64,000 nucleotides of DNA from a virus. Shown here piece by piece: positions 1 to 64,000 of this stretch. The stretch's first letter is position 1; each line of letters opens with the position of its first letter. The stretch is taken from positions 42,633 through 106,632 of the IMG/VR virus record IMGVR_UViG_3300029338_000356, one strand, 5' to 3'. The notes under the pieces were generated by a model. It saw only the letters and a program-made list of their open reading frames with translations. It was not told the DNA's origin and made no database searches. Made by a program: the position numbers and the translations under genes.

Positions 1-66
1 TGTCCCATGCGCGACGCGGGAAACAAAAAAGGGACGGCATCAAGCCGTCCCCGTCAAGGGAAAAAG

Positions 67-270
67 TCAGATGACCACTACCGTGAGAACCGCTACGATG
101 GTCAGGATGACCACAGCCCATCTCATGTTCGGCCTTTCGCAGAATTCTCCCAACGGAGTATACGTGCCGACCAGTTCCTCGACGGCGGGGATGAGGAACA
201 TGAGCAGTAGGATGATGGCTCCAATAGCAATCGCCACAAGCATGTTCTGTTGAGTCAGCCAGCCCAGCAT
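67..270 (-). CDS. small membrane protein (two hydrophobic helices); start taken at internal Met to avoid overlap with upstream gene
   Basis: ORF 67..357; hydrophobic stretches VAIAIGAIILLLMFLIPAV and AVVILTIVAVLTVVVI; internal ATG at ~270. Confidence 0.3.
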   Translation of the reverse strand: MLGWLTQQNMLVAIAIGAIILLLMFLIPAVEELVGTYTPLGEFCERPNMRWAVVILTIVAVLTVVVI

Positions 271-271
271 G

Positions 272-715
272 TCAAGCCGCCTTGTCGAGCTTGGACAGGA
301 GTTCCGTTCCCGCAGGAAGCAGGGTGAGGGTTCCGGAGGCGATGTCAAGTCGGACAAGCCGGTCGGTCAACAGTTCGACGGCGGCGTTTTCGAAACCGGT
401 CTTGTATGCGTTGGCCGTTCCCTGTCCGGCTTGGCGGAGCAGCGTTTCGCTGTTGCGCTCGTATAGTCGGATTGGACGGTCTGCCTCGCCTTGGGCGAGC
501 GTGGATACGAGGCGCATGCCATCCTTGGTGAGGGACGGGGCTGATTGCCCGTTACGTCGGATGAGTCCGGCATCCAGCAGTCGTCTGCCGATGTTGCTTT
601 TGAGAATGTCGGCGGTCAACCTTCCATTTTCGATGTTGTAGAGGATTCTGGTCTCACCTTCGCTGATACCGGCCATGAGGACACGGAAACGTTGGGTGGA
701 GGATTCTTCGTCCAA
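272..715 (-). CDS. hypothetical protein, possible winged-helix DNA-binding fold
   Basis: 147-aa ORF; ...GRLTADILKSNIGRRLLDAGLIRR... pattern resembles wHTH; no strong family signature. Confidence 0.3.
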   Translation of the reverse strand: MDEESSTQRFRVLMAGISEGETRILYNIENGRLTADILKSNIGRRLLDAGLIRRNGQSAPSLTKDGMRLVSTLAQGEADRPIRLYERNSETLLRQAGQGTANAYKTGFENAAVELLTDRLVRLDIASGTLTLLPAGTELLSKLDKAA

Positions 716-752
716 TGCTGCTCCTTTCAGAGGTTTTGGGGTTTTTCTAAGC

Positions 753-1070
753 TCAGAGGATGTTGACGGGAGTGTCGTTCAGACAGTCCCAGTATTCGAG
801 TAGCGCCACCGGCGATAGTTCTTTGAAGGTTCTGACCACGCCGTCATGCATGGTTTTCGCTTGCCAGTATTCCTCGCTGGACGATTCGGGATTGTCCATC
901 ATTTTGGTGGAGTATTTTTCCATTTCCAACAGGTCGAGTCTGCGTATGAGTGCTACGCCGTTCTCTTCCAGCCCGATGTTTTTCGCCACCCAGTCCCGGA
1001 GCATCCAGCAATTGTCGGAGAACATGTGGATTCGTCCACTACGAGCGTCCCGTAGCATCTGATAGTTCAC
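753..1070 (-). CDS. hypothetical protein
   Basis: 105-aa ORF in co-directional minus-strand gene string. Confidence 0.3.
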   Translation of the reverse strand: MNYQMLRDARSGRIHMFSDNCWMLRDWVAKNIGLEENGVALIRRLDLLEMEKYSTKMMDNPESSSEEYWQAKTMHDGVVRTFKELSPVALLEYWDCLNDTPVNIL

Positions 1071-1906
1071 AGTACACCGCCGTCCTCATAGCCGACGGTG
1101 TACTTTCCTGCGGTACCGTGCAGTCCGCAGTTAATCTGCAATCCGTCCAAGATGACCATGCGGTGTGGGGAGAGTTGCACGTCTTCGCGTAGGTTTTCCA
1201 AACGCATGCCTGACGTCAGTTTTATTAACGTTTGACGGTAGGCTCCGTCCAGTTGGCTCCAATATTTGAGATGCGAGTCTTTCAACTGTCGGAATAGAAG
1301 GAGAGCATGAACGTATTGGCCTGTCCAATCCACTTCGTGCATGAGCCGTTCCAACCGGTTCAGTTGGATGGTCACGTCTTCGGGATTGTTCGCTTGGAAC
1401 AGTGGCCCGTACTCATCCAATGCCTCACGTAGTTCCTGCTGTCGCATATCCCGGATTGGGGTTCCTCCGAATTGCGGACTGTTGGCGAGCCATACTGCCA
1501 AATCCCATGTTTCAGCCGCGTTCGCGTCGATGTTCGGATACGCGCAGTCACGGAGCGTTGTCCAGCTGGCGCTTACCTTGACGAGTCCTCGGATTCCGGA
1601 CACGAAGTTCAGGATGGACAGGAACAGGAAGATGATTTTCCATCCTCCCGTCAGGGAGTTCGAATATGCGAGAAGCCATACCGCCACCAGTAGTCCGAGC
1701 GCGTACACCACGACCTGTGGGAGGACTCCCCTACGGAAGATGGTCTGCAAGACTGCTTCCCGGTCTCCGTTGGAGTATAGGCAGTTTTTGTTCACGGTGT
1801 TGTTCTGATATTCCAAGTATTCAGGCTTTCGACGCTTTGACGTATTTCTTTTTCTTGAATCGTTCATCGACCCGGATGACCCAGCCGGTGTCGCTGGTTC
1901 CGGCAA
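1067..1906 (-). CDS. hypothetical membrane protein
   Basis: 279-aa ORF with two predicted TM helices (VVVYALGLLVAVWLLAY; IIFLFLSILNFVSGI); 4-bp overlap with downstream gene. Confidence 0.4.
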   Translation of the reverse strand: MPEPATPAGSSGSMNDSRKRNTSKRRKPEYLEYQNNTVNKNCLYSNGDREAVLQTIFRRGVLPQVVVYALGLLVAVWLLAYSNSLTGGWKIIFLFLSILNFVSGIRGLVKVSASWTTLRDCAYPNIDANAAETWDLAVWLANSPQFGGTPIRDMRQQELREALDEYGPLFQANNPEDVTIQLNRLERLMHEVDWTGQYVHALLLFRQLKDSHLKYWSQLDGAYRQTLIKLTSGMRLENLREDVQLSPHRMVILDGLQINCGLHGTAGKYTVGYEDGGVL

Positions 1907-2210
1907 TCTGGTAGCGGACTCTTCGTTGGATTTTCAGTGGCCGCAGATATTTGTTGAGTCGGAGTTGTCCGACGGTGGGCGGGTCTCCTAGGATGTGGGG
2001 GATTCTTTGTATTCCGTCGTTTGTGTTGAAGTAAAGCAGGATTGGCGTCTCGTCCTTGCAGGAGTCAAGGAACCCTCCTACGGTGTCAAGGTCTTTGCGT
2101 GGACGGGAACGTTCTTGGGTTTGACTGTCCGTGATGTCCGTTTCGGTGTTCAAAAAGGAACCTTCCTTGTTTGTGACTGGTTCCACTATAACGTAGTTTT
2201 TCGCAAACAA
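1821..2210 (-). CDS. hypothetical protein
   Basis: 129-aa ORF; overlaps 3' of 1067..1906 ORF so true start may be internal. Confidence 0.25.
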   Translation of the reverse strand: MFAKNYVIVEPVTNKEGSFLNTETDITDSQTQERSRPRKDLDTVGGFLDSCKDETPILLYFNTNDGIQRIPHILGDPPTVGQLRLNKYLRPLKIQRRVRYQIAGTSDTGWVIRVDERFKKKKYVKASKA

Positions 2211-2235
2211 GGAAGGTTGCAGGAAAAATTCTTTC

Positions 2236-2607
2236 TCAGGCGAGCTTCGAATCGTAATCGTCGATGGGCTGGGTGAGCGTTTTGCCTTCCCTGACCATTT
2301 TTTCTATGTCCTCGTAGTCGTCACAAGCCGCCCACAGTCCGAGGTCAGGGTTGAGATGATACATGGTTCCAGATTTCACACCTTCGTCAACATAGAGTCC
2401 GTGACTGCAAGTGTTGTTGACGTTGGTGGGCTGTGGGTCTTGCTCGTAGTCATCGATGTTCCACGGGTCGCCTTCGGGCAACAGCACGTAGTCTCCGATG
2501 CCGTCCTGAATATCCCGTAGGCGCTGTTCCTGTTCGTCTTGGAGGTCTTGTTCCCTGTCGAGCATGAGGTTGATTTGATGTTCGATGCTGTTGAAGTAGT
2601 TGCTCAT
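2236..2607 (-). CDS. hypothetical acidic protein
   Basis: 123-aa ORF, D/E-rich, RBS-like GGAGAAA upstream of ATG at 2607. Confidence 0.4.
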   Translation of the reverse strand: MSNYFNSIEHQINLMLDREQDLQDEQEQRLRDIQDGIGDYVLLPEGDPWNIDDYEQDPQPTNVNNTCSHGLYVDEGVKSGTMYHLNPDLGLWAACDDYEDIEKMVREGKTLTQPIDDYDSKLA

Positions 2608-3041
2608 GTTTTTCTCCTTGGCTGGCTTTTTCTGTTATTGTGTGAACGCTTCTAGTATAACATCATTCTCTTCTCAAATCGCCACAATGTCGATTAGAAA
2701 AGAAAATGGTTCCGCCACCCAAAAAAAGAATCCACACACGGGTGGCGGAACCCGAAACACACTCCCCGTGAGGAGCGTTCCACAGAGACCGGGAAAGAAA
2801 CCAGATGGTGGAAGATATACCACGAAAACCCGGTCTCAACTGTTACAGTAAACGACCTCGAACATTCATCTGGTGAAAAACCGGAAAAACAGGAAAAATT
2901 TTCCCAACAAGGGGTTTAACGGGTGTTTTTTCTCTTCTAGATGAACCCTTATCTCTCGCGCAAAAAGACAACCCGCCGCCCTCATATGGAATCTCTATAA
3001 CCATAGATTACAGGCGACGGGTCTCATGGAGAAACCGGCTA

Positions 3042-4067
3042 TCAGTTCCCGTCGGCCACGCATTGCGTGAGGAACGACTTCGTTTCGGCTTTTTCCCAAC
3101 TGCTCATGGACAGTTTGTACTTGTCTTTGATGTACACGCGTTTAGCCATATACGAGCATTGGTACGTCTTGTTGGACGGGAGCCAAATGCTGGGCGTTGC
3201 GTCCTTCCACTTGGTCGAGGAACCGTTCAACGCCTCGTCCTTAACAAGGTTCACGCCCTGCTGTTTGATGTTGTTCGCTTCTCCTTCGGACGCGACGAGC
3301 ACTTCCGGGTCGTTCGCATAGGTGATGCGGTCGCCCTTGCGCGAGTCCTTCCACAGTCCGCTGGCCCAAGCGTCGTTGACCGCCACCACATGGTCGATTT
3401 GGACGGCCATGCTGTCTCCGCCTGTTTTCTTCTGTTTGCCGTTGACGGTCTCGTAGGTGTCGCGCTGGAATTTGATGGCATTGCCTGTATATGGGTCTTG
3501 GAGGGTGCCGGTGAGCACCTTGCAGTTCTTGTCCATGGTCACGTCGGTCATGTCGCGTTTGAGGATGTAGTCGCGGGTGGTGCCGTATCCGCAGAGCTGG
3601 TTGCTGTTCTGCCATGTGCCGAAGTCGGTTTTGCGATTGTATCCTTTGGTGTGCGGGGTTGCGGTTTCGATGTCAGCGAGTTTGTCAAGCGCCTGTTTCG
3701 TGGTGATGGGGCTTAAAGCACCTTCAGGAACGCTTGTAGAGGCTTTTTGTGCTTGACTTGAGGAATTGTCCTCGTTTTGTGTCTGCGTCGTTTCTGAGGG
3801 CGTTTCTGCGGCTTCTGGAGTATTGGTTTGCGAATTGGAGCCGGACGACTTCAAGGAAGGCTCCTTCAACCCCAATTTCACATCCGGCTTCACCTTGGAA
3901 TCCTCACCCGGCATCAACTGGGACAAGTCATTGATTTCCGGCAATCCGAAAATCTTCGACATGGGAGTCCACAATCCCAGATTCACGATGAGCACCATGG
4001 CCGTCAACACGACCAGAATGCCGCCAATCAACGAACCGGCGGACATGCCGCCTTTCTTCTTAGCCAT
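3042..4067 (-). CDS. membrane-anchored secreted nuclease-like protein (DUF1524 / HNH-like C-terminal domain)
   Basis: N-terminal TM (LIGGILVVLTAMVLIVNLGLW), S/T-rich linker, C-terminal region with DHVVAVNDAWASGLW ... motif typical of DUF1524/GmrSD-C HNH-like nucleases. Confidence 0.45.
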   Translation of the reverse strand: MAKKKGGMSAGSLIGGILVVLTAMVLIVNLGLWTPMSKIFGLPEINDLSQLMPGEDSKVKPDVKLGLKEPSLKSSGSNSQTNTPEAAETPSETTQTQNEDNSSSQAQKASTSVPEGALSPITTKQALDKLADIETATPHTKGYNRKTDFGTWQNSNQLCGYGTTRDYILKRDMTDVTMDKNCKVLTGTLQDPYTGNAIKFQRDTYETVNGKQKKTGGDSMAVQIDHVVAVNDAWASGLWKDSRKGDRITYANDPEVLVASEGEANNIKQQGVNLVKDEALNGSSTKWKDATPSIWLPSNKTYQCSYMAKRVYIKDKYKLSMSSWEKAETKSFLTQCVADGN

Positions 4068-5420
4068 AGGAAACCTGCCTTTCGATTCTTATTCATAGCT
4101 GCTCATGCAGTTTTTGATGGTCGATTCCTGTTTCACGGGGTGCCGTCGCAACATCGGTCGCGCCGATGGCGTTCAGGTGGTTGTCACCCTCCACAGGCAT
4201 AAGTTCGGGATAGTTCGCAATCCCTACTTGAAGAATGTTCAACGCGGCGTTCAAATCCCTGTCGAGGGTGAGTCCGCATCGTTCGCACTCGTAAGTGCGT
4301 TCGGGTAACGGCATGGGTTTCCTCATGCCGCAGCGGGAGCAGATTTGACTGCTGGGATACCAGCGGTCGATGTTCCGCACCTGCGTCTTGTATGAGAGTT
4401 GGCGTTTGAATTCGTTGAAGCTGCCGTCGCTTATTGATTTGGCGAGACGGTGGTTTTTGAGCATGCCGTTCACGTTCAAATCTTCCATGAAGCATACGGC
4501 GTTCTCGTCCGCTATCGTCCGTGTCGCCTTGTGTAGCCAGTCACGACGTTTGCAAGCCGTATGGTATTCGTAGCGTGCGAGACGCGCTACGGCCTTGCGA
4601 CGGTTCTTGGAGCCTTTCCTCCTGCGTGCGACGATGCGTTGCAAGTGTTTCTTGCGTCGTTCGCGCTTGCGTAGGACGTGCGGGTTCTTCACCGTCAGAC
4701 CGTCCGAGCAGACCGCCAAGGTCTTCACCCCCAAGTCGATTCCGACAACTCCCGTGGCTTGGTTTTCGCACACGCTCATATCGGTTTCGTAGTTGACGCT
4801 GATGAACCATATGCCCGCCTTATGGCTGACTGTGATGTTGTTGATTTTCGTTATCCTCCGTTCATGGGGTATCCTTTCCATCATTCTTATGGTGAGTTTT
4901 TTGGGCAGCCGTACTGTCCGACCGTCGATTTTGACAACACTGCCGTCGATACGGAACGAGTCGTTATGTCCTTTGCGGTGTAGTTTCGGATGGTTGCCAT
5001 GATGTTGAAACAGGTTCGTAAAACCGTTTTGCAGGTCTTTGATTGCCGCTTCCGGCACCCATTTCGAGCATTCTTTGATGAACGGGAACCGTTCGTACTT
5101 GACGCTGTTGAACCATTTCTTGATGCTGTAGTAGTTGTGTTTCGCCACGCCGTCCCGATAGTCCATGTTCCATTTCATCAGGCAGGTGTTGTATGCCAGT
5201 CTGGAGATGCCGCACCAGCGTGCGAGCATATTCCCTGTCTTGTTGTTCACGTTCAATCGGGTTTTGAACGCGCGGCGCATGACGGACATCATGTGCCGTC
5301 CTTGCCGATAAGGTCGAACGCCTTCCTGTAACGGCGCAGCCCGTACAACCTGCACGAGTAGGTGTGAACTATCGTCATCATGTCCTCAACCATTTCCTGC
5401 TCCAAAAAACAAGTTCCGCT
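4068..5420 (-). mobile_element. IS200/IS605-family insertion sequence carrying tnpB only (IS1341-like); ends approximate
   Basis: TnpB ORF fills the element; right end must lie within the 25 bp between tnpB stop (4093) and nuclease start (4067). Confidence 0.5.
4093..5292 (-). CDS. tnpB: TnpB (IS605 OrfB) RNA-guided endonuclease; start at internal Met
   Basis: N-terminal FKTRLNVNNKTGNMLARWCGISRLAYNTCL, RuvC-like core (GIDLGVKTLAV), C-terminal Zn finger CSRCG...CERCG and DRDLNAALNIL; ORF track 4093..5355. Confidence 0.85.
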   Translation of the reverse strand: MMSVMRRAFKTRLNVNNKTGNMLARWCGISRLAYNTCLMKWNMDYRDGVAKHNYYSIKKWFNSVKYERFPFIKECSKWVPEAAIKDLQNGFTNLFQHHGNHPKLHRKGHNDSFRIDGSVVKIDGRTVRLPKKLTIRMMERIPHERRITKINNITVSHKAGIWFISVNYETDMSVCENQATGVVGIDLGVKTLAVCSDGLTVKNPHVLRKRERRKKHLQRIVARRRKGSKNRRKAVARLARYEYHTACKRRDWLHKATRTIADENAVCFMEDLNVNGMLKNHRLAKSISDGSFNEFKRQLSYKTQVRNIDRWYPSSQICSRCGMRKPMPLPERTYECERCGLTLDRDLNAALNILQVGIANYPELMPVEGDNHLNAIGATDVATAPRETGIDHQKLHEQL

Positions 5421-5573
5421 TCACAGGTTCAAGATGATGCTGATGACGAGACACACGATGAACGCGATGGCGATAATCGCACCGGTCAACGGGCCATTGC
5501 TGTTGATGAACTCAGCGAACTTGTCACCCTCACTGGGCTTGTTATGTCCTGTCAATTTAGTTTTCCTTTCGGA

Positions 5574-6854
5574 TTAGTCGTTCGGACCCTCATTGGGGTC
5601 GCCGGTTACGGAACCGTCATCGGAATTCTGGGATGAACTACTGCTGTTGTTGTCTGACGAATCCGAATCGGAGGAGTCGGAATCGTCATTGTCAGAACCG
5701 TCATCACCGGAACCGCTATCGGAATCCGATGAACTGGAATCGGAAGAATCATCATCGTCATCACTGTTGGAAGAGCCAATCAGCGAACGGTCAATGGCAT
5801 TGCTGAACGCCTTCAACGTGGTCAGACTGCCTTCGGCACCCCAGTCAACGATTTTCGCGCTACCACGGGTCGGATTATGGATGAGGACGGTGACGCTCGT
5901 CTCCACGTCGCTCGTTGAACCAGTGTCCGCGTTCGGGTCGTTGGCCGTGCTTGCATCAACCTTCTTCTCGTAGGGTTTGAACGAGATGCTGACGCTCGCC
6001 GCCGCCCATTCGGGATTGTCGGACTTGTTCTGCTTGTCAACGGTCTTGCCGTCCTTGGTGCATTGCACAAGCCAGTCGAGGGACGAGTTCAGATAAGAAC
6101 CCAAGCTTGCGGGTTGATACATGTGGTCGCTGTTCGGGTCTCCGACAAGAACCGTCAAAGCGTTGGAGTCTTTGCCGATGTATGCTTTAGACCAAGCGCT
6201 GACCACGTTTGTCAGGCTCGTGTTCTGGTCAAGCTGAATGTAATCGTCGGGACGGTACGTGTCCGTATTGCTGTTCGAAGTGACGGTCTTTGGAAGCACG
6301 GTCGGCGTTCCCACCGCAGTAGCCACACCATCGGTGACGGCGACAAGCTGGGTGATATCCCTCGTACTTCCATCCGACTTATCGGTGAGGGACATCTGAT
6401 GACTCCAATACTGGGTGGTGGAACCGTTGGAATCGTCCGAAGTGGATGTGCTGACCTCGGTGGCACCATTCCACCATAGGTTCGCATACCCGTATTGGAA
6501 AGCGCCCTTGTCATCATCCAGCCAACTGTACACGGCTTGCAATGCGACCTGCTTGCCGGGCTTGTCGCCGCTGATTTCCTTGTACTTCTCCGTCAGGTAG
6601 GAACCCATTTCGTTCAACGTGTTGATTGCGCGGACGGAAATCATCGGGGCGACCAGACCGGTGCAGATGAACAGGATGATGAGAACCTTCCACTTCTGGG
6701 TGTTCTTCAACGCCTTCTTCCACGCGGTGAGTTCTATCTCGTCCTTGCGTTCTTTTTCGTCGGCGAACAGGTCGGTCTCATTGTTCGGGTTCTGCTTCGC
6801 CTTCTGCTGTCCCATCGGCTGTTTGCCGTTCTTGTCTTTCTTGCTTCCGAACAC
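5574..6854 (-). CDS. type II membrane protein with extracytoplasmic domain and highly acidic Ser/Asp-rich C-terminal tail; possibly VirB8/TcpC-like conjugation component
   Basis: basic N-terminus, single TM (WKVLIILFICTGLVAPMISV), ~300-aa ectodomain, tail DDDDDSSDSSSSDSDSGSGDDGSDNDDSDSSDSD; sits beside replication/transfer genes. Confidence 0.45.
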   Translation of the reverse strand: MFGSKKDKNGKQPMGQQKAKQNPNNETDLFADEKERKDEIELTAWKKALKNTQKWKVLIILFICTGLVAPMISVRAINTLNEMGSYLTEKYKEISGDKPGKQVALQAVYSWLDDDKGAFQYGYANLWWNGATEVSTSTSDDSNGSTTQYWSHQMSLTDKSDGSTRDITQLVAVTDGVATAVGTPTVLPKTVTSNSNTDTYRPDDYIQLDQNTSLTNVVSAWSKAYIGKDSNALTVLVGDPNSDHMYQPASLGSYLNSSLDWLVQCTKDGKTVDKQNKSDNPEWAAASVSISFKPYEKKVDASTANDPNADTGSTSDVETSVTVLIHNPTRGSAKIVDWGAEGSLTTLKAFSNAIDRSLIGSSNSDDDDDSSDSSSSDSDSGSGDDGSDNDDSDSSDSDSSDNNSSSSSQNSDDGSVTGDPNEGPND

Positions 6855-7082
6855 AGTCCCGCTCCGAATCCGTTTTTCGTCTGACTTGCATCCTCCAGTC
6901 TACCGTTCATCGGAGGTTGATTTCACCGTCTTCGAGGTTTTCAGAAAAGTGTCCGCCGCCGGTGTCGGCTTCTCTGTTTTTCTTTTTCCGGAACTTTTCT
7001 TTTTCTCTCTTCCTTCGAAAGCATTCGGACATGCCTAAACGTTCACGTTGACCTGATTTTTCTAAAAGCATTGAGGATACCC

Positions 7083-7400
7083 CTAAGCGGGTTTAGACCT
7101 GCCCAAACATGGAATCCGAAAAATGGTTTTATTCTGATTTTTGATTTTTTTGCTTCTTTTTGAAAAAACCTGTTTTTTGAAAAAGAAGGGAATATAAGGG
7201 TTATTAATACCTTTTGTAACCTTTTGTAACCTTTTGCGGCGCTGAAACCCCTTGTGGCAGTAGGACTGAGGGCACTTTTTGGTGGGAAAAGTCCACACTT
7301 TGGTGGGAAAAGTCCACACTTTGGTGGGAAAAGTCCACACTAGAAAATATGCAAAAATACATGCCGTGAATAAAAAAAATCAAAATATTTGAAGCCTTTT
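7083..7400. promoter_or_regulatory. putative theta-type replication origin: AT-rich DNA with short direct repeats plus iterons
   Basis: AT-rich 7100-7400 with CCTTTTGTAA x2 (+CCTTTTGCGG), immediately downstream of rep. Confidence 0.55.
7278..7340. repeat. three perfect tandem 21-bp iterons TTTGGTGGGAAAAGTCCACAC
   Basis: exact 21-bp period read directly; each unit has internal GTGG/CCAC dyad and a TCCACA DnaA-box-like core. Confidence 0.85.
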
Positions 7401-7494
7401 TTTAAATGGCATTTTCTCGAATTGGAACTTTCGACACAGAAAGTCGGAAGAAGTGGAACCATTTCTTCCATTCCTACTATCGCCCACGCTTCCG

Positions 7495-8484
7495 TCAAAA
7501 AGGATTAGCGGCATTCCTTATATCATCTGTCGATGAATCATTTTGTCCCGAATTGCATGAGACATCCGCTTTGATTACATGTCCGTCGCAGGAACCCGAT
7601 TCTTCTTTCACAACAACAGCGTCCACAATCTTGCCGTTGGAATGAATGGACGAAATGCTCGGATAGACGGTTATGCCATATTCATCAAGACTTGCCTTCA
7701 ATTCAGGCCATGATTCCTTGACTTTGTTCAAGGCTGTCGTGAATCGTCTTTTGAATTCTTTGACCGGATAGTCGCCGTCCTCGAACTGAACGGTTAGGTC
7801 TTTCCACGGGACTTTCATTCCGCACGAGCGTAACTTATTTGTTCGGAAAGCCAACCACATGTAAATATCCAAAGCGAGTGCAGAATTAGATATGTTCCTG
7901 ATAATGGACATTTGAGCAGGAACGGCTTCCTCTATTAGCAGAGACCACATTTGAGAGGAGAACGTAATATAGGATTCCTTATCCTCGCCGCCAAAATCAA
8001 TGCATACTTTCTGCGCTACCGGGAAACTCTCATACATGCCGCTATCATCCGAAACCCAATGTTCCAATGTTATATGGGTGCAAGCAAGATTCTTGATTGA
8101 CTCAAGGAGAAGACGTTTGCTTTTCCCACCAGCGGAAGCACCCATCGCTTCACACATGGCACGATAGCTTCCTCCAAGGTTCACAGTCATGCTTTCGAAA
8201 TCGACCCGAGAGTCTTTGTTTTTAATCAAAGTACGAATGTAAAGAAGAAACAATCGGGGCACAGAACCATACGACCACTTACCTTCAGTCGGAGTGATGA
8301 TGATTGCGGAACGCCCGTTGGTCTTCTTGATGTAATTCACGTCAGGTTTGCGTGCGGGAAAGAAACTGAGCTGGGACATCACGGAGGGAGCATACCGATA
8401 ACTGTCACTGTCGATAGGTCTGATAGAATTACCCATGTAACCACTTTCCTTAAGCCTCTGGTTGCCCTGCCCCGGCTGTTCCAC
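7495..8484 (-). CDS. plasmid replication initiator protein (RepA_N-like, iteron-associated)
   Basis: 329-aa ORF adjacent to iterons/AT-rich DNA; ...FFPARKPDVNYIKKTNG...RLFLLYIRTL... pattern of Gram-positive RepA; paralogous to 22759..23523. Confidence 0.5.
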   Translation of the reverse strand: MEQPGQGNQRLKESGYMGNSIRPIDSDSYRYAPSVMSQLSFFPARKPDVNYIKKTNGRSAIIITPTEGKWSYGSVPRLFLLYIRTLIKNKDSRVDFESMTVNLGGSYRAMCEAMGASAGGKSKRLLLESIKNLACTHITLEHWVSDDSGMYESFPVAQKVCIDFGGEDKESYITFSSQMWSLLIEEAVPAQMSIIRNISNSALALDIYMWLAFRTNKLRSCGMKVPWKDLTVQFEDGDYPVKEFKRRFTTALNKVKESWPELKASLDEYGITVYPSISSIHSNGKIVDAVVVKEESGSCDGHVIKADVSCNSGQNDSSTDDIRNAANPF

Positions 8485-8686
8485 CAGCGCGGGGCTTTTG
8501 CTTTTCTATCGGCAAGCCTACACCATAACCACCTCAGCATATATGTAAAGAACCTTTTTACTGCGGAAACAAAAAAATCTTCCCGCGTTAGAAAAACCAA
8601 TGGGGCGTACGCTCTAATATGAGCGCCGCCCCATCTGGAAGACTCTGGGAGTCTTTTTGTTCATCCGAATATCAGTATACCGGAGC

Positions 8687-9142
8687 CTAATCCTTCTGCT
8701 CGTACTTGTCGATGAGCGTCTGGTCGAAGTGCCCCTGCTGGAAGCAGTAATCCATCGCGGCATTCAACAATACAGCCTGCTTCGTCCCGTATTCGATGCT
8801 TCTCATCTTCCACGCACGCCAGTTTTCGACGGTGACGTTGCTGCCGATTCTTTTCTCTTTCGGCGGCTGATGCGTTTCGGATGGTGCCGATGTTTCAGGA
8901 TGGGTTATGTCGGTGATGAGCCGTGCCCGACGGTCGGCTTCTTCCTCCGTGAGCGTTTGGGCATGCATGTCGGCGGACGTTTGGACTGACTGGTCTGACG
9001 GTTCCCGCGTTTCAGGAACGGCCTGTGTCGGTTCCTGCTCCGTGTTCGGTTCGCTAATGTTTTCCGGTGATTCCAATGGGCGCATGTCACGCTTGTCCTG
9101 CATTCCGGTTGCGAAAGCGTTGCGTTTGATGTTCTTGACCAT
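8687..9142 (-). CDS. putative centromere-binding partition protein (ParG-like; C-terminal ribbon-helix-helix-like segment)
   Basis: directly downstream of parA; C-terminus KRIGSNVTVENWRAWKMRSIEYGTKQAVLLNAAMDYC fits beta-alpha-alpha RHH; acidic unstructured N-terminus. Confidence 0.3.
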   Translation of the reverse strand: MVKNIKRNAFATGMQDKRDMRPLESPENISEPNTEQEPTQAVPETREPSDQSVQTSADMHAQTLTEEEADRRARLITDITHPETSAPSETHQPPKEKRIGSNVTVENWRAWKMRSIEYGTKQAVLLNAAMDYCFQQGHFDQTLIDKYEQKD

Positions 9143-9172
9143 GATTGCCTACTTACTCCCCTGCTCCTGTTT

Positions 9173-9835
9173 TTATTCTTCCACCAGATTGATTTCAGAC
9201 AGATAGTCGATGAGTTCCTGCACGACGCTGGAATATTCCTTGTTGTCGATTTCGGTTGTGCCGTACATGTTCTTGACGGCTTCACGTTCCGTGATGACGG
9301 TTTCGAACCGTGCGATGCCTTCCTCATCCAGTTCGCTGATGCTGTTCCGGGCGAGTTTCGTTCTCGGCTTCACGCGTGTCAACAGGACGATGCCGTTGCG
9401 TGCCGCCGCGTATGTGCGTCCCGCGTGGGTCAAATCGGATACGGATGGCTGGCATGGGATTATCACCACGTCGCCCGCGTTTATCGCCGCCTGTACCACT
9501 CCCGCGTCGGACGGTGGGGTGTCGATGATGACCCAGCCTGAATATTTTTCGCGGATGAGTTCCGGATTGTTCAATACGGCTTCGTTGGTTTGCACGACGG
9601 GGAAGCCGAGCGTGTATGGTTTCGCGTCCGGATTGTCCTGTCTGCGTCTGCGGTTTTCCTGTTCGACGTACATTTCCCACATGGTCGCGCCGCCCGTGTT
9701 GTCGGAGTCCAAGACTGTGACTTGTTCCCCGCGTTTGTGCAATAGTTCGGCCAATGCCATTGATGTGGTTGTTTTTCCTGAACCGCCTTTGATGATTGCG
9801 ACGGTGATGATGACCGTATGGTTTTTGACTCTCAT
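9173..9835 (-). CDS. parA: ParA/Soj-family partition ATPase (start at internal Met 9835)
   Basis: deviant Walker A IIKGGSGKTTTSMALA, VLDSDNTGGATMW, IIDTPPS motifs; ORF track 9173..9958. Confidence 0.85.
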   Translation of the reverse strand: MRVKNHTVIITVAIIKGGSGKTTTSMALAELLHKRGEQVTVLDSDNTGGATMWEMYVEQENRRRRQDNPDAKPYTLGFPVVQTNEAVLNNPELIREKYSGWVIIDTPPSDAGVVQAAINAGDVVIIPCQPSVSDLTHAGRTYAAARNGIVLLTRVKPRTKLARNSISELDEEGIARFETVITEREAVKNMYGTTEIDNKEYSSVVQELIDYLSEINLVEE

Positions 9836-10009
9836 GTTCTGGTTTCCTTTTTCTGCTTCCGGTGTGGACGGAATCATGGTGGGGGTATGTTTTTTGTTTC
9901 GATGATAACAACGGCGAAAAGTCGGCACGCCGAACTGGAAAACCGTTCGGAGAAACATTCCAGTAAAACAATGGAACGGCGTACAGGTTTACAGGCGGAA
10001 CAGAAAAAC

Positions 10010-10062
10010 AGAAAGCCGCGTCCGCGATGAAACGGATACGGCTTTCTTTCGTTTTTTACTCG
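10010..10062 (-). terminator. intrinsic terminator-like hairpin (bidirectional, T-runs both sides) after minus-strand operon
   Basis: GAAAGCCG...CGGCTTTC stem flanked by TTTCGTTTTTT on plus and TGTTTTTCTGTT on minus strand, just past the stop of 10056..10409. Confidence 0.45.
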
Positions 10063-10409
10063 GTAGCAGTGAACACCAGTTTGCGAAGGAACTCCATGAA
10101 CAGTGAACCGATATCAGGCATCTGGGCCGCGATATCCTTCATCCATTCACGCACGGGCAAACCCATGACCTCCAAGACACCGGTGATAATCCACACGAAC
10201 AACAGGAACGCGCAGATGGTCAACGCGGTCATCAACGCGCGGGTGCTTTTCTGCAAGATGGCGAACACGACACTACCGGCGCAAATAATAATCATCAACA
10301 AAGTGAGGATTGCGCCCGTCGGCGTGAACACCCAAGAGAAGAACACAGTGAGCACGTCACCCAACGTTCGTCCCGCAGTGTCAGCGGCTTGGTTTCCTAC
10401 TTCTTCCAT
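10056..10409 (-). CDS. small integral membrane protein (conjugation-cluster associated)
   Basis: 117 aa, two long hydrophobic helices; last gene of minus-strand cluster. Confidence 0.4.
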   Translation of the reverse strand: MEEVGNQAADTAGRTLGDVLTVFFSWVFTPTGAILTLLMIIICAGSVVFAILQKSTRALMTALTICAFLLFVWIITGVLEVMGLPVREWMKDIAAQMPDIGSLFMEFLRKLVFTATE

Positions 10410-10512
10410 TTTTCTAATCTCCTTGACGTTGGAAGGTTTTTCGAAAGGGAAACCGGCGTCGAATGCTGTGGAAGATGATTAAAACATTCGACGCCGGATG
10501 GTCAAACCGACG

Positions 10513-13500
10513 TCACTTCATGAACGGCGGTTTGGGTGTCGGCTGTCCTCCGGTCGGCGGTTTCTTCATACGAAGATTGCCTACGGAGGGGAAACCTGTC
10601 AGGTTTGACGGGTTGGCGTCCACTGGCTGTTTGACGGTCGGTGACGGTGTGGTTGGCGGTTGCATTCGAACCGACGGCTGTTGTCTTACCTGAGCTTGTG
10701 GCTGCGGTTGAGACTGCTGTCGCGGAGCTTGCGCCTGTACCGAACCCTGCTGTTGCGTCTGCCCGGAATCCACCGTGAATTTTCTACTCGGCTGAATTCC
10801 ATTCGGGTTCATAGCCCGTTCGGCACCCGACGGCATCGTAGACCCCGGCAGTCCGGTCGTCGCAGTCCATTCCTCCTGAGCCATCCGCAAATGCTCCTCC
10901 GGAGACTGTTGCACCGGATTCTCGCGCATATACGCCTGTTGCAGCGCATTGTTCACCGATTCAGGCATCGGAGTCGCATTGTCGGTTGCCTTCTGCCAAG
11001 TGGAGGCGGAGGACACGGCGGCGTCCATCGTTCCGGAGGGTAGGGTCTCACCAACAATCTCACCTGTCTCAGTGTTGTACACCGGCTGGTTGGCGTTCGT
11101 TTCGGGTTGAGCTGTCGCATTCTCATTAGGAGATTGATTGTTCTGGCTCATATACGCTTGGACGGAATCATCGACTTCACCGGAGGCCACGGCTTCTTGG
11201 AAAGCCTGTTCCGCATCCTCTTGGGACATGTGCTGGTTATCCACGAAGTCGGCCATCATTCCCTCACGAACCTGATTGAACGCGGACTGTTCGGTCAACA
11301 CCGGAGCCTGTCCTTGAGCGTCGGCTGGAACCGATTCAGTTGGAGTGTCCACCGGAATCGTTTCCGTCTGACCGTCAGTCGGAATCGGCGACGCGCCACC
11401 GGCACCACCGGTTTGGGTTGGGACATCCGGATTCGGAGCCGACGGAGAAGGCATAGGACTGTCACCATTGTCGGAACCACCGTCACCGGTGCCGGAGAAC
11501 GGAGACGACAACGGAGCGTCACCATTAGCCATGTCCAACACGTTGCGACGCCACTGGGCGCGTTCTTTCATACTGCCGGGAGCGGCGTTCTTGATGTCGC
11601 GGATTTTGTCCATCGCGGCTCCCGCACCCACCGCTAGGCCATGATGGAGGTTACGGTCGGCGGCCAGTTTTCCTGCGGCAATCAATCCCAACGGTGCGGT
11701 AATCGGATTGGAGAACAAAGCTCCGGCGACGGCGGCCTTAGCCGCCACCTTCGCTCCGCGTGCGGCTACGTTACGCAAAGGTGCGCTCTTCGCGGCACGT
11801 ACGGCGAAAGCGAGACCAGCACCGGCCATTGCGGCTCCGGCTCCGGCGACTCTTGCCGCACTTTGAAGTTTGCGTCCGTCATTGTTCAGATGATTCATCA
11901 TCTCCGCCCTACGCTGGACCTTGTCGAGAGACATGCCCGGATGCCGTTGTGCGATACGATGCGCGAACGCTTCAGTGTTGTCCGCTCCCTTGAACTTGGA
12001 GGCGGCGGTGTTCAACCGTTGCCGGAACTTGTCGTGGGACTTTTCCATGTGGAGTCGTGTACCGGCGAGACTTCCCCTCACCGTATTGGCGTCCATTCTT
12101 GCCCACGTCCTGCTCTTGCGTCCATGGGATTGAATCGCTTCGAGTTCGCTCTGACTACGGTTCAGCAGGTTCCTGTCGCCGTTGGACAACGCTTCCTGTT
12201 GCGCGCGGCTCATCTTGCTTAGGACGGTCTCGCTTTGACGTGCTCCGTTATGGGCCATGCCAGCGCCGGTACCGTTCGTGGACAAACGTCCGACACCATT
12301 GCCGCCACGACGGAATCCGCCACGCATGGCGCGAATCATACGGTGCTGTCCAATCATGTGCATTCCCTTGCGAAGACCGGAAGCCATTGCGGTTCCACCC
12401 GCCATTCCCATGAGAGCGTTGATGCTGAACGGATTACCCCACTTCAACACTTTCGAACAGAACATGCCGATTGCGGCGATAGCCAACACCGGACTCAATC
12501 CCGCAATCAACTGGTAGGTGAACGAACCACTGCTGGCAGAGGTGAACTTCAACGTCAGGCCACAAATGAATGTTGCGAGAGTACCGAGCGCACCGTACAA
12601 CGCTCCTACCATACTCAACTGGCAGGTGTACGTCGCCCAGTTCTTCAACGCGTTCTTCGGCTTCTCGCCAATCGGGAACGCTTGGACAAGGAACGTGACC
12701 ACGAGGAACAACGCCATCATTATCAGCATGAGCTTCGTCAGTATTAGAACAAGGCTCAACAATCCCCAGACCACGAGATTGACGATGCCTCCGATAAGTG
12801 TTCCGCAAGCACCCAACGTATCGACGTTGTTGTTGCCATACATGTAGTCGATGGTTTTCTTCGCACCGCCCGTGACAGTGGAATCATCCTGAGCGTCACG
12901 AAGATTCGCCTCACTCCAAGTCCCGGAAACGTTCGGCACGTCGAAACGCCATCCGACCGTAGCGGAGTCGCCCCAGTTGGTGTCGTTCTGCTGGTCTTTA
13001 TATGTTCCGTCATCCTCCTTGTTGATATCGGTGGAACGGGAGAAGATTACGGAACCCTGTTTGAGAATCGTCTGGCAGACCGAAGTGGTCTGTTGGATGG
13101 TTTCGTCTTCACTGCCGTTCTGTTTCGCGTCCATCACGCCTTTGCCACCGTTGGTCGGTTTCACATTGTCCAAGTCGTCAATCTTGACACGTACTTTCGT
13201 ACTGCCGTTCTTGATGTTCTTGGTTCCTGTGTCACCGAGGTTGTTGATGAGTGTCGCCCATCCGGCTCGCGCGTAGATTTCCTGATTGCGTTTCGTGCCA
13301 CAGGTTTCCCAGAACACGCCCGCACGGCTGAGATATGTCGCGTTCTCCCTTTCCAACGGTTTGTCGGTGAAGTAAGGATTACGCGGGTCTACCCAACCGT
13401 CCACGGAGAACAACCATTTGGCTCGCTGGTCGCTGATGTGCAACGCCATGGCCTTGTTGGTCAAATCCTTCTGGATGGTCGTGTTCGTGTTGGCTTTCAT

Positions 13501-14517
13501 CTCCAACACGTGGCAGTAACCTTGCCGGGCGTTTTCCGCGATACGGAACGAGGATGTTCCGGTGGTCTGCGGGTTCCCGTACTGCATGGTCACGAACGAG
13601 CGAAGAGAGGTCTCCTCCCAAATACGGTTGATGGCCTTGGTGACGTTGCTTGTATCCTGATTGCCGTTGGACTTCGCCTGTTCGTCATACGCCTGATGCA
13701 TGAAGTACAGGTAATCCTGACAATTGGTTTTCGCACCGTTCGCCGCATGATGGTAGGACATCATGTTTTTATCACTGTCTGCCATGCCGTCAAGGTCGAG
13801 GTTGACCGAAAGCTTGTTGATGGTGTTGTTGATTGTCTGCACGACCCACCATGGGCTTCCGGTCGCCGGTTCTGTGGCGTTCTTTCCGGTTTTGGCCGCT
13901 CCAGCTCCAAGCATCGTGATTGAAGCGAAGCAGAGAACCATGATGACGATTCGTTTGCTCGCCTCTTTGACGGTGCCGATTTGGAATCCAGCCGCGCCAA
14001 CCCAAGCCACGATGCCGAGCACTGCGATGGTGGCGGGGATACCGCCGTCCATCAGACTCGTCACCATGGTGGACACTGCGGAGTCGATGTTCGCACCAGC
14101 CTGTTTCATCGGTTCGAACGAAGCGGCGAACTGGCTGATGGACAATGCGGAAGACCAGCAGACCTGAGTCAACTGCATCAGAATGTTGGGAAGGACGATA
14201 TGGGTCTGCGAGCTGATGGTCTGCTTGACGTTCGAGAACCAACCGGCGACATCGCTGCCACTGTACGGTTCCGTACGCGAAGTGATTTCCCCAACGTAGT
14301 TTCCCCAACGTCCGGAAGGAAGACAACTAGAGATGTCTGATGTAGCACTGTCAGTCCCGCCGTTGGCGCATGTTATCGTCGTGGTCGAATCGTTGACCTG
14401 TGCGGCGAACACGCTGGACGGCAAGACGAACAATGTCATGACCACGCACAACATCAGAATGACGAGCAGGTTCCTTCTACCCGCCCGTTTCACTGGGTCT
14501 CGATATTTTGTATTCAA
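10513..14517 (-). CDS. large polytopic conjugal-transfer membrane protein (VirB6/TrbL-like core with long extracellular N-domain and Ala/Gln/Pro-rich cytoplasmic tail)
   Basis: 1334 aa; signal/TM at N-terminus, cluster of 5-6 TM helices mid-protein (GGIVNLVVWGLLSLVLILTKLMLIMMALFLVVTFLV...), low-complexity C-terminal third; functional call is by architecture only. Confidence 0.4.
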   Translation of the reverse strand: MNTKYRDPVKRAGRRNLLVILMLCVVMTLFVLPSSVFAAQVNDSTTTITCANGGTDSATSDISSCLPSGRWGNYVGEITSRTEPYSGSDVAGWFSNVKQTISSQTHIVLPNILMQLTQVCWSSALSISQFAASFEPMKQAGANIDSAVSTMVTSLMDGGIPATIAVLGIVAWVGAAGFQIGTVKEASKRIVIMVLCFASITMLGAGAAKTGKNATEPATGSPWWVVQTINNTINKLSVNLDLDGMADSDKNMMSYHHAANGAKTNCQDYLYFMHQAYDEQAKSNGNQDTSNVTKAINRIWEETSLRSFVTMQYGNPQTTGTSSFRIAENARQGYCHVLEMKANTNTTIQKDLTNKAMALHISDQRAKWLFSVDGWVDPRNPYFTDKPLERENATYLSRAGVFWETCGTKRNQEIYARAGWATLINNLGDTGTKNIKNGSTKVRVKIDDLDNVKPTNGGKGVMDAKQNGSEDETIQQTTSVCQTILKQGSVIFSRSTDINKEDDGTYKDQQNDTNWGDSATVGWRFDVPNVSGTWSEANLRDAQDDSTVTGGAKKTIDYMYGNNNVDTLGACGTLIGGIVNLVVWGLLSLVLILTKLMLIMMALFLVVTFLVQAFPIGEKPKNALKNWATYTCQLSMVGALYGALGTLATFICGLTLKFTSASSGSFTYQLIAGLSPVLAIAAIGMFCSKVLKWGNPFSINALMGMAGGTAMASGLRKGMHMIGQHRMIRAMRGGFRRGGNGVGRLSTNGTGAGMAHNGARQSETVLSKMSRAQQEALSNGDRNLLNRSQSELEAIQSHGRKSRTWARMDANTVRGSLAGTRLHMEKSHDKFRQRLNTAASKFKGADNTEAFAHRIAQRHPGMSLDKVQRRAEMMNHLNNDGRKLQSAARVAGAGAAMAGAGLAFAVRAAKSAPLRNVAARGAKVAAKAAVAGALFSNPITAPLGLIAAGKLAADRNLHHGLAVGAGAAMDKIRDIKNAAPGSMKERAQWRRNVLDMANGDAPLSSPFSGTGDGGSDNGDSPMPSPSAPNPDVPTQTGGAGGASPIPTDGQTETIPVDTPTESVPADAQGQAPVLTEQSAFNQVREGMMADFVDNQHMSQEDAEQAFQEAVASGEVDDSVQAYMSQNNQSPNENATAQPETNANQPVYNTETGEIVGETLPSGTMDAAVSSASTWQKATDNATPMPESVNNALQQAYMRENPVQQSPEEHLRMAQEEWTATTGLPGSTMPSGAERAMNPNGIQPSRKFTVDSGQTQQQGSVQAQAPRQQSQPQPQAQVRQQPSVRMQPPTTPSPTVKQPVDANPSNLTGFPSVGNLRMKKPPTGGQPTPKPPFMK

Positions 14518-14936
14518 CGGATTTCCATTTCTTGAAGGTCGATAATGTTTTCCGGCTGAGTGGAATTCGGGTAGAAGACCTGCCCTTCAATCTTGCGGCT
14601 CTTCATATCCTGCAAGGTTCTCTTCCACCGTGTCTGTTGGGTGCGGTCTCTAATGGTGCCGACTGCAAAGAACGGAGCCAGTATTCCGCCCAACAGTACG
14701 AAGAACGAGCTGAACATGTATCCGAGCAACGGAGCGAATATGAGGCAAAGAGCCAAGCCCGCCAATGCGCCGACGATAACGGAGAACACGGTTTTGGAAC
14801 GGGCCTCAGTGTTCTTGGTTATCTGGAACGTGTTCTTCCGTTCGATTTCCTCCGGGCCGGACACTTCCGTGATGTCGTCCATCGTCAACCTCGGATGCAA
14901 GGGACCTTTGTATCCTTCGTCTTCCTCATCGCTCAT
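14514..14936 (-). CDS. small membrane protein (VirB3/TcpE-like candidate)
   Basis: 140 aa, acidic N-terminus then two TM helices (VFSVIVGALAGLALCLIFAPLLGYMFSSFFVLLGGILAPFFAV); overlaps next gene by 4 bp. Confidence 0.35.
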   Translation of the reverse strand: MSDEEDEGYKGPLHPRLTMDDITEVSGPEEIERKNTFQITKNTEARSKTVFSVIVGALAGLALCLIFAPLLGYMFSSFFVLLGGILAPFFAVGTIRDRTQQTRWKRTLQDMKSRKIEGQVFYPNSTQPENIIDLQEMEIR

Positions 14937-15041
14937 GATTCAACTCTTTTCGTACGTAAGGTTCTTAAAAGAAAACCGGAGTGGGAACAGAACCGGAAAG
15001 GTCCTCTTCGCATATCCACTCCGGTTTTCCCTCTGCGGATG

Positions 15042-15386
15042 TCAGATTCCCAGATAGGTCTTTCCACTGCCGCCAACCGCGTCAACGAACCAGTCAATCA
15101 ACTTAAGAATTGCCGGAATGGTGACGGTCGGGCCAGCGAGAATGAATCCGACTGCGAGGACGACGAGAATACGTCCGATGTTCGGGCAGAACATCTGCAC
15201 GAGCTTGTTTTGGCGTCCCAACGCCTTGCAAATGCCACCGACGATAAGGCCGAATGCGAGAAGCACTGCGGCGGCAAGACCGATGTTGGTCAACACGGTT
15301 CCCGCGCTACTGCTCAAAATGGTGTCGAACATCTTATGATAGGTGCTCTCAAGGCTGCTTCCAGCCAAGGTAATGGTTCCACCCAT
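15042..15386 (-). CDS. VirB2/TrbC-like small two-TM protein (pilin-like T4SS component)
   Basis: 114 aa, leader-like N-terminus followed by two hydrophobic helices, Gly-rich; typical VirB2/TrbC size and topology. Confidence 0.4.
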   Translation of the reverse strand: MGGTITLAGSSLESTYHKMFDTILSSSAGTVLTNIGLAAAVLLAFGLIVGGICKALGRQNKLVQMFCPNIGRILVVLAVGFILAGPTVTIPAILKLIDWFVDAVGGSGKTYLGI

Positions 15387-15553
15387 TTTTTGAGTTCCCT
15401 TTCGTTTTCCAAACGGAACTCTCCTGCATTTTTCATCCTATCAATCTACGCGGTTGTTTCCAGTCATAGCGAGGTTTTTAGGATAAAAAAAATCCGTCCG
15501 GAAGTTGAAACTTCCGAACGGATTTTGAAAAGCAATATGATGAACGCTAAAAG

Positions 15554-18214
15554 CTAGTCATCATCGTCCATGTCACCATTGCGATAACCGTTATCGAAAT
15601 CGTTCACATGGACAAGGAATGTCGGCTGCAACTGTTCTTGGGTTCGAGTGCGAACAGCCGCCGCATAACGTGGAAGATTCATGACCGCGCCCGAACGCCA
15701 ACCATCCTCCCCGTCATTGTTCGTCAAACGTTTCGCCGTCATATCGGCGATACGCGGAATCGTCGTATTGTATGTGATGAACGTCGAATAGCCGATGAAC
15801 GAATCCAACATCGCGTCGGACAATTGGGTCGGATACTGGGTGGCGAACACGAGAAGAAGGCCGAACGAACGGCCCTGCTCGCGCAATGCGGGCATGATGC
15901 CGTCATTGCCGTTAGCCAACAGGCTCAACTCGTCGCACACGAGCATCGTCCACTTGCCCGCCTTGTCCCAATCCTTGCAATGCGCGAACACCGTATTCCA
16001 GAAACGGTACATGAGCCAGCCGCCGAGAATCTTATCCATACGTTCCGGCAACGAATACCCGTTATGTGGTGCGAGCACAATGTGATAATCGCCCGCATGG
16101 TCGAGAATGTTCGTCCAAGTCACCTTGCCGCGACGTGCGGTGAACATGTGTTCGATGGGAAGGAACTGGTTCACCTTGTTCAACGAGGCGTTCGTCTTGG
16201 CGAGAATGTCACGGTCGGAACGAACCGTATGACCAGCCGCGTCCGGACGGCCATACAATTGTTCGGCGGCACGGGCGGCATACGTCATCTCCTCGAACAT
16301 GTAGCCACTCTTCAACTCCATGCTCAACGCGCGGCACACATGACCCAACGCTTTCGCGGAACCGGCCTGACCGTCGGAACCGCATAATGCGACGACGGCC
16401 CATCCGATTGGACTTAGCTGCATTCGCAACTGTTCCGCACCCGGATACGATTGTTCGAGCTGATGGCAACGTTTCACAATCTCGCTTTCCCAATCCTTGT
16501 TCGCGGATTCGGGATTATGCTTACGTTCCTCCTGTACGTAACGGTCAACCGCCACGCCGATGGTCAACGCTTGGGTGATGATGTTCTGCGAGTCGTTCAG
16601 AATATCACCGTCATCGAACGAGTAGCGCATGGTTTTCGCCACGCTCGCCGCAGTCTCCATCGCATTATTCCCGTCCTTCATGCCGAGCATGTCCAAACAT
16701 ACGCTGTTCGGGTCTGCCAAGTAGACGACTCGTTGCGGACTGGTGAAACCGTGACGTTTGCGATAACGTTCCAACACGTTGACTCCCGTATCATCCTTCA
16801 TCCAAAAATGGATGATACGGGAGTCGTGTCCCCAGATTTTCGGACTGGTGGTTTCTCGTGCGCTGATTGCCCACTGGCTGATGCCATGGGTGAGCACGGT
16901 CTTACCGGAACCGGCCTCGCCGTTGATGGCGATACCGCCGAACAGTTGCGACGGGTCGAGATAACAGTTACGTCCCGTATCGTCTTTCCCGAGGAAGATT
17001 CCATCATGCGACAATACTTCCGGAACCGGATGCAACTCCTGTTTCATCGCCACTCCCTGAGTGACCGGAGTGAACACGGAACTTACGATAATCGGGGAAA
17101 GAATCAACGTGGTACGTTGCGTACCATAAGCCGACACGCGCTCCTTATGAGTTCGCACGCCAAGACGGGTCTGATTATCGGACTCGTTCGCGCCACGGTC
17201 GTTCGCAATCGCATAATATCTGCGTGGCGTTTGGAAAATGTCATCCCACAACGTCCAATTCTTCCAACGGATGAACGAGAATACAAGAAGAGGAGCGAAA
17301 AGAATCGGAATGAATGTCGGGAGCGGAAGCAACCCCAACAGCAGGTAAAGCATGAGAGCCACCGCGCCACCGGCAATCTGAGGTCTTGGAATGTAAACGA
17401 ACGGAATGCACGACAACAGCATGAGGAACAGGAACACGACCAACGTCACCGCAAGCAGTGGAAGCGCGATTCCGAAACCCCAAGCGGAATGGAACAATGG
17501 GAAAATCCCATCCATCACGTATCCTCTTGCAAGACCGCACACACTCCAAATCACGGACAACACTTCCAACAGCATGCTGACGAACAGCAACCCGAATTTC
17601 GGACGGCTAGTATGACTGGACATGTTGGATATGAGCGGACAGATGATTTGACCAATCTTCTGCGCAAGCTGTCGGTTACGGGAAGCCTGACGGCAACCGA
17701 AACTCACACGGGCGCACATCGTGTTGGTTGAAGCGAGTTCGCTTGAATCCTCGACCGCATTGTATTCGTCGCTAATCCAATTGCGAATACGAATCTGCTC
17801 GAAGTATCCCTGATTGCGAAGGGTGATGCTCACGTAACTGTCCGGCGGCATGACCTTCTCGATGCTTGTACGAACGCCGGAATAGTTCGTCCGCATTTTC
17901 TCCATGTTGCTTTTCGAGTTCAACCGGGCACGGAACGGGATGAGAGGATGTGCCGCACTGTTCACACCGTCCGGCAACACCGGCCCGTCGTCGTCTTCGA
18001 CCAATTTCGCGTCGAATCCAGCCAACTGTCCGGCGTTGATGATTCCCTCGCCGTCACCGTAAATGTATTCCTTGACCGGCTCCTCGCCCTTCTTGATGAG
18101 GAGAAGGGTGCAACCATCCAGTTCGGCTGGAATGCTTTCCATTTTCGAACGTTGCTCGTCCGCGTCAAGCTGTTGCAATGTTCTGGTTATCTGATACCAG
18201 TTCGGATTACCCAT
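15554..18214 (-). CDS. type IV secretion ATPase with N-terminal TM domain; most likely coupling protein (VirD4/TraG/TcpA-like), alternatively VirB3-VirB4 fusion
   Basis: 886 aa; 4-5 TM helices at res ~190-330, Walker A GEAGSGKT, Walker B LVCDELS, ~330-aa A-B spacing and ATQYPTQL motif favour T4CP. Confidence 0.55.
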   Translation of the reverse strand: MGNPNWYQITRTLQQLDADEQRSKMESIPAELDGCTLLLIKKGEEPVKEYIYGDGEGIINAGQLAGFDAKLVEDDDGPVLPDGVNSAAHPLIPFRARLNSKSNMEKMRTNYSGVRTSIEKVMPPDSYVSITLRNQGYFEQIRIRNWISDEYNAVEDSSELASTNTMCARVSFGCRQASRNRQLAQKIGQIICPLISNMSSHTSRPKFGLLFVSMLLEVLSVIWSVCGLARGYVMDGIFPLFHSAWGFGIALPLLAVTLVVFLFLMLLSCIPFVYIPRPQIAGGAVALMLYLLLGLLPLPTFIPILFAPLLVFSFIRWKNWTLWDDIFQTPRRYYAIANDRGANESDNQTRLGVRTHKERVSAYGTQRTTLILSPIIVSSVFTPVTQGVAMKQELHPVPEVLSHDGIFLGKDDTGRNCYLDPSQLFGGIAINGEAGSGKTVLTHGISQWAISARETTSPKIWGHDSRIIHFWMKDDTGVNVLERYRKRHGFTSPQRVVYLADPNSVCLDMLGMKDGNNAMETAASVAKTMRYSFDDGDILNDSQNIITQALTIGVAVDRYVQEERKHNPESANKDWESEIVKRCHQLEQSYPGAEQLRMQLSPIGWAVVALCGSDGQAGSAKALGHVCRALSMELKSGYMFEEMTYAARAAEQLYGRPDAAGHTVRSDRDILAKTNASLNKVNQFLPIEHMFTARRGKVTWTNILDHAGDYHIVLAPHNGYSLPERMDKILGGWLMYRFWNTVFAHCKDWDKAGKWTMLVCDELSLLANGNDGIMPALREQGRSFGLLLVFATQYPTQLSDAMLDSFIGYSTFITYNTTIPRIADMTAKRLTNNDGEDGWRSGAVMNLPRYAAAVRTRTQEQLQPTFLVHVNDFDNGYRNGDMDDDD

Positions 18215-18239
18215 GTTTTACCTTCCTTTCCTTTTTTGT

Positions 18240-18749
18240 TTAATCATTCGTGCTCTGCTGATACAACTGCGCGTATGGGAAACCTTCCGGCTTCTGGAAA
18301 GTGGAAAGCTTCTCACGTAACGACAATTGGAGAAGCCATGTAGTCATACGGACGGTTTTCTCCTTCGACTCCAAAGCCCAACCCAATGTCACGTAACCGT
18401 CGTTCACGCTCGAATCATCGTTGATGGTTTCACGCATGACGCGGATTGTTTTGTTCGCAATCCGCCGGGAAGTGTTGAACATTATCGAATCCAATTGCCA
18501 GAGTCGTATCTTCCGTAATGCGGGAACACGTTGCATGTTCGCCATCAGAAACGGAATGACCAAATGTCTACGTCCCGTCTCACATAATGTCTGAACCTGT
18601 TGCAAAGCCCGCGCACGTTCCAATCTTGCTACATCCAACGCGTCCTGCGTCTGTTGGAATGATTCCTCAGTGGAGACCATCGCAATCCTTTCCAATGAAA
18701 CCGTAGAAACCGCCACGGTACGCTTCCGGCATTGTCCAACCGGAAACAT
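18240..18749 (-). CDS. hypothetical protein
   Basis: 169-aa ORF overlapping 3' end of next ORF; true start may be internal. Confidence 0.3.
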   Translation of the reverse strand: MFPVGQCRKRTVAVSTVSLERIAMVSTEESFQQTQDALDVARLERARALQQVQTLCETGRRHLVIPFLMANMQRVPALRKIRLWQLDSIMFNTSRRIANKTIRVMRETINDDSSVNDGYVTLGWALESKEKTVRMTTWLLQLSLREKLSTFQKPEGFPYAQLYQQSTND

Positions 18750-19863
18750 CCCAACCCCAATCCTTCTTTATGATGTCTCGCGTCACGTCCCAACCCCATT
18801 CGCTGACTTTGCGAACGTCACGAACCTGCGGAGTATATTGCGCCCACTCGTCGGAGAAAATGTTGCGTCGTGTTCCACTCATATCCGTATAGTCACCGAA
18901 CCTGTCGGTCGGCATCCCATGCTCGAACCATTCGTCCCAGACCGCGATTCCCATTCGTTGCGACACGGTAGGATTGCCCACGACCATTTCCGTCATGCCT
19001 TGCGTGCGTTGTACCACCGCGTTGAACGATTCGTAACCTTCGTTTGCCTTCGGTATCTGCAACCATACGCAGATGAGTCCGCGACGCTTCATCGGAGAAT
19101 AGGCGAGCATCTTAGCCCAGTTCTGCATCTTCTTATCCAATTCGCTGTTGGACGTTTGGATTTCGATACCCGCCAACACATTGTTCCGGCACAACGTCAC
19201 CACGTCGGTCGCGCAAGCCTTGCCGACCTTCGACTCGGCAACAGCCTGTGGGTCAACGCTACGGAATTTTCCCCAACCATCACCGGATGAGAATTTCACA
19301 CGTGAATCGCGTGCCAACATCAATCCCGCGTGCGCCGCATAAGTGTTATGCCGAACATGGAAACGATTCCCTGCGTAATAGGAAACCGCCATCGTCTCAC
19401 GCATCCACTTTTCCATCCCGTACAATTTCATCGCACGGTTGATAAGACGTGGACTGTTCGACGGTGAAAGCCAAACATGATTCACGGTCTGACCGTACAA
19501 TCGTTCCGCCTGACTGAAACCGACGTTGATGATTCCCAAACGGTTCATCGCACCATACAGGTTCGGTTCGTCACGTTCGAAAGCGGGAGCGCCTTTGATG
19601 GAAAGTCCCGCACGTAGTTGGTCAACCGTGCATGTCTTCCAAGTGAACAATGCTCCGAGGATACTCGAAACGAGTTCGCTGTTCGCTTTTACCATTGTCT
19701 CCGAGAACAGTTTGTTCGCAACGAACCACGGGTGGGTCTGCGCGAACAATCCGGGATGCTCCATCTCGAACATGTCGTTGCCTTTATACCAGTCGGCAAT
19801 GCTTCCGGTCTTCCAAAGATTCTCGTCGTTCGGGTCGAAAAGAAAACGGTCATCGAATGTCAC
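18667..19863 (-). CDS. hypothetical protein (Trp-rich C-terminus)
   Basis: 398-aa ORF, 4-bp overlap with upstream ATPase gene (operon). Confidence 0.4.
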   Translation of the reverse strand: MTFDDRFLFDPNDENLWKTGSIADWYKGNDMFEMEHPGLFAQTHPWFVANKLFSETMVKANSELVSSILGALFTWKTCTVDQLRAGLSIKGAPAFERDEPNLYGAMNRLGIINVGFSQAERLYGQTVNHVWLSPSNSPRLINRAMKLYGMEKWMRETMAVSYYAGNRFHVRHNTYAAHAGLMLARDSRVKFSSGDGWGKFRSVDPQAVAESKVGKACATDVVTLCRNNVLAGIEIQTSNSELDKKMQNWAKMLAYSPMKRRGLICVWLQIPKANEGYESFNAVVQRTQGMTEMVVGNPTVSQRMGIAVWDEWFEHGMPTDRFGDYTDMSGTRRNIFSDEWAQYTPQVRDVRKVSEWGWDVTRDIIKKDWGWDVSGWTMPEAYRGGFYGFIGKDCDGLH

Positions 19864-21074
19864 TTACGCCCACGACCTTTCTTTCCTTCACTGTTCTTAG
19901 CGTTCGGATTGAATCTTTCCGGATTGAAACCACGGTCGGGCAAAGCCCAGTTAAGAATGTTCTCCCTAGCAAAAGCAAGACCGGGGTCATCCCATCTGAC
20001 ATCACCGTTGGCGATATGGTTGCTTGCCTCGACCGTCTGATATTCGGTTCCGAGAAACGTTCCGTATCTCGTATAGTCGAGTCGTCTGTAACCTTGCAGT
20101 CCGACCGGAACGGTGTCCTTGATTCCGATGAGTTCCTTCGGAAGATGATGCTCAGCCAAGGCCGTCAGCAGATTCAACGCGTCTATCTGCGTCTGCCTTC
20201 CAGCCTTGACGATAACCAGACAAGGGTCTCCCGATTGAATGTATGGAAGCAGTAAACCGTTGGCGATATTCTCCCTATCATCCAAATCGTCCGCGCTGAT
20301 TCGGTCAAGGTCGAGCACGACGAAATCCCACAGTCGGCGTGCCGCTTGGATGTACTGACGGTATATCTGCCAGTCCACTCCGATACCGGCTGGAGGTGCG
20401 AAACAGATGTCGTATGGAACCCCAAGGTCACGTCCTCGATTGGCTCCGACCTGCACCTGCATGCCCGGTCGCCAGTCGGCTATCGTATGCAATGGCTTGT
20501 CCTGTCTCGGGTCGAAAAAACTACGTTGGCTGGACTGTCTGATGTTGCCGTCGATGAGCAGAACTCGTAATCCGGCTTGCGACGCACGGTCTGCCAACTG
20601 TCGGCTGGACGTGGTCTTCCCCACTCCTCCGGTGTTGGATGTGATGGGTAGGAGAACCGCAGTCTCCTTCACTTTGTTTTGGAGGATATCGACTACGAGA
20701 CGCTTGTCCGCAAGCTGGATTCCCCAATAAGTCCGTGCGAAATCAGCCACGCTCATGCGTAACATCTGTTCGCTCATGCCCATGGCTCCGACCGGTATCT
20801 GACCGGTGTTGCACCAGTAGACCATGTATCCGGCGTTGGCTATCGGAAGCCAGTTTCCAGCCCTGTCAGTGAAGATGATTCCCTTGAACCCGGAGGGCAC
20901 CGGATGTCTTATCAGATAGTCGGCCTGTGCTTGAATATTGTCTGCGGCGGGCACCTGCCAACGCATGTTTCCGGCTCTCGTAAGGGCCTTTTTGATGGTT
21001 GTGAGAAGCCCTCCGGAGCCGATTATCAGGGAAATCGTTCGTTTTTCCAATAAGACCGCCTCCTGATGGGTCAT
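19860..21074 (-). CDS. CpaE/TadZ-like ParA/MinD-family ATPase with N-terminal receiver-like domain
   Basis: 404 aa; deviant Walker A ITSNTGGVGKTTSSRQLA in C-terminal half, VLLIDGN, VVLDLD motifs; N-terminal ~130 aa non-ATPase domain. Confidence 0.6.
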   Translation of the reverse strand: MTHQEAVLLEKRTISLIIGSGGLLTTIKKALTRAGNMRWQVPAADNIQAQADYLIRHPVPSGFKGIIFTDRAGNWLPIANAGYMVYWCNTGQIPVGAMGMSEQMLRMSVADFARTYWGIQLADKRLVVDILQNKVKETAVLLPITSNTGGVGKTTSSRQLADRASQAGLRVLLIDGNIRQSSQRSFFDPRQDKPLHTIADWRPGMQVQVGANRGRDLGVPYDICFAPPAGIGVDWQIYRQYIQAARRLWDFVVLDLDRISADDLDDRENIANGLLLPYIQSGDPCLVIVKAGRQTQIDALNLLTALAEHHLPKELIGIKDTVPVGLQGYRRLDYTRYGTFLGTEYQTVEASNHIANGDVRWDDPGLAFARENILNWALPDRGFNPERFNPNAKNSEGKKGRGRK

Positions 21075-21969
21075 GTTCCGTTGTTTTCATCGGAACGTTT
21101 ACGGTTTTGTCCGAGTTCTGGCATTTATAGTTTTTTGATATTTAGTTTTTTGTTGGTTTTGCTGTTGCTTTTTTCATTGCATTGGCTGTTCCTGTATTGA
21201 TGTTACCTTGTTTTGATTGTCGTTGACCTTGTTAGTGAGACTATTGACCTTTTCGCTGTTGTCGTTTTGTGCTGTGGTTGTTGTGTGCCGTCGTGTTGAT
21301 ACTGATGTTCGGTTTGTTGTCTTGTGATGGTGTGGCTGTTGCTTTTCTTGTTTCTTGGGGTGTTTGGTGATGTCGTTCTTCTGTTCTGTATGTCATATGG
21401 GTTGATATGTTGTTCTTTTGGTGGATGGTTACGTTGCCTCTGTTGTTTTCATACGTTGTATTCCCGATTTAGGGGTAGGCGTTTCTTCTTCTATTGTCCT
21501 GTTCTTCTGTTGCTTCTATTTGATTAAGATTGCTGCTCTTATATTCTCCTTTTCTTCCTTTTGGTTTTTCTTTTCTTTCTGATTTTCTTGGTTCTTCTTT
21601 TTTGATGTGATGGTGTTTGGTTTCTTTTTCTGATTTTTGGTGGGTAGCGCTTCCTTTCTTTTAGTCTTTTTGATTTTTGGTTTTTCTCTTTTTTGAGTCT
21701 GCTATTCATGTTGACCTACCGGCGTGGACTGGATGGTTTTCATGGTTTTTCTGATAATGGTCGGGTGCTGTTCCTTTTTCATATTTTGTTGGGGACTCTT
21801 TTTGGTTCCGCTTTTCTGTTGGAACTACCGGCGCGGGCGGCGCGGGGAATTGTTTTTTTCCCGTTTTCCTCGTTTGGGGATGCTGTCGGGCGTTACACTC
21901 GTGAATTGAAAATACAGAACACCTCGTTCCGACTGTTAACAGCCTGTACGACCGGAGTGTTCGCCGGAT
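21075..21969. other. ~0.9-kb divergent intergenic region with extreme strand compositional asymmetry (plus strand G+T-rich then C+T-rich, almost no A)
   Basis: read directly: 21110-21420 TG-rich (TTGTTG/GTGTGG), 21480-21700 polypyrimidine (TTCTTCTTCT...CTTTTCTTTCT); no ORF >60 aa on the purine-rich strand. Confidence 0.8.
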
Positions 21970-22692
21970 ATGACGAAAGAAGGTATGATGCCAGACTTCA
22001 CCAATTGGGGATTCAACAACAACCAGCAGTCGGAGCAGGACAATGGTTACGGTTCCGACAATTATGCTGAACCGGAGCAGTCTTCTGTCGAGGAGTCGCA
22101 GACGGAATCCGATTCTCTTAATCAGGAGAGTTCGGAGCCTGTCGCTGACGTGTCCGCACCGGCTGATGGTGAGGACATGAACGTGGACGCTGAGTCCACT
22201 GAAACCGAAGACAAGCCGAAGGGGAAAGGTAAGGGCCGTTCCAATCGCAAACCGCGTGAGAAGACCATGCCGCACATCGAGGAACAGTTCGGCAAGAAGC
22301 TGATTCCTCTTGTCAAATCGTTGGATGACGAGCGTGTGGTTTCTCTTGCCAAGGCGTTGACCGATACGAAGAAGAGCACTCCGGAAGCAGTGCTGGACGC
22401 ATTGACCGAACCGAAGAACCAACGTCGAATCTCCGAGTTCGCGTCCGCGTTGGAAGGGTTGGCTACAGCCGAGCCGGGCATGATTGCCGCAGAGGTGACG
22501 TTGGTGTTCGCGCAGGGCAAGGATATGACCAACCTGCTGTTCTCCGTGCTGAACGCGGTCGCGCCGAAGAAGAATTTCGGCCGTCCGGTTGACGACCAGT
22601 CTCCTGCCGGAATGCGTAAGAACCTGAGCAAGATTGTCGATAATTGGGGTGACGGTGTTGACCTTTCCGTTATCGATGAGCTGAAAATCTGA
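21970..22692 (+). CDS. hypothetical protein with acidic low-complexity N-terminal half and basic KGKGKGRSNRKPREK patch
   Basis: 240-aa ORF, first plus-strand gene after the asymmetric region. Confidence 0.45.
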   Translation: MTKEGMMPDFTNWGFNNNQQSEQDNGYGSDNYAEPEQSSVEESQTESDSLNQESSEPVADVSAPADGEDMNVDAESTETEDKPKGKGKGRSNRKPREKTMPHIEEQFGKKLIPLVKSLDDERVVSLAKALTDTKKSTPEAVLDALTEPKNQRRISEFASALEGLATAEPGMIAAEVTLVFAQGKDMTNLLFSVLNAVAPKKNFGRPVDDQSPAGMRKNLSKIVDNWGDGVDLSVIDELKI

Positions 22693-22758
22693 GTTCCCAT
22701 TCCGACATCATTGAGGGGAGCCGTCCTTACGGTCGGCTCCCCTCTGTTCATACTCGAA

Positions 22759-23523
22759 CTATTGTCTGCGACGTAATCTCAAAGCGTCTTCGGACGAGTA
22801 CACTCCGAACGGGCTGATGGTCACACTGTATTTCGTTATACGATACGTCCACTCGTTCTGACTGTCGTTCAACTCCTTGAATCTATTTAGAAGATTCTGC
22901 TTGGAGAGGCTTTGCCTGCTTGCTGGAAGCAGTGATGGAAGGTCTGCCCGTTCGATGATGAGCCTATGGTCGTTCGGACAATACAATGCCGCCAATGCGA
23001 GCAGGTCTATCGCTATGGCGCTACCCGCGTTGGGGTACAGACACTTCAACGGCATCTGCCGGACGTTCCTTGTCATCATTTTTACGAACGGTTCCGTGAA
23101 CGTGATTTTCCGATGCTCGATAGTGAGACTGTCGGCGGTGATTTCGGTGTGTTCGACCGGCGTGACTTTGACTCCGTCCGCTCCGGTGAACTGGATTGAC
23201 GAGAGCATGAGAAGCTGGTTCCGGACGGTAGTGCGTCCGTCTCCTCCACTGTTCAAACCGCATTTGTTGGCGAGGAAGAAGAAGTCGTCACCGATGGTGA
23301 GCGTGCGGGTTTCCGCATCCCATTCGCGGCTTGGCGTGTTGATGAGAGTGGTGATGATTATGCTTAACAGTCTCGGTACTCTACCGGAGAAACTGTTCTT
23401 GGTTTTCGCACGATAGGGTGCGAACAGCGGATAGGATTCCGCGGTGAGATAGCCGATATCGTAGCCGAGTATCGTATGATAGTCGGCTTTCAGGGTCTCC
23501 AGCCCATAGGTTCCTTCGTTCAT
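22759..23523 (-). CDS. RepA_N-like protein, paralogue of the iteron-associated Rep
   Basis: 254 aa; shares segment pattern with 7495..8484 (YPLFAPYRAKTKNSF / RLLSIIITTL / GGDGRTTVRNQLLML vs FFPARKPDVNYIKK / RLFLLYIRTL / GGKSKRLLLESIKNL). Confidence 0.4.
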   Translation of the reverse strand: MNEGTYGLETLKADYHTILGYDIGYLTAESYPLFAPYRAKTKNSFSGRVPRLLSIIITTLINTPSREWDAETRTLTIGDDFFFLANKCGLNSGGDGRTTVRNQLLMLSSIQFTGADGVKVTPVEHTEITADSLTIEHRKITFTEPFVKMMTRNVRQMPLKCLYPNAGSAIAIDLLALAALYCPNDHRLIIERADLPSLLPASRQSLSKQNLLNRFKELNDSQNEWTYRITKYSVTISPFGVYSSEDALRLRRRQ

Positions 23524-23647
23524 TGTGTCTCCTTATAAAAATGACGGGCGTGTGGTTCCGTCGATAACACAATGATACCCCCAGTATTGTGAGGTCGGAT
23601 ACCAAAAGGTGCCGGTTGACAGCACCGTCCACCGGCACCCTTATAGG

Positions 23648-23956
23648 TTATAAGTCTTTCCTATCCGGCTTTGAACCGTTCCCATCCGTATCGGGTTTTT
23701 TATCCCTACCCACAGGTCTACGAAGTCCAGAACCGGATTGTCCGGCCACACGACGTTCCAATCGAAGCTGATACCGAATCTTCTCCAAGGTCTTCGACGT
23801 GTCCGTGATGTTCCCTTTACGGGCTTCACGAATCCACAGTTGACAACCCCGGTCGAGCATGACGACATCGGATAGTTTCGGTTGCCTTCCGGAACGTTTC
23901 AGTGACTTCGCCGGTGTCTGGTTTTGGTGTTGCTCATCGTCGCACATTCCGCCCAC
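23648..23956 (-). CDS. hypothetical basic protein
   Basis: 102-aa ORF; partially overlaps neighbouring ORF. Confidence 0.2.
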   Translation of the reverse strand: MGGMCDDEQHQNQTPAKSLKRSGRQPKLSDVVMLDRGCQLWIREARKGNITDTSKTLEKIRYQLRLERRVAGQSGSGLRRPVGRDKKPDTDGNGSKPDRKDL

Positions 23957-24161
23957 CTTTCCTTTTCACTGGGGTGGGCGAGCTGGTGTTGCGCCCACTT
24001 TCTCGCTTGTTTCATAGCGGCTTTCTTGCCGCCGTTGAGAGTGTGGGCAGTACCGTTCGCAATGGGAGTGAAGAATCCTTCATCTTCCACTTCGGCGCTC
24101 CACAGATATGACATGAAACCGTTTCTGCGGACATTGATATCGAACTTGTATCCGTCACGGT

Positions 24162-25118
24162 TCACTGGTTGGAAACCTCCATCTTCAGAGAGTTGAAAGC
24201 ATTGACGAACAGGTCGGTCGGAATGGTTTCCGAACCGGAAATCAAAGCCTTGCGGGCCAGATTGTCCACGGTTTGGACGATAAGGGCTGGACTTATGTTC
24301 TCCACATTGATGTCGCATGGTCGAACGTCGGCTTGGATATTCAACTCCTTAAGCCGGTGCATGATAATAAGCCTTGTCGTAGTCTTGTCGGGCAGTGTCA
24401 TGCGAACTCGAACGTCGAACCGACGCCATGCGGCACGGTCGATGAGACCGTCCATGTTGGTCGCGCAGATGAGAATGCAATCCTCCGGAAGCAGGTCTAT
24501 TTTCTGTAACATGAGATTGGTTGCCCGACGCATTTCAGCAACGTCATGGGAGTTGTCGCGCCGTGCCAGAAGCATGTCGCATTCGTCTATGAACAGGAGC
24601 TTTCGTTCCATGTGGAGCCGGTCGAACACCAAGGCGATATTGGTTAACGTCTTACCGAGCTGACTGCTGATAACACGGTCTGCACGAAGGATGACCCCAT
24701 CCAGCCCAAGCCTCTCCGACAGGATGGAAGCAAAGGTGGTCTTACCCGTGCCGGGCGCTCCAGTGAGCATGATTCGATTACGGGGAGCGAGATTATGCGC
24801 GGTCAGGACATCCAGTTTCCCATATTCGGCAACCAGCCCATCCAACAATCCCCGCACGGTCTTATCCCATACGGGCTTATGAGTCCCGTCCGGTGGGAGC
24901 AACGGTTCGGTCAACCCGTCAACCGGTGCCAGATTCGTGTTGACAGCCAGACCCTTCTCGCGTTCCGACTCCGCCAGCCGACGCAGATTCGTAGTGTAAG
25001 CGGTCGGCTTGGCTTTCTCCACCGAGTCGGCCAGCAAGTCGATTTGCTGGGACAGTTTCAAATGGTCTCCGTTGCATGCAGCTCTGACCAGTCGAAGCAT
25101 TTCCGTGCTGTTTAACAT
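24162..25118 (-). CDS. AAA+ ATPase
   Basis: Walker A LTGAPGTGKTT, Walker B LLFIDECD, sensor ICATN, arginine finger region. Confidence 0.7.
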   Translation of the reverse strand: MLNSTEMLRLVRAACNGDHLKLSQQIDLLADSVEKAKPTAYTTNLRRLAESEREKGLAVNTNLAPVDGLTEPLLPPDGTHKPVWDKTVRGLLDGLVAEYGKLDVLTAHNLAPRNRIMLTGAPGTGKTTFASILSERLGLDGVILRADRVISSQLGKTLTNIALVFDRLHMERKLLFIDECDMLLARRDNSHDVAEMRRATNLMLQKIDLLPEDCILICATNMDGLIDRAAWRRFDVRVRMTLPDKTTTRLIIMHRLKELNIQADVRPCDINVENISPALIVQTVDNLARKALISGSETIPTDLFVNAFNSLKMEVSNQ

Positions 25119-25217
25119 ACTGACCTTCCTGCTTTCTGAAAATGATTCTTGTCAATAAACGTTATGGTCAATGTTTGGGAAGTAGAAGGAAATATAAATA
25201 CGGCAGTCTTCCAATCT

Positions 25218-25448
25218 CTATTTGAGAGAGGAACCATAGACGATGATGGAACCCACCGAAACCGACAACACCAGCAGTGACACGACGGTCATCAGCCGAT
25301 AGTTGAACAGGTCTGAACGGGATTTCTCGTCAGGCATCCGACTCATTCTTCCTATCGACAGTCGAGCGTAATGCACCAGCGCGGTCAAGCTCAACGCCGA
25401 CAATATTATGAGAGAAACCATGCAACATATCTGCTCTTTGGAATACAT
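25218..25448 (-). CDS. small membrane protein
   Basis: 76 aa with two hydrophobic helices. Confidence 0.3.
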   Translation of the reverse strand: MYSKEQICCMVSLIILSALSLTALVHYARLSIGRMSRMPDEKSRSDLFNYRLMTVVSLLVLSVSVGSIIVYGSSLK

Positions 25449-25789
25449 CAGACGCCTTTACGAAGCCACAAATCTGGATGGTCGAGATACGGGTACAGTT
25501 CGGGAATCTTTCGCACAGCTTCCCGAATCCAACCGTTCTCGCAGATACGTTCTAAATAATCTAATGGCTTGCGTTGCAGGGACTTCGACTTGGTGTTCCG
25601 TGCCTTGTGGATTGCTTCCACAGCCTTCTTGTTCGCCTGTTGGAATGTGATTTTCCCTTTGGCCTTATCGTCCGAAATGGTTTGCAACCTTGCCATCAGA
25701 CGGTTGATGGTAGCCATATCCTTGGCGTATGGGCATGCCGGAATAGCTGTTCTGCTTATGTCTTCCTTGCCAAATCCGTTGCCGCTCAA
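25448..25789 (-). CDS. hypothetical protein, tandem paralogue A (NGWIREA motif)
   Basis: 113 aa; shares ITFQQAN / ENGWIREAVRKIPELYPYLDHPDLW with neighbour. Confidence 0.4.
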   Translation of the reverse strand: MSGNGFGKEDISRTAIPACPYAKDMATINRLMARLQTISDDKAKGKITFQQANKKAVEAIHKARNTKSKSLQRKPLDYLERICENGWIREAVRKIPELYPYLDHPDLWLRKGV

Positions 25790-26127
25790 ACCGTTGCCTT
25801 CCTTTCCTTTTTACGGCTATGGTCTCGATGTTTGCCCCACCGTTCCGGGCAGTCCAAGTCCGGGTAAACCAAGCCCATCTCGTTTGCCGCTTCACGAATC
25901 CAACCGTTGGTGCAAAGCTTGCAGAGTCGTACCATGGGGCCGCTCGTGGCGCGTGGCATTCCTCCGTTGGCGGTCGCCACCGCGTCCACGGCGAGATGGT
26001 TCGCCTCCTCATATGAGATTGTTCCGTCGCTTTTACCGTCGGCTATCTCCCACAATCTTTTACGCAGGTTGAAGAGCTTCTTGGCCTTCTCGAACGTTGG
26101 ATGGTATGTCTGTATGGTTTCCGGCAT
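25786..26127 (-). CDS. hypothetical protein, tandem paralogue B (NGWIREA motif)
   Basis: 113 aa; ISYEEAN / TNGWIREAANEMGLVYPDLDCPERW; 4-bp overlap with paralogue A. Confidence 0.4.
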   Translation of the reverse strand: MPETIQTYHPTFEKAKKLFNLRKRLWEIADGKSDGTISYEEANHLAVDAVATANGGMPRATSGPMVRLCKLCTNGWIREAANEMGLVYPDLDCPERWGKHRDHSRKKERKATV

Positions 26128-26186
26128 TGTCCTGTCCGAATACTCCTTTCAGTGTTGTCCACTGTGCTCGGATTGCGTTTTTCAGG

Positions 26187-26567
26187 TCAGAGTCCGGCCT
26201 GTTGGAAACGGCCAATCCAATATTTGTAGTCGGCGTCCGCATACGCTTTGTTGCATGTGGTGAGAATTTCCTGATATCGGACTTGAAGGTCGGGTTGGTA
26301 TCGTTCAGTGGACTTCGGGAGCACTGTGGTCATGGCCCCATGGTTGAACAGCAACACCTCACGGTCAGCGGCCTCGTGTTCGAGTTTGCGGTCGATTCCC
26401 TCAAACCATTGGTGTACCTCGTCGTCGTTTGGCAGTCGGCCTTCGCCAATCATTCTGCTCATGGTGTCCTTGAGGCTGAGTAACGCGTCCTGCATGCGTT
26501 CGTTTTTGAACAGGAGTCGTTCCACTTCGGTTCTCGGCTCTCGTTCGGTGTTGTTTTTATCGTCCAT
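26187..26567 (-). CDS. hypothetical protein
   Basis: 126-aa ORF. Confidence 0.4.
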   Translation of the reverse strand: MDDKNNTEREPRTEVERLLFKNERMQDALLSLKDTMSRMIGEGRLPNDDEVHQWFEGIDRKLEHEAADREVLLFNHGAMTTVLPKSTERYQPDLQVRYQEILTTCNKAYADADYKYWIGRFQQAGL

Positions 26568-26595
26568 TGGTTTCCTTCGTTCTTGCGAACATGCC

Positions 26596-26640
26596 TATGC
26601 CCCAGTCCGTTCGGGCTGGGGCATTCCTTTTTGTTTTTTA
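26596..26640 (+). terminator. intrinsic terminator-like hairpin
   Basis: GCCCCAGTCCGTTCGGGCTGGGGC stem-loop followed by ATTCCTTTTTGTTTTTT; lies at the switch between minus- and plus-strand gene blocks. Confidence 0.4.
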
Positions 26641-26814
26641 GGCGTCGAGTTTCTTGATGAAGTGAGCGAACAGTGCGGTGGAGCTGAGTAGAAATGTGAT
26701 GCTGGTGATTGCCATTACCACGTGGCCGTAATCCTGTCTCCACATGAGGAGTGCGCTGACGATTGTGATGAGTGTCAATGTCAGGTTGATGTTGTTTTCC
26801 GTCTGTTTGCTCAT
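26638..26814 (-). CDS. 58-aa two-helix membrane protein (below ORF-track cutoff)
   Basis: hand translation MSKQTENNINLTLTLITIVSALLMWRQDYGHVVMAITSITFLLSSTALFAHFIKKLDA; coordinates +/-1. Confidence 0.3.
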   Translation of the reverse strand: MSKQTENNINLTLTLITIVSALLMWRQDYGHVVMAITSITFLLSSTALFAHFIKKLDA

Positions 26815-27013
26815 GGTTTCTTCTTTTTTTTCTGGCGTGGTTGGGAGTGTGCGACTCCCTTTTTTGTGGACGATTCCAGTATAACAAAGGGTATGGTCGA
26901 ACGCAAATCATCCGACCGCGAATCCCCGAACGGTTGCACACCCCCACCTAATGTGTTAAGCTGACCTCGCCCACACAAAACATTCCACAAGAACGGGAAA
27001 GACCACAGAAACA

Positions 27014-27238
27014 ATGAGCGCAACCAAATACGACAACGGCAACACATCCACACTCCAAGTCATCGACAACGAGGGAACAAACAAGCTCACCATCCTCCAA
27101 TCCCCCAGCTTCGGCAAGGAACTCATGTTCACCATCACCGACAGCGACACCGCGACCAGCGTCGTCGTCAACGACATAGAAACCCTCCGCAAAATCAGAG
27201 ACTTCCTCAACGAAAGCATCCACTGGATGGAAGCGTGA
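27014..27238 (+). CDS. hypothetical small protein
   Basis: 74 aa, first gene of the plus-strand block. Confidence 0.35.
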   Translation: MSATKYDNGNTSTLQVIDNEGTNKLTILQSPSFGKELMFTITDSDTATSVVVNDIETLRKIRDFLNESIHWMEA

Positions 27239-27241
27239 ACC

Positions 27242-27793
27242 ATGGTCGAAGACACCGTTTGCACCATCGGCGTATATGGTGGCCGACAACCGTCCATACT
27301 CGTCAACAACCATCTCGTCTACGGTCGGATGCCCGACTCCGAAACCCAGCCGGACATCATCGCGGACGTTCCGAAAGACAGGCTCGTTGCCAACCTCAAC
27401 CCAGCCTCTGACGGCATGACGGACAGTCCCAGACTTCCGTTGGAACTGTTCGCCGCATGGCTCGCCAACGGTGACGTGGGCCTCAGCTCGCTCGCCATCG
27501 TCCAACGGCTCACCGGAATCACAATGACCGTGAACGGCACGCGCGAACATGGTTGCGAGGACACTCCGAAAGACCCCGGAGACCTACGTCGGATACTCGG
27601 AATGTTCGACATGGTGCCAGTCGCACGTGCCTATCTGAGTCTCATGCGCGACGTGTCGGACGATTGGAAAACCATCATCGACCATTGGAGCGAACTCGAA
27701 AAACAGTATCGGAAAGAGGAACACAATCCATCCGGTTGCGCTCCCAAAACCTACCGGATGTTGAAACGATTGAAGGAAGGAAACCATGCCTAA
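27242..27793 (+). CDS. hypothetical protein
   Basis: 183-aa ORF, 8-bp overlap with next gene. Confidence 0.4.
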   Translation: MVEDTVCTIGVYGGRQPSILVNNHLVYGRMPDSETQPDIIADVPKDRLVANLNPASDGMTDSPRLPLELFAAWLANGDVGLSSLAIVQRLTGITMTVNGTREHGCEDTPKDPGDLRRILGMFDMVPVARAYLSLMRDVSDDWKTIIDHWSELEKQYRKEEHNPSGCAPKTYRMLKRLKEGNHA

Positions 27794-29549
27794 CAAAGAC
27801 ATCAAAACCGAACCACGGTTCATGACCATGATTCAGAAAGACCTCCTCCCGACATGCAAGGCGTTGAATCTCGACGTTGACCCGTTCGCCAACGCGCGGA
27901 CAGTATTCATCGACCGTGACAGCGTAGGACGGATTCTCTCCTACATGAGCGACCATGAAATCAACCCCGAATGGTACGGCCTCCTGCCTGATAATCTGTT
28001 CGTCGGAACCGGACTGCCGGTACTCACCGGCGTCGAAGGCGAATACTTCGCACGTATGACCGGACGGAACCTCACCAAGAAAGTCGCGGCGAAAACATTC
28101 ATCGCGGACATGGAAGCCTACTGGCTGAGCAAGGACAATCTGAAACGGACTGACGGTACGAAAAGCAGCGGAACCACGCTCGGTTTCGGACGTTGCCCCG
28201 GAATGCGTGAGGCCAGCCGATACAACGAACGCATCTTCAAAAGCAACGAATACGAGTACACGAATCCCGTGGACGAGTACGGCATCGACACTGTTTCACG
28301 TTACCGTCAGGTTGGTGAAATCTACAATGAGGTCGACCAATGCTTCAAGGGAATGGCACAGGCGCGTACTCCCCTCGCACCATTCGTCTTCCTCACCCAT
28401 AAGGAATACGAGGGCGGACTGGACACGGTTGTGAACCACTGCCCATACATCACCCATTCGGACGCCACCCGCATCATCGACGGAATGAAACAGTTCCCTC
28501 CGAAACGTAGCGTGGACAGGTTCATGCTCGCTTTCACCATGACAGCGTTCGCGTTCGCCATGAATCAGGTCGAGGAATCCGAACAGTACGAGACGGTCGA
28601 AGTGAAACCACCGAAAACCGAAATCAGACGTCATTCCGGCGCTCCGAAAACCACGTTGCTCATCCATTTGAAACCGGAAGAGCCAGCACCCAAGGCCACG
28701 CCATCCTACGCCAGTGAAACCGACGAATACGATTGGGACAGCATCACCGGACGGGTCGAAACCATCACACCGGACGTTGCCAAGGAAATGCTCGGCGTGA
28801 ACACCAACAACCGCAACGTGAGCCGCACACAGGTCGAACTGTTCGCCCGAACCATGGCGCAGAAGGCTTGGAAAATGAACGGCGAAGCCATCAAATTCAG
28901 CAACACGGGACGCTTGTTGGACGGACAGCACAGGCTCCTCGCATGCGTCGAATCCGGTGTTCCGTTCCGCACTCTGGTCATTCGCGGACTGCCCGAAGAC
29001 ACGCAGGAGACCATGGATGCAGGCAAGAGCCGCACCATGGCTAACGTGCTCGAACTGAAAGGCCGTAACAACGCCAAACAGCTTTCCACCGTGGCCCGTT
29101 CCATCTATCTGAGCGAACAGTTGGGTGTGGAAGCCGCATGCGTCAACAACATGTCACCGACCCGAAATGAACTGCTGACGTTCATCGAAAGCACTCCGCA
29201 ATTGGAGGATACGCTACGACAGGCCAGCACGTTCTACACGAAAAGCAATCATCTCATGTCCACCAGCATGGCCGCGCTCCTCTACTGGACGTTCAACGAA
29301 ATCGACGGTGAGGCGTGCGAACGGTTCTTCGACATGCTCGCCTCCGGCGCTAACCTTGACGAGGGAAGCCCCATTCTCGTACTCCGCAACACGCTGTTCG
29401 ACATCAACAAGCGTGGAGCGCACAGCGACCGTCCAACCCGCCGACGCATCGTCGGAATCACCATCAAAGCATGGAACCAATGGCGTGAGGGAGCGACTGT
29501 GAAACTCCTCAAATTCTCTCCGAACGAACAGTTCCCGGACGCAATCTGA
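27786..29549 (+). CDS. ParB-like nuclease (ParB/Srx) domain protein with N-terminal domain of unknown function
   Basis: C-terminal half carries NNRNVSRTQVELFARTM...NGEAIKF...LLDGQHRLLAC matching the ParBc NpR...DG.hRl.Aa signature. Confidence 0.55.
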   Translation: MPNKDIKTEPRFMTMIQKDLLPTCKALNLDVDPFANARTVFIDRDSVGRILSYMSDHEINPEWYGLLPDNLFVGTGLPVLTGVEGEYFARMTGRNLTKKVAAKTFIADMEAYWLSKDNLKRTDGTKSSGTTLGFGRCPGMREASRYNERIFKSNEYEYTNPVDEYGIDTVSRYRQVGEIYNEVDQCFKGMAQARTPLAPFVFLTHKEYEGGLDTVVNHCPYITHSDATRIIDGMKQFPPKRSVDRFMLAFTMTAFAFAMNQVEESEQYETVEVKPPKTEIRRHSGAPKTTLLIHLKPEEPAPKATPSYASETDEYDWDSITGRVETITPDVAKEMLGVNTNNRNVSRTQVELFARTMAQKAWKMNGEAIKFSNTGRLLDGQHRLLACVESGVPFRTLVIRGLPEDTQETMDAGKSRTMANVLELKGRNNAKQLSTVARSIYLSEQLGVEAACVNNMSPTRNELLTFIESTPQLEDTLRQASTFYTKSNHLMSTSMAALLYWTFNEIDGEACERFFDMLASGANLDEGSPILVLRNTLFDINKRGAHSDRPTRRRIVGITIKAWNQWREGATVKLLKFSPNEQFPDAI

Positions 29550-29571
29550 ACCAGAAAGGAACAAGCCAAAC

Positions 29572-29940
29572 ATGGCTAAAACAGAAAGCCACTCCCCGTC
29601 GAAACTTCTGACCACAGAAGAGGCGATGGCATTGACGAAAAAGCCGGAAGTCATCAACGTTTTGAAAAACAAGCACGGATGGTGGGTAATCTTCACCACC
29701 CAATTCCAAGACGAAGTGACCCTCCGATATCTGCAAGGGGAACGTCCCTCGGAGATATTCCGCAGTCACAATCTCGGACCGGAAGTCCTCGGATACAAGC
29801 GCATAGAACGTTGCGTATACCGGTGGGTCAACCATCCCAGCAAATCCCGCGTCAAACGTTGGCAAACGGAACATCGCCTATATGAGACGTTGAACAAGAA
29901 TCAGACCAACACCGGCAAGAAGGAGAACAACGACAAGTGA
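29572..29940 (+). CDS. hypothetical protein (possible HTH)
   Basis: 122-aa ORF, basic C-terminus; overlaps dnaB start by 4 bp. Confidence 0.4.
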   Translation: MAKTESHSPSKLLTTEEAMALTKKPEVINVLKNKHGWWVIFTTQFQDEVTLRYLQGERPSEIFRSHNLGPEVLGYKRIERCVYRWVNHPSKSRVKRWQTEHRLYETLNKNQTNTGKKENNDK

Positions 29941-31277
29941 GCGTCCCCACACCAATCCACAAGGACATGGCCGAACAAGTATTGTTGGGGGCCATGCTTC
30001 AAGACGCGGAAACGTTGGACAAGGTCATCAGCCAACTTTCCGAAGAGGACTTCTACCAGCCGACCAACCAAACCATCTTCCATAATATAAAGGAACTGGC
30101 CGCAGACAATAACCGTGTGGACGCGCAAATGCTGTCCTCGCACATGATGGACAACGGACAGTTGGAACAGGTCGGCGGCATCGACTACATCGCCCAGCTT
30201 GTCGGCTCCGCACCCACGTCGAACAACAGTGACTATTTCATCAAGCAGATTCGTGACGCGGCCATCCTCCGCCACATCAACGTGGTCGGACAGCAGTTGC
30301 AACAGATGAGCAACGTGTCCGACGCGTCAGCCGAAGATGTGCTCAGCAAGTCGTTGGAGGCCGCGTTCTCGTTGGAGGATTCAAGCCGTTCCGAAGACGA
30401 CGAGTTGAAGACCGCATACCGCCTGTCCGACGAAATGCTCCAACAGTTGGATGAAATGTCACAGAATCCGAACGAGTTCGGAACACCCACCGGCTTCCGT
30501 GACATCGACGCGTTGACGCACGGATTGCAAGCCGGACAAATGGTCATAGTCGCGGGCCGTCCGGGCATGGGCAAGAGTACTCTCGGCATGGATTTCGCGC
30601 GTAACGCCGCACTGCACAAGGGTCTGCCGACTGTGATTTTCAGTCTGGAAATGGGCGGTCACGAACTCATGCAACGTATGTTCGCAGCCGAAACAGGCAT
30701 CCGTCTCGCATCGTTCCAACATCCCGAGAATCTGAACTCGAATGATTGGAACAAACTCAATGCGCTCTGCCATCAGGTCGAGAAGACACCATTGTGGGTT
30801 GATGATTCCGCCATCATCAACATGAGCACCATCCGTGCGAAATGCCGTGCTCTCAGCCGCAAGGTCAACGGGTTGAAGCTTATCGTCATCGACTACCTGC
30901 AACTCATGTCCTCCGGTAAAACCGTCGAGAACCGTCAGCAGGAAGTGTCGAACTTCTCCCGCCAATGCAAAATGCTCGCCAAGGAACTGCAATGCCCCGT
31001 GGTCGTGCTCTCCCAGTTGAACCGTAATGCGGAACAGCGTGCCGACAAGAAGCCGGAACTGTCCGACCTGAGAGAGTCCGGTTCCATCGAACAGGACGCC
31101 GACATGGTGTTCCTCGTGCATCGTCCCGAATACTACGACCGTGAGGAACGTCCGGGCGAAGCCGACGTGATTCTCGCCAAACATCGCAACGGGCCTACCG
31201 AAACGTTCAATCTCGCGTTCATGGGCGAATGCTCCAAATTCGCGGACATGGCCGCAGGTTTCGAAAACGAGTTCTGA
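29937..31277 (+). CDS. dnaB: replicative DNA helicase (DnaB family)
   Basis: N-terminal DnaB domain (QVLLGAMLQD...), Walker A AGRPGMGKST, H2 IVIDYLQLM, VVLSQLNR, ESGSIEQDADMV motifs. Confidence 0.9.
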   Translation: MSVPTPIHKDMAEQVLLGAMLQDAETLDKVISQLSEEDFYQPTNQTIFHNIKELAADNNRVDAQMLSSHMMDNGQLEQVGGIDYIAQLVGSAPTSNNSDYFIKQIRDAAILRHINVVGQQLQQMSNVSDASAEDVLSKSLEAAFSLEDSSRSEDDELKTAYRLSDEMLQQLDEMSQNPNEFGTPTGFRDIDALTHGLQAGQMVIVAGRPGMGKSTLGMDFARNAALHKGLPTVIFSLEMGGHELMQRMFAAETGIRLASFQHPENLNSNDWNKLNALCHQVEKTPLWVDDSAIINMSTIRAKCRALSRKVNGLKLIVIDYLQLMSSGKTVENRQQEVSNFSRQCKMLAKELQCPVVVLSQLNRNAEQRADKKPELSDLRESGSIEQDADMVFLVHRPEYYDREERPGEADVILAKHRNGPTETFNLAFMGECSKFADMAAGFENEF

Positions 31278-31328
31278 AACAAGTTCTGTCATAGTGGGTA
31301 TGCCCACAAAAAAAGAAAGGAAAAGTCA

Positions 31329-32726
31329 ATGCCAACAACATTGCTAATCGTCGCGGCAGTGGCGATACTCATCATCCTGCTCGCGACCGCAAGCTACAAG
31401 GTCTGCCCCGCCGACCGGGTAATGGTCATCACCGGGCCGGGCGGACGACGCTTCGTCTCCGGCGGAAGCGCATTCATCATACCCTTCATCATGCGCGTGG
31501 ACTGGCTCTCCCTCGGAGCGGTGCAGTCGCTCCTGAGAACCGACACGCCGATTCCGACGAAGGACGCAATCCTCATCGACGTGAACGCCGTCGCCAACTT
31601 CCAAATCGCATCCGAGACCATGACCGTGGACGAGAACGGCAAACAAGTCAAAGCGTTGGAGAACGCCGCCAAAAACTATCTCAACCAGTCAAAGGAGCGC
31701 ATGGAGAAAGATGTGACACAAGTGCTCCTAGGCAAGCTGCGCGAGGTCATCGGCAGAACCGAGTTGAAGACACTCATGGAGAACAGGGAAACGTTCGCCA
31801 CGACCGTGGCCGAATCCGCCCGCGTGGACATGGAACGGCTTGGCCTTCAATTGACCACGTTCAACATTCAAGACTTCACCGACCGTCAGAACGTCATCGC
31901 CAACATGGGCGCTGAAATGGCCGCCGAAATCAGCCGGAATGCGAAGCTCGCGTCCATCAACGCGGAACAGGATGTGGCCGTCCGTCAGAACCAGCTCGAC
32001 CTGAAACGAGCCGAACTCCAATCCATCTCCGACAAGGCGCAGGCCGAGGCCGACGCGGTGAAGGGCATCACCGCCGCCGAACAGTCCAAGACTCTCAAGG
32101 TCAAGGAGCAGGAGGCTGAAATCGCCGCCGCCGAGAAGAGGGCAGTGCTCGAACAGAAGAACGCCGAAATCGAAGAGCAGAAACTGAACGCGACCATCCG
32201 CAAGAAGGCCGACGCCGACCGTTACGCCGCCGAACAGCAGGCCGACGCGCAAATGTACACAACCCAAAAACACGCCGACGCGGAACTGTACCTACGTCAG
32301 CAGGAGGCTCAGGCCATCCAATCCACAGCCGACGCGGACGCACACGCGACCGAAGTCAAAGGCAAGGCCGAGGGTTCCGCCGCACAGTCGAAGGGTGTAG
32401 GCGAAGCCGAGGCAATCCGCGCCCAAGGCCGAGCCTACAATGCGATGAACAACACGTACATCCTCGCCCAACAGTACATTCAGATTCTCCCCGACATGGT
32501 TCGAGCCGCCGCCGAACCGCTCACCAAGGTTGACCACATCACCATGTACGGCGACGGAAACAGCACGAAGCTCGTGGGCGACACGGTGAACAGTGTGAGC
32601 CAGTTGAGTGAGGGATTGTCGCAATCCTTGGGCATCGATTTGAAAGCCTTGCTGAACAGTATGGTGGCCGGTCATGCCGCCGGTTCCGCACTAGGTGAGA
32701 AAGTTTCCGAACAGTCCGGAAACTAA
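31329..32726 (+). CDS. SPFH/band-7 (flotillin-like) membrane protein
   Basis: N-terminal TM, SPFH core, long Ala/Glu/Gln coiled-coil (EA repeats) typical of flotillin/YqiK. Confidence 0.8.
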   Translation: MPTTLLIVAAVAILIILLATASYKVCPADRVMVITGPGGRRFVSGGSAFIIPFIMRVDWLSLGAVQSLLRTDTPIPTKDAILIDVNAVANFQIASETMTVDENGKQVKALENAAKNYLNQSKERMEKDVTQVLLGKLREVIGRTELKTLMENRETFATTVAESARVDMERLGLQLTTFNIQDFTDRQNVIANMGAEMAAEISRNAKLASINAEQDVAVRQNQLDLKRAELQSISDKAQAEADAVKGITAAEQSKTLKVKEQEAEIAAAEKRAVLEQKNAEIEEQKLNATIRKKADADRYAAEQQADAQMYTTQKHADAELYLRQQEAQAIQSTADADAHATEVKGKAEGSAAQSKGVGEAEAIRAQGRAYNAMNNTYILAQQYIQILPDMVRAAAEPLTKVDHITMYGDGNSTKLVGDTVNSVSQLSEGLSQSLGIDLKALLNSMVAGHAAGSALGEKVSEQSGN

Positions 32727-32905
32727 CCTGTTCAGGGATATGTTGGAGGGTATGGGAAGCCATGCCCTCCTTATTTTTAAGGGCTGAAAGCATTCTTTCA
32801 AGGTTTTTAATGAGGGTGCGTGCGGTCTATTAGGAATGTAATCCGATACCGACCCCGTTCGATGAATGAACGCGCGCCGGGTCTAGTAAGGAAAGGAAAA
32901 CAAAG

Positions 32906-34636
32906 GTGAAAACCAAAAACCTGTTGAAGGCAACGGTCGCCACGCTTGTGGCCGGTGCCATGGGTTTGGCTGGAGTCGGCTCCGCCATGGCGGCTGATAC
33001 TCGTGTTGACGCATCCAAGCTTGGTGCGGCTGCTCGTCAGACGTTGACCGTCGCTGCTAATGGTGATATTAGCAATCGCACGTTGAAGGCTGTGCCGCTC
33101 GCCTACTATTCGTATGCGCAGACTGATGGCACTAATATTACCGGCTTTGACCTGATTGACGCGAGCAAGGCTTCTGCTATTGCTGACGCACTGACGAAAG
33201 CCCATATTGACACCCAGTCCAAGAAAGACCAGACTGCCGGATACGACTATAATGCGTCCAATCCGATGGTGTGGGTCGTGCAGAATCTCCTTGATTCCGA
33301 GAACAGTCCGTGGGCTGGCAAGCTTCGTGACTTCATCGACCAGTTGAAGAACGAGGCCGCCGTCACCGGCGACAAGGGCACCGCGTTCGCCAAGGGCGCC
33401 GACGCCAAGCATATGACCGCTTCTGTCCGTCCGGGCGTGTATGCGGTCGTGGACGCCACCAAGACCGGTCAGGCGTCCATCGTCATGTTCAACGGCACCG
33501 GCATCGACGGCAAGACCACGTTGAAGAACGGTGAAAAGACCTACACGCTGGGCACCGTGGACTATAAGGTGCATGACGCCGCAGTCAGGAAGGCTATCAC
33601 CTCTGTTGAGAATGGTGATGTGGATGAGAAAATCGGTGAGGACCATGAGGATGAGGGGGCTCGCCAAGCAGGGAAGAAATATTATGCGGTAGCCAAGACC
33701 TCCATCGGCAAGAAGGTCTCTTTCACGATGGGCGGCGCGGTGCCTGTTTGGACTGGCTACGACCATTATTATTATGCGCTCAACGATACGTATTCGGATG
33801 GTCTGACTTTCAACCCGGATAGTATGAATGTCACTGTCGGCGGTAAGACTTTGACTGCTGGCAAGGATTACAAGGTGACGACCGAGGCGGGCAAGTTCCA
33901 TATCCTGTTCGCCCCGACCGCTGATGGTTCTTCCGACATCATCGCCGCCAAGACCACGTTCCCGGTCGATGCGGAAGTGCTTGTCACTTATGACATGACC
34001 GTGAACAAGAACGCCCACGTGGACGGTGTTGACACCAACACGAGCGAGGTCGAATACTCCCATAATCCGAACACCGTCACCGACCATGAGAAGACTCCGG
34101 GCGACACCAACTACGTGTACGTCGGCAAGTTCACTCTGACCAAGACCGATACGAACAATGTTCCGCTCGCGGGTGCCGTGTTCAACATCAAGGATGCCAA
34201 GAGCAATATCGTCAAGTTCGTCAAGGTGGGTGATAACGAGTATCGTGTTGCCGACTCGACTGAGGCCGCTACCGCAAGCGCCGACATCACCACCACCGAT
34301 AAGAACAATGGCGTCATCACCTTGAAGGGCTTGTACGGTGCCTACACGGTGACTGAAACCAAGAGTCCGTTCGGCGGCAGCATTCTGCCGGAGTTCACTC
34401 TGACCGTTGGCGTGGCCCAGTCCAAAGACCATAACACCAGCACTTCGTCCCTCACCAAGTTCAAGGATGATGCCAACCATCTGGCCTCCAAGACCAGTGA
34501 CGATGGAGTGACCGTCATCAACGCCCGCAACATCGCTGACATGCCGAAGACCGGTGCGGTCTGGCTGTCCATCTTCGGCGTGATGACCGTCCTGTTGGCT
34601 GGCGCTTCCGCCCTGCTGCTTCGTCGCAAGGCGTGA
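32906..34636 (+). CDS. sortase-dependent major pilin (SpaA/FimA-like) with MPKTG sorting signal
   Basis: signal peptide, CnaB-type segments (AGAVFNIKDAK), E-box YTVTETKSPFGG, C-terminal DMPKTG + hydrophobic stretch + RRKA. Confidence 0.7.
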   Translation: MKTKNLLKATVATLVAGAMGLAGVGSAMAADTRVDASKLGAAARQTLTVAANGDISNRTLKAVPLAYYSYAQTDGTNITGFDLIDASKASAIADALTKAHIDTQSKKDQTAGYDYNASNPMVWVVQNLLDSENSPWAGKLRDFIDQLKNEAAVTGDKGTAFAKGADAKHMTASVRPGVYAVVDATKTGQASIVMFNGTGIDGKTTLKNGEKTYTLGTVDYKVHDAAVRKAITSVENGDVDEKIGEDHEDEGARQAGKKYYAVAKTSIGKKVSFTMGGAVPVWTGYDHYYYALNDTYSDGLTFNPDSMNVTVGGKTLTAGKDYKVTTEAGKFHILFAPTADGSSDIIAAKTTFPVDAEVLVTYDMTVNKNAHVDGVDTNTSEVEYSHNPNTVTDHEKTPGDTNYVYVGKFTLTKTDTNNVPLAGAVFNIKDAKSNIVKFVKVGDNEYRVADSTEAATASADITTTDKNNGVITLKGLYGAYTVTETKSPFGGSILPEFTLTVGVAQSKDHNTSTSSLTKFKDDANHLASKTSDDGVTVINARNIADMPKTGAVWLSIFGVMTVLLAGASALLLRRKA

Positions 34637-34771
34637 GATTGGAAGATTGGAATACTGCCGTATGAGAAAACTTTTCTGACCGTTTGACGGTTGGAAAAGC
34701 ATGAAATGTTCCGCTTGGCGTGTCGGGAACCCAAATATCGACACGCCACCTTTTAGATTCTTTATAACCGC

Positions 34772-35677
34772 ATGGGAGGGGTTTTGGGAAAACATACGGC
34801 GAAACCGAAAGGCTTGGGAAATCGAGCCATAGCGGGACTTCTCTGCCTAATCCTATCCGCCCTGTCCGGAACCATCCCATTCATTCTCATGATTTCGAAC
34901 AGCAGCCAATCCAACCGGTTGACCGACTCCCACGCGCAAGCCGTGGAAAACACTGACGTGAAACGAATCGCCCAAGAGTATGCGGACGCGCAAGCCTACA
35001 ATCAACGCCTATACGAGGAAGGCCAGTCCATTCTTGGTGAGGCGGAAGACCCTTGGACAGGCGTCAACAAGTCCGAAACGGACAACACGTATCGGAAGCA
35101 ACTATCCACCCCCAAGGATGGGGTCATGGCCACCATCAAATATCCACGCTTGGGCATCAACCTGCCCATCCGGCATGGCACGTCGCAAAACGTGTTGGCC
35201 GCTGGAGCCGGACACTTATACGGTTCCAGTCTCCCCGTCGGCGGCAAGAACACGCATACTGTCATATCCGCGCACACGGGTTTGGCCGACCAGCTCATGT
35301 TCGACAAGCTACGCGGCTTCGGCAGTGAAGCCAAAAAAAGTGACGTCTTCTATCTGATAACCGCCGGACATACGCTCGCCTACAAGGTCACAAGCATTGA
35401 TGTGGTAGACCCATCCGATTTCACCAAACTGAAAATCGTCGCCGGAAAAGACCTCGCCACACTCCTAACCTGCACGCCATACGGCATCAACAACAAGCGA
35501 CTCCTAGTGACCGGCACGCGCACCAGCATGCCGCACCCCGCACCCAGACCCGAAAACGCGCCGAAAGACCACACGAACCAATGGCTCATACTGTACGTCG
35601 GCGGCTTCTGGCTTGCGGTAATCATCATCACCATTCTCATCATCCGTAGAAAAAACCACGCAAAGAAGGAACACTAA
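34772..35677 (+). CDS. class C (pilus-specific) sortase
   Basis: N-terminal TM, catalytic His (ISAHTG), TLLTCTPY catalytic Cys motif, C-terminal TM + basic tail. Confidence 0.85.
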   Translation: MGGVLGKHTAKPKGLGNRAIAGLLCLILSALSGTIPFILMISNSSQSNRLTDSHAQAVENTDVKRIAQEYADAQAYNQRLYEEGQSILGEAEDPWTGVNKSETDNTYRKQLSTPKDGVMATIKYPRLGINLPIRHGTSQNVLAAGAGHLYGSSLPVGGKNTHTVISAHTGLADQLMFDKLRGFGSEAKKSDVFYLITAGHTLAYKVTSIDVVDPSDFTKLKIVAGKDLATLLTCTPYGINNKRLLVTGTRTSMPHPAPRPENAPKDHTNQWLILYVGGFWLAVIIITILIIRRKNHAKKEH

Positions 35678-38600
35678 TGGGTATTCTCAAAAAGCATGTG
35701 GCACATCCGGTAGCATTATTGGCCGCAATCGCCACACTGGCATCCGGCCTGATATGCATGACCAATCCGGTAGCCTCTCCGAAAGCGCATGCGGACGAGT
35801 TGAAACCCGCATATGCTACTGCGAAAATCGTTAAGAAAGCCGACGGTACGGGGCATGGCACGAGTTCGCAAACGTTCGTGAATTCGAAGAACGGGTTCGC
35901 CACGGGCGATGATTCCCCTACCGATGGCGTGGTCGCATCCGGTGATACGGTCGAATATTCTCTCACGTTGAACTTCAACGCGGCGGGCAAGCGTACCATC
36001 AACGTGAAGTTCGACTTGGATGACGCGCCGTATTTGCAGACTGCTGACGGTGGTGGCTTCTGCCAGCCGGGACAACTCGTCACCGCGAAGAAAAACAGTG
36101 ACGGCTCCTGCTCCTACACGGTTCCAGCCGGTGGCGTGGAAACCATGACCCAAACCTTCTATCTGAAAGCAAAAGACACGGGAGGCTTGGTCAAGCCGGG
36201 TCAGATTCCGAAAATCGTCGTCGCCCGCGAAGGTGGAACGTCAACCACGTATCGTACGGATGAGCTGACTGTAGTATCCGCTCCGGCGGCTGACTTGGTC
36301 ATTGACAATGGCGGCAATCCGGTGAAAGGCCAATACTCGTATGAGTATCGTACTTATTGGAGTCAGAACACCGATGCGACCGGTGATTTCACTATTCGTA
36401 CCGACGCGTTGACCTATCCGGGTTATTCGTCCACGAAGGGCGCGTCCACCAGCATCGATTGGACTACCAAAGTGGATATTTCCGACTTCCCGCAGGGCAC
36501 CGTGTGGACTGTAGGCGGTCAGCGGATTACCCGTAACAGTGATAAAGAACAGTATTTGACCGTATCCAGTGGCAAAAACGGTGCGGCGGCGACAATCAGC
36601 TACAGGATTCCCGCCGGAACCGACGCGCTCAAAAACATGAAAGAAGGAGACGTCAAATATTACGATGTCCACCTTGTTCCCGACGAAACCGTGTTCAGCG
36701 TCAAAGACGATAACGGCGACGCACTGTTGAACATGGGCAAAGGTGGAGAACCCGGCTGGAACATTGGACGGGACAAGAGCACCTACAACAAGGATACGGG
36801 TGCCCGCGTTGGCTACCCGTACGCGAACAATGACTGGTCACGAGCCATTATCCAACGGCTCAAGCCGACTCCAGCTGGCAAGATTCCACTGTTCGGCAAA
36901 GGACTGCAACGGCCTAACACTGCGTCCAAGACCATGTTCGACAAGGAGAATCTGACGTTCGACGCCGCCGAAGGCAAAGCCGACATCTACCATTACTATT
37001 CCGACGGTTCCGGCGACACCGTGTCCCGTGGAACGCAAGTCAAAACCATTTTGGAAATGTATGCGGCGAACGTTACGGCGGACAAGCTTAAAAACACTAC
37101 GCCGACCATGCAGGACGAGTGGGATAATACGCGCATGCGGTGGGATGGAAGCTTGGAAGTCACCCAGAACGGCGCTCCGGTTTCCGACTACAAAGTTCAA
37201 TGGGCTGATAGCAAAGACAATTGGCATGACGGGGAACCATCCGACACGGACGCTCCGAACGTCAAGAAGATTCGGGTGACGTTCAACCCCGACGCTTTGA
37301 CTTTGGGAAAGGGTGCGCCGAACGTTCAGGTCACGTTCAACACGCTCGCCATAGCCGACGTGTCCAAAGGCAATGTGGAAGCTTTGGATACGCTGACCGC
37401 ATGGCTTACCGAAGACGATAAGGCGAGCGTCACCAATTGGGTGTGGATTGCCAAGCCGGTAGACCCGACCACCAGTATCGACATCAGTCTGAAAGCCTAC
37501 GATGGTGAAGGCAATCAAGTGTATGCGAACAACAGTTCCAATCACCCGTCCGGAAGCGCAGTCGATTTGATTCCCGGCATGCGAGTGGATTATACGGTCA
37601 CGGAACAGTTGCGCACCATTCTCCTGTCCAATACGAGCATGACGCCGACCATCACGGTGCCGAAACCGAAAGGCTTGTACAATCCGACCTGTGATGATTC
37701 GTTCTGGCAGATGAAAGTGGACGGGAATAATCTCGTGTTCACGCCACGTTCCGGCAAAGTCACGCCTGAAGTAGACCGTATGGGGTCGGCCACTTTGCCT
37801 GACCTGCATTTCAGTGGCATCGTATCCAATCTCGCCACCGGGACTGTCACCGCCAGTGCGAATATGAGCGTGGACGTTGACGAGAACGGCGCATTGCAAG
37901 CCCAAACCATCAAAAGCAATACGCCCAGCGTCCCATTCCCTGTCTCCAATGCGGAAACCAACAGTGGCATCATGCGCGTGAAGACCACGAAGGCTGAAAT
38001 CAGTGACCCGCTTACTTGGGAGTTCAACGTGTACGGCAAGGGCGGCGGCCATACCGGCACCATGGATAGCATGCTACTGCTTCCTGCGAATGGTGATGAG
38101 AAGTACGTGCAGGACAAGCTGGTCGAATATGAGCGTGGATACAGCAACTATCATGGCTCCTACGAACTGACCCAGCCCGTCACGGTCAATATGGACAATT
38201 CGACCAGTACGACCGTCTACTATTCAACCACCACCGGAAAGAAGTCGGATAATCCGGCTGACTACGAGTGGAAGACATGGGATGAATTGTCCGCCATCGA
38301 GAAGAAGAACATCACCGCCATCCGACTGACCAGCACTGTCGTCGCGTCTGACGATAAACTGTCCTATTCGGCGGTGAACGGCACCATCACGCTCATCCCA
38401 TCCGACAATGTGAAAGACGACAAGTACACGCTGTGGCTTGGCCGCAACTATTATTCCGACGCTTCCGACAAACCGGCGGGCAACCAGCCGTGGCCTGACG
38501 TGGCGAAGGTAGTGTCCGGTAGTATCAGCGGTACCGTCTGGTGGGATAAGGATGAGAACACGCTCATCGGAGACGGTGAGGAACGTATCGAAGGAGTGGA

Positions 38601-41061
38601 AGCCGCCCTCGACAAGCAGGATTCAAGCGGCGGCTGGCAGACCGTCAAAACGGTGAAGACCGACAAGGACGGCCATTACGAGTTCGACCTGCTCCACTCC
38701 GGCACCTACCGCACTTCGGTGAAACGCAACACTGGCACCAGTACGGGTGATGGCGTGCAGACGCAGGTCAAAACCTACTACAACAAGCTCGAAGACGTGG
38801 TGAACACGCGCAGCTGGTCGAACAAAATCAAGTCCAACGCGAAAGACACGTCCGACGACATCCACCTAGGCATCGGCGCAGACCAGAAGAACGTGGACTA
38901 CGGTTACGCGAAACCAGACCCGAAAGCCACCGTGGACAAAACCGTCACCGGCACCAGTTGCACTGATACGAAATGCGTCATCAACTGGGATGTCAAAGTA
39001 CAGAATTCTGGCACTAGCCGTTTTGACACGTCCAGTGTCGTTTCTGACCGTATGAGCGCTGATGTGCATGATGTTTCCGCTACCGCCGGTACGGTTTCCA
39101 TCGAATCTGGTGGCGCGAAGCAGGTTGCGACGAGTGGCGACCATAAGTTTGTGTTGACGAGTGAGGGCTTGTTGTATGCGTGGGGTAATAACCAGTATGG
39201 TCAGCTTGGTTTCAAGCCTGACACGACGAATTCTGCCACTCCAATGAACGTGAACAAGCCGACCATCATCAACGGTAGTTGGCTGAAAGTCGCCGCCGGA
39301 GGCAAGCATTCCGCCGCCATCAGCACGGACGGACACTTGTATACGACTGGTTGGAATGGTAGCGGCCAATTGGGTACGGGTGATACGGATAATCGTGACC
39401 AGTGGACGGAAGTCGCTTCGGATAAAACATTCATTGACGTGGCATGCGGCAACCAGTTCACCGTCGCTATCGCAAGCGACGGCACTTTGTGGGGTGCTGG
39501 AAACGCTGTAAGCTATCAGAACTATGCGACTTGGACGCAAATCGGTTCTGATGTCAAGTTCACTCAACTCAGTGCAAGCATGGACGGTTTCATCGCATTG
39601 AACACATCCGGCAGATACCTGTACTACGGTACAGATGTTCAGGGGCAGGGCGCTGGCGGTTATACGCAAGTCGCCGCCGCGTTCGGTCGAATGTATGCGT
39701 TGAAAAATGATGGGACGGTGATTCAGGTTGCCACAACCTATGATGACTCTTATTCGCCTAACTTGTCCGGTTTGAAGGACATTGTGAAAATCAGCGGCGG
39801 ATACAATACCCTGTACGCCATCGACAAGAACCAGCACTTGTGGTCTATGGGTTGGAATGGTGACGGCCAGTTGGCTAACGGTCAGACCGGTAGTGGCACG
39901 TATTGGACGGACGGTAGTACGAGTGGCAATAAGGATATTGTCTACACACCGTTCGATACGAACATTATCGCATCCGACGTGGCGGGTGGCGACCGTGATG
40001 TGCTCATTCTTGGCAAGCAGGTCATGATTGCGGGCTTCGACCCGTATGGTGACGGTAAGACGGGTGGCGCGCGTTCCACCGGTTTGAAAGGCATGGCCGT
40101 ATCGTCCGACCCAACCGCCGTACCTGTCGAACCATCGAGCGAAACCACTAAGAACGGGTTGACTACCCGCACATACAATCTGCCATACAGTATTGAGCCG
40201 GGCGGCTATGTCATCTACCATTTCACCGGCACCGTTGACCGTGATATTACGGATACGACAAAGTGGGAACTGTCCGATATTGACAAGTGGGTGAAAGAGC
40301 ATACGAAGACCATTCTCAACCAAGCATGGTTCGACTCCGAACACACACCATACTCGGGCACGCCGCACGCAAGCGGCAAAACCAAGCCGAACACTCCGGA
40401 CGCTACGAAACTGGATGCCAACACGAATGATGTGACCGGCAATCCGACCTGCCGCACCGACACGGACTATACGGAGGAAGGACGCCAACACTGGTTCAGC
40501 ACGTCCGATGAGGACTCCTGCGACCAAGTCGGCATCATCATCACACCAACCACCACCGCGAAGAAACTCGGTTCCATCAGCGGCCTGTATTGGGAGGACA
40601 CCAACAAGAACGGCATTCAAGATGAAGGTGAGAACACGCATTTCGCCGGTCAAACGGTCATTCTGACTGACGAGAACGGCAAACAGTTGGCAACCACCAA
40701 GACCGACAAGGATGGCAAGTACATTTTCGAACGTCTGGACGCGAACGGCAACAAATACCGTATTCAATTTACCAAAGTGAACCACCGGGACTTCACCACG
40801 CCGGATGTGGGAGACAAGACTCCTGCGACGGATGGAAGCTCCACCGATTCGGACGCTTACACGGACGAAGACAACAAGCTGACCATTACCCTCACCCAAG
40901 ATGCTCCAACCAAGGAGCATGTGGATGCGGGTGTCCTGCCTGAAACATGGTTGGCGACCATGCCGCACACGGGCATGGGATTGCTGTTGCCGCTCCTCAT
41001 GCTCGTCAGCGTCAGCGGACTCGTCACGGCAATCATCCTCCTACGAAAGAAGGAAGAATAG
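35677..41061 (+). CDS. pilus tip adhesin-like large surface protein: signal peptide, RCC1-type beta-propeller repeats, CnaB/SdrD-B-like domains, MPHTG sorting signal
   Basis: 1794 aa; RCC1 repeats (LYAWGNNQYGQLG, LYTTGWNGSGQLGTG, LWSMGWNGDGQLANG), CnaB (GSISGTVWWDKDEN...DKDGHYEF; GSISGLYWEDTNKNG...DKDGKYIF), C-terminal MPHTG+TM+LRKKEE. Confidence 0.7.
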   Translation: MGILKKHVAHPVALLAAIATLASGLICMTNPVASPKAHADELKPAYATAKIVKKADGTGHGTSSQTFVNSKNGFATGDDSPTDGVVASGDTVEYSLTLNFNAAGKRTINVKFDLDDAPYLQTADGGGFCQPGQLVTAKKNSDGSCSYTVPAGGVETMTQTFYLKAKDTGGLVKPGQIPKIVVAREGGTSTTYRTDELTVVSAPAADLVIDNGGNPVKGQYSYEYRTYWSQNTDATGDFTIRTDALTYPGYSSTKGASTSIDWTTKVDISDFPQGTVWTVGGQRITRNSDKEQYLTVSSGKNGAAATISYRIPAGTDALKNMKEGDVKYYDVHLVPDETVFSVKDDNGDALLNMGKGGEPGWNIGRDKSTYNKDTGARVGYPYANNDWSRAIIQRLKPTPAGKIPLFGKGLQRPNTASKTMFDKENLTFDAAEGKADIYHYYSDGSGDTVSRGTQVKTILEMYAANVTADKLKNTTPTMQDEWDNTRMRWDGSLEVTQNGAPVSDYKVQWADSKDNWHDGEPSDTDAPNVKKIRVTFNPDALTLGKGAPNVQVTFNTLAIADVSKGNVEALDTLTAWLTEDDKASVTNWVWIAKPVDPTTSIDISLKAYDGEGNQVYANNSSNHPSGSAVDLIPGMRVDYTVTEQLRTILLSNTSMTPTITVPKPKGLYNPTCDDSFWQMKVDGNNLVFTPRSGKVTPEVDRMGSATLPDLHFSGIVSNLATGTVTASANMSVDVDENGALQAQTIKSNTPSVPFPVSNAETNSGIMRVKTTKAEISDPLTWEFNVYGKGGGHTGTMDSMLLLPANGDEKYVQDKLVEYERGYSNYHGSYELTQPVTVNMDNSTSTTVYYSTTTGKKSDNPADYEWKTWDELSAIEKKNITAIRLTSTVVASDDKLSYSAVNGTITLIPSDNVKDDKYTLWLGRNYYSDASDKPAGNQPWPDVAKVVSGSISGTVWWDKDENTLIGDGEERIEGVEAALDKQDSSGGWQTVKTVKTDKDGHYEFDLLHSGTYRTSVKRNTGTSTGDGVQTQVKTYYNKLEDVVNTRSWSNKIKSNAKDTSDDIHLGIGADQKNVDYGYAKPDPKATVDKTVTGTSCTDTKCVINWDVKVQNSGTSRFDTSSVVSDRMSADVHDVSATAGTVSIESGGAKQVATSGDHKFVLTSEGLLYAWGNNQYGQLGFKPDTTNSATPMNVNKPTIINGSWLKVAAGGKHSAAISTDGHLYTTGWNGSGQLGTGDTDNRDQWTEVASDKTFIDVACGNQFTVAIASDGTLWGAGNAVSYQNYATWTQIGSDVKFTQLSASMDGFIALNTSGRYLYYGTDVQGQGAGGYTQVAAAFGRMYALKNDGTVIQVATTYDDSYSPNLSGLKDIVKISGGYNTLYAIDKNQHLWSMGWNGDGQLANGQTGSGTYWTDGSTSGNKDIVYTPFDTNIIASDVAGGDRDVLILGKQVMIAGFDPYGDGKTGGARSTGLKGMAVSSDPTAVPVEPSSETTKNGLTTRTYNLPYSIEPGGYVIYHFTGTVDRDITDTTKWELSDIDKWVKEHTKTILNQAWFDSEHTPYSGTPHASGKTKPNTPDATKLDANTNDVTGNPTCRTDTDYTEEGRQHWFSTSDEDSCDQVGIIITPTTTAKKLGSISGLYWEDTNKNGIQDEGENTHFAGQTVILTDENGKQLATTKTDKDGKYIFERLDANGNKYRIQFTKVNHRDFTTPDVGDKTPATDGSSTDSDAYTDEDNKLTITLTQDAPTKEHVDAGVLPETWLATMPHTGMGLLLPLLMLVSVSGLVTAIILLRKKEE

Positions 41062-41075
41062 TGAAAGGAACAAGA

Positions 41076-42005
41076 ATGGGCGAACACGCCACACAACATG
41101 GGAGCCGCCATACGGTTCGGCGGCTCCTCGCCAGTCTCGCCATCATGAGCGCGGTCTGCGGCGGCTTCCTCACCGGTAGTGCAATAGCCGCCGAACCAGC
41201 CAAATGCAATACTGGCGTGGACAAGGTTTGCTACGCGGGCTATAATGCGGCGGGTTTGAAACAGATTGCCGACGATTTGAGCGAGAAAGGTAAGGGAAGC
41301 ACATACTATGCCGCAATGGAAGACAATCTGACCAAAGGTACGGCGGGTTTCCTCACCTTATCGGACGGTTCGAATCTCCCATTCCGACTCATCGGCATCC
41401 TCCACGACGACAATGCCGACGGAAGTGGACGGGAAGCAGGATTGACGTTCATGGCTTGGAACGCGTTACCGAAAGCGTATGCCATGAACAATAGTTACAC
41501 CAATAGGGGCGGCTGGCGTGACAGTCTTCTTCGCAATCAGATGAACAATGGTGAAATCTGGAACCAATTCCCCACGGACTTCCAAAACAATGTCACACCC
41601 GTGTTGAAACAAACCAACAACATGGCCTACGGAAGCGCAAGCGGTTCAAGCGCGTCAGCCACAGCGGACAAAGTATGGCTCGTCTCCTACCGTGAACTCG
41701 TGTCCACTATGCATGACGGTTGGAAGACCTACGGTGGTTTTCAAGCGTGGAGTCAGGAGGGAAGTCAATACGAGTACTTCAGCGGCAAGGTGACGAACAA
41801 CTATTCGGGTAATGGCATTCTCTCCGGCATTTACAAAACCGTTTCCGGTTCCACTCCTCTTGGTGCTGGCATCAACCGTTGGTGGGAGCGTTCGCCCTAC
41901 CCGGACTACGGCAACTATTTCCTCCAAGTGAACTCGAACGGCGACCCCAGCTACGACAGCTATGCTAACTATCGCTACTCCGTTGTCCCCGCTTTCTCCT
42001 TCTAA
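41076..42005 (+). CDS. DGR target protein (secreted; C-terminal variable region)
   Basis: signal peptide RRLLASLAIMSAVCGGFLTGSAIAAEPA; last ~55 codons match the downstream TR except at TR adenines; start at internal Met of ORF 40947..42005. Confidence 0.75.
   Translation: MGEHATQHGSRHTVRRLLASLAIMSAVCGGFLTGSAIAAEPAKCNTGVDKVCYAGYNAAGLKQIADDLSEKGKGSTYYAAMEDNLTKGTAGFLTLSDGSNLPFRLIGILHDDNADGSGREAGLTFMAWNALPKAYAMNNSYTNRGGWRDSLLRNQMNNGEIWNQFPTDFQNNVTPVLKQTNNMAYGSASGSSASATADKVWLVSYRELVSTMHDGWKTYGGFQAWSQEGSQYEYFSGKVTNNYSGNGILSGIYKTVSGSTPLGAGINRWWERSPYPDYGNYFLQVNSNGDPSYDSYANYRYSVVPAFSF
41838..42002 (+). repeat. DGR variable repeat (VR)
   Basis: 165-bp alignment to TR (offset 798 bp); ~17 mismatches all at TR adenines, concentrated in AAC codons (VR GGC/ATC/CGT/TAC/GAC/TAT/AGC vs TR AAC/AAT). 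Confidence 0.85.
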
Positions 42006-42017
42006 TCCCCAATCCTT

Positions 42018-42044
42018 GGGTGGTGGGGTTCATCCCCACCACCC
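42018..42044 (+). other. GC-rich hairpin immediately 3' of VR (DGR homing-enhancing stem-loop candidate)
   Basis: GGGTGGTGGGG-ttcat-CCCCACCACCC perfect 11-bp stem ~13 nt after the target stop codon. Confidence 0.6.
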
Positions 42045-42077
42045 CTCCAAACTCAAATCTCACACAAAAGGAGTCCT

Positions 42078-42593
42078 ATGACGGTTCCCGCAAGCAAACG
42101 TACAAAAGCCAGAAGCGAATATGCGAATCAGGCCAGAATCGTGCTCTTGGCTACCAGAAATCTGTTCCGCAAGTGGCCTAAAAGCCGTAACTGTATTGAA
42201 ACCGTGCATGTCATGCATATCGCCTATGAAATGTACTCTTCCGCCTACAGTGCCGACATCATTTATGCGAACACAATCGAGGAACATGAGATGAAACTGC
42301 AACTGTTGTGCAAGGCCCAAGGCATGTTGAACTCACTCTCCGGTCTTGTGGACGATTGGATGGAGTTTCCTCCACGGGAAAAAGACTTGGAAGTCTACAG
42401 GAAATATCCGGAAGGCGACCCCAGATACAATCCCGTCGTCAAGGAGAAGAAATTCGTGAACTATGCGGGAACCATCTACAAGGCGATGGGCGTGTTCACC
42501 GGAGCCGTCAAGTATGAGCGAGACCAGTTGAAGAAAGCTAAAAACGCCGAGTCGAAAACGAACACTATAATGGATACTCGGGCGCAAGCCTAA
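42078..42593 (+). CDS. avd: accessory variability determinant (Avd)-like small helical protein
   Basis: 171-aa basic ORF between target gene and TR, the canonical Avd position; predicted all-helical. Confidence 0.55.
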   Translation: MTVPASKRTKARSEYANQARIVLLATRNLFRKWPKSRNCIETVHVMHIAYEMYSSAYSADIIYANTIEEHEMKLQLLCKAQGMLNSLSGLVDDWMEFPPREKDLEVYRKYPEGDPRYNPVVKEKKFVNYAGTIYKAMGVFTGAVKYERDQLKKAKNAESKTNTIMDTRAQA

Positions 42594-42635
42594 AATATAA
42601 TTGAACAAAATCGGCCATATCCAAACTATGGTGAC

Positions 42636-42800
42636 ACCGTTTCCGGTTCCACTCCTCTTGGTGCTAACAACAACAATTGGTGGGAGCGTTCGCCCAACCC
42701 GAACAACAACAACAATTTCCTCCAAGTGAACTCGAACGGCGACCCCAGCTACAACAACAATGCTAACAATCGCTACTCCGTTGTCCCCGATTCCTCTTAC
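42636..42800 (+). repeat. DGR template repeat (TR)
   Basis: non-coding copy of VR, adenine-rich (12 AAC/AAT codon-equivalents); lies between avd and RT. Confidence 0.85.
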
Positions 42801-42984
42801 CAAAAACTAACATCAGATAGGCCAGTAGTCCAATGGGTGAAAGCCTCCCGAAGGGGAAGGGGATATGGTCGAATGCGCGGCCCCTCGAAAAATGGGTTGC
42901 GTGTGAAAATAGGTTGAGGGAGATATTAAGACTGTCGGAAACGACGGATACTCGCCCCTTAAGCTGGGCGTCCAACATCATTGC

Positions 42985-44214
42985 ATGTCTTGGGTTGTTG
43001 CCGACGACCTGCCCTCAACCATTCTTTTCTCTTTCCCTAGTGAAGGAAGCATTAAAATCGTGAATGCGAGTCAAAGACGTAGAAGACGCCAACGCAGACT
43101 GCAACAACGCTCGGATGATAAGTACAGGAAGCTCCACCGTTACATCGACTTCCAACAAACATTCGGATTCGACGCGCTCTACCAAGCCGCAAGAAAATGC
43201 AAACGCGGCGTCACGTGGAAAAACACAGTGTTGAACTTCGACAATAGGCGTGCCGTCAACTGTTGGAAACTCGCCCAAGAATTAGAGGACGGCACATACA
43301 AGAAGAGAGCGCCAATCCGATTCGACATTTCCGAACGTGGCAAGCTTCGCCATATCAGCGCGGTCTCATTCCGAGACCGGGTGGTGCAACGCGCTCTGTG
43401 CGATAACAGTCTTGTACCCATCGTGGAAAGCCAACTGATATATGATAATGCGGCGAGCCTTCCGAAACGTGGAACATCGTTCGCCCGAAAACGGTTTGAA
43501 CTACACTATAAGCGGGCTTTGGGTAAATGGGAGCATCCGTATGCTGTCATATTCGACTGTTCCAACTATTTCGGCAGTATCAGCTCCCAACGCGCGTTCG
43601 ATATGATTTCCACCCTGTACCGGAGTATCGCCCGCACCGGACGGGAGAAGCAGGATGTGGAACGGATTCTAACCGTATTGAGAATCTTCGTATTGGACGA
43701 ACCCCACTTAGGGTTAGGTAATCAGACGAGCCAAACCATAGCTATCTGGTATCTGAACAAGGTTGACCACTGGTGCATGTCGCAAGGATTCTACGGACGG
43801 TACATGGACGATGCCTACTGTTTCTGCAAGAATCGTGAACAGGCCGAACGTGTGCTGGCCGGTTATGAGCGGCGTGTCAATCAATTGGGATTGCGGTTGA
43901 ACAAGCATAAGACCCGCATAGTGGACTGTCATACCGGTCAACTCACATTCCTGAAACGCGTATACAGTGTACAGGATGACGGCAGTATTCTTATCCGCAT
44001 GCACCATAAGGCGTTGCGTGCAAGCCGACGGCATGCGCGTAACCTTATCCGCTCATATGATGGCGTGCATGTGGGATTGCGGACAGTTCAGGATTCTTGG
44101 ACGAGCCATGAGAGCACACTGTCGGGTCTAACTCACCGTCGTGGACTGTACGCTCGGGAGAAAGCGTGGTATCGGAGGCATTGTGAAATGCGGAAGCTGG
44201 CTTTTCACCCGTGA
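42985..44214 (+). CDS. DGR reverse transcriptase
   Basis: RT motifs incl. YMDDAY (YxDD) and the DGR-specific LGLGNQTSQ (I/LGxxxSQ); N-terminal LYQAARKCKRGVTWK typical of DGR RTs; true start may be GTG ~43060. Confidence 0.9.
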   Translation: MSWVVADDLPSTILFSFPSEGSIKIVNASQRRRRRQRRLQQRSDDKYRKLHRYIDFQQTFGFDALYQAARKCKRGVTWKNTVLNFDNRRAVNCWKLAQELEDGTYKKRAPIRFDISERGKLRHISAVSFRDRVVQRALCDNSLVPIVESQLIYDNAASLPKRGTSFARKRFELHYKRALGKWEHPYAVIFDCSNYFGSISSQRAFDMISTLYRSIARTGREKQDVERILTVLRIFVLDEPHLGLGNQTSQTIAIWYLNKVDHWCMSQGFYGRYMDDAYCFCKNREQAERVLAGYERRVNQLGLRLNKHKTRIVDCHTGQLTFLKRVYSVQDDGSILIRMHHKALRASRRHARNLIRSYDGVHVGLRTVQDSWTSHESTLSGLTHRRGLYAREKAWYRRHCEMRKLAFHP

Positions 44215-44538
44215 TATTCCGGACTTTCCAGATTGTGTGGTGGAGGGGCGTAATCTGCTGGAAGCTTTGGATGGGACGAGAAAAAGATTGTCCGTCCGAT
44301 TAGCAGAAATGGTGGCGCAGAATCTTCCGCTTCCTCAAGAGAGTCGTTGGATGAGATTTCGTGCGGCTTGGATTGCATCGTATTCCACATCGGCATGCTT
44401 ATCGGCTAGTTTTTCTTCCCGGCTTGGTGTTACACTGGGTTTACTTGCATTTCCTTCCTCGGGACTTCGCCCATGTGGGGCTTTAGAGGTTATCGGCGCA
44501 TTGGTTAGAGTATGCCGTTTGAGTGAAAGGAAACTGTC

Positions 44539-45150
44539 ATGGCAGGTTTTGATGATATTACGGTCACTCGCAGTGATGGCCGTTTGAAGGTTAAGGCTCC
44601 GTATAATCCGTTGTTTGCCCGTCGCTCCCGCGCGTTGGGCGGAACGTTTGATGACAAGTCGAAGACTTGGACGTTCGATATGCGTGTGGAAAGGCTGGTG
44701 TTCGAAGCTTTAGACAAATATTTCTGGTGGCATAAGGGCGTGGACGCTGAAAAGCGTGTCACAGTCACCATCGACCCCTACGACTACTTGTACGCGTACT
44801 CCAAGCAGGATAGCGACATTATCTGGTTCGCTGGTCGAATCCTAGTCGAAAAATATCAGCCCGACCGTCCACCGCGCATGATGCCGAATGTGGCTCTCGT
44901 GGATGGCATGTGGCCTAAAACCGGCTTGTATACGGGGTTGAATCTCATTCCCGACAAACTCCGATTATTGGTATGGGATGTTCCCACCAGTTTTCTGGAA
45001 CGATTGTCGTCCGGCAAGTATGAGTTGTCTGAGCCGGATGGTGATACGTTGACTGCGGTTGACGTTCGTATTCAGGCTGTGGAGGAACGGTTAGGCCGGT
45101 TGAGGGAACTCCGAACCCGACTCGCCTCTAATAGTGAGGATGGTGAATGA
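44539..45150 (+). CDS. hypothetical protein
   Basis: 203-aa ORF downstream of RT, 4-bp overlap with next ORF. Confidence 0.45.
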   Translation: MAGFDDITVTRSDGRLKVKAPYNPLFARRSRALGGTFDDKSKTWTFDMRVERLVFEALDKYFWWHKGVDAEKRVTVTIDPYDYLYAYSKQDSDIIWFAGRILVEKYQPDRPPRMMPNVALVDGMWPKTGLYTGLNLIPDKLRLLVWDVPTSFLERLSSGKYELSEPDGDTLTAVDVRIQAVEERLGRLRELRTRLASNSEDGE

Positions 45151-46154
45151 TGCTCTCCGTGCCGATTGATGGTCAAGTCCAGTCGCGTCTCATTCCGCCC
45201 ACGTTCGTGGAAGACAACATCAGCGACATGTTCAAGGCTGTGGACGCCGGACACAATATCGTCGTGACGGCAGTGGACGAGTACGGTAATCGAACCAGTA
45301 TTACCACGCCGGATAATGTGAATCATGACATGCTGGGGCGTCCTCTCGAATTCGCGTCCCATCCCGTACTGATGCGGAATGTGCGCCGTTGGATGGTTTG
45401 GCTGTTGCAAGCGCAATACTGCAAGGATTACAAGTGGGATACGAACAGGCTTGGAGGTTGGATGGAAGTGTTGGGTTTACCAGCCGACCTTGATATTCCC
45501 GTAACGGAGGAACATTTACGCGTGTTGAAGCCTGTGTTTAACAAGGATGATGCCGACCCGTATCGGCTTGTCGCACGATACGACAGGCAACATTATGCTT
45601 CATGCACCCTCGGCACTCTCATACGGTTAGCTGAACAAACCACGCCAAATTATGCCTTGAACAATCCCACCCGCTGGTGCCAAACCGACCGATACCGCAA
45701 ACTCAGCATCCAACCCAATCCAAAAGAAAACTGGGACGGAATGGACAGGGTACGCGACTGTTGGAGCGGATGCGAATGGGCATACCCCGCATTGGAACGC
45801 TACTATAATCCGATTCGACTATTACGAGACGAATACCGGCGGGGAGGACTACCTGAAACCTTCCACTATCCAATACACACGACAAGAGGAGAATACCGGT
45901 TGGCGAAAGGACAAATCAGCCCCCACGCAACAATCCTCCTCAACGGCAAGCCCGTAGGACTCATGTTCAGCGACGATTGCGAGGAACCATTCACCGACCG
46001 GATACCACCCGAATGGTGCGCCACACCCTTACCGGAAAACTATAAGACCACGCCACTCAACCGAAACATTCCCGTAAACGGCGAATTCAAACCATCGTTC
46101 CAGCAAGCCATGCTGGGATTCGTGGAATGGTATGAGAAAACGCACAAGGGATAG
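45147..46154 (+). CDS. hypothetical protein
   Basis: 335-aa ORF. Confidence 0.45.
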   Translation: MMLSVPIDGQVQSRLIPPTFVEDNISDMFKAVDAGHNIVVTAVDEYGNRTSITTPDNVNHDMLGRPLEFASHPVLMRNVRRWMVWLLQAQYCKDYKWDTNRLGGWMEVLGLPADLDIPVTEEHLRVLKPVFNKDDADPYRLVARYDRQHYASCTLGTLIRLAEQTTPNYALNNPTRWCQTDRYRKLSIQPNPKENWDGMDRVRDCWSGCEWAYPALERYYNPIRLLRDEYRRGGLPETFHYPIHTTRGEYRLAKGQISPHATILLNGKPVGLMFSDDCEEPFTDRIPPEWCATPLPENYKTTPLNRNIPVNGEFKPSFQQAMLGFVEWYEKTHKG

Positions 46155-47043
46155 CAAAAAGAAAAGCCCCTCGATTGAGGGGCTTTTTAGTAAATGTCAC
46201 CTTATGTTTTCTCGATTTATGTTGGCGAAGATGCGTGACCCGTTGCCCATTCGCTGGTCGCGCACCCTGCCACGCAAAAGCCGTCCGTCCAGCGTGACCG
46301 TCAGCTTGGACGCGGCTGGACGTTGGCACGTCAGCATACTGGTCGAAGATGCCATCCTCCAACCAGCCAAGAATGGAAACATGGTCGGCATCGACATGGG
46401 ATTGGAACACTTCGCCATCCTCAGCAATGGTGAGAAAATCGACAATCCACGCTATTTGAGACACCATTTGAAAAAACTTCGACTGGCGCAGCAGAAACTC
46501 GCCAAGAAAAAGAAAGGAAGCAACAATTATCGCAATGCCCGTTTGAAAGTGGCGAAGGCATACGCGAAGGTCAAGGATTGTCGTACCGACTTCCTGCACA
46601 AGCTCTCAACCAGAATCATCCGTGAAAACCAAACGGTAGTCATCGAGGACTTGAAGGTACGGAACATGAGCCGACGTTGCAAGCCGAAACCAGACCCGGA
46701 CAATCCGGGCCATTACCTTCACAACGGGCGGAAGGCTAAAAGCGGTCTGAACAAAAGCATTCTGGACGCAAGCTGGCGACAGTTCCGCACCATGCTTGAA
46801 TACAAGGCAGAATGGTACGGTCGCCAGCTCACGGTCATCGACCAATGGTATCCCAGCAGCCAAATCTGCCACACGTGCGGCAAAAACACCGGCATTAAGA
46901 CATTGGACGTCAGAACATGGCAATGCCCATACTGCCACACCATGCAAAACCGTGATATCAACGCCGCCGAAAACATACTATCCGCCGGACTGGCGGTACG
47001 AGCCTGCGGGGATTCACGCCTCACCGAAGCGACACTCCGGTGA
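46132..47043 (+). pseudogene. tnpB: 5'-truncated TnpB (IS200/IS605 OrfB) remnant
   Basis: retains RuvC-I GIDMGLEHFA, RuvC-II, Zn finger CHTCG...CPYCH and RDINAAENIL but lacks the ~90-aa N-terminal region present in the 4093..5292 copy. Confidence 0.7.
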
Positions 47044-47150
47044 ACAAAAGCGCGTGAATCACACCAACCTACAGGAAACTCTTCCCCGCGAGGGGAGGAA
47101 TCCCCCGACTTCAGTCAGGGGAGGAAGTCAAAATAAATATAAAGACTATA
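47040..47150 (+). ncRNA. omega-RNA / IS right-end-like structured region downstream of truncated tnpB
   Basis: CCCCGCGAGGGGAGGAATCCCCCGACTTCAGTCAGGGGAGGAAGTC with paired GGGGAGGAA/CCCC elements directly 3' of tnpB stop. Confidence 0.35.
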
Positions 47151-47260
47151 ACGGTTTAAAAAGACGTGTTGAGAAAAGTCTTTTCTGCCTCATTGGGGTA
47201 TCTTGTGTCTTTTTCTTAGAAGTTTCACTCTACCGATTTGCTTTGTTGTCAAAGTATATA

Positions 47261-47283
47261 TATACTGGGATTGTTCACACAAG
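47261..47283 (+). promoter_or_regulatory. conserved promoter motif copy 1 (TATACTGGGATTGTTCACACAAG)
   Basis: extended -10-like TATACT plus conserved GTTCACACA leader, 28 bp upstream of ATG 47311. Confidence 0.55.
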
Positions 47284-47310
47284 AAATAAGCGTAACAAGG
47301 AGAGTCAAAA

Positions 47311-47625
47311 ATGAACAAGCCCGCATACTTCAAGCAGTTCGGCGCAGACGACTACAACATTTTCGTAGTCAAGGACAAGTCGTATGTCATGAGTCGTTTC
47401 ACAGACGACCCCGAGGGCGTCTACTACATGCTTTTCGAGCATGTCGAGGGTCAGACCGGCGTCAGCTATTACATGTTAGACAATATTCCCGAGACTGTTT
47501 TGGATGATGTTTCCGACGGTGGATATACCGATAGGGAGTTTGCTTCGAGGATTGTCGGTCAGGATAGGTTTGTCCACAATATTCATATCCGTATGCTTCT
47601 GCGTCATTCCGCAATTGGTGCCTGA
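47311..47625 (+). CDS. small protein, family 1 (paralogue of 53811..54119)
   Basis: shared FGA.DYNIF...SYVM.R...YF.LFEH.EG..GV...M.D core. Confidence 0.5.
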   Translation: MNKPAYFKQFGADDYNIFVVKDKSYVMSRFTDDPEGVYYMLFEHVEGQTGVSYYMLDNIPETVLDDVSDGGYTDREFASRIVGQDRFVHNIHIRMLLRHSAIGA

Positions 47626-47732
47626 GTTTTTTTGGGTGGATAACGCTCTTCTTGTCTTTTGGCTGGGAGGGCGTTTTTTGTTTTCTGGGGGTTGTTTGTG
47701 TGTTTTTGGGCGTGTCGTTTTCACAGACACTA

Positions 47733-47755
47733 TATACTGGGATTGTTCACACAAA
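47733..47755 (+). promoter_or_regulatory. conserved promoter motif copy 2
   Basis: TATACTGGGATTGTTCACACAAA upstream of 47784. Confidence 0.55.
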
Positions 47756-47783
47756 AAGATAAAAGAAAACCAAGGAGCAAAAA

Positions 47784-48608
47784 ATGAGCAACATCGACAG
47801 CATCATCGAACGCATCAACAACCTCATGGCAATAGCCGAAAACGAAGCGTCCAGCGACAATGAGGCGCAAATGGCGTTCGAGCGGGCACAGAAACTCATT
47901 AACGAATATCGTATCGAAGACTGGAAACGCGACCGCACTCGTACGAACAAGCCAATCATCGAACGTGGCGTGAACGTAAGCAAAACCACCATCTACCATC
48001 AGCAAGGCTACCTTGCGGACATCATCGCCCAAGCTAACGAATGCCGCGCCTACATTCACGAAAGCCGGTGTGGCGGAAGGATTGAGGAACGTGCCGTCAT
48101 GTTCGTAGGCGAGGAGGACGATGTGAACGCCGCAGTCCTTCTCTTCCAAAGCATCGACCTATACTGCTCAGTCCACGCCCGTACTAGCTACGCGGACATG
48201 ATTGACCAGCACGCCAAAGCGTATTATGAGAACAACAAGGAATACGTCGAAACGCATTACGGACGTGAATCCTATCCGACGCTGACGGAATGCAAACAGT
48301 ACATGCGTCGTGATTATCCACGCGCCAAGTTCTACTATGGTTATCGCGGTGGATTCAACGAACGTTTGAGCGAACGTTTCGAGGAGCTTCGCAAGCAGAG
48401 CTTGGACATTCCCTCCGGTCGTGAGCTTGTGGCCAGCAAGAGCCAGCGTGTCAACGCCTATTTCGACAATCTCGAACTGAAAGCAGCTCGCGTCGCCACC
48501 GCCCGTGGTAGCAAGGCTGGGTTCGTTCGTGGTGTGAGCGACGCGAACAATGTGGGTTTAGGCTTGTCTGAAATGGGTGTTTCGTCCCACGCTTTGCTGA
48601 ATGCCTGA
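47784..48608 (+). CDS. hypothetical protein (274 aa)
   Basis: own promoter motif and downstream terminator. Confidence 0.5.
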   Translation: MSNIDSIIERINNLMAIAENEASSDNEAQMAFERAQKLINEYRIEDWKRDRTRTNKPIIERGVNVSKTTIYHQQGYLADIIAQANECRAYIHESRCGGRIEERAVMFVGEEDDVNAAVLLFQSIDLYCSVHARTSYADMIDQHAKAYYENNKEYVETHYGRESYPTLTECKQYMRRDYPRAKFYYGYRGGFNERLSERFEELRKQSLDIPSGRELVASKSQRVNAYFDNLELKAARVATARGSKAGFVRGVSDANNVGLGLSEMGVSSHALLNA

Positions 48609-48613
48609 CTTTT

Positions 48614-48656
48614 CAGCCCGCTTCCTTGCTTTGGGGAGTGGGCTGTTTTTGTTTTT
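48614..48656 (+). terminator. intrinsic terminator
   Basis: CAGCCCGCTTCCTTGCTTTGGGGAGTGGGCTG hairpin + TTTTTGTTTTT. Confidence 0.6.
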
Positions 48657-48670
48657 CACAACAAACATGG

Positions 48671-48693
48671 TATACTGGGATTGTTCACACAAA
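48671..48693 (+). promoter_or_regulatory. conserved promoter motif copy 3
   Basis: TGGTATACTGGGATTGTTCACACAAA. Confidence 0.55.
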
Positions 48694-48718
48694 AAATACC
48701 AACAAGGAGGAACAAAAA

Positions 48719-49096
48719 ATGAGGGCACGAGACGTTAGCTTCTTCAAGAAAAACGCTTGGAAGGGCACGTATTCCAGCATCCTCACCATTCCGGTTGAAG
48801 CGTTGGCCGACAAGTGTTTCAACACTTGGCTGGACATAGAGGACACGAATTTTGCGGAAGCCTCCCTACCGAACGAGAAGCTTGCCGGACGGTTCCGTGA
48901 GCTTGTCGATTCCGACGCCGAACAGGCGGAATGGGATGAATTCTATGCTTCCGTTGGCAAGGCTTTTTCCGCCATGTCGGTGGATGAACTGGCGTCCAAG
49001 TTCGTGGAGTTGAACGACCCTGCGACCATCCGTCGTGTTCTTTGGGGTTACGGGGACAAATGGTATCTCGATTCCGATTGCGAGCATGAGTTCTGA
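48719..49096 (+). CDS. small acidic protein, family 2 (paralogues 50057..50446, 61875..62258)
   Basis: shared ...W.GT.....T.PV..LAD.C.N.WLDI.D..F..A.LP...LA.RF..LV.SDA.QA.WDEFY..VG..FS..SVDELA..F.ELNDP.TI..VLW. Confidence 0.5.
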   Translation: MRARDVSFFKKNAWKGTYSSILTIPVEALADKCFNTWLDIEDTNFAEASLPNEKLAGRFRELVDSDAEQAEWDEFYASVGKAFSAMSVDELASKFVELNDPATIRRVLWGYGDKWYLDSDCEHEF

Positions 49097-49109
49097 CCGT
49101 CGGGTTTTA

Positions 49110-49146
49110 GCGCCTCTCCCTTGGGTGGGTGGGGCGCTTTTTGTTT
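49110..49146 (+). terminator. intrinsic terminator
   Basis: GCGCCTCTCCCTTGGGTGGGTGGGGCGC + TTTTTGTTT. Confidence 0.5.
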
Positions 49147-49170
49147 GGCGTGTCGTGCCCCAACATGATG

Positions 49171-49193
49171 TATACTGGAATTGTTCACACAAA
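49171..49193 (+). promoter_or_regulatory. conserved promoter motif copy 4
   Basis: TGTATACTGGAATTGTTCACACAAA. Confidence 0.55.
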
Positions 49194-49221
49194 ACATGCT
49201 TGGAAAACAAAGGGAACCAAA

Positions 49222-49710
49222 ATGATTAAGACCATCACCAGCCTCAAAATCACCACATCACACAACCTCTTCGACCGAAACGACACAATCGAATACCTCA
49301 CCATCGACTACTTGGACGAAGACGGCAACCAGAAACAAATCAAAAACCTCCCCCACGAAGAAGACGCCGGAATCTACGACGTCAAAACCGACCCTTGGGA
49401 AGACATACTCGAAGACTGGCGTCTCACAAAACCCGCCTACATCTCATCCTCGGACAAAGGCTGGGAACTGCTCGAAAACTATCTCCAACACCTCACCAGC
49501 ACCCAATCTCAAGAATTGGAGGACAGCCAGAACAAACTGTACGAAGCGGACAAGGTGGCGGATATTCTGCGCAACATCAGCCGTCTCAGCGACGTCGGCA
49601 AAGCCGCTTTCGAGGAAATGCTGAACGTTGATTCCGAAAACGTATGGGACGTGTACTCAAAACATTGGAACCGTATTACGTCGCATCGTTCAGGCAACGG
49701 GGAAGACTGA
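49222..49710 (+). CDS. hypothetical protein
   Basis: 163 aa from internal Met of ORF 49129..49710. Confidence 0.45.
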   Translation: MIKTITSLKITTSHNLFDRNDTIEYLTIDYLDEDGNQKQIKNLPHEEDAGIYDVKTDPWEDILEDWRLTKPAYISSSDKGWELLENYLQHLTSTQSQELEDSQNKLYEADKVADILRNISRLSDVGKAAFEEMLNVDSENVWDVYSKHWNRITSHRSGNGED

Positions 49711-49726
49711 GAAAAAAGGAGGAAGC

Positions 49727-49942
49727 ATGAGCGTCAAGTTCAACGGATTCGACTACATCAGCGACAACGACGGCATGGGCATTCACGTCGTCGCGGGAGC
49801 CGACGACATCTGGTTGCCGGTCGATGACCGTGAGCGTGTGAGGTTCGCACTCGCCGTGCTGGACGGGTTGGAGTCCAAAGAGCTGGATGAAGTCGCCCAT
49901 CAGTTCACCTCGGAGAGAAGACGCGGACATGGTTCGCTTTGA
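49727..49942 (+). CDS. hypothetical small protein
   Basis: 72 aa, RBS AAGGAGGAAG upstream. Confidence 0.4.
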   Translation: MSVKFNGFDYISDNDGMGIHVVAGADDIWLPVDDRERVRFALAVLDGLESKELDEVAHQFTSERRRGHGSL

Positions 49943-50003
49943 CGCCATAATGCTTTAAAAAGCGCTTGGTGGGAAGCTGGTTTGACGTTCGCGTACATTC
50001 ATA

Positions 50004-50026
50004 TATACTGGAATTGTTCACACAAA
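50004..50026 (+). promoter_or_regulatory. conserved promoter motif copy 5
   Basis: TATATACTGGAATTGTTCACACAAA. Confidence 0.55.
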
Positions 50027-50056
50027 AACAGAAAGCCATGAATAGGAGCGCAGACC

Positions 50057-50446
50057 ATGGAACACAAGACCAATGCCGTCGAAGTCAGTTTTCTGAAGAA
50101 AACCAAGTGGACGGGCACTACCACGAGAATGCTGACTTTTCCGGTAGGCGAACTGGCCGACAGGTGCTTGAACGCTTGGCTCGACATTACGGACGAAAGC
50201 TTCTCCCATGCCACACTCCCATCCACGCAACTGGCGGAACGGTTCTCCACGCTCGTGGAATCGGACGCCGACCAAGCCGCTTGGGACGAATTCTATAAAG
50301 CTGTGGGCGAGGAGTTCTCCCGCTTGTCAGTGGACGAGCTTGCCGCGTTTTTCATCGACCTGAACGACCCTTCGACCATAGTGTCCGTGCTGTGGAGCGA
50401 TGGCGAGCACGAGTTTGTGGATTCCGGTTGCGAATACCGGTATTAA
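50057..50446 (+). CDS. small acidic protein, family 2
   Basis: paralogue of 48719..49096 (see above). Confidence 0.5.
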   Translation: MEHKTNAVEVSFLKKTKWTGTTTRMLTFPVGELADRCLNAWLDITDESFSHATLPSTQLAERFSTLVESDADQAAWDEFYKAVGEEFSRLSVDELAAFFIDLNDPSTIVSVLWSDGEHEFVDSGCEYRY

Positions 50447-50463
50447 CGAAGGAAAGCACGACG

Positions 50464-50643
50464 ATGAGAACCAAAGCCAAGGAACTGCCAGCCATCCTCA
50501 CTATCGCCGACACGATGGCCTACCTCTCCTGCTCACGCCAGCACATATACGACCTGCTGAATGCCGGTCGCATACGCACCTACAAAATCGGACGACGCCG
50601 GTATATCGACGCTGACTCGCTCGCCCACCTGTTCTGGAGTTGA
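50464..50643 (+). CDS. small HTH DNA-binding protein (Xis/MerR-type excisionase-like)
   Basis: LTIADTMAYLSCSRQHIYDLLNAGRIRTYKIGRRRYI matches the excisionase/MerR-family HTH pattern. Confidence 0.5.
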   Translation: MRTKAKELPAILTIADTMAYLSCSRQHIYDLLNAGRIRTYKIGRRRYIDADSLAHLFWS

Positions 50644-50647
50644 CGTG

Positions 50648-50797
50648 ATGCCTAACGTGAACCGTGTGGTCATGTTGCCCGCCGAACTGTACCGGCTGAC
50701 CATGCAGTATGCCGAGCGACATGAAGTCTCGTGGAACGATGCGGTCAGATTGTTGGTTGAACAGGCGCTCGGAGAAGATGGGGGCGAAGACTCGTAG
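50648..50797 (+). CDS. small ribbon-helix-helix-like protein
   Basis: 49 aa: VNRVVMLPAELYRLTMQYAERHEVSWNDAVRLLVEQAL beta-alpha-alpha pattern. Confidence 0.35.
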   Translation: MPNVNRVVMLPAELYRLTMQYAERHEVSWNDAVRLLVEQALGEDGGEDS

Positions 50798-50842
50798 CCA
50801 GTATGTTCCGTGCTTGTTGTGGAGTCAGAACTTTACGTATGC

Positions 50843-50865
50843 TATACTGGAAATGTCCACATAAA
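50843..50865 (+). promoter_or_regulatory. conserved promoter motif copy 6 (degenerate)
   Basis: TGCTATACTGGAAATGTCCACATAAA. Confidence 0.45.
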
Positions 50866-50892
50866 ACAGGCGGAGCCAACCAAGGAGAACGA

Positions 50893-51201
50893 ATGAACGA
50901 CACCAAAACCTACTACCAGCCAATCTTCCACGACAACGGCACCATCAGCGTGGTCGCCGGAGACAACACCTACGACCACGCCTACGCGGACAGGCCCATG
51001 AATGAAGCTATCGTGGAAACCTCCCACAGCAAGCCCAATCCAATCAACTGGAAGCACGTCGTATCCAACTGCGACGAACGTTGGAACCTCATCAAAGGCG
51101 ACGCATGCTTGGCAGTTCTGAGCGGCAACTGGGACGTTTTCGAGAGCCGTCACGAAAACAGAATCATGCTTGTCACCCGCAAGGGAACCCGAATCCTCTG
51201 A
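50893..51201 (+). CDS. hypothetical protein
   Basis: 102 aa. Confidence 0.45.
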   Translation: MNDTKTYYQPIFHDNGTISVVAGDNTYDHAYADRPMNEAIVETSHSKPNPINWKHVVSNCDERWNLIKGDACLAVLSGNWDVFESRHENRIMLVTRKGTRIL

Positions 51202-51284
51202 CCTACACTAAAAAACTCGGGGAGAAGTGGCATCCAGACCACTTCTCCCCTCTCTCATATCCGACAAAAAGAAAGAAAATAAAT

Positions 51285-52004
51285 ATGAAGGAACGGAATA
51301 TCTCACTGGAAAACGACCTCATGATGTTAGGTCAGGAGCCAATGGATGAACCCGACTCGTCCACCACCATCGAACTGCAAGAAATCGTGAAGAAGACGGA
51401 ACGAAAAATGCTGAACCCACCGGCACCACCATTGAAATTCGAACCGAAAACAGCGGACAAGTCCACCGAAAACACCGACGAAACCGCCAGCAAGACGAGC
51501 GAGAAAACCACTTCAACAGTAAACAAAACCGCTCCGAAAGCCTACAAGCCCGCCACACGCAAAACCAACAAAACCGCACCTCCAACACCAACCCCCACCA
51601 ACCCGTACGCGCCCGTCGAATACGACTGCAACGGCAAATGGCGTCAACTGTTGACGGGAATCGCCGTCATTGGAATTCTCGTGGCGGCAATCGCATTGTT
51701 GGTAGGAGCGAAAACATGTTGGCGGTTCATCGCCGTAGGCGCATTGACCGCATTCGCCATGCTCCCGCTCTACGGCTGGTTCGACGAACTCGAACGGGAC
51801 ATGGCGGTCAAGGCAGTCGAAAAGGATTACGGGATTCGTATTCTGCAAACAAACGGAGGCAATGGACTCGCGGAAGTGCATTACATGTTCCAGCAGAATC
51901 CAACCGTCGAAGCCGGTATGGTCTCCTATGGTCATGGCTTGGCATGGTTGCGGAGCGTGGGCGGCAAGAAGATTGTCGGACGAAGGCAGCAGGTGAAAAA
52001 ATGA
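51285..52004 (+). CDS. membrane protein with T/P/K-rich N-terminal region
   Basis: two TM helices (LLTGIAVIGILVAAIALLVGA; FIAVGALTAFAMLPLYGWF). Confidence 0.45.
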   Translation: MKERNISLENDLMMLGQEPMDEPDSSTTIELQEIVKKTERKMLNPPAPPLKFEPKTADKSTENTDETASKTSEKTTSTVNKTAPKAYKPATRKTNKTAPPTPTPTNPYAPVEYDCNGKWRQLLTGIAVIGILVAAIALLVGAKTCWRFIAVGALTAFAMLPLYGWFDELERDMAVKAVEKDYGIRILQTNGGNGLAEVHYMFQQNPTVEAGMVSYGHGLAWLRSVGGKKIVGRRQQVKK

Positions 52005-52378
52005 TACCCAGCACGGTGAAGGCCGCACGTTTTCCCGCGTTCTTTTTCAACGGCGTTTGGCAAGGGCTTAAAACCGCGCTTGTACCGCACGCTTGCATAT
52101 CCGACCCGCTGCCTCCCATGCCGACCGTACGCGATTGGCTTCAAGCCCATGGAGGCAACGGCATGGATGCTGACGCATTCGACCGGTGCGAAAGCGAATG
52201 GTATGAGCTGCTGGAGCAACGCAAACGGCAGATGAACGTGTTTTTGGCTGGCTTGTTCGTGGGTACGCTGGTGTATGCGATTGCGGCGCTTGCATTGCTG
52301 GCGCTTGTTGGCTGGTTGGTGTATTCGTTGGTTCCGTTTGATGGTTTCGGGCGTTTGGTTGATTGGGTTCGGGGTTGA
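52001..52378 (+). CDS. small membrane protein
   Basis: C-terminal TM (VFLAGLFVGTLVYAIAALALLALVGWLVY); 4-bp overlap with upstream gene. Confidence 0.4.
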   Translation: MIPSTVKAARFPAFFFNGVWQGLKTALVPHACISDPLPPMPTVRDWLQAHGGNGMDADAFDRCESEWYELLEQRKRQMNVFLAGLFVGTLVYAIAALALLALVGWLVYSLVPFDGFGRLVDWVRG

Positions 52379-52397
52379 GCATTTCTCTATTCTGTAC

Positions 52398-52420
52398 TAT
52401 ACTGGAACTGTTCACACAAA
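52398..52420 (+). promoter_or_regulatory. conserved promoter motif copy 7
   Basis: TACTATACTGGAACTGTTCACACAAA. Confidence 0.5.
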
Positions 52421-52442
52421 CAGGAAACCAAAAGGAGCAGAA

Positions 52443-53366
52443 ATGAGCGACAACATCAACTGGAACGAAACCGCAATCTACGAATTCATGCGATTCGAGC
52501 GCGAACCCGAACGCCGAGTATTCCCCGACCGCGACATCACCAAACTCGCCAAAGCCGGACTCATTCAGGAAAACGAGACGGGCGACTGGACTCTCACCCA
52601 AACAGGCGAAGACGAACTCGCCAACATTAGACAGCATTTCAACTCCGGCAAACTCTCCGAACTACCCCTGAAAGTCCGTAACTACTACTTCGACTGGCGC
52701 GTATACGACGAAAAGAAACTACCCGTCAAGGAACTATCCAAAGTTGCCCTACATGACAGGAGCGCCGAGATTCGCAAGAAAGCGGCCACAATGCTCAACA
52801 AGTTCAGCAAGCTCGACAAGGAAACGTCGAACGGTTTGGCCCACGACGAGGATTATCAGATTCGACTCATGGCGGCAAAGAACGCAGACCCTCACCTCTT
52901 CTTCGAGGAGTCGGACGAGCGCGTGGTCAAGACTCTTATCTATAACCATAATTTCGATGAGGAATGTGTCGAACATTGGCTGGACAATCCCAACAGTCAG
53001 ATTCGCGTTCAGGCGGCTCTTCTGACCGAAGACGGCAAGGTGGATGAAGTGTTGGCCCGCCTCGACTCACAGGATGTGGCGCATGTACTGGCCTGCAAGC
53101 CGCAGTGGGCCACGCGTGAACGAGTCATGAACGCTTGGGAGAACGCGGACGAGGTGGGACGTTACAGGCTGGTCAAGGTCATGCGCGACATGCCGGACTC
53201 GTTCATCAATCAGGCGTTCAAGAGCGACGCGTACATGGCCTTGCATGACCGTTTGGAGGAATACCGAGAAGCTGTCCGTCAAGTGTTGGAGCTTGGCTTC
53301 ATGTTTTCCGAGGACAGTGAGATTCGCCGGAAGATTTGGGAGCGTGCCGAGCACGAGATTGGCTGA
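52443..53366 (+). CDS. HEAT-like repeat protein, family 3 (paralogue of 54274..55239)
   Basis: repeated DRSAEIRKKAATML / DEDYQIRLMAAKNADPHL units vs DRSRDVRRKVADYL / DKDPELRKLAAKHTV. Confidence 0.5.
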   Translation: MSDNINWNETAIYEFMRFEREPERRVFPDRDITKLAKAGLIQENETGDWTLTQTGEDELANIRQHFNSGKLSELPLKVRNYYFDWRVYDEKKLPVKELSKVALHDRSAEIRKKAATMLNKFSKLDKETSNGLAHDEDYQIRLMAAKNADPHLFFEESDERVVKTLIYNHNFDEECVEHWLDNPNSQIRVQAALLTEDGKVDEVLARLDSQDVAHVLACKPQWATRERVMNAWENADEVGRYRLVKVMRDMPDSFINQAFKSDAYMALHDRLEEYREAVRQVLELGFMFSEDSEIRRKIWERAEHEIG

Positions 53367-53377
53367 AAGGGGCAGCA

Positions 53378-53674
53378 ATGCGAAAAGCGACATTCATTAG
53401 GAAATACTACGGGCACGGATATGACGCACATATGGTCTATCTTGTCTACAGCTATCGTGGGCACGAATACACGGTGTATGAGAACCTAGCCCAAGGCAAC
53501 GAGCCTCTCGCGTGGCAACACCGCAATGAGCAAAGCCAAATAGACCAGTTAATAGAGCAGAAAGAGCGGGAAAAGAACGCACAGCCGAAGCCATGCCGTT
53601 ATGAGGATACCGCGCAATATGCCTTCGACCAGTTTTTGAACTACGTCAATGGTGAACCGTCGGACTTTGACTAA
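53378..53674 (+). CDS. hypothetical protein
   Basis: 98 aa from internal Met; overlaps previous stop region. Confidence 0.4.
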   Translation: MRKATFIRKYYGHGYDAHMVYLVYSYRGHEYTVYENLAQGNEPLAWQHRNEQSQIDQLIEQKEREKNAQPKPCRYEDTAQYAFDQFLNYVNGEPSDFD

Positions 53675-53768
53675 CTAATAGTGGTAAAAATTTCCGAGTC
53701 GTGTGAATGCTTTTTGTATTTGCACGGCTTTTTGTTTTTTGCGCTTTTGCGCTTTCTCTTAAATATGA

Positions 53769-53791
53769 TATACTGGAATTGTTCACACAAA
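53769..53791 (+). promoter_or_regulatory. conserved promoter motif copy 8
   Basis: TGATATACTGGAATTGTTCACACAAA (TGn extended -10). Confidence 0.55.
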
Positions 53792-53810
53792 TATGAGAGA
53801 AAGAGCCACA

Positions 53811-54119
53811 ATGAACGAGTATTTCGCACGATTCGGAGCAGAGGACTACAACATCTTCCACAACGGCAATGCCTCCTATGTCATGTTGCGCGTTGCGGAC
53901 GAGAACATGACCTACTTCGCCTTGTTTGAGCACATCGAGGGTCATGCTGGCGTCGGCTGTAGGATGTTCGACTCTCCGACTGAGGTGTTTTTGGATGCCG
54001 CCGTTGACGAGACGTGCTCCGACGAGCAGCTTGCCGACTTCGTTGGACAGCCTGACACCGCTTTCGTCCACAGTATCAATATCCGCAGGATTCTGTATCG
54101 CTCCGGACTTCTGAACTAA
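53811..54119 (+). CDS. small protein, family 1
   Basis: paralogue of 47311..47625. Confidence 0.5.
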   Translation: MNEYFARFGAEDYNIFHNGNASYVMLRVADENMTYFALFEHIEGHAGVGCRMFDSPTEVFLDAAVDETCSDEQLADFVGQPDTAFVHSINIRRILYRSGLLN

Positions 54120-54123
54120 CACG

Positions 54124-54165
54124 GGGATGCGCCCGCAGGGCAACCGGTGGGCACATCCCTTTTTC
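54124..54165 (+). terminator. intrinsic terminator
   Basis: GGGATGCGCCCGCAGGGCAACCGGTGGGCACATCCC + TTTTTCG. Confidence 0.55.
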
Positions 54166-54219
54166 GTGTGCGCGGGGATTGCCCTTCGTTTTGGCTTGGT
54201 TGCGTGTTGTGTTTTTACC

Positions 54220-54242
54220 TCACTTACGCTATACTGGAATTG
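54220..54242 (+). promoter_or_regulatory. conserved promoter motif copy 9
   Basis: CGCTATACTGGAATTGTTCACACAAG. Confidence 0.55.
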
Positions 54243-54273
54243 TTCACACAAGATATGCTGAGAAGGAGAAACC

Positions 54274-55239
54274 ATGGACAACGACGCAATCAACACTCTC
54301 ACCAAAAAGTGGAACGCCAACCTCGTCTACTACTTCGAGGACTTCGACAACGAAACCCACTCGCAACGACTGAGCGCATACATCGACCAGAAGCCCTTAG
54401 ACAAAATCAAGGAAGCCAACCTAATCGAACTGACCAAGGAACGCGACCGTTGGAAGCTTACCAACAAGGGAATCGACCTGCTGGAAAGCATCAAGAACAT
54501 CTACCGGAGTGGAAGAATATTTCTGCTCCCCCTACCATTCCGTCACTACTACATCAACTGCAAGTTGAAGTACAACATGAAAATCGAGGACGGAAAAATA
54601 TACGACGGACTGCGTGAAACCGTGTTGAAAGACCGGAGTCGTGACGTTCGCCGCAAAGTGGCCGACTATCTGGAATACAAGGGAAAACTCAACTACAAGA
54701 CCGCGACCAGCCTCGCCAAGGACAAAGACCCCGAACTACGCAAGCTCGCCGCAAAGCATACCGTTGCAAGCATATACTGGGAGGAAACGGATTACGACGT
54801 TATCCGCTACATGGTGGAAAACAAGCTGGCCGATAGGCTCTGCTTCGAGCATTGGGTGAAAAGCGAAGACGAAACCATCCGCGCCCTATCGGCACCGTTG
54901 GCGGAAGAAAAGGACATAGACCCATTGCTGGACTCCCTCTCCGACGAATCCGCCATCCAAGTCTTGTTTAATAATCCGGAATGGGTCAAAGGTGAGCGTG
55001 CCGTGCGCTTGTGGCGTCGCATGGGCGGGGAAAACCGCCGTTGGATTATGTCCTTTATGTGGAATGTTCCCGATTCTCTGATTGAGGAGTCGTTGGCTGA
55101 ACCTCGTAATTGGCAAATCTCTTCTCGATTGGAGGAGTATAAGAAGGCGTTGCAGACCGTGTCCCGTATGGAGCGCTTGTTTGCCAAGGGTAGTGAGATT
55201 AAACGCAAGATGCGTGCCCGTGCCGGTTTGTCCGATTGA
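54274..55239 (+). CDS. HEAT-like repeat protein, family 3
   Basis: paralogue of 52443..53366. Confidence 0.5.
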   Translation: MDNDAINTLTKKWNANLVYYFEDFDNETHSQRLSAYIDQKPLDKIKEANLIELTKERDRWKLTNKGIDLLESIKNIYRSGRIFLLPLPFRHYYINCKLKYNMKIEDGKIYDGLRETVLKDRSRDVRRKVADYLEYKGKLNYKTATSLAKDKDPELRKLAAKHTVASIYWEETDYDVIRYMVENKLADRLCFEHWVKSEDETIRALSAPLAEEKDIDPLLDSLSDESAIQVLFNNPEWVKGERAVRLWRRMGGENRRWIMSFMWNVPDSLIEESLAEPRNWQISSRLEEYKKALQTVSRMERLFAKGSEIKRKMRARAGLSD

Positions 55240-55253
55240 GGTTTGACGGAGGA

Positions 55254-55295
55254 GAAGCGGGACGCTGTTTTTGGTGTCCTGCTTCTTGTTTTTTG
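55254..55295 (+). terminator. intrinsic terminator
   Basis: GAAGCGGGACGCTGTTTTTGGTGTCCTGCTTC hairpin + TTGTTTTTT. Confidence 0.5.
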
Positions 55296-55321
55296 GGGTT
55301 TTGCGTTTCTCTCAAGTGTGC

Positions 55322-55344
55322 TATAGTGGAATTGTTCACACAAA
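55322..55344 (+). promoter_or_regulatory. conserved promoter motif copy 10
   Basis: TGCTATAGTGGAATTGTTCACACAAA. Confidence 0.5.
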
Positions 55345-55372
55345 GAGCGATAGGCAAAAAGGAGCACATAAC

Positions 55373-55630
55373 ATGTACGCAATCCACTACATCGGCGGCG
55401 CAATCAACGTCAGGAAAATGCCCAAAGCCCAAGCCATCGAATACGCCAAACAAATCAACGACAACCCCACAGGCACATTCCCCGAAAGCGTGAAACTCGC
55501 ACAAAGCGCCGAAGCCCGAGACATCATGCAAAACAGACTCTTCGCAAAAGATATCTACCCCCGCCACAGCGACGTATACAGCATGAGCATGGCTGAACTC
55601 GTCAACGCAGTCAACGAATACTGTTGCTGA
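55373..55630 (+). CDS. hypothetical small protein
   Basis: 85 aa, RBS AAAGGAG upstream. Confidence 0.4.
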   Translation: MYAIHYIGGAINVRKMPKAQAIEYAKQINDNPTGTFPESVKLAQSAEARDIMQNRLFAKDIYPRHSDVYSMSMAELVNAVNEYCC

Positions 55631-55676
55631 AAAACAATCGCCACAAAAACCAACCACACGAAAAAGGACAATCAGA

Positions 55677-56039
55677 ATGTACTCGAAAATCAGCGAAGAC
55701 ACCTATCGGAAACTCATCGACAAACTCGTCAGAATCCCCTACGTGACCGGCGCACACGCAACCCGAGCCATCTTCGGAGACGGAATCGAAGTCGCATTCC
55801 AACACCGTTACATGGGCAAGCAGGTCGAATACTATCTGGTAGCCGACTCACAACGAGACGGCAGACGCTCCTACCGTTGGCGTGGCGGAGTATACACGGT
55901 TCCGTCCGCACACTGGATTTTCGATGACGGGGAATGCACTCCCGTGGATTTGCCGTCGCATAAGCTGGAATCGTTGGATGTTGACGGACTGTATGACGCG
56001 ATTGTGTCCGATTTAGACAAGGCCATGAGGGAATTGTAG
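55677..56039 (+). CDS. hypothetical protein
   Basis: 120 aa. Confidence 0.45.
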   Translation: MYSKISEDTYRKLIDKLVRIPYVTGAHATRAIFGDGIEVAFQHRYMGKQVEYYLVADSQRDGRRSYRWRGGVYTVPSAHWIFDDGECTPVDLPSHKLESLDVDGLYDAIVSDLDKAMREL

Positions 56040-56049
56040 GAAAACGAAA

Positions 56050-56424
56050 ATGCGATTCACGGACGGCAAGGAAAAGCTGGAAATTAAAATCCACGAAGGT
56101 CAGCATTCGTGGGATACGACGGTAGAATTCTTCGACCATTTGACGGCTCCCATTGTGAATGGGACTCGTCAGGTGGGAAACGTTCGCACTCTACTGACGA
56201 ACGTGTACAACAGGATTCTAGGCATGTCCGGCTATCCCGCACCGGAAGCCGACACTCGGGCAATCTACACCATCACCGACTTGGCTGGAAACATTGTCAA
56301 GGAAGGTTCTTTCACTTCGTCCGACAATCCAGCCAACATGTATTGCAGCGGTTGCGGTTGCCTTCTCAGCGAGGAGAACGAGAACCTTTGCGGTGATACC
56401 AGCTGGTGCGATAACTGCTATTGA
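56050..56424 (+). CDS. hypothetical protein with C-terminal Cys4 zinc-ribbon
   Basis: CSGCGC...CGDTSWCDNC. Confidence 0.45.
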   Translation: MRFTDGKEKLEIKIHEGQHSWDTTVEFFDHLTAPIVNGTRQVGNVRTLLTNVYNRILGMSGYPAPEADTRAIYTITDLAGNIVKEGSFTSSDNPANMYCSGCGCLLSEENENLCGDTSWCDNCY

Positions 56425-56494
56425 GAAATTGGAAGACTACCGTTTCTACGCTTCCTTATTGTTCTATCGGATTGTGTTTTGCGCTAATATCATA

Positions 56495-56517
56495 TATACT
56501 GGAATTGTTCACACAGC
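56495..56517 (+). promoter_or_regulatory. conserved promoter motif copy 11
   Basis: TATATACTGGAATTGTTCACACAGC. Confidence 0.55.
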
Positions 56518-56545
56518 AAGAAGTTGCATCCTACTAAGGAGAAAA

Positions 56546-56800
56546 ATGAGCAACACCACCACAGAAATCAACTGGCACAACACTCTCCCCCAAAACTTGG
56601 AAGGCCACAAGTGCATCGCAGTCACCAAAACCGGTGAAACCATCGAAGGCATACTGGAATATCGCACGGCACAACCCGACATGTACGTGAGAATCGATAG
56701 CCTCCACCTCCCCGGCGTCAAACCATGGGTTATTGTCAACCAATGCGAATCCGGCAACGAAATGGGCGAAGAATTCCAGTCCGTGAAAGTGTTCGCCTGA
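56546..56800 (+). CDS. hypothetical small protein
   Basis: 84 aa, RBS TAAGGAGAAAA upstream. Confidence 0.4.
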   Translation: MSNTTTEINWHNTLPQNLEGHKCIAVTKTGETIEGILEYRTAQPDMYVRIDSLHLPGVKPWVIVNQCESGNEMGEEFQSVKVFA

Positions 56801-56811
56801 AAGGTTCACGA

Positions 56812-56976
56812 ATGAGTAACCACGACTGGGTAGCAACCGACAGTCCCAATAAAAACAACACTCACAAGAACAACCGTTCCACTCATAACGGATGGGACGC
56901 CGGTAGCGCTTGGAACCCGCAATCCACGAAACGAAACGAATTCGGCATACGCGATACCGACTGGAGCAATGACTAG
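56812..56976 (+). CDS. hypothetical 54-aa Asn/His-rich peptide
   Basis: short ORF tightly packed after previous stop. Confidence 0.25.
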   Translation: MSNHDWVATDSPNKNNTHKNNRSTHNGWDAGSAWNPQSTKRNEFGIRDTDWSND

Positions 56977-57013
56977 CCCCCACGTCAAAAAACGTTAGAC
57001 CAAAAGGAGAAAA

Positions 57014-57343
57014 ATGAACAGCGACTACTATGAGTATCTGACCACCTCAGCCAAAAACGACCCTGAACTGAACGAGCATGACAAGGAAACCGTATTGGCT
57101 TTCCTGAAACGACTCGACACCAACCCCGACAAGTATGCGGTAGCCCCAAGAACAATCGCCTATTTGGACGAGGAGTCTTTGGCGGATGCTGACATCACAG
57201 CCGAAACCCTCAAGAAGTTCGACATGAGCGTGCCACAATTCTTGGACGAGTGGTGGGAAAACGTCTGGGGTAGCACTACTATTGAGGACGATTGCCTTGA
57301 GGGACTAAACGAAGTTCTAGAACTTCACGAAGTCAGTAGATGA
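57014..57343 (+). CDS. hypothetical acidic protein
   Basis: 109 aa, RBS AAAGGAGAAAA. Confidence 0.4.
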   Translation: MNSDYYEYLTTSAKNDPELNEHDKETVLAFLKRLDTNPDKYAVAPRTIAYLDEESLADADITAETLKKFDMSVPQFLDEWWENVWGSTTIEDDCLEGLNEVLELHEVSR

Positions 57344-57409
57344 TACCAGAATGCCCGTGGAAAACGACTTCCACGGGCATTCTCGTCTCAATTTTTGGAA
57401 GGAGCGCGA

Positions 57410-57625
57410 ATGCCCCACTACTTGTTGGACGCGGCTAATGACGCGACTGAACTCCCATCCGCAGACTTGGATAACATCCAGTCGATTCTGCGTACCACGC
57501 CTACTCTTGATTCGGAAGCGCCCGTGTTGGCTTGCGAGATTCTGGATGCTTGGGACGAGGATTGTAGGATTCTTCGCCGCCGTCCTAGACTGGTGTTGCT
57601 GAATGTTGAGGAGCCGGAATTCTAA
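57410..57625 (+). CDS. hypothetical small acidic protein
   Basis: 71 aa from internal Met, RBS GGAAGGAG. Confidence 0.3.
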   Translation: MPHYLLDAANDATELPSADLDNIQSILRTTPTLDSEAPVLACEILDAWDEDCRILRRRPRLVLLNVEEPEF

Positions 57626-57705
57626 GTGTGGGAAGGTGGTTTTTCGTTCTTTGCACTACCCTGTTGTGTTAGAGTGAGATAGCCCACACCAAAAAAGGAA
57701 AACCA

Positions 57706-57951
57706 ATGGCCTTAAAAGAACTTCCCTATCAAGACGGAATCAACTGGAAAGAATTCGAAGGCAAGTCCGCGATATTCAAATGGAACGGCAAACCCATGGC
57801 CGGAACCCTCTACTTGGACGGTTTCAGCAATCTCGCAGTTCGTGAACTGTCCGGTTACATGCCGGTCTTATATATTTGGCCGGATGATACGAGTCATGTC
57901 AACGTCGAGCGTGTGACGGATTTTCATGTGTTCGAGTTCGTTGAGGATTAG
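57706..57951 (+). CDS. hypothetical small protein
   Basis: 81 aa, RBS AAAGGAAAA. Confidence 0.35.
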   Translation: MALKELPYQDGINWKEFEGKSAIFKWNGKPMAGTLYLDGFSNLAVRELSGYMPVLYIWPDDTSHVNVERVTDFHVFEFVED

Positions 57952-58381
57952 TGTAGTTCGGGACGCTGGCACTGCGGCTTCTATTCCCATTCCGGGGACA
58001 ATCCGAACGTATTATCCCGGCTTCGATATTTGGTTCAACCGCACGGTTCTCCCCTCATTAGGGAAAGGCCGTGCGATTCTTTTAGCCCGCATAAACGGTG
58101 AGTTGGCAGGGTTTTGCGTTCTCAAGAGAAATCCGTCTGAACGGAAGATTTGCACCTTGTATGTTTTCAAGGCTTTCCGAAATCGAGGGGTCGGTTCCTC
58201 GCTGGTCGAATATGCATTGAAATTGCTGGACGAACGGTTCCCTCTGGTGACAGTGCCGGAAGAGTTGTTGCCGCTGTATGAGGGTTTCTTCCGTCGTTTT
58301 GGTTTTCGTCTGTCCGGCTCGCGTGTGGGTTTGTATCGGGTTGGGAAGAGGGAGTTCTTTTTTAATCGAACGCTGGCTTAG
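57926..58381 (+). CDS. GNAT-family N-acetyltransferase
   Basis: FCVLKRNP...LYVFKAFRNRGVGSSLVEYAL acetyl-CoA binding motif A (R/Q-x-x-G-x-G/A); 26-bp overlap with upstream gene. Confidence 0.55.
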   Translation: MCSSSLRISVVRDAGTAASIPIPGTIRTYYPGFDIWFNRTVLPSLGKGRAILLARINGELAGFCVLKRNPSERKICTLYVFKAFRNRGVGSSLVEYALKLLDERFPLVTVPEELLPLYEGFFRRFGFRLSGSRVGLYRVGKREFFFNRTLA

Positions 58382-58414
58382 GTTTGCGTGTTGCGTTTTT
58401 CTACCCCCTTGTGT

Positions 58415-58437
58415 TATAGTGGGATTGTTCACAACAA
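58415..58437 (+). promoter_or_regulatory. conserved promoter motif copy 12
   Basis: TGTTATAGTGGGATTGTTCACAACAAA. Confidence 0.5.
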
Positions 58438-58471
58438 AAAAACAAAGACAAAACCCAAAAAGAAGGACGCA

Positions 58472-58843
58472 TTGAATCAAGCAACTGGCATCGGCAAACG
58501 AATCCTCTTCGATGACCACCCAACTCGCGCGGTATACGACACTGAGGAACTGCCAGCATATGACTCCTATGCGCTTTACCGCGTATACCTGCGTTCTTGG
58601 CAACGACATTCCTGCCGACCGGGAACCGAGGATACTCCCATGTTCGACGTAATATGCCCGGCAAGATGGTGCCGTTGGATTGCTCACGTCAGCATTCTGA
58701 ACTATTTGGACGGCATAAGCTGGTTGGCTTGGCCGGTGGAAGGTGGCGTCAGTTGGCGGCATAGGACAATCGACCCTTATTCCGTCCACTATTCCACCGA
58801 TACACATATTCCGGTAATCGACTTGCGCGAAAGCGAAGAATAG
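58472..58843 (+). CDS. hypothetical protein, probable TTG start
   Basis: ORF-track start 58388 would translate the promoter motif; in-frame TTG at 58472 preceded by AGAAGGACG. Confidence 0.3.
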   Translation: MNQATGIGKRILFDDHPTRAVYDTEELPAYDSYALYRVYLRSWQRHSCRPGTEDTPMFDVICPARWCRWIAHVSILNYLDGISWLAWPVEGGVSWRHRTIDPYSVHYSTDTHIPVIDLRESEE

Positions 58844-58851
58844 GAGAGAAC

Positions 58852-59247
58852 ATGTCCGACACTCAGAACACGTCCCGATTCTCAAACGAAGGCGTCACCT
58901 ACACGAAGCATCAGAACAATGCGGCGCTTAGCATGAGTCCCGCCGAAGATTCGACCATGCGCCGACTGGGATTCACCGACCACCGTGAGGAGTATTGGTA
59001 CCTCTGCCGTTCAGTCTCCCCCGACCATGACATGACATTGAATGTCGAGATTGCCAAGGACGGTAGCGACTGGCAGATAGACGTGTTGGACGAGAACTTC
59101 TGCCAACCCTACGACTACCAGTATTTACTCAACGTGAACCCGACGTTGGATTATCCCAACAAGGTGGCTGACGAATGCGAGAAATGGTTCCGGAAACTAT
59201 CCGAATGGGGTTTGCTACACGGCTGGCATGAGGGAATGTACGTCTGA
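58852..59247 (+). CDS. hypothetical protein
   Basis: 131 aa. Confidence 0.45.
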   Translation: MSDTQNTSRFSNEGVTYTKHQNNAALSMSPAEDSTMRRLGFTDHREEYWYLCRSVSPDHDMTLNVEIAKDGSDWQIDVLDENFCQPYDYQYLLNVNPTLDYPNKVADECEKWFRKLSEWGLLHGWHEGMYV

Positions 59248-59272
59248 AAAAACAGAAAGGAAAAACAAAAAA

Positions 59273-59542
59273 ATGAGCATTCTCAACGAAGAACTGGAAG
59301 AACGGTATCCCATCGAGGAAGGCGACTGCATCACGCTCACACGGGAACAGTTGGCGTTACAGTTGCGTCGCGCATACAAGGCGGGTGCGACCCGCGACTA
59401 TAAGCGCACTCCGCACGGGCATACGGAACTGGTGGAGATTATCGGAAACCTCCAAGACTCCCACTTATTGCCTGATGGCACGGACTTCGAGGATGTCGTA
59501 AGAACAGTTCTGGACGGGCGTGTCAAGGCCATCACCAAATAG
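59273..59542 (+). CDS. hypothetical protein
   Basis: 89 aa, RBS AAAGGAAAAACAAAAAA. Confidence 0.4.
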   Translation: MSILNEELEERYPIEEGDCITLTREQLALQLRRAYKAGATRDYKRTPHGHTELVEIIGNLQDSHLLPDGTDFEDVVRTVLDGRVKAITK

Positions 59543-59546
59543 GCGT

Positions 59547-59568
59547 TATACTAGAAACGTCCACACAT
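59547..59568 (+). promoter_or_regulatory. conserved promoter motif copy 13 (degenerate)
   Basis: CGTTATACTAGAAACGTCCACACA. Confidence 0.4.
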
Positions 59569-59592
59569 TCACTTATCCAAGGAGACCACACC

Positions 59593-60177
59593 ATGAGCTG
59601 GGACAAATACCAAAGTCGAGACCCCAGAAGAATCGACCCAATGAAAACACCACTCTACGATTACGTGGTCTTGGATACCGAAACCACCGGCTTCAAACCC
59701 GAAAACGGGGCTAAACTCATCGAAATCGGAGCCGTGAAAATCCATGACGGAAAACTCGTAGACCGATACGAGCAACTGATTGACCCACACCAGCCAATCC
59801 CCGAATACATCACCTCGCTCACCGGAATCAACGACAGCATGGTCATCGGACAACCCGACGTAAGCCAAGCCATCATCCGATTCGACAAGTGGCTTGGCCC
59901 GCGAACCATCATCATGGCGCATAACGCGTCATTCGATTTAAGTTTCTTGGACGCGGCCATGAAAACCGTGAACGGTGGAATGTTCTTCTTTCCACACCGG
60001 TTCGTGGACACGTTGGAAATGAGCCGGAAAATCCATCCCGAAAAGCCAAGCCATAAGGTTGCCGTGCTTATCCGCGACTATGGTATCGGTGACGTGGAAG
60101 AGCATCGCGCCTTGTCCGACGCGACTCAGGAAAACATGCTGTATGAAGCCATGCGCAGAGAGGAATTTGGCCGCTAA
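59593..60177 (+). CDS. DnaQ-like 3'-5' exonuclease (DEDDh, Pol III epsilon-like)
   Basis: Exo I VVLDTETTG, Exo II MAHNASFDLSFL, Exo III HRALSDA. Confidence 0.85.
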   Translation: MSWDKYQSRDPRRIDPMKTPLYDYVVLDTETTGFKPENGAKLIEIGAVKIHDGKLVDRYEQLIDPHQPIPEYITSLTGINDSMVIGQPDVSQAIIRFDKWLGPRTIIMAHNASFDLSFLDAAMKTVNGGMFFFPHRFVDTLEMSRKIHPEKPSHKVAVLIRDYGIGDVEEHRALSDATQENMLYEAMRREEFGR

Positions 60178-60435
60178 ATGGGATACGAGGACATGTTCAG
60201 TCCCGAATGCAGGGACTATCTGAAATCACGCAAGCCGTCGCAACGGGAGCGGGAGATAGCGAAGCTTGAGAAACAGGCCGACAAGAAGCATGACATGTAT
60301 GGCAACAAAACCCTCTACGAAGTCTCAGGAGAGGTTGCGACCATCTACGAAAGCCAGAAGGCGTTGCGCTTGAGGTTGGAAAGCATCGAGGAAAAACTGG
60401 ACGAACTCTTAAGGACTCAGAAAGGACTGGGGTGA
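60178..60435 (+). CDS. small coiled-coil protein
   Basis: 85 aa; start ATG shares the A of the upstream TAA stop (TAAATG at 60175-60180), so no gap between genes. Confidence 0.4.
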   Translation: MGYEDMFSPECRDYLKSRKPSQREREIAKLEKQADKKHDMYGNKTLYEVSGEVATIYESQKALRLRLESIEEKLDELLRTQKGLG

Positions 60436-61001
60436 GAAACCTTCTTACATGCCCATGCTGTAACAGCATTCCCGAATTTAAGTATCGGGCTAAATCTGAA
60501 CTCCACTGCACTTGGGACGACGAGCAATATTTTCTGCCGAAAGGTTGGGGATACTCCCACTTTTGTCCAGTGGATAATGGTTTGCAAACATCTGGCGGAG
60601 TCGGCTTCCAAACCTTGCACGACGCACAGCGCGACTGGAACTGTAAGGTTGGAAGTTTTCTCCGTAACCCGCTGAACAGTTTCCACTCGTCCATCGAGAC
60701 CGGTGCGGAACTGCTGACCGAATTAGATGATTGTTTCGTTGGGCAGCGAATTCAGCTTGGCGACCGGATATTATTGAGTCGGCGTTCTCTAACCGTTCGA
60801 GGTATCGTGCAGTTCATCCAACGGGACAGTGTTGGCGAAATCAGCGTCATCCTGCGGGATACGGACACCATCAAGTATGTGATTTATTCGCCGGTCTGGG
60901 AGCGTCGGAAGTACATGTTCTCGTATTATATCGAAAGGCGAATGCATTGGATAAAAAAGCCGAAAGGCTCCTCTGCGACGCATACCATCGTGGACGCTTA
61001 G
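60432..61001 (+). CDS. hypothetical protein with N-terminal Cys-rich (zinc-finger-like) segment
   Basis: CPCCNS...HCTWDD...HFCP. Confidence 0.4.
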   Translation: MRNLLTCPCCNSIPEFKYRAKSELHCTWDDEQYFLPKGWGYSHFCPVDNGLQTSGGVGFQTLHDAQRDWNCKVGSFLRNPLNSFHSSIETGAELLTELDDCFVGQRIQLGDRILLSRRSLTVRGIVQFIQRDSVGEISVILRDTDTIKYVIYSPVWERRKYMFSYYIERRMHWIKKPKGSSATHTIVDA

Positions 61002-61178
61002 CGGAGGTTAACGAACATAATCAGGACGCGGCTATGTCCCTTATCGATAACGGGTATGCCGACTATTGGCGTACTCTGTTGGGACACGAGGCCATCAGGC
61101 TGACCGACCACGGGCTTGGTGCCGCACGGAAACTGGAGTCGGATTACTGATTTTCCAGCGTTTTAAAGACTGGATTGT

Positions 61179-61201
61179 TATACTGGAACAGTGGGCACAA
61201 T
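61179..61201 (+). promoter_or_regulatory. conserved promoter motif copy 14 (degenerate; downstream half replaced by hairpin)
   Basis: TGTTATACTGGAACAGTGGGCACAA. Confidence 0.4.
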
Positions 61202-61222
61202 ACTGTGCCCACTGTTTTCTTA
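61189..61222 (+). terminator. perfect hairpin + T-run located between promoter motif 14 and ATG 61241 (terminator for upstream unit or 5' leader attenuator)
   Basis: CAGTGGGCACAATACTGTGCCCACTG + TTTTCTTATT. Confidence 0.45.
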
Positions 61223-61240
61223 TTCTCAGGAGGAACCGGG

Positions 61241-61501
61241 ATGACCCAGCATAGCGACAAAAGCCACAAGAATAAGAAGGTCGTGGTCATTGAGAAGGTG
61301 CGGGACAAGTATGGTTCCGTCATCGCTTTGAAGGTTGTATTGTATCGTCGGCATGATAGTGAGAATGGGAAGGTTTGGGACATGAAGCGTTCTCACACGT
61401 TCAGTGCGGCTTTCAGTCGTCGTGCTTGTAGGGAACAGGCGAAGACGTTGGCTCGTCAGTGGGCTGATAAGTATGGTGCGAAGGTTGTGAAGAGGGGGTA
61501 G
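61241..61501 (+). CDS. small basic protein
   Basis: 86 aa, K/R-rich, RBS CAGGAGGAA. Confidence 0.4.
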   Translation: MTQHSDKSHKNKKVVVIEKVRDKYGSVIALKVVLYRRHDSENGKVWDMKRSHTFSAAFSRRACREQAKTLARQWADKYGAKVVKRG

Positions 61502-61524
61502 TTGTCCTCTTTGACGGTTTATGT

Positions 61525-61547
61525 TATACTGGGGGCGTTCACATAAA
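61525..61547 (+). promoter_or_regulatory. conserved promoter motif copy 15
   Basis: TGTTATACTGGGGGCGTTCACATAAA. Confidence 0.5.
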
Positions 61548-61571
61548 GCCCAGTCGAAAAAGGAGAACACC

Positions 61572-61871
61572 ATGCAGAACATCAACCTCTACAAACTGAT
61601 GTCAAAACTGTACGCCCGTCCCGAAGTCGAGGACGCTGACATCGTGAGCTGCATGTACGAGGACGATACCCTTAAAACGGTCATGCGCAACGGCTTGGTC
61701 GTCGCCATCGGCGTGCAGGACGAATATCCAGCGGTCGCACTGTACACCATATACGCCAACGACGAGGACTACCGAAACAATGAGCCTCTGACCGAAGGCT
61801 TGCACTACGACTTCGAAGACGACCACGACTACAAGGACGGCGTGGAAGCCATCATCAAGGAGGCGTGCTGA
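61572..61871 (+). CDS. small highly acidic protein
   Basis: 99 aa, D/E/Y-rich (DEDYRNNEPLTEGLHYDFEDDHDYKDG); candidate DNA-mimic. Confidence 0.45.
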   Translation: MQNINLYKLMSKLYARPEVEDADIVSCMYEDDTLKTVMRNGLVVAIGVQDEYPAVALYTIYANDEDYRNNEPLTEGLHYDFEDDHDYKDGVEAIIKEAC

Positions 61872-61874
61872 CCC

Positions 61875-62258
61875 ATGGACACCATCATCTTCGTCAAAGA
61901 CCGCAACTGGCCCGGCACGGACAGCCGCATCTATGAGATTTCCACGGCTGATTTGGGCGCAATCTGCGTGGCCGATTGGTCGTCGCTGACGGACGGACAG
62001 TTCTCAGGCGACGTGCTCCCCGACGAGGGGCTGCGCGAACGGTATTTCACATTGTACGAACGCGAGGACGACGACCAAGCCGACTGGGACGCGTTCATCG
62101 ACGACCTCTGGCAGACCGCCGATGACATGGGCTTGGAGGGGCTGGCTGACTGGTTTGTCGAACTGAACGACCCCACCACCATCAATGCCCGCTACTGGGT
62201 GCTCGACGGCATCGAATACTTGGACGCCGCGCACACCATGCCAAGGGACGAAATGTGA
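61875..62258 (+). CDS. small acidic protein, family 2
   Basis: shares ...DW.AF...L......L.GLADWFVELNDPTTI with 48719 and 50057 genes. Confidence 0.5.
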   Translation: MDTIIFVKDRNWPGTDSRIYEISTADLGAICVADWSSLTDGQFSGDVLPDEGLRERYFTLYEREDDDQADWDAFIDDLWQTADDMGLEGLADWFVELNDPTTINARYWVLDGIEYLDAAHTMPRDEM

Positions 62259-62332
62259 CCTGTCTTATCACGGAAACCCCAAAGCCAAGCAGAAACAACC
62301 TCAACCTTCCCCTATGAAAAAGGAGTGGAGAA

Positions 62333-62743
62333 ATGACCGGTTTCATCGCCGTCGATATGCTGTCCGAAATCAGCAAGGCCCTCGAATATGAAAACGATTG
62401 GACTCAACTGAAGGACGGCGTGCTGGAATGCCGACTGCGAGACCAGTATGACGGTGAGCACACCGGACTCGCCCGCGTCACCGTAGACAAGGCGGGCAAG
62501 GTGTCCGTTATGGCATGGTCGGACAATCCGTACGAATACGCAACCATGCCCGACCCCGACTGGACACATGAATACGATTCAGCCGACCCGGAAGCCATCG
62601 CAGACGACATTTGGAACCGTTGCCCATACTGCGGGCGGGAATCCGACAAGTGCATGTGCGAACGTTGCGCGGGCTGCGGCGTCCTTCTGGACTGGAACAA
62701 CAGGGCGGAAGGCGACTACGGCTACTGCGAATACTGCCATTAG
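62333..62743 (+). CDS. hypothetical protein with C-terminal zinc-ribbon
   Basis: CPYCGRESDKCMCERCAGCG...YCEYCH. Confidence 0.45.
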   Translation: MTGFIAVDMLSEISKALEYENDWTQLKDGVLECRLRDQYDGEHTGLARVTVDKAGKVSVMAWSDNPYEYATMPDPDWTHEYDSADPEAIADDIWNRCPYCGRESDKCMCERCAGCGVLLDWNNRAEGDYGYCEYCH

Positions 62744-62761
62744 AAAAAAGGAGAAACAAAA

Positions 62762-63382
62762 ATGCTGAAAATCGAGAAGACACTGAAGGAACTGCGTGAC
62801 CTTCAAAACACCTTGCGTGAACTCGGAATCGAAATGTCCATCAAGGATGCGGATGCCGAAACGAAAAGCGATTATGAGGATGCAGCGATGACCATTGACG
62901 TATATGAGCCGTGTCGTTGTTTCGCGTGGATTGGTATGGACGGCGTGATTCACATGAGGTGGAATTCGTATCCCGATGCCTTCGCGTGGTTTCGGATGAA
63001 CCTGCTTTTGGACCTCGCTCGCGGCTACATGCTGAAAGCGGACAACATCACTAAATCGTGGACGCACCTTCGCAGGAATCTCGACGGACAAGCCGACGAA
63101 ATGCCCCTCCCCGACAAACTGGCCGGAAGGAAAGCGGAATACGAGGATACGGCAAACCGACTGCGCGACCTCATCAAAGCCGACCCGATTGCAATGGATT
63201 TATCCCCTTACGAATGCGAACGCCTTGAAAGGTTCCTCCGCGACCCGCAGAAGGAACGTCTTCTGGAGTACGACCCGGACGACCCGTTTTACAGGAACAT
63301 GTTCAACAGAGGCTTGATTGACCGCGACGGACTGACCGAACTGGGGCGAAAGGCCATGGAACATTACATTGCATCGGCCTGA
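62762..63382 (+). CDS. hypothetical protein
   Basis: 206 aa, RBS AAAGGAGAAACAAAAA. Confidence 0.45.
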   Translation: MLKIEKTLKELRDLQNTLRELGIEMSIKDADAETKSDYEDAAMTIDVYEPCRCFAWIGMDGVIHMRWNSYPDAFAWFRMNLLLDLARGYMLKADNITKSWTHLRRNLDGQADEMPLPDKLAGRKAEYEDTANRLRDLIKADPIAMDLSPYECERLERFLRDPQKERLLEYDPDDPFYRNMFNRGLIDRDGLTELGRKAMEHYIASA

Positions 63383-63523
63383 CCGTCACGTCCATGGTCG
63401 GACAATCCGTATGAATACGCAGCCTCCCGTTCGCTGAGAACCTGTTCTCGTTCGCGCGGAGCGCGGGACGCATTCAATGGACGAAAAATACATCAACCAA
63501 ACAACAAGGAAAGGAAGCATACC

Positions 63524-64000
63524 ATGCTGTTCAAGCTTGAAATAGGAGACTACTCCGAAGACGGTTACGGAGTCCATGAGCCGGTAATCTACGAGACGAA
63601 CTATGATGTCGCCGCCATCGCGGAAGGATACAAGAAGAGTTGCAAGAAGTACGGCATCCAGTTCAACCGTGGCGACAACGATTTCACGGGACTGGGGCTG
63701 AAATGCTGGGATAAACGCGCCCTCTGGTCGAACCCTGACATGGGCGCGAACTGGCTCGACGAAAAGATGTACGACCTGCTGACGCATACCGGCGTCGTGC
63801 CCGAGGAAGACATGATGCCATCCTTGTTGTCCGAAGGCAAATACCTCGCCAATTACGATAGCGAGTCCGACGAGTATGCCAACGCCATCATGAGGTTCAT
63901 CGCCCTCTCCATGCCCGATGACTTCACTTACAGAATTCAGGAGACTGAGAACATTCCGTGCCTGAATGACACGTTGGGAGTCAACCTCGGCTACGGGCTG
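63524..64000 (+). CDS. hypothetical protein (3' partial, runs off window)
   Basis: ATG 63524 preceded by GGAAAGGAAG; open to window end. Confidence 0.35.
   Translation, partial: MLFKLEIGDYSEDGYGVHEPVIYETNYDVAAIAEGYKKSCKKYGIQFNRGDNDFTGLGLKCWDKRALWSNPDMGANWLDEKMYDLLTHTGVVPEEDMMPSLLSEGKYLANYDSESDEYANAIMRFIALSMPDDFTYRIQETENIPCLNDTLGVNLGYGL

Follow-up and report, generated by a model that had tools for sequence, protein, structure and literature searches.

A 23-bp predicted promoter element recurs before accessory gene cassettes in a pMP7017-family megaplasmid of Bifidobacterium adolescentis

In the Bifidobacterium breve megaplasmid pMP7017, a 34-bp motif overlapping the -10 box (TATACT GAATATGTCCACATAAAA) has been described in 19 copies, for 56 genes (Dineen et al. 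2024, PMC10832533). This motif is absent from chromosomes, came to light at genes with high expression in an established host, and was proposed as a transcription-factor site (PMC10832533). Its promoter activity in pMP7017 rests on this literature, in which longer 5'UTRs are also reported for highly expressed genes (Dineen et al., PMC10832533). Mechanistic precedents are ArdK/CUP for a regulator (PMC6289460) and PeSL cassettes for cassette shuffling (PMC2839356), while Reg576 on p576 is a repressor-operator version of zygotic induction in Gram-positive plasmids (PMC6294495).

The window, a 64,000-nt stretch of an IMG/VR record, comes from a B. adolescentis megaplasmid of ~220 kb that belongs to the pMP7017 family. 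The backbone is syntenic with that of pMP7017 (50-60% at the amino acid level), exact protein matches carry the name B. adolescentis and lie on 221-223 kb contigs, and positions 52765-64000 have 99.7% identity to the overlapping part of a 221-kb NCBI contig. The conjugation/partition/RepA block syntenic with pMP7017 occupies 1-27 kb, on the opposite strand to the gene array described here. A dnaB module, an SPFH gene, a pilin/sortase/giant-adhesin cluster, a reverse transcriptase (RT) and a truncated TnpB lie between the two, so that the placement of the array next to a T4SS/Rep backbone in the earlier note was imprecise.

The array consists of about 35 plus-strand genes, most with net acidic products, and runs on past the window end for at least 10 kb with at least four additional motif copies, keeping a single gene direction over >27 kb. 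Its description as unidirectional small genes with acidic products and paralogue families was borne out (genes at 47311 and 53811; 48719, 50057 and 61875; 52443 and 54274). The expected DnaQ exonuclease and GNAT were confirmed by a DEDDh/RNase T domain at 59593 and a GNAT domain at 57926, and HTH_17 (50464) and DUF2786/DUF7168 (47784) were confirmed as well. The 50648 protein has no Pfam support as an RHH. Where five terminator-like hairpins had been listed, strong terminators were found at three sites, plus a leader hairpin. Structural comparison with PDB and BFVD gave no neighbour for the model of the three-paralogue acidic family.

Exact and 3-mismatch searches with a PWM scan found 14 full plus-strand copies of TATACTGGAATTGTTCACACAAA within 47.2-61.6 kb (Table 1); none is expected by chance, and shuffled sequence gives 0-1 PWM matches. 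Fifteen had been listed, one of them at 54220 that actually lies at 54230, and one, at 61179, that shares the first 11 nt only. All 14 are intergenic, on the same strand as the gene and upstream of an RBS and an ATG or TTG, as had been claimed, and the distance from motif end to start codon is 19-34 nt for every copy. The first 11 are nearly identical; the distal ones drift towards the pMP7017 type. Three further copies lie in the window outside the array. When the whole window is scanned, minus-strand copies exist, but copies are always co-oriented with the next gene.

Table 1. Motif copies, terminators and selected genes in the window
Feature	Position	Strand	Remarks
Minus-strand motif copy	2637..2659	-	upstream of minus-strand gene 2236-2607; pMP7017 orthologue has copy at 35174(-)
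Minus-strand motif copy	26861..26883	-	upstream of gene for 58-aa two-TM protein (26814-26641), whose homologue is the first gene after the pMP7017 copy at 147926
Weak motif copy (PWM 18.5)	31290..31312	+	between dnaB and SPFH gene 31329-32726
Truncated TnpB remnant (N-terminal loss; IS200/IS605 family)	46132..47043	+	left bound of array
Motif copy 1 (TATACTGGGATTGTTCACACAAG)	47261..47283	+	predicted promoter of 47311-47625
Motif copy 2	47733..47755	+	predicted promoter of DUF2786/DUF7168 gene 47784-48608; pMP7017 orthologue also motif-driven
Intrinsic terminator	48614..48645	+	ends DUF2786 cassette, 26 nt upstream of copy 3
Motif copy 3	48671..48693	+	predicted promoter of acidic paralogue 48719-49096
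Motif copy 4, perfect consensus	49171..49193	+	predicted promoter of 49222-49710, 49727-49942
Motif copy 5, perfect	50004..50026	+	predicted promoter of 50057-50446 (acidic paralogue), 50464-50643 (HTH_17), 50648-50797
Acidic 129-aa protein	50057..50446	+	one of three paralogues (with 48719-49096, 61875-62258); confident model, pLDDT 93.6
Motif copy 6, pMP7017-like variant GTCCACATAAA	50843..50865	+	predicted promoter of 50893-51201 and downstream membrane-protein ORFs
Motif copy 7	52398..52420	+	predicted promoter of wHTH/HEAT-like gene 52443-53366, 53378-53674
wHTH + HEAT-like solenoid protein, 307 aa	52443..53366	+	most widely shared cassette
Intrinsic terminator	53696..53730	+	ends cassette 7, upstream of copy 8
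Motif copy 8, perfect	53769..53791	+	predicted promoter of 53811-54119 (47311 paralogue)
Motif copy 9	54230..54252	+	predicted promoter of wHTH/HEAT-like paralogue 54274-55239
wHTH/HEAT-like paralogue	54274..55239	+	30% identity to 52443-53366
Intrinsic terminator	55252..55287	+	ends cassette 9, upstream of copy 10
Motif copy 10, -10 = TATAGT	55322..55344	+	predicted promoter of 55373-55630, 55677-56039, 56050-56424
Motif copy 11	56495..56517	+	predicted promoter of 56546-56800 and small genes up to GNAT 57926-58381
Motif copy 12, degenerate	58415..58437	+	predicted promoter of 58472-58843, 58852-59247, 59273-59542
Motif copy 13, degenerate GTCCACAC	59547..59569	+	predicted promoter of DEDDh exonuclease 59593-60177; pMP7017 orthologue (56% aa) also motif-driven
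Half motif, -10/discriminator only (TATACTGGAAC)	61179..61218	+	followed by 15-bp-stem hairpin and T-run (61185-61218), 5'UTR of 61241-61501 (basic, 86-aa product)
Motif copy 14, degenerate	61525..61547	+	predicted promoter of 61572-61871, 61875-62258 and onward

A total of 26 PWM matches were found all round pMP7017, on both strands and in the same register as in the window. They precede orthologues of window genes (DUF2786, the exonuclease, the 2236-2607 gene and the wHTH/HEAT family), and the same motif occurs before ssb, in orphan methyltransferase regions and at a Lar-containing operon. Expression of the pMP7017 motif-driven genes ranges from high down to below threshold. The window motif is the same element as that published for pMP7017, in the same register. 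The common control proposed in the earlier note matches the published reading of pMP7017 (PMC10832533).

The module comprises a -10 TATACT and a 17-bp family-specific block from the discriminator to about +11, which is GGAATTGTTCACACAAA in this plasmid and GAATATGTCCACATAAA in pMP7017. A weak -35 (TTGnGT) is seen with a 17-bp spacer; TGn is frequent, although the supposed extended -10 is seen in roughly half of the copies only. Conservation spans exactly 23 bp, from the -10 to about +11, with information content falling sharply on either side (251 unique contexts), and the untranscribed discriminator GG at -6/-5 is as well conserved as the transcribed part. The downstream half was never found without the -10 half. 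Across the family the distance from motif to start codon varies (10-80 nt, median 28 nt), whereas that to the -10 is fixed. The sequence pattern supports the motif as a promoter in which the -10 TATACT is fused to an invariant stretch across the predicted start site.

The exact 22-mer occurs in IMG/VR contigs of 100-217 kb (98 stretches) and has no match in 185,579 reference genomes. When cassettes are paired by their coding sequence, 12 of 14 show motif differences at ~3-4% of sites, compared with 25% for the 5'UTR, 33% for the upstream sequence and 8% for the CDS, so that the block is more conserved than coding sequence, although selection of the IMG/VR loci by exact motif match inflates apparent conservation and the pairing mitigates this only partly. 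Read by eye, a dyad TATGT-CC-ACATA in pMP7017 is reduced to TGT-N2-ACA here. The block in this clade is not a clear palindrome, which counts against its being a regulator site.

Between related plasmids, the motif also marks the edges of promoter-gene cassettes that have been deleted, swapped or reordered. Of 174 homology breakpoints, 89 are no more than 40 nt from a motif (7.6% expected), or 20 of 62 when unique breakpoints are counted (p = 2e-8), with the caveat that BLAST reports breaks at intergenic repeats also when flanking cassettes merely differ. On the left, homology begins precisely at motif starts, and on the right it stops precisely at motif ends, as expected from recombination between repeats, which would be the shuffling mechanism. 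Explicit cassette deletions and reorderings are seen in five loci (L059, L016, L055, L080 and L026).

The array probably lies in an accessory region in which the 23-bp element is a pMP7017-family promoter module, defining both a plasmid-wide regulon and a unit of cassette variation. Each cassette would be driven by a housekeeping-sigma -10 box fused to the family-specific 17-bp block, with a predicted regulon of 17 or more promoters in the window and 27 or more in a relative. As its position is fixed to the -10 and start site and not to the RBS, the block most likely acts at transcription initiation. Its likeliest form would be a binding site for a putative plasmid-encoded regulator, through which dozens of accessory genes would be switched together. 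We infer the existence, sign and identity of this regulator; by analogy with Reg576/p576 and ArdK/CUP, repression might lapse briefly after entry into a new cell. Against tight steady-state repression stands the finding of the pMP7017 motif at genes that are highly expressed in an established host. Promoter, gene(s) and terminator would together form the unit of variation, with cassettes lost, gained and reordered. The wHTH/HEAT family is a weak candidate for the regulator. It is motif-driven in both clades, with only 24% identity between them (a remote homologue of 52443-53366 lies at 79231-80163 in pMP7017), and no other motif-driven family shared by the clades has a fold of the DNA-binding type; its wHTH domain is net acidic.

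It is possible, though doubtful, that there is no dedicated regulator and that the motif is a strong portable promoter-terminator boundary, kept uniform by recombination or gene conversion and by selection for mobility. PeSL is a precedent (PMC2839356), pMP7017 motif genes are highly expressed (PMC10832533), terminators lie directly upstream of motifs, and breakpoints fall exactly at motif ends, with cassettes reordered or deleted. The near-identity of the first 11 copies, with distal ones drifting to the pMP7017 type, could stem in large part from recent duplication or gene conversion and not from regulator binding. The GG(G/A)A that follows the -10 is similar to a discriminator reported by Feklistov in 2006 to strengthen -35-poor promoters. 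However, the core GTYCACAYAAA is kept between clades with ~50% protein identity, a pattern that gene conversion inside a single plasmid could not produce, conservation continues for 11 nt beyond the predicted start, a stretch in which a generic promoter has no requirements, and motif-driven expression in pMP7017 spans high to below threshold. That reach into the transcribed region would also suit RNA-level control, in which the first ~11 nt (GUUCACACAAA) are a shared 5' tag read by a plasmid RNA-binding protein, an sRNA or an RNase pathway to set stability or translation. We regard this as distinctly unlikely. The leaders are A-rich and apparently unstructured when read by eye, and highly expressed pMP7017 genes have longer 5'UTRs (PMC10832533), but the untranscribed GG at -6/-5 is equally conserved, the distance to RBS and start codon is variable, every match in the window is a promoter copy with no complementary sequence among them, and no Rfam family matches.

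The earlier note took the array for the leading region of a conjugative plasmid, an anti-defence island; on such a reading, its genes would fire in a burst when the DNA enters the recipient. The single direction over >27 kb, the many small acidic proteins of unassigned function, paralogue expansion and high turnover would fit, as would the pMP7017 motif before ssb and in regions that carry Lar and orphan methyltransferases; an excess of such genes on a single strand is typical of leading regions (PMC11541004), and repressor-operator zygotic induction is known from Gram-positive plasmids (PMC6294495). This reading nevertheless seems unlikely. Motif promoters occur all round pMP7017 on both strands and elsewhere in the window, and thus do not mark one region; the array is ~29 kb from the conjugation block, with replication, pilus/adhesin, RT and IS genes between; and in pMP7017 the motif genes are transcribed when the host is an established one (PMC10832533). 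No oriT or relaxase was detected, nor any mention of them in the searched literature on the pMP7017 family, pMP7017 is typed non-mobilizable (MOB-suite), and no long hairpins of Frpo-like ssDNA promoters were seen. The RepA-like protein, considered as a relaxase, carries RepA_C instead. An anti-defence repertoire likewise fails to emerge, as array genes have no ArdA/Ocr/Acr/KlcA/Ssb/PsiB match in Pfam, PHROGs, PADLOC or NCBIfam, and the best candidate has no neighbour in PDB or BFVD. That the replicon is a jumbo phage with repeated early promoters in an early-gene region is very improbable: the 98 motif-bearing stretches do come from 'viral' contigs, and phage homologues (phrog_421, phrog_5931) and a downstream RNA ligase and DUF3310 are present, but large ORFs have no capsid, portal, terminase or tail match, 50,697 phage records hold no DNA match, and the backbone, including ParA, RepA_C and a large ATPase/membrane-protein block, is colinear with that of pMP7017, for which conjugation is experimentally established. 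Just as remote is a MITE-like element or integron-like attachment site, suggested by the many copies at cassette boundaries, since orientation always follows the downstream gene at a fixed position before the RBS, terminal inverted repeats and target duplications are lacking, the array is flanked by the RT, uncharacterised ORFs and truncated TnpB with no integrase, and pMP7017 copies are scattered and not in one array behind an integrase.

The preferred reading, a plasmid-wide promoter module, does not amount to the unexplored regulatory logic first supposed, as the motif class was already described for pMP7017 (PMC10832533). New in this analysis are the exact 23-bp block, the cassette-boundary role and the weak regulator candidate. 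The core GTYCACAYAAA is common to the window clade and the pMP7017 clade, although their backbones are only ~50% identical in protein.

The 23-bp promoter element that recurs in the window, here called the motif, consists of a TATACT -10 box to which a GTCCACATAAA-type block of 17 bp is attached in a fixed register. A search for TATACTGGAATTGTTCACACAAA with up to three mismatches allowed gave 11 plus-strand matches between 47261 and 56495 and one minus-strand match at 26861, with none expected in shuffled sequence. A PWM scan, which yields none or one in shuffled sequence, added degenerate copies at 58415, 59547 and 61525 within the array of small plus-strand genes, as well as copies at 2637 (minus strand) and 31290 (plus strand, weak) beyond the region to which the earlier note had assigned the motif. 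The repetition described there is confirmed by both searches, and most of the positions listed for it are correct; 54220 is to be replaced by 54230, and the site at 61179 shares TATACTGGAAC only. Every true copy lies, as had been claimed, upstream of an RBS and start codon on the same strand: the motif ends 19-34 nt before the start codon in the 14 array copies (family-wide median 28 nt), and all 17 window copies are co-oriented with a gene whose translation start is less than about 60 bp downstream. This constant orientation, in repeats that are direct and unstructured, does not resemble a MITE, and with no integrase nearby such repeats do not fit an integron cassette site either. The motif is, however, restricted neither to one strand nor to one region.

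High information content is confined to exactly 23 bp, with a sharp fall on both sides, across 251 unique contexts from 814 kb of related loci. Upstream of the block, conservation amounts to a partial TGn and, beyond a 17-bp spacer, a weak TT at the -35 position. When orthologous cassettes (a motif promoter, its gene or genes and a terminator) were matched by coding sequence and not by motif, the motif diverged at about 3-4 % of sites in 12 of the 14, compared with 8 % for coding sequence, 25 % for the next 22 nt of 5'UTR and 33 % upstream in the same cassettes; in the other two, the gene sometimes lacks a motif copy of its own. The 17-bp block, at -6 to +11, is invariant in 14 to more than 27 promoters, and its conservation exceeds that of the CDS; for a 204-kb relative, at least 27 distinct copies were counted in 40 kb of available sequence. 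Beyond chance-level matches, the downstream half TGTTCACACAAA was not found without the -10 half. It keeps a fixed distance to the -10 box and lies anywhere from 10 to 80 nt from the start codon, and thus its function appears tied to transcription initiation or the extreme 5' end rather than to translation initiation. The exact 22-mer, searched as an exact pattern, has no match in 185,579 species-representative genomes.

A motif of this kind has been described in pMP7017, a conjugative megaplasmid of Bifidobacterium breve that is related to the window replicon. According to the accessible text of Dineen et al. (2024, PMC10832533), RNA-seq mapping of pMP7017 promoters revealed a conserved 34-bp promoter motif, initially at six genes with high expression and later at 13 further sites. 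By their prediction, 56 genes (24 % of coding capacity) are under this motif, which should be lacking in bifidobacterial chromosomes and occur in related plasmids; it was proposed to be a transcription-factor site. Our PWM scan of pMP7017 gave 26 copies, on both strands and all round the plasmid. In an ungapped alignment with these and the published motif, the window consensus has the same -10 hexamer TATACT and a downstream block in the same register, with 12 of 17 downstream positions identical and a shared core TATACTGnAnnTGTyCACAyAAA; the other five positions differ (GGAATTGTTCACACAAA versus GAATATGTCCACATAAA). Weak copies in the window plasmid carry the pMP7017 states (C14, T19), and Y seems to be tolerated at both positions. 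In both plasmids, which belong to one family with a syntenic backbone, the motif precedes an RBS and start, occurs in many copies on both strands and is absent from chromosomes. Several orthologous genes stand behind it in both (DUF2786/DUF7168, an exonuclease, the 2236-2607 gene and a wHTH/HEAT family), and further pMP7017 copies precede ssb, an LPD28 gene, cas genes and the tRNA/tmRNA region beside repB.

The two differ in host and clade, the window plasmid being from Bifidobacterium adolescentis, with about 50-60 % amino acid identity in the backbone. The window plasmid does not conserve the AWAYATGY part upstream or the conserved leader/RBS known from pMP7017, and it has, unlike pMP7017, 14 copies crowded into 15 kb on one strand. 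Because of the shared core and the pMP7017 copies before orthologues, the window element is counted as a known kind and not as a new class. Judged by sequence, it belongs to the motif class published in 2024, and what is new is its occurrence in another host species, on a plasmid that branches deeply within the family; no description of B. adolescentis megaplasmids was found in the literature searched. The window sites are predicted to be active promoters; for pMP7017, such activity is known from RNA-seq. Three things are added to the published motif: a 23-bp functional core, defined by its conservation across the deep split between plasmid clades; a role at cassette boundaries, of which no description was found in the accessible text of PMC10832533; and a shortlist of motif-driven proteins shared by both clades.

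The replicon itself is a megaplasmid. Its exact DnaB and exonuclease proteins are entered at NCBI under Bifidobacterium adolescentis, on contigs of 221-223 kb, and contig JBCOYV010000005.1 of GCA_040917845.1 is 99.7 % identical to window 52765-64000; there the same-strand array runs at least 10 kb further, with at least four additional, more degenerate motif copies. A phage origin is rejected, as the array DNA matches no phage record, no phage structural genes were found in the window, and its first 31 kb are colinear with pMP7017 34.8-60 kb (proteins 50-60 % identical). The only match of the array DNA is 520 bp at 93 % identity to two 198-kb plasmids of Bifidobacterium longum. The exact DnaB is indexed in 99 blocks of a public assembly collection, the carriers shown being gut-metagenome scaffolds of about 90-220 kb. 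About 40 IMG/VR contigs filed as viral (100-217 kb, among the stretches labelled L002-L099) carry the motif and the same cassettes and, judging from the window, are probably Bifidobacterium megaplasmids that have been misfiled.

The array had been placed next to a T4SS/Rep backbone, which is imprecise, since dnaB, SPFH, pilin/sortase/adhesin, reverse transcriptase and TnpB genes lie between that backbone and the array (see table). No known RNA families or tRNAs were found within the window.

Features of the window within and around the array
Feature	Position (strand)	Details
pMP7017-colinear block	first 31 kb	ParA, RepA_C protein, 886-aa ATPase, 1334-aa membrane protein, dnaB and neighbours
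DUF1524/GmrSD_C-type nuclease	3042-4067 (-)	type IV restriction-like; 51 % identity with pMP7017 36335-37315, itself preceded by a motif copy (37478-)
TnpB, full	4093-5355	in the place of that pMP7017 motif copy
Two-transmembrane protein, 58 aa	26641-26814 (-)	first gene behind a minus-strand motif copy; pMP7017 counterpart 38-41 % identical, also first behind a copy (147926)
587-aa protein	27786-29549	upstream of dnaB; C-terminal residues 320-584 match phrog_5931 and actinophage "ParB-like nuclease domain" proteins
Antisense ORF	32807-34795 (-)	longer than the pilin gene and overlapping it; probably spurious
Pilus/adhesin cluster	32906-42005
Pilin	32906-34636	GramPos_pilinBB and SpaA domains
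Sortase	34772-35677
RCC1/SdrD-B surface protein (adhesin)	35677-41061	1794 aa
DUF6273 protein	40947-42005
ORF flanking reverse transcriptase	42078-42593	no family match
Reverse transcriptase	42985-44214	just upstream of array; closest to group II intron RT/maturase (88.6 versus a 300-bit cut-off); weak DRT and retron matches
ORF flanking reverse transcriptase	44539-46154	no family match
TnpB, truncated	46132-47043	N-terminus missing; between backbone block and array
Overlapping ORFs in different frames	51342-52004 (+), 51716-52378 (+)	both with hydrophobic stretches; ambiguous gene model in 51081-52378, possibly a frameshift or programmed overlap
Inverted repeat	57341-57390	22-nt arms, 91 % complementary, 6-nt loop, no clear T-run; lies across the end of gene 57014-57343 and precedes gene 57410-57625

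Motif copies also coincide with the points at which the array has been rearranged. Relative to related contigs, 89 of 174 homology breakpoints fall within 40 nt of a motif centre (7.6 % expected), as do 20 of 62 unique breakpoints (p = 2e-8). Left breakpoints fall exactly at the motif starts 47261, 47733, 49171, 50004, 52398 and 54230, and right breakpoints at the motif ends 49193, 52420, 53789/53802 and 54251. Among the related contigs, L059 has the DUF2786 cassette joined straight to the 54230 cassette, L016 joins 47798 to 52398 and 53802 to 54230 with the motif as the overlap, and L055, L080, L026 and L004 have the 49171 and 48705 cassettes in reverse order. Motif copies 3, 8 and 10 are each preceded, at a distance of 26-40 nt, by a strong terminator (48614, 53696 and 55252), and the genes behind them are small and without assigned function. 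All three terminators close cassettes, and a hairpin at 61185-61218 lies within a 5'UTR. The breakpoints at motifs, together with the deletions and reorderings, indicate that the array is a hyperplastic region of promoter-gene(s)-terminator units. The motif bounds exchangeable cassettes, suggesting how these megaplasmids renew their accessory genes.

Some units depart from this plan. The promoter of the 61179-61501 unit keeps the -10/discriminator TATACTGGAAC without the downstream block, and its terminator-like hairpin (15-bp stem plus T-run) precedes gene 61241-61501, which encodes the sole strongly basic small protein of the array (86 aa, K+R 22 versus D+E 8); the unit may represent an attenuator in the leader, or a DNA/RNA binder under independent control. 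In the region corresponding to 48705-49676 in L055, L080, L026, L004 and L050, the gene starting at 48719 stands second behind a 49222-like gene (about 71 % identity) and lacks a motif of its own, so the same gene can be promoter-equipped or not. Single cassettes seem, from sequence identities, to have moved recently between clades. A 115-aa acidic protein of pMP7017 (187428-187775) is 84-89 % identical to its B. adolescentis-clade counterparts (L048 from about 4142 onward, L073, L006, L086 and others), in contrast to the 50-60 % or so of backbone proteins, and window 62243-62764 (gene 62333-62743) has 93 % DNA identity to the B. longum plasmids.

Most of the roughly 35 array genes, which span 47.3-63.4 kb on the plus strand, encode net acidic proteins, and only five have a homologue in pMP7017. 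Named by their start coordinates, 47311 and 53811, 48719, 50057 and 61875, and 52443 and 54274 form paralogue sets; for the three-member acidic family, fold searches gave no PDB or BFVD structural match. Pfam supports a GNAT protein, a DEDDh/RNase T exonuclease, HTH_17 and DUF2786/DUF7168. The GNAT and exonuclease assignments of the earlier note therefore stand, and its RHH protein (50648) has no Pfam support.

That note read the array as an anti-defence island in the leading region of a conjugative plasmid. Such islands occupy the first 30 or so ORFs on the leading side of oriT, carry recognised anti-defence, SOS-inhibition and ssb genes, and are associated with Frpo/ssi-type single-strand promoter hairpins (Samuel & Burstein 2024, PMC11541004). 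All of the approximately 35 array genes, and at least 10 kb beyond, are indeed on the plus strand, but the scans of the window and pMP7017 spread the motif beyond one region or strand, the inverted-repeat scan yielded short hairpins or terminators and nothing Frpo-like, and the array proteins have no anti-defence, SOS-inhibition, SSB or PsiB match in Pfam, PHROGs, PADLOC or NCBIfam. PDB sequence searches and two fold searches, the latter covering one protein family, were also negative for anti-defence homology. The island as proposed is thus unsupported and appears unlikely. A milder version, in which an establishment regulon is scattered over the plasmid, fits the single orientation, small acidic proteins, paralogue expansion and rapid cassette turnover, as well as the ssb, Lar and methyltransferase genes of the pMP7017 regulon. 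A relaxase/oriT search located no transfer origin in the window or in pMP7017: the RepA-like protein, considered as a relaxase, is RepA_C, the large pMP7017 ORFs beside FtsK-like proteins have no Pfam relaxase domain, and the pMP7017-family literature searched makes no mention of either element in its accessible text. MOB-suite classes pMP7017 as non-mobilizable, although it conjugates.

The motif is best described as a promoter module made up of a housekeeping-type -10 box with a weak -35 and a fixed downstream block, co-oriented with genes and distributed plasmid-wide. The 17-bp block (-6 to about +11) most likely binds a plasmid-encoded factor through which the motif set is jointly controlled. 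The common control suggested in the earlier note is supported and matches what is published for pMP7017. Tight repression, or a repressor that is a simple dimer, is disfavoured by three observations: the genes at which the pMP7017 motif was first found are highly expressed in an established host (PMC10832533), the pMP7017 dyad TATGT-CC-ACATA shrinks, as read by eye, to TGT-N2-ACA in the window clade, and Y is tolerated. An argument from operator-regulator co-evolution is weakened because weak copies here carry the pMP7017 states. A LexA/Cheo-box reading of GAATTGTTC was rejected by eye, as the spacing misfits GAAC-N4-GTTC, and an sRNA complementary to the leader was rejected because no extra matches were found.

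No regulator of the motif is named in the accessible text of PMC10832533 or in other searched literature containing the sequence. An autoregulated factor is expected to be motif-driven in both clades, and candidates are therefore the families found first behind the motif in both: DUF2786/DUF7168, a 120-aa acidic protein, the exonuclease, a 58-69-aa two-TM protein and a 305-320-aa wHTH/HEAT family. This compact set provides the regulator and effector candidates. The 58-69-aa proteins are membrane proteins and were set aside as regulators; the 58-aa window member is a conserved tiny membrane protein of the motif regulon. The wHTH/HEAT family (52443, 54274 and pMP7017 79231-80163) is the only one with a DNA-binding-type domain, and its N-terminal fold is MarR-like. 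Among array cassettes, its own is shared most widely; every copy found lies directly behind a high-scoring motif (in loci ascertained through the motif), and the motif of the pMP7017 gene is one of that plasmid's two top-scoring copies. Table S1 of Dineen et al. (PMC10832533) lists B7017_p0103 under a DtxR-family KO; counting of locus tags would make this the 79231-80163 gene. The wHTH domain is net acidic (-3 to -6), and no relatives were found in reference genomes, the family being confined to these megaplasmids. It is a weak candidate, quite improbable as the regulator of the motif.

Among other candidates, HTH_17 (50464), the RHH-looking 50648 protein and the basic 61241 protein lack homologues in pMP7017, and the annotated HTH, ImmA-neighbour and WhiB proteins of pMP7017 have no counterparts in the window or the 814 kb of related loci, bar one edge match. 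The 587-aa protein at 27786-29549 was also considered, as a candidate KorB-like global regulator; in pMP7017 the homologue of its C-terminal half is a separate gene downstream of dnaB, and in the window this half is fused to a novel N-terminal half.

A more far-reaching and rather doubtful proposal is that the module is operator and recombination handle at once. A plasmid factor, possibly wHTH/HEAT, would curb more than 25 promoters, which would fire briefly on entry into a naive Bifidobacterium, and the identical modules would let related megaplasmids swap cassettes that bring their own promoter, making up a fast-evolving establishment/anti-defence island that includes the three-paralogue acidic family. 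Bifidobacterial megaplasmids are common in the human gut, and about a quarter of the coding capacity of pMP7017 lies behind the motif (PMC10832533). Should the cassettes prove to encode establishment or anti-defence functions, they would offer new inhibitors and could ease the poor genetic tractability of bifidobacteria.

Shared promoter elements are known from other plasmids. In Bacillus p576, transfer is followed by transient derepression of four establishment-gene promoters that share the operator of one autoregulated repressor, Reg576 (Val-Calvo et al. 2018, PMC6294495). As here, several promoters of small, mostly uncharacterised plasmid genes are under one shared element, and coordinated control by one plasmid-encoded, autoregulated factor is likewise proposed for the motif. 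Reg576 is, however, experimentally defined and has a dual TTATCCC heptamer operator, whereas the window block is a 17-bp, asymmetric, putative operator; p576 has four promoters against 17 to more than 27 here, and there is no sequence relationship. The CUP (conserved upstream) repeats of IncN plasmids, bound by ArdK (Delver & Belogurov 1997, as cited in PMC6289460), are also repeated promoter-region elements before several plasmid genes with a single plasmid repressor. They lie in a leading region that has been mapped, on a Gram-negative plasmid, and the genes under their control, ardA and ardB, are known anti-restriction genes, while the motif is plasmid-wide and the array has no known anti-restriction gene.

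Two further systems come from phages. The stoperators of cluster A mycobacteriophages (L5 gp71 sites) are dozens of short asymmetric sites, oriented with transcription and specific to one actinobacterial mobile-element lineage; they are found inside operons, away from promoters, where they block elongation. The motif resembles them in number, asymmetry, orientation and lineage specificity, but is always joined to a -10 box. The PeSL cassettes of T4-type phages are units of a conserved promoter and a terminator stem-loop (Arbiol et al. 2010, PMC2839356; Comeau et al. 2014, PMC4122927). They too flank small ORFan genes in hyperplastic regions, with indel and replacement breakpoints at the repeats. 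They differ in belonging to a phage replicon, whereas the window replicon is a plasmid in which the conserved part is the -10-to-+11 block and the terminators are not conserved in sequence. The array cassettes would therefore be an analogue of PeSL rather than a member of that class, though one that parallels it closely.
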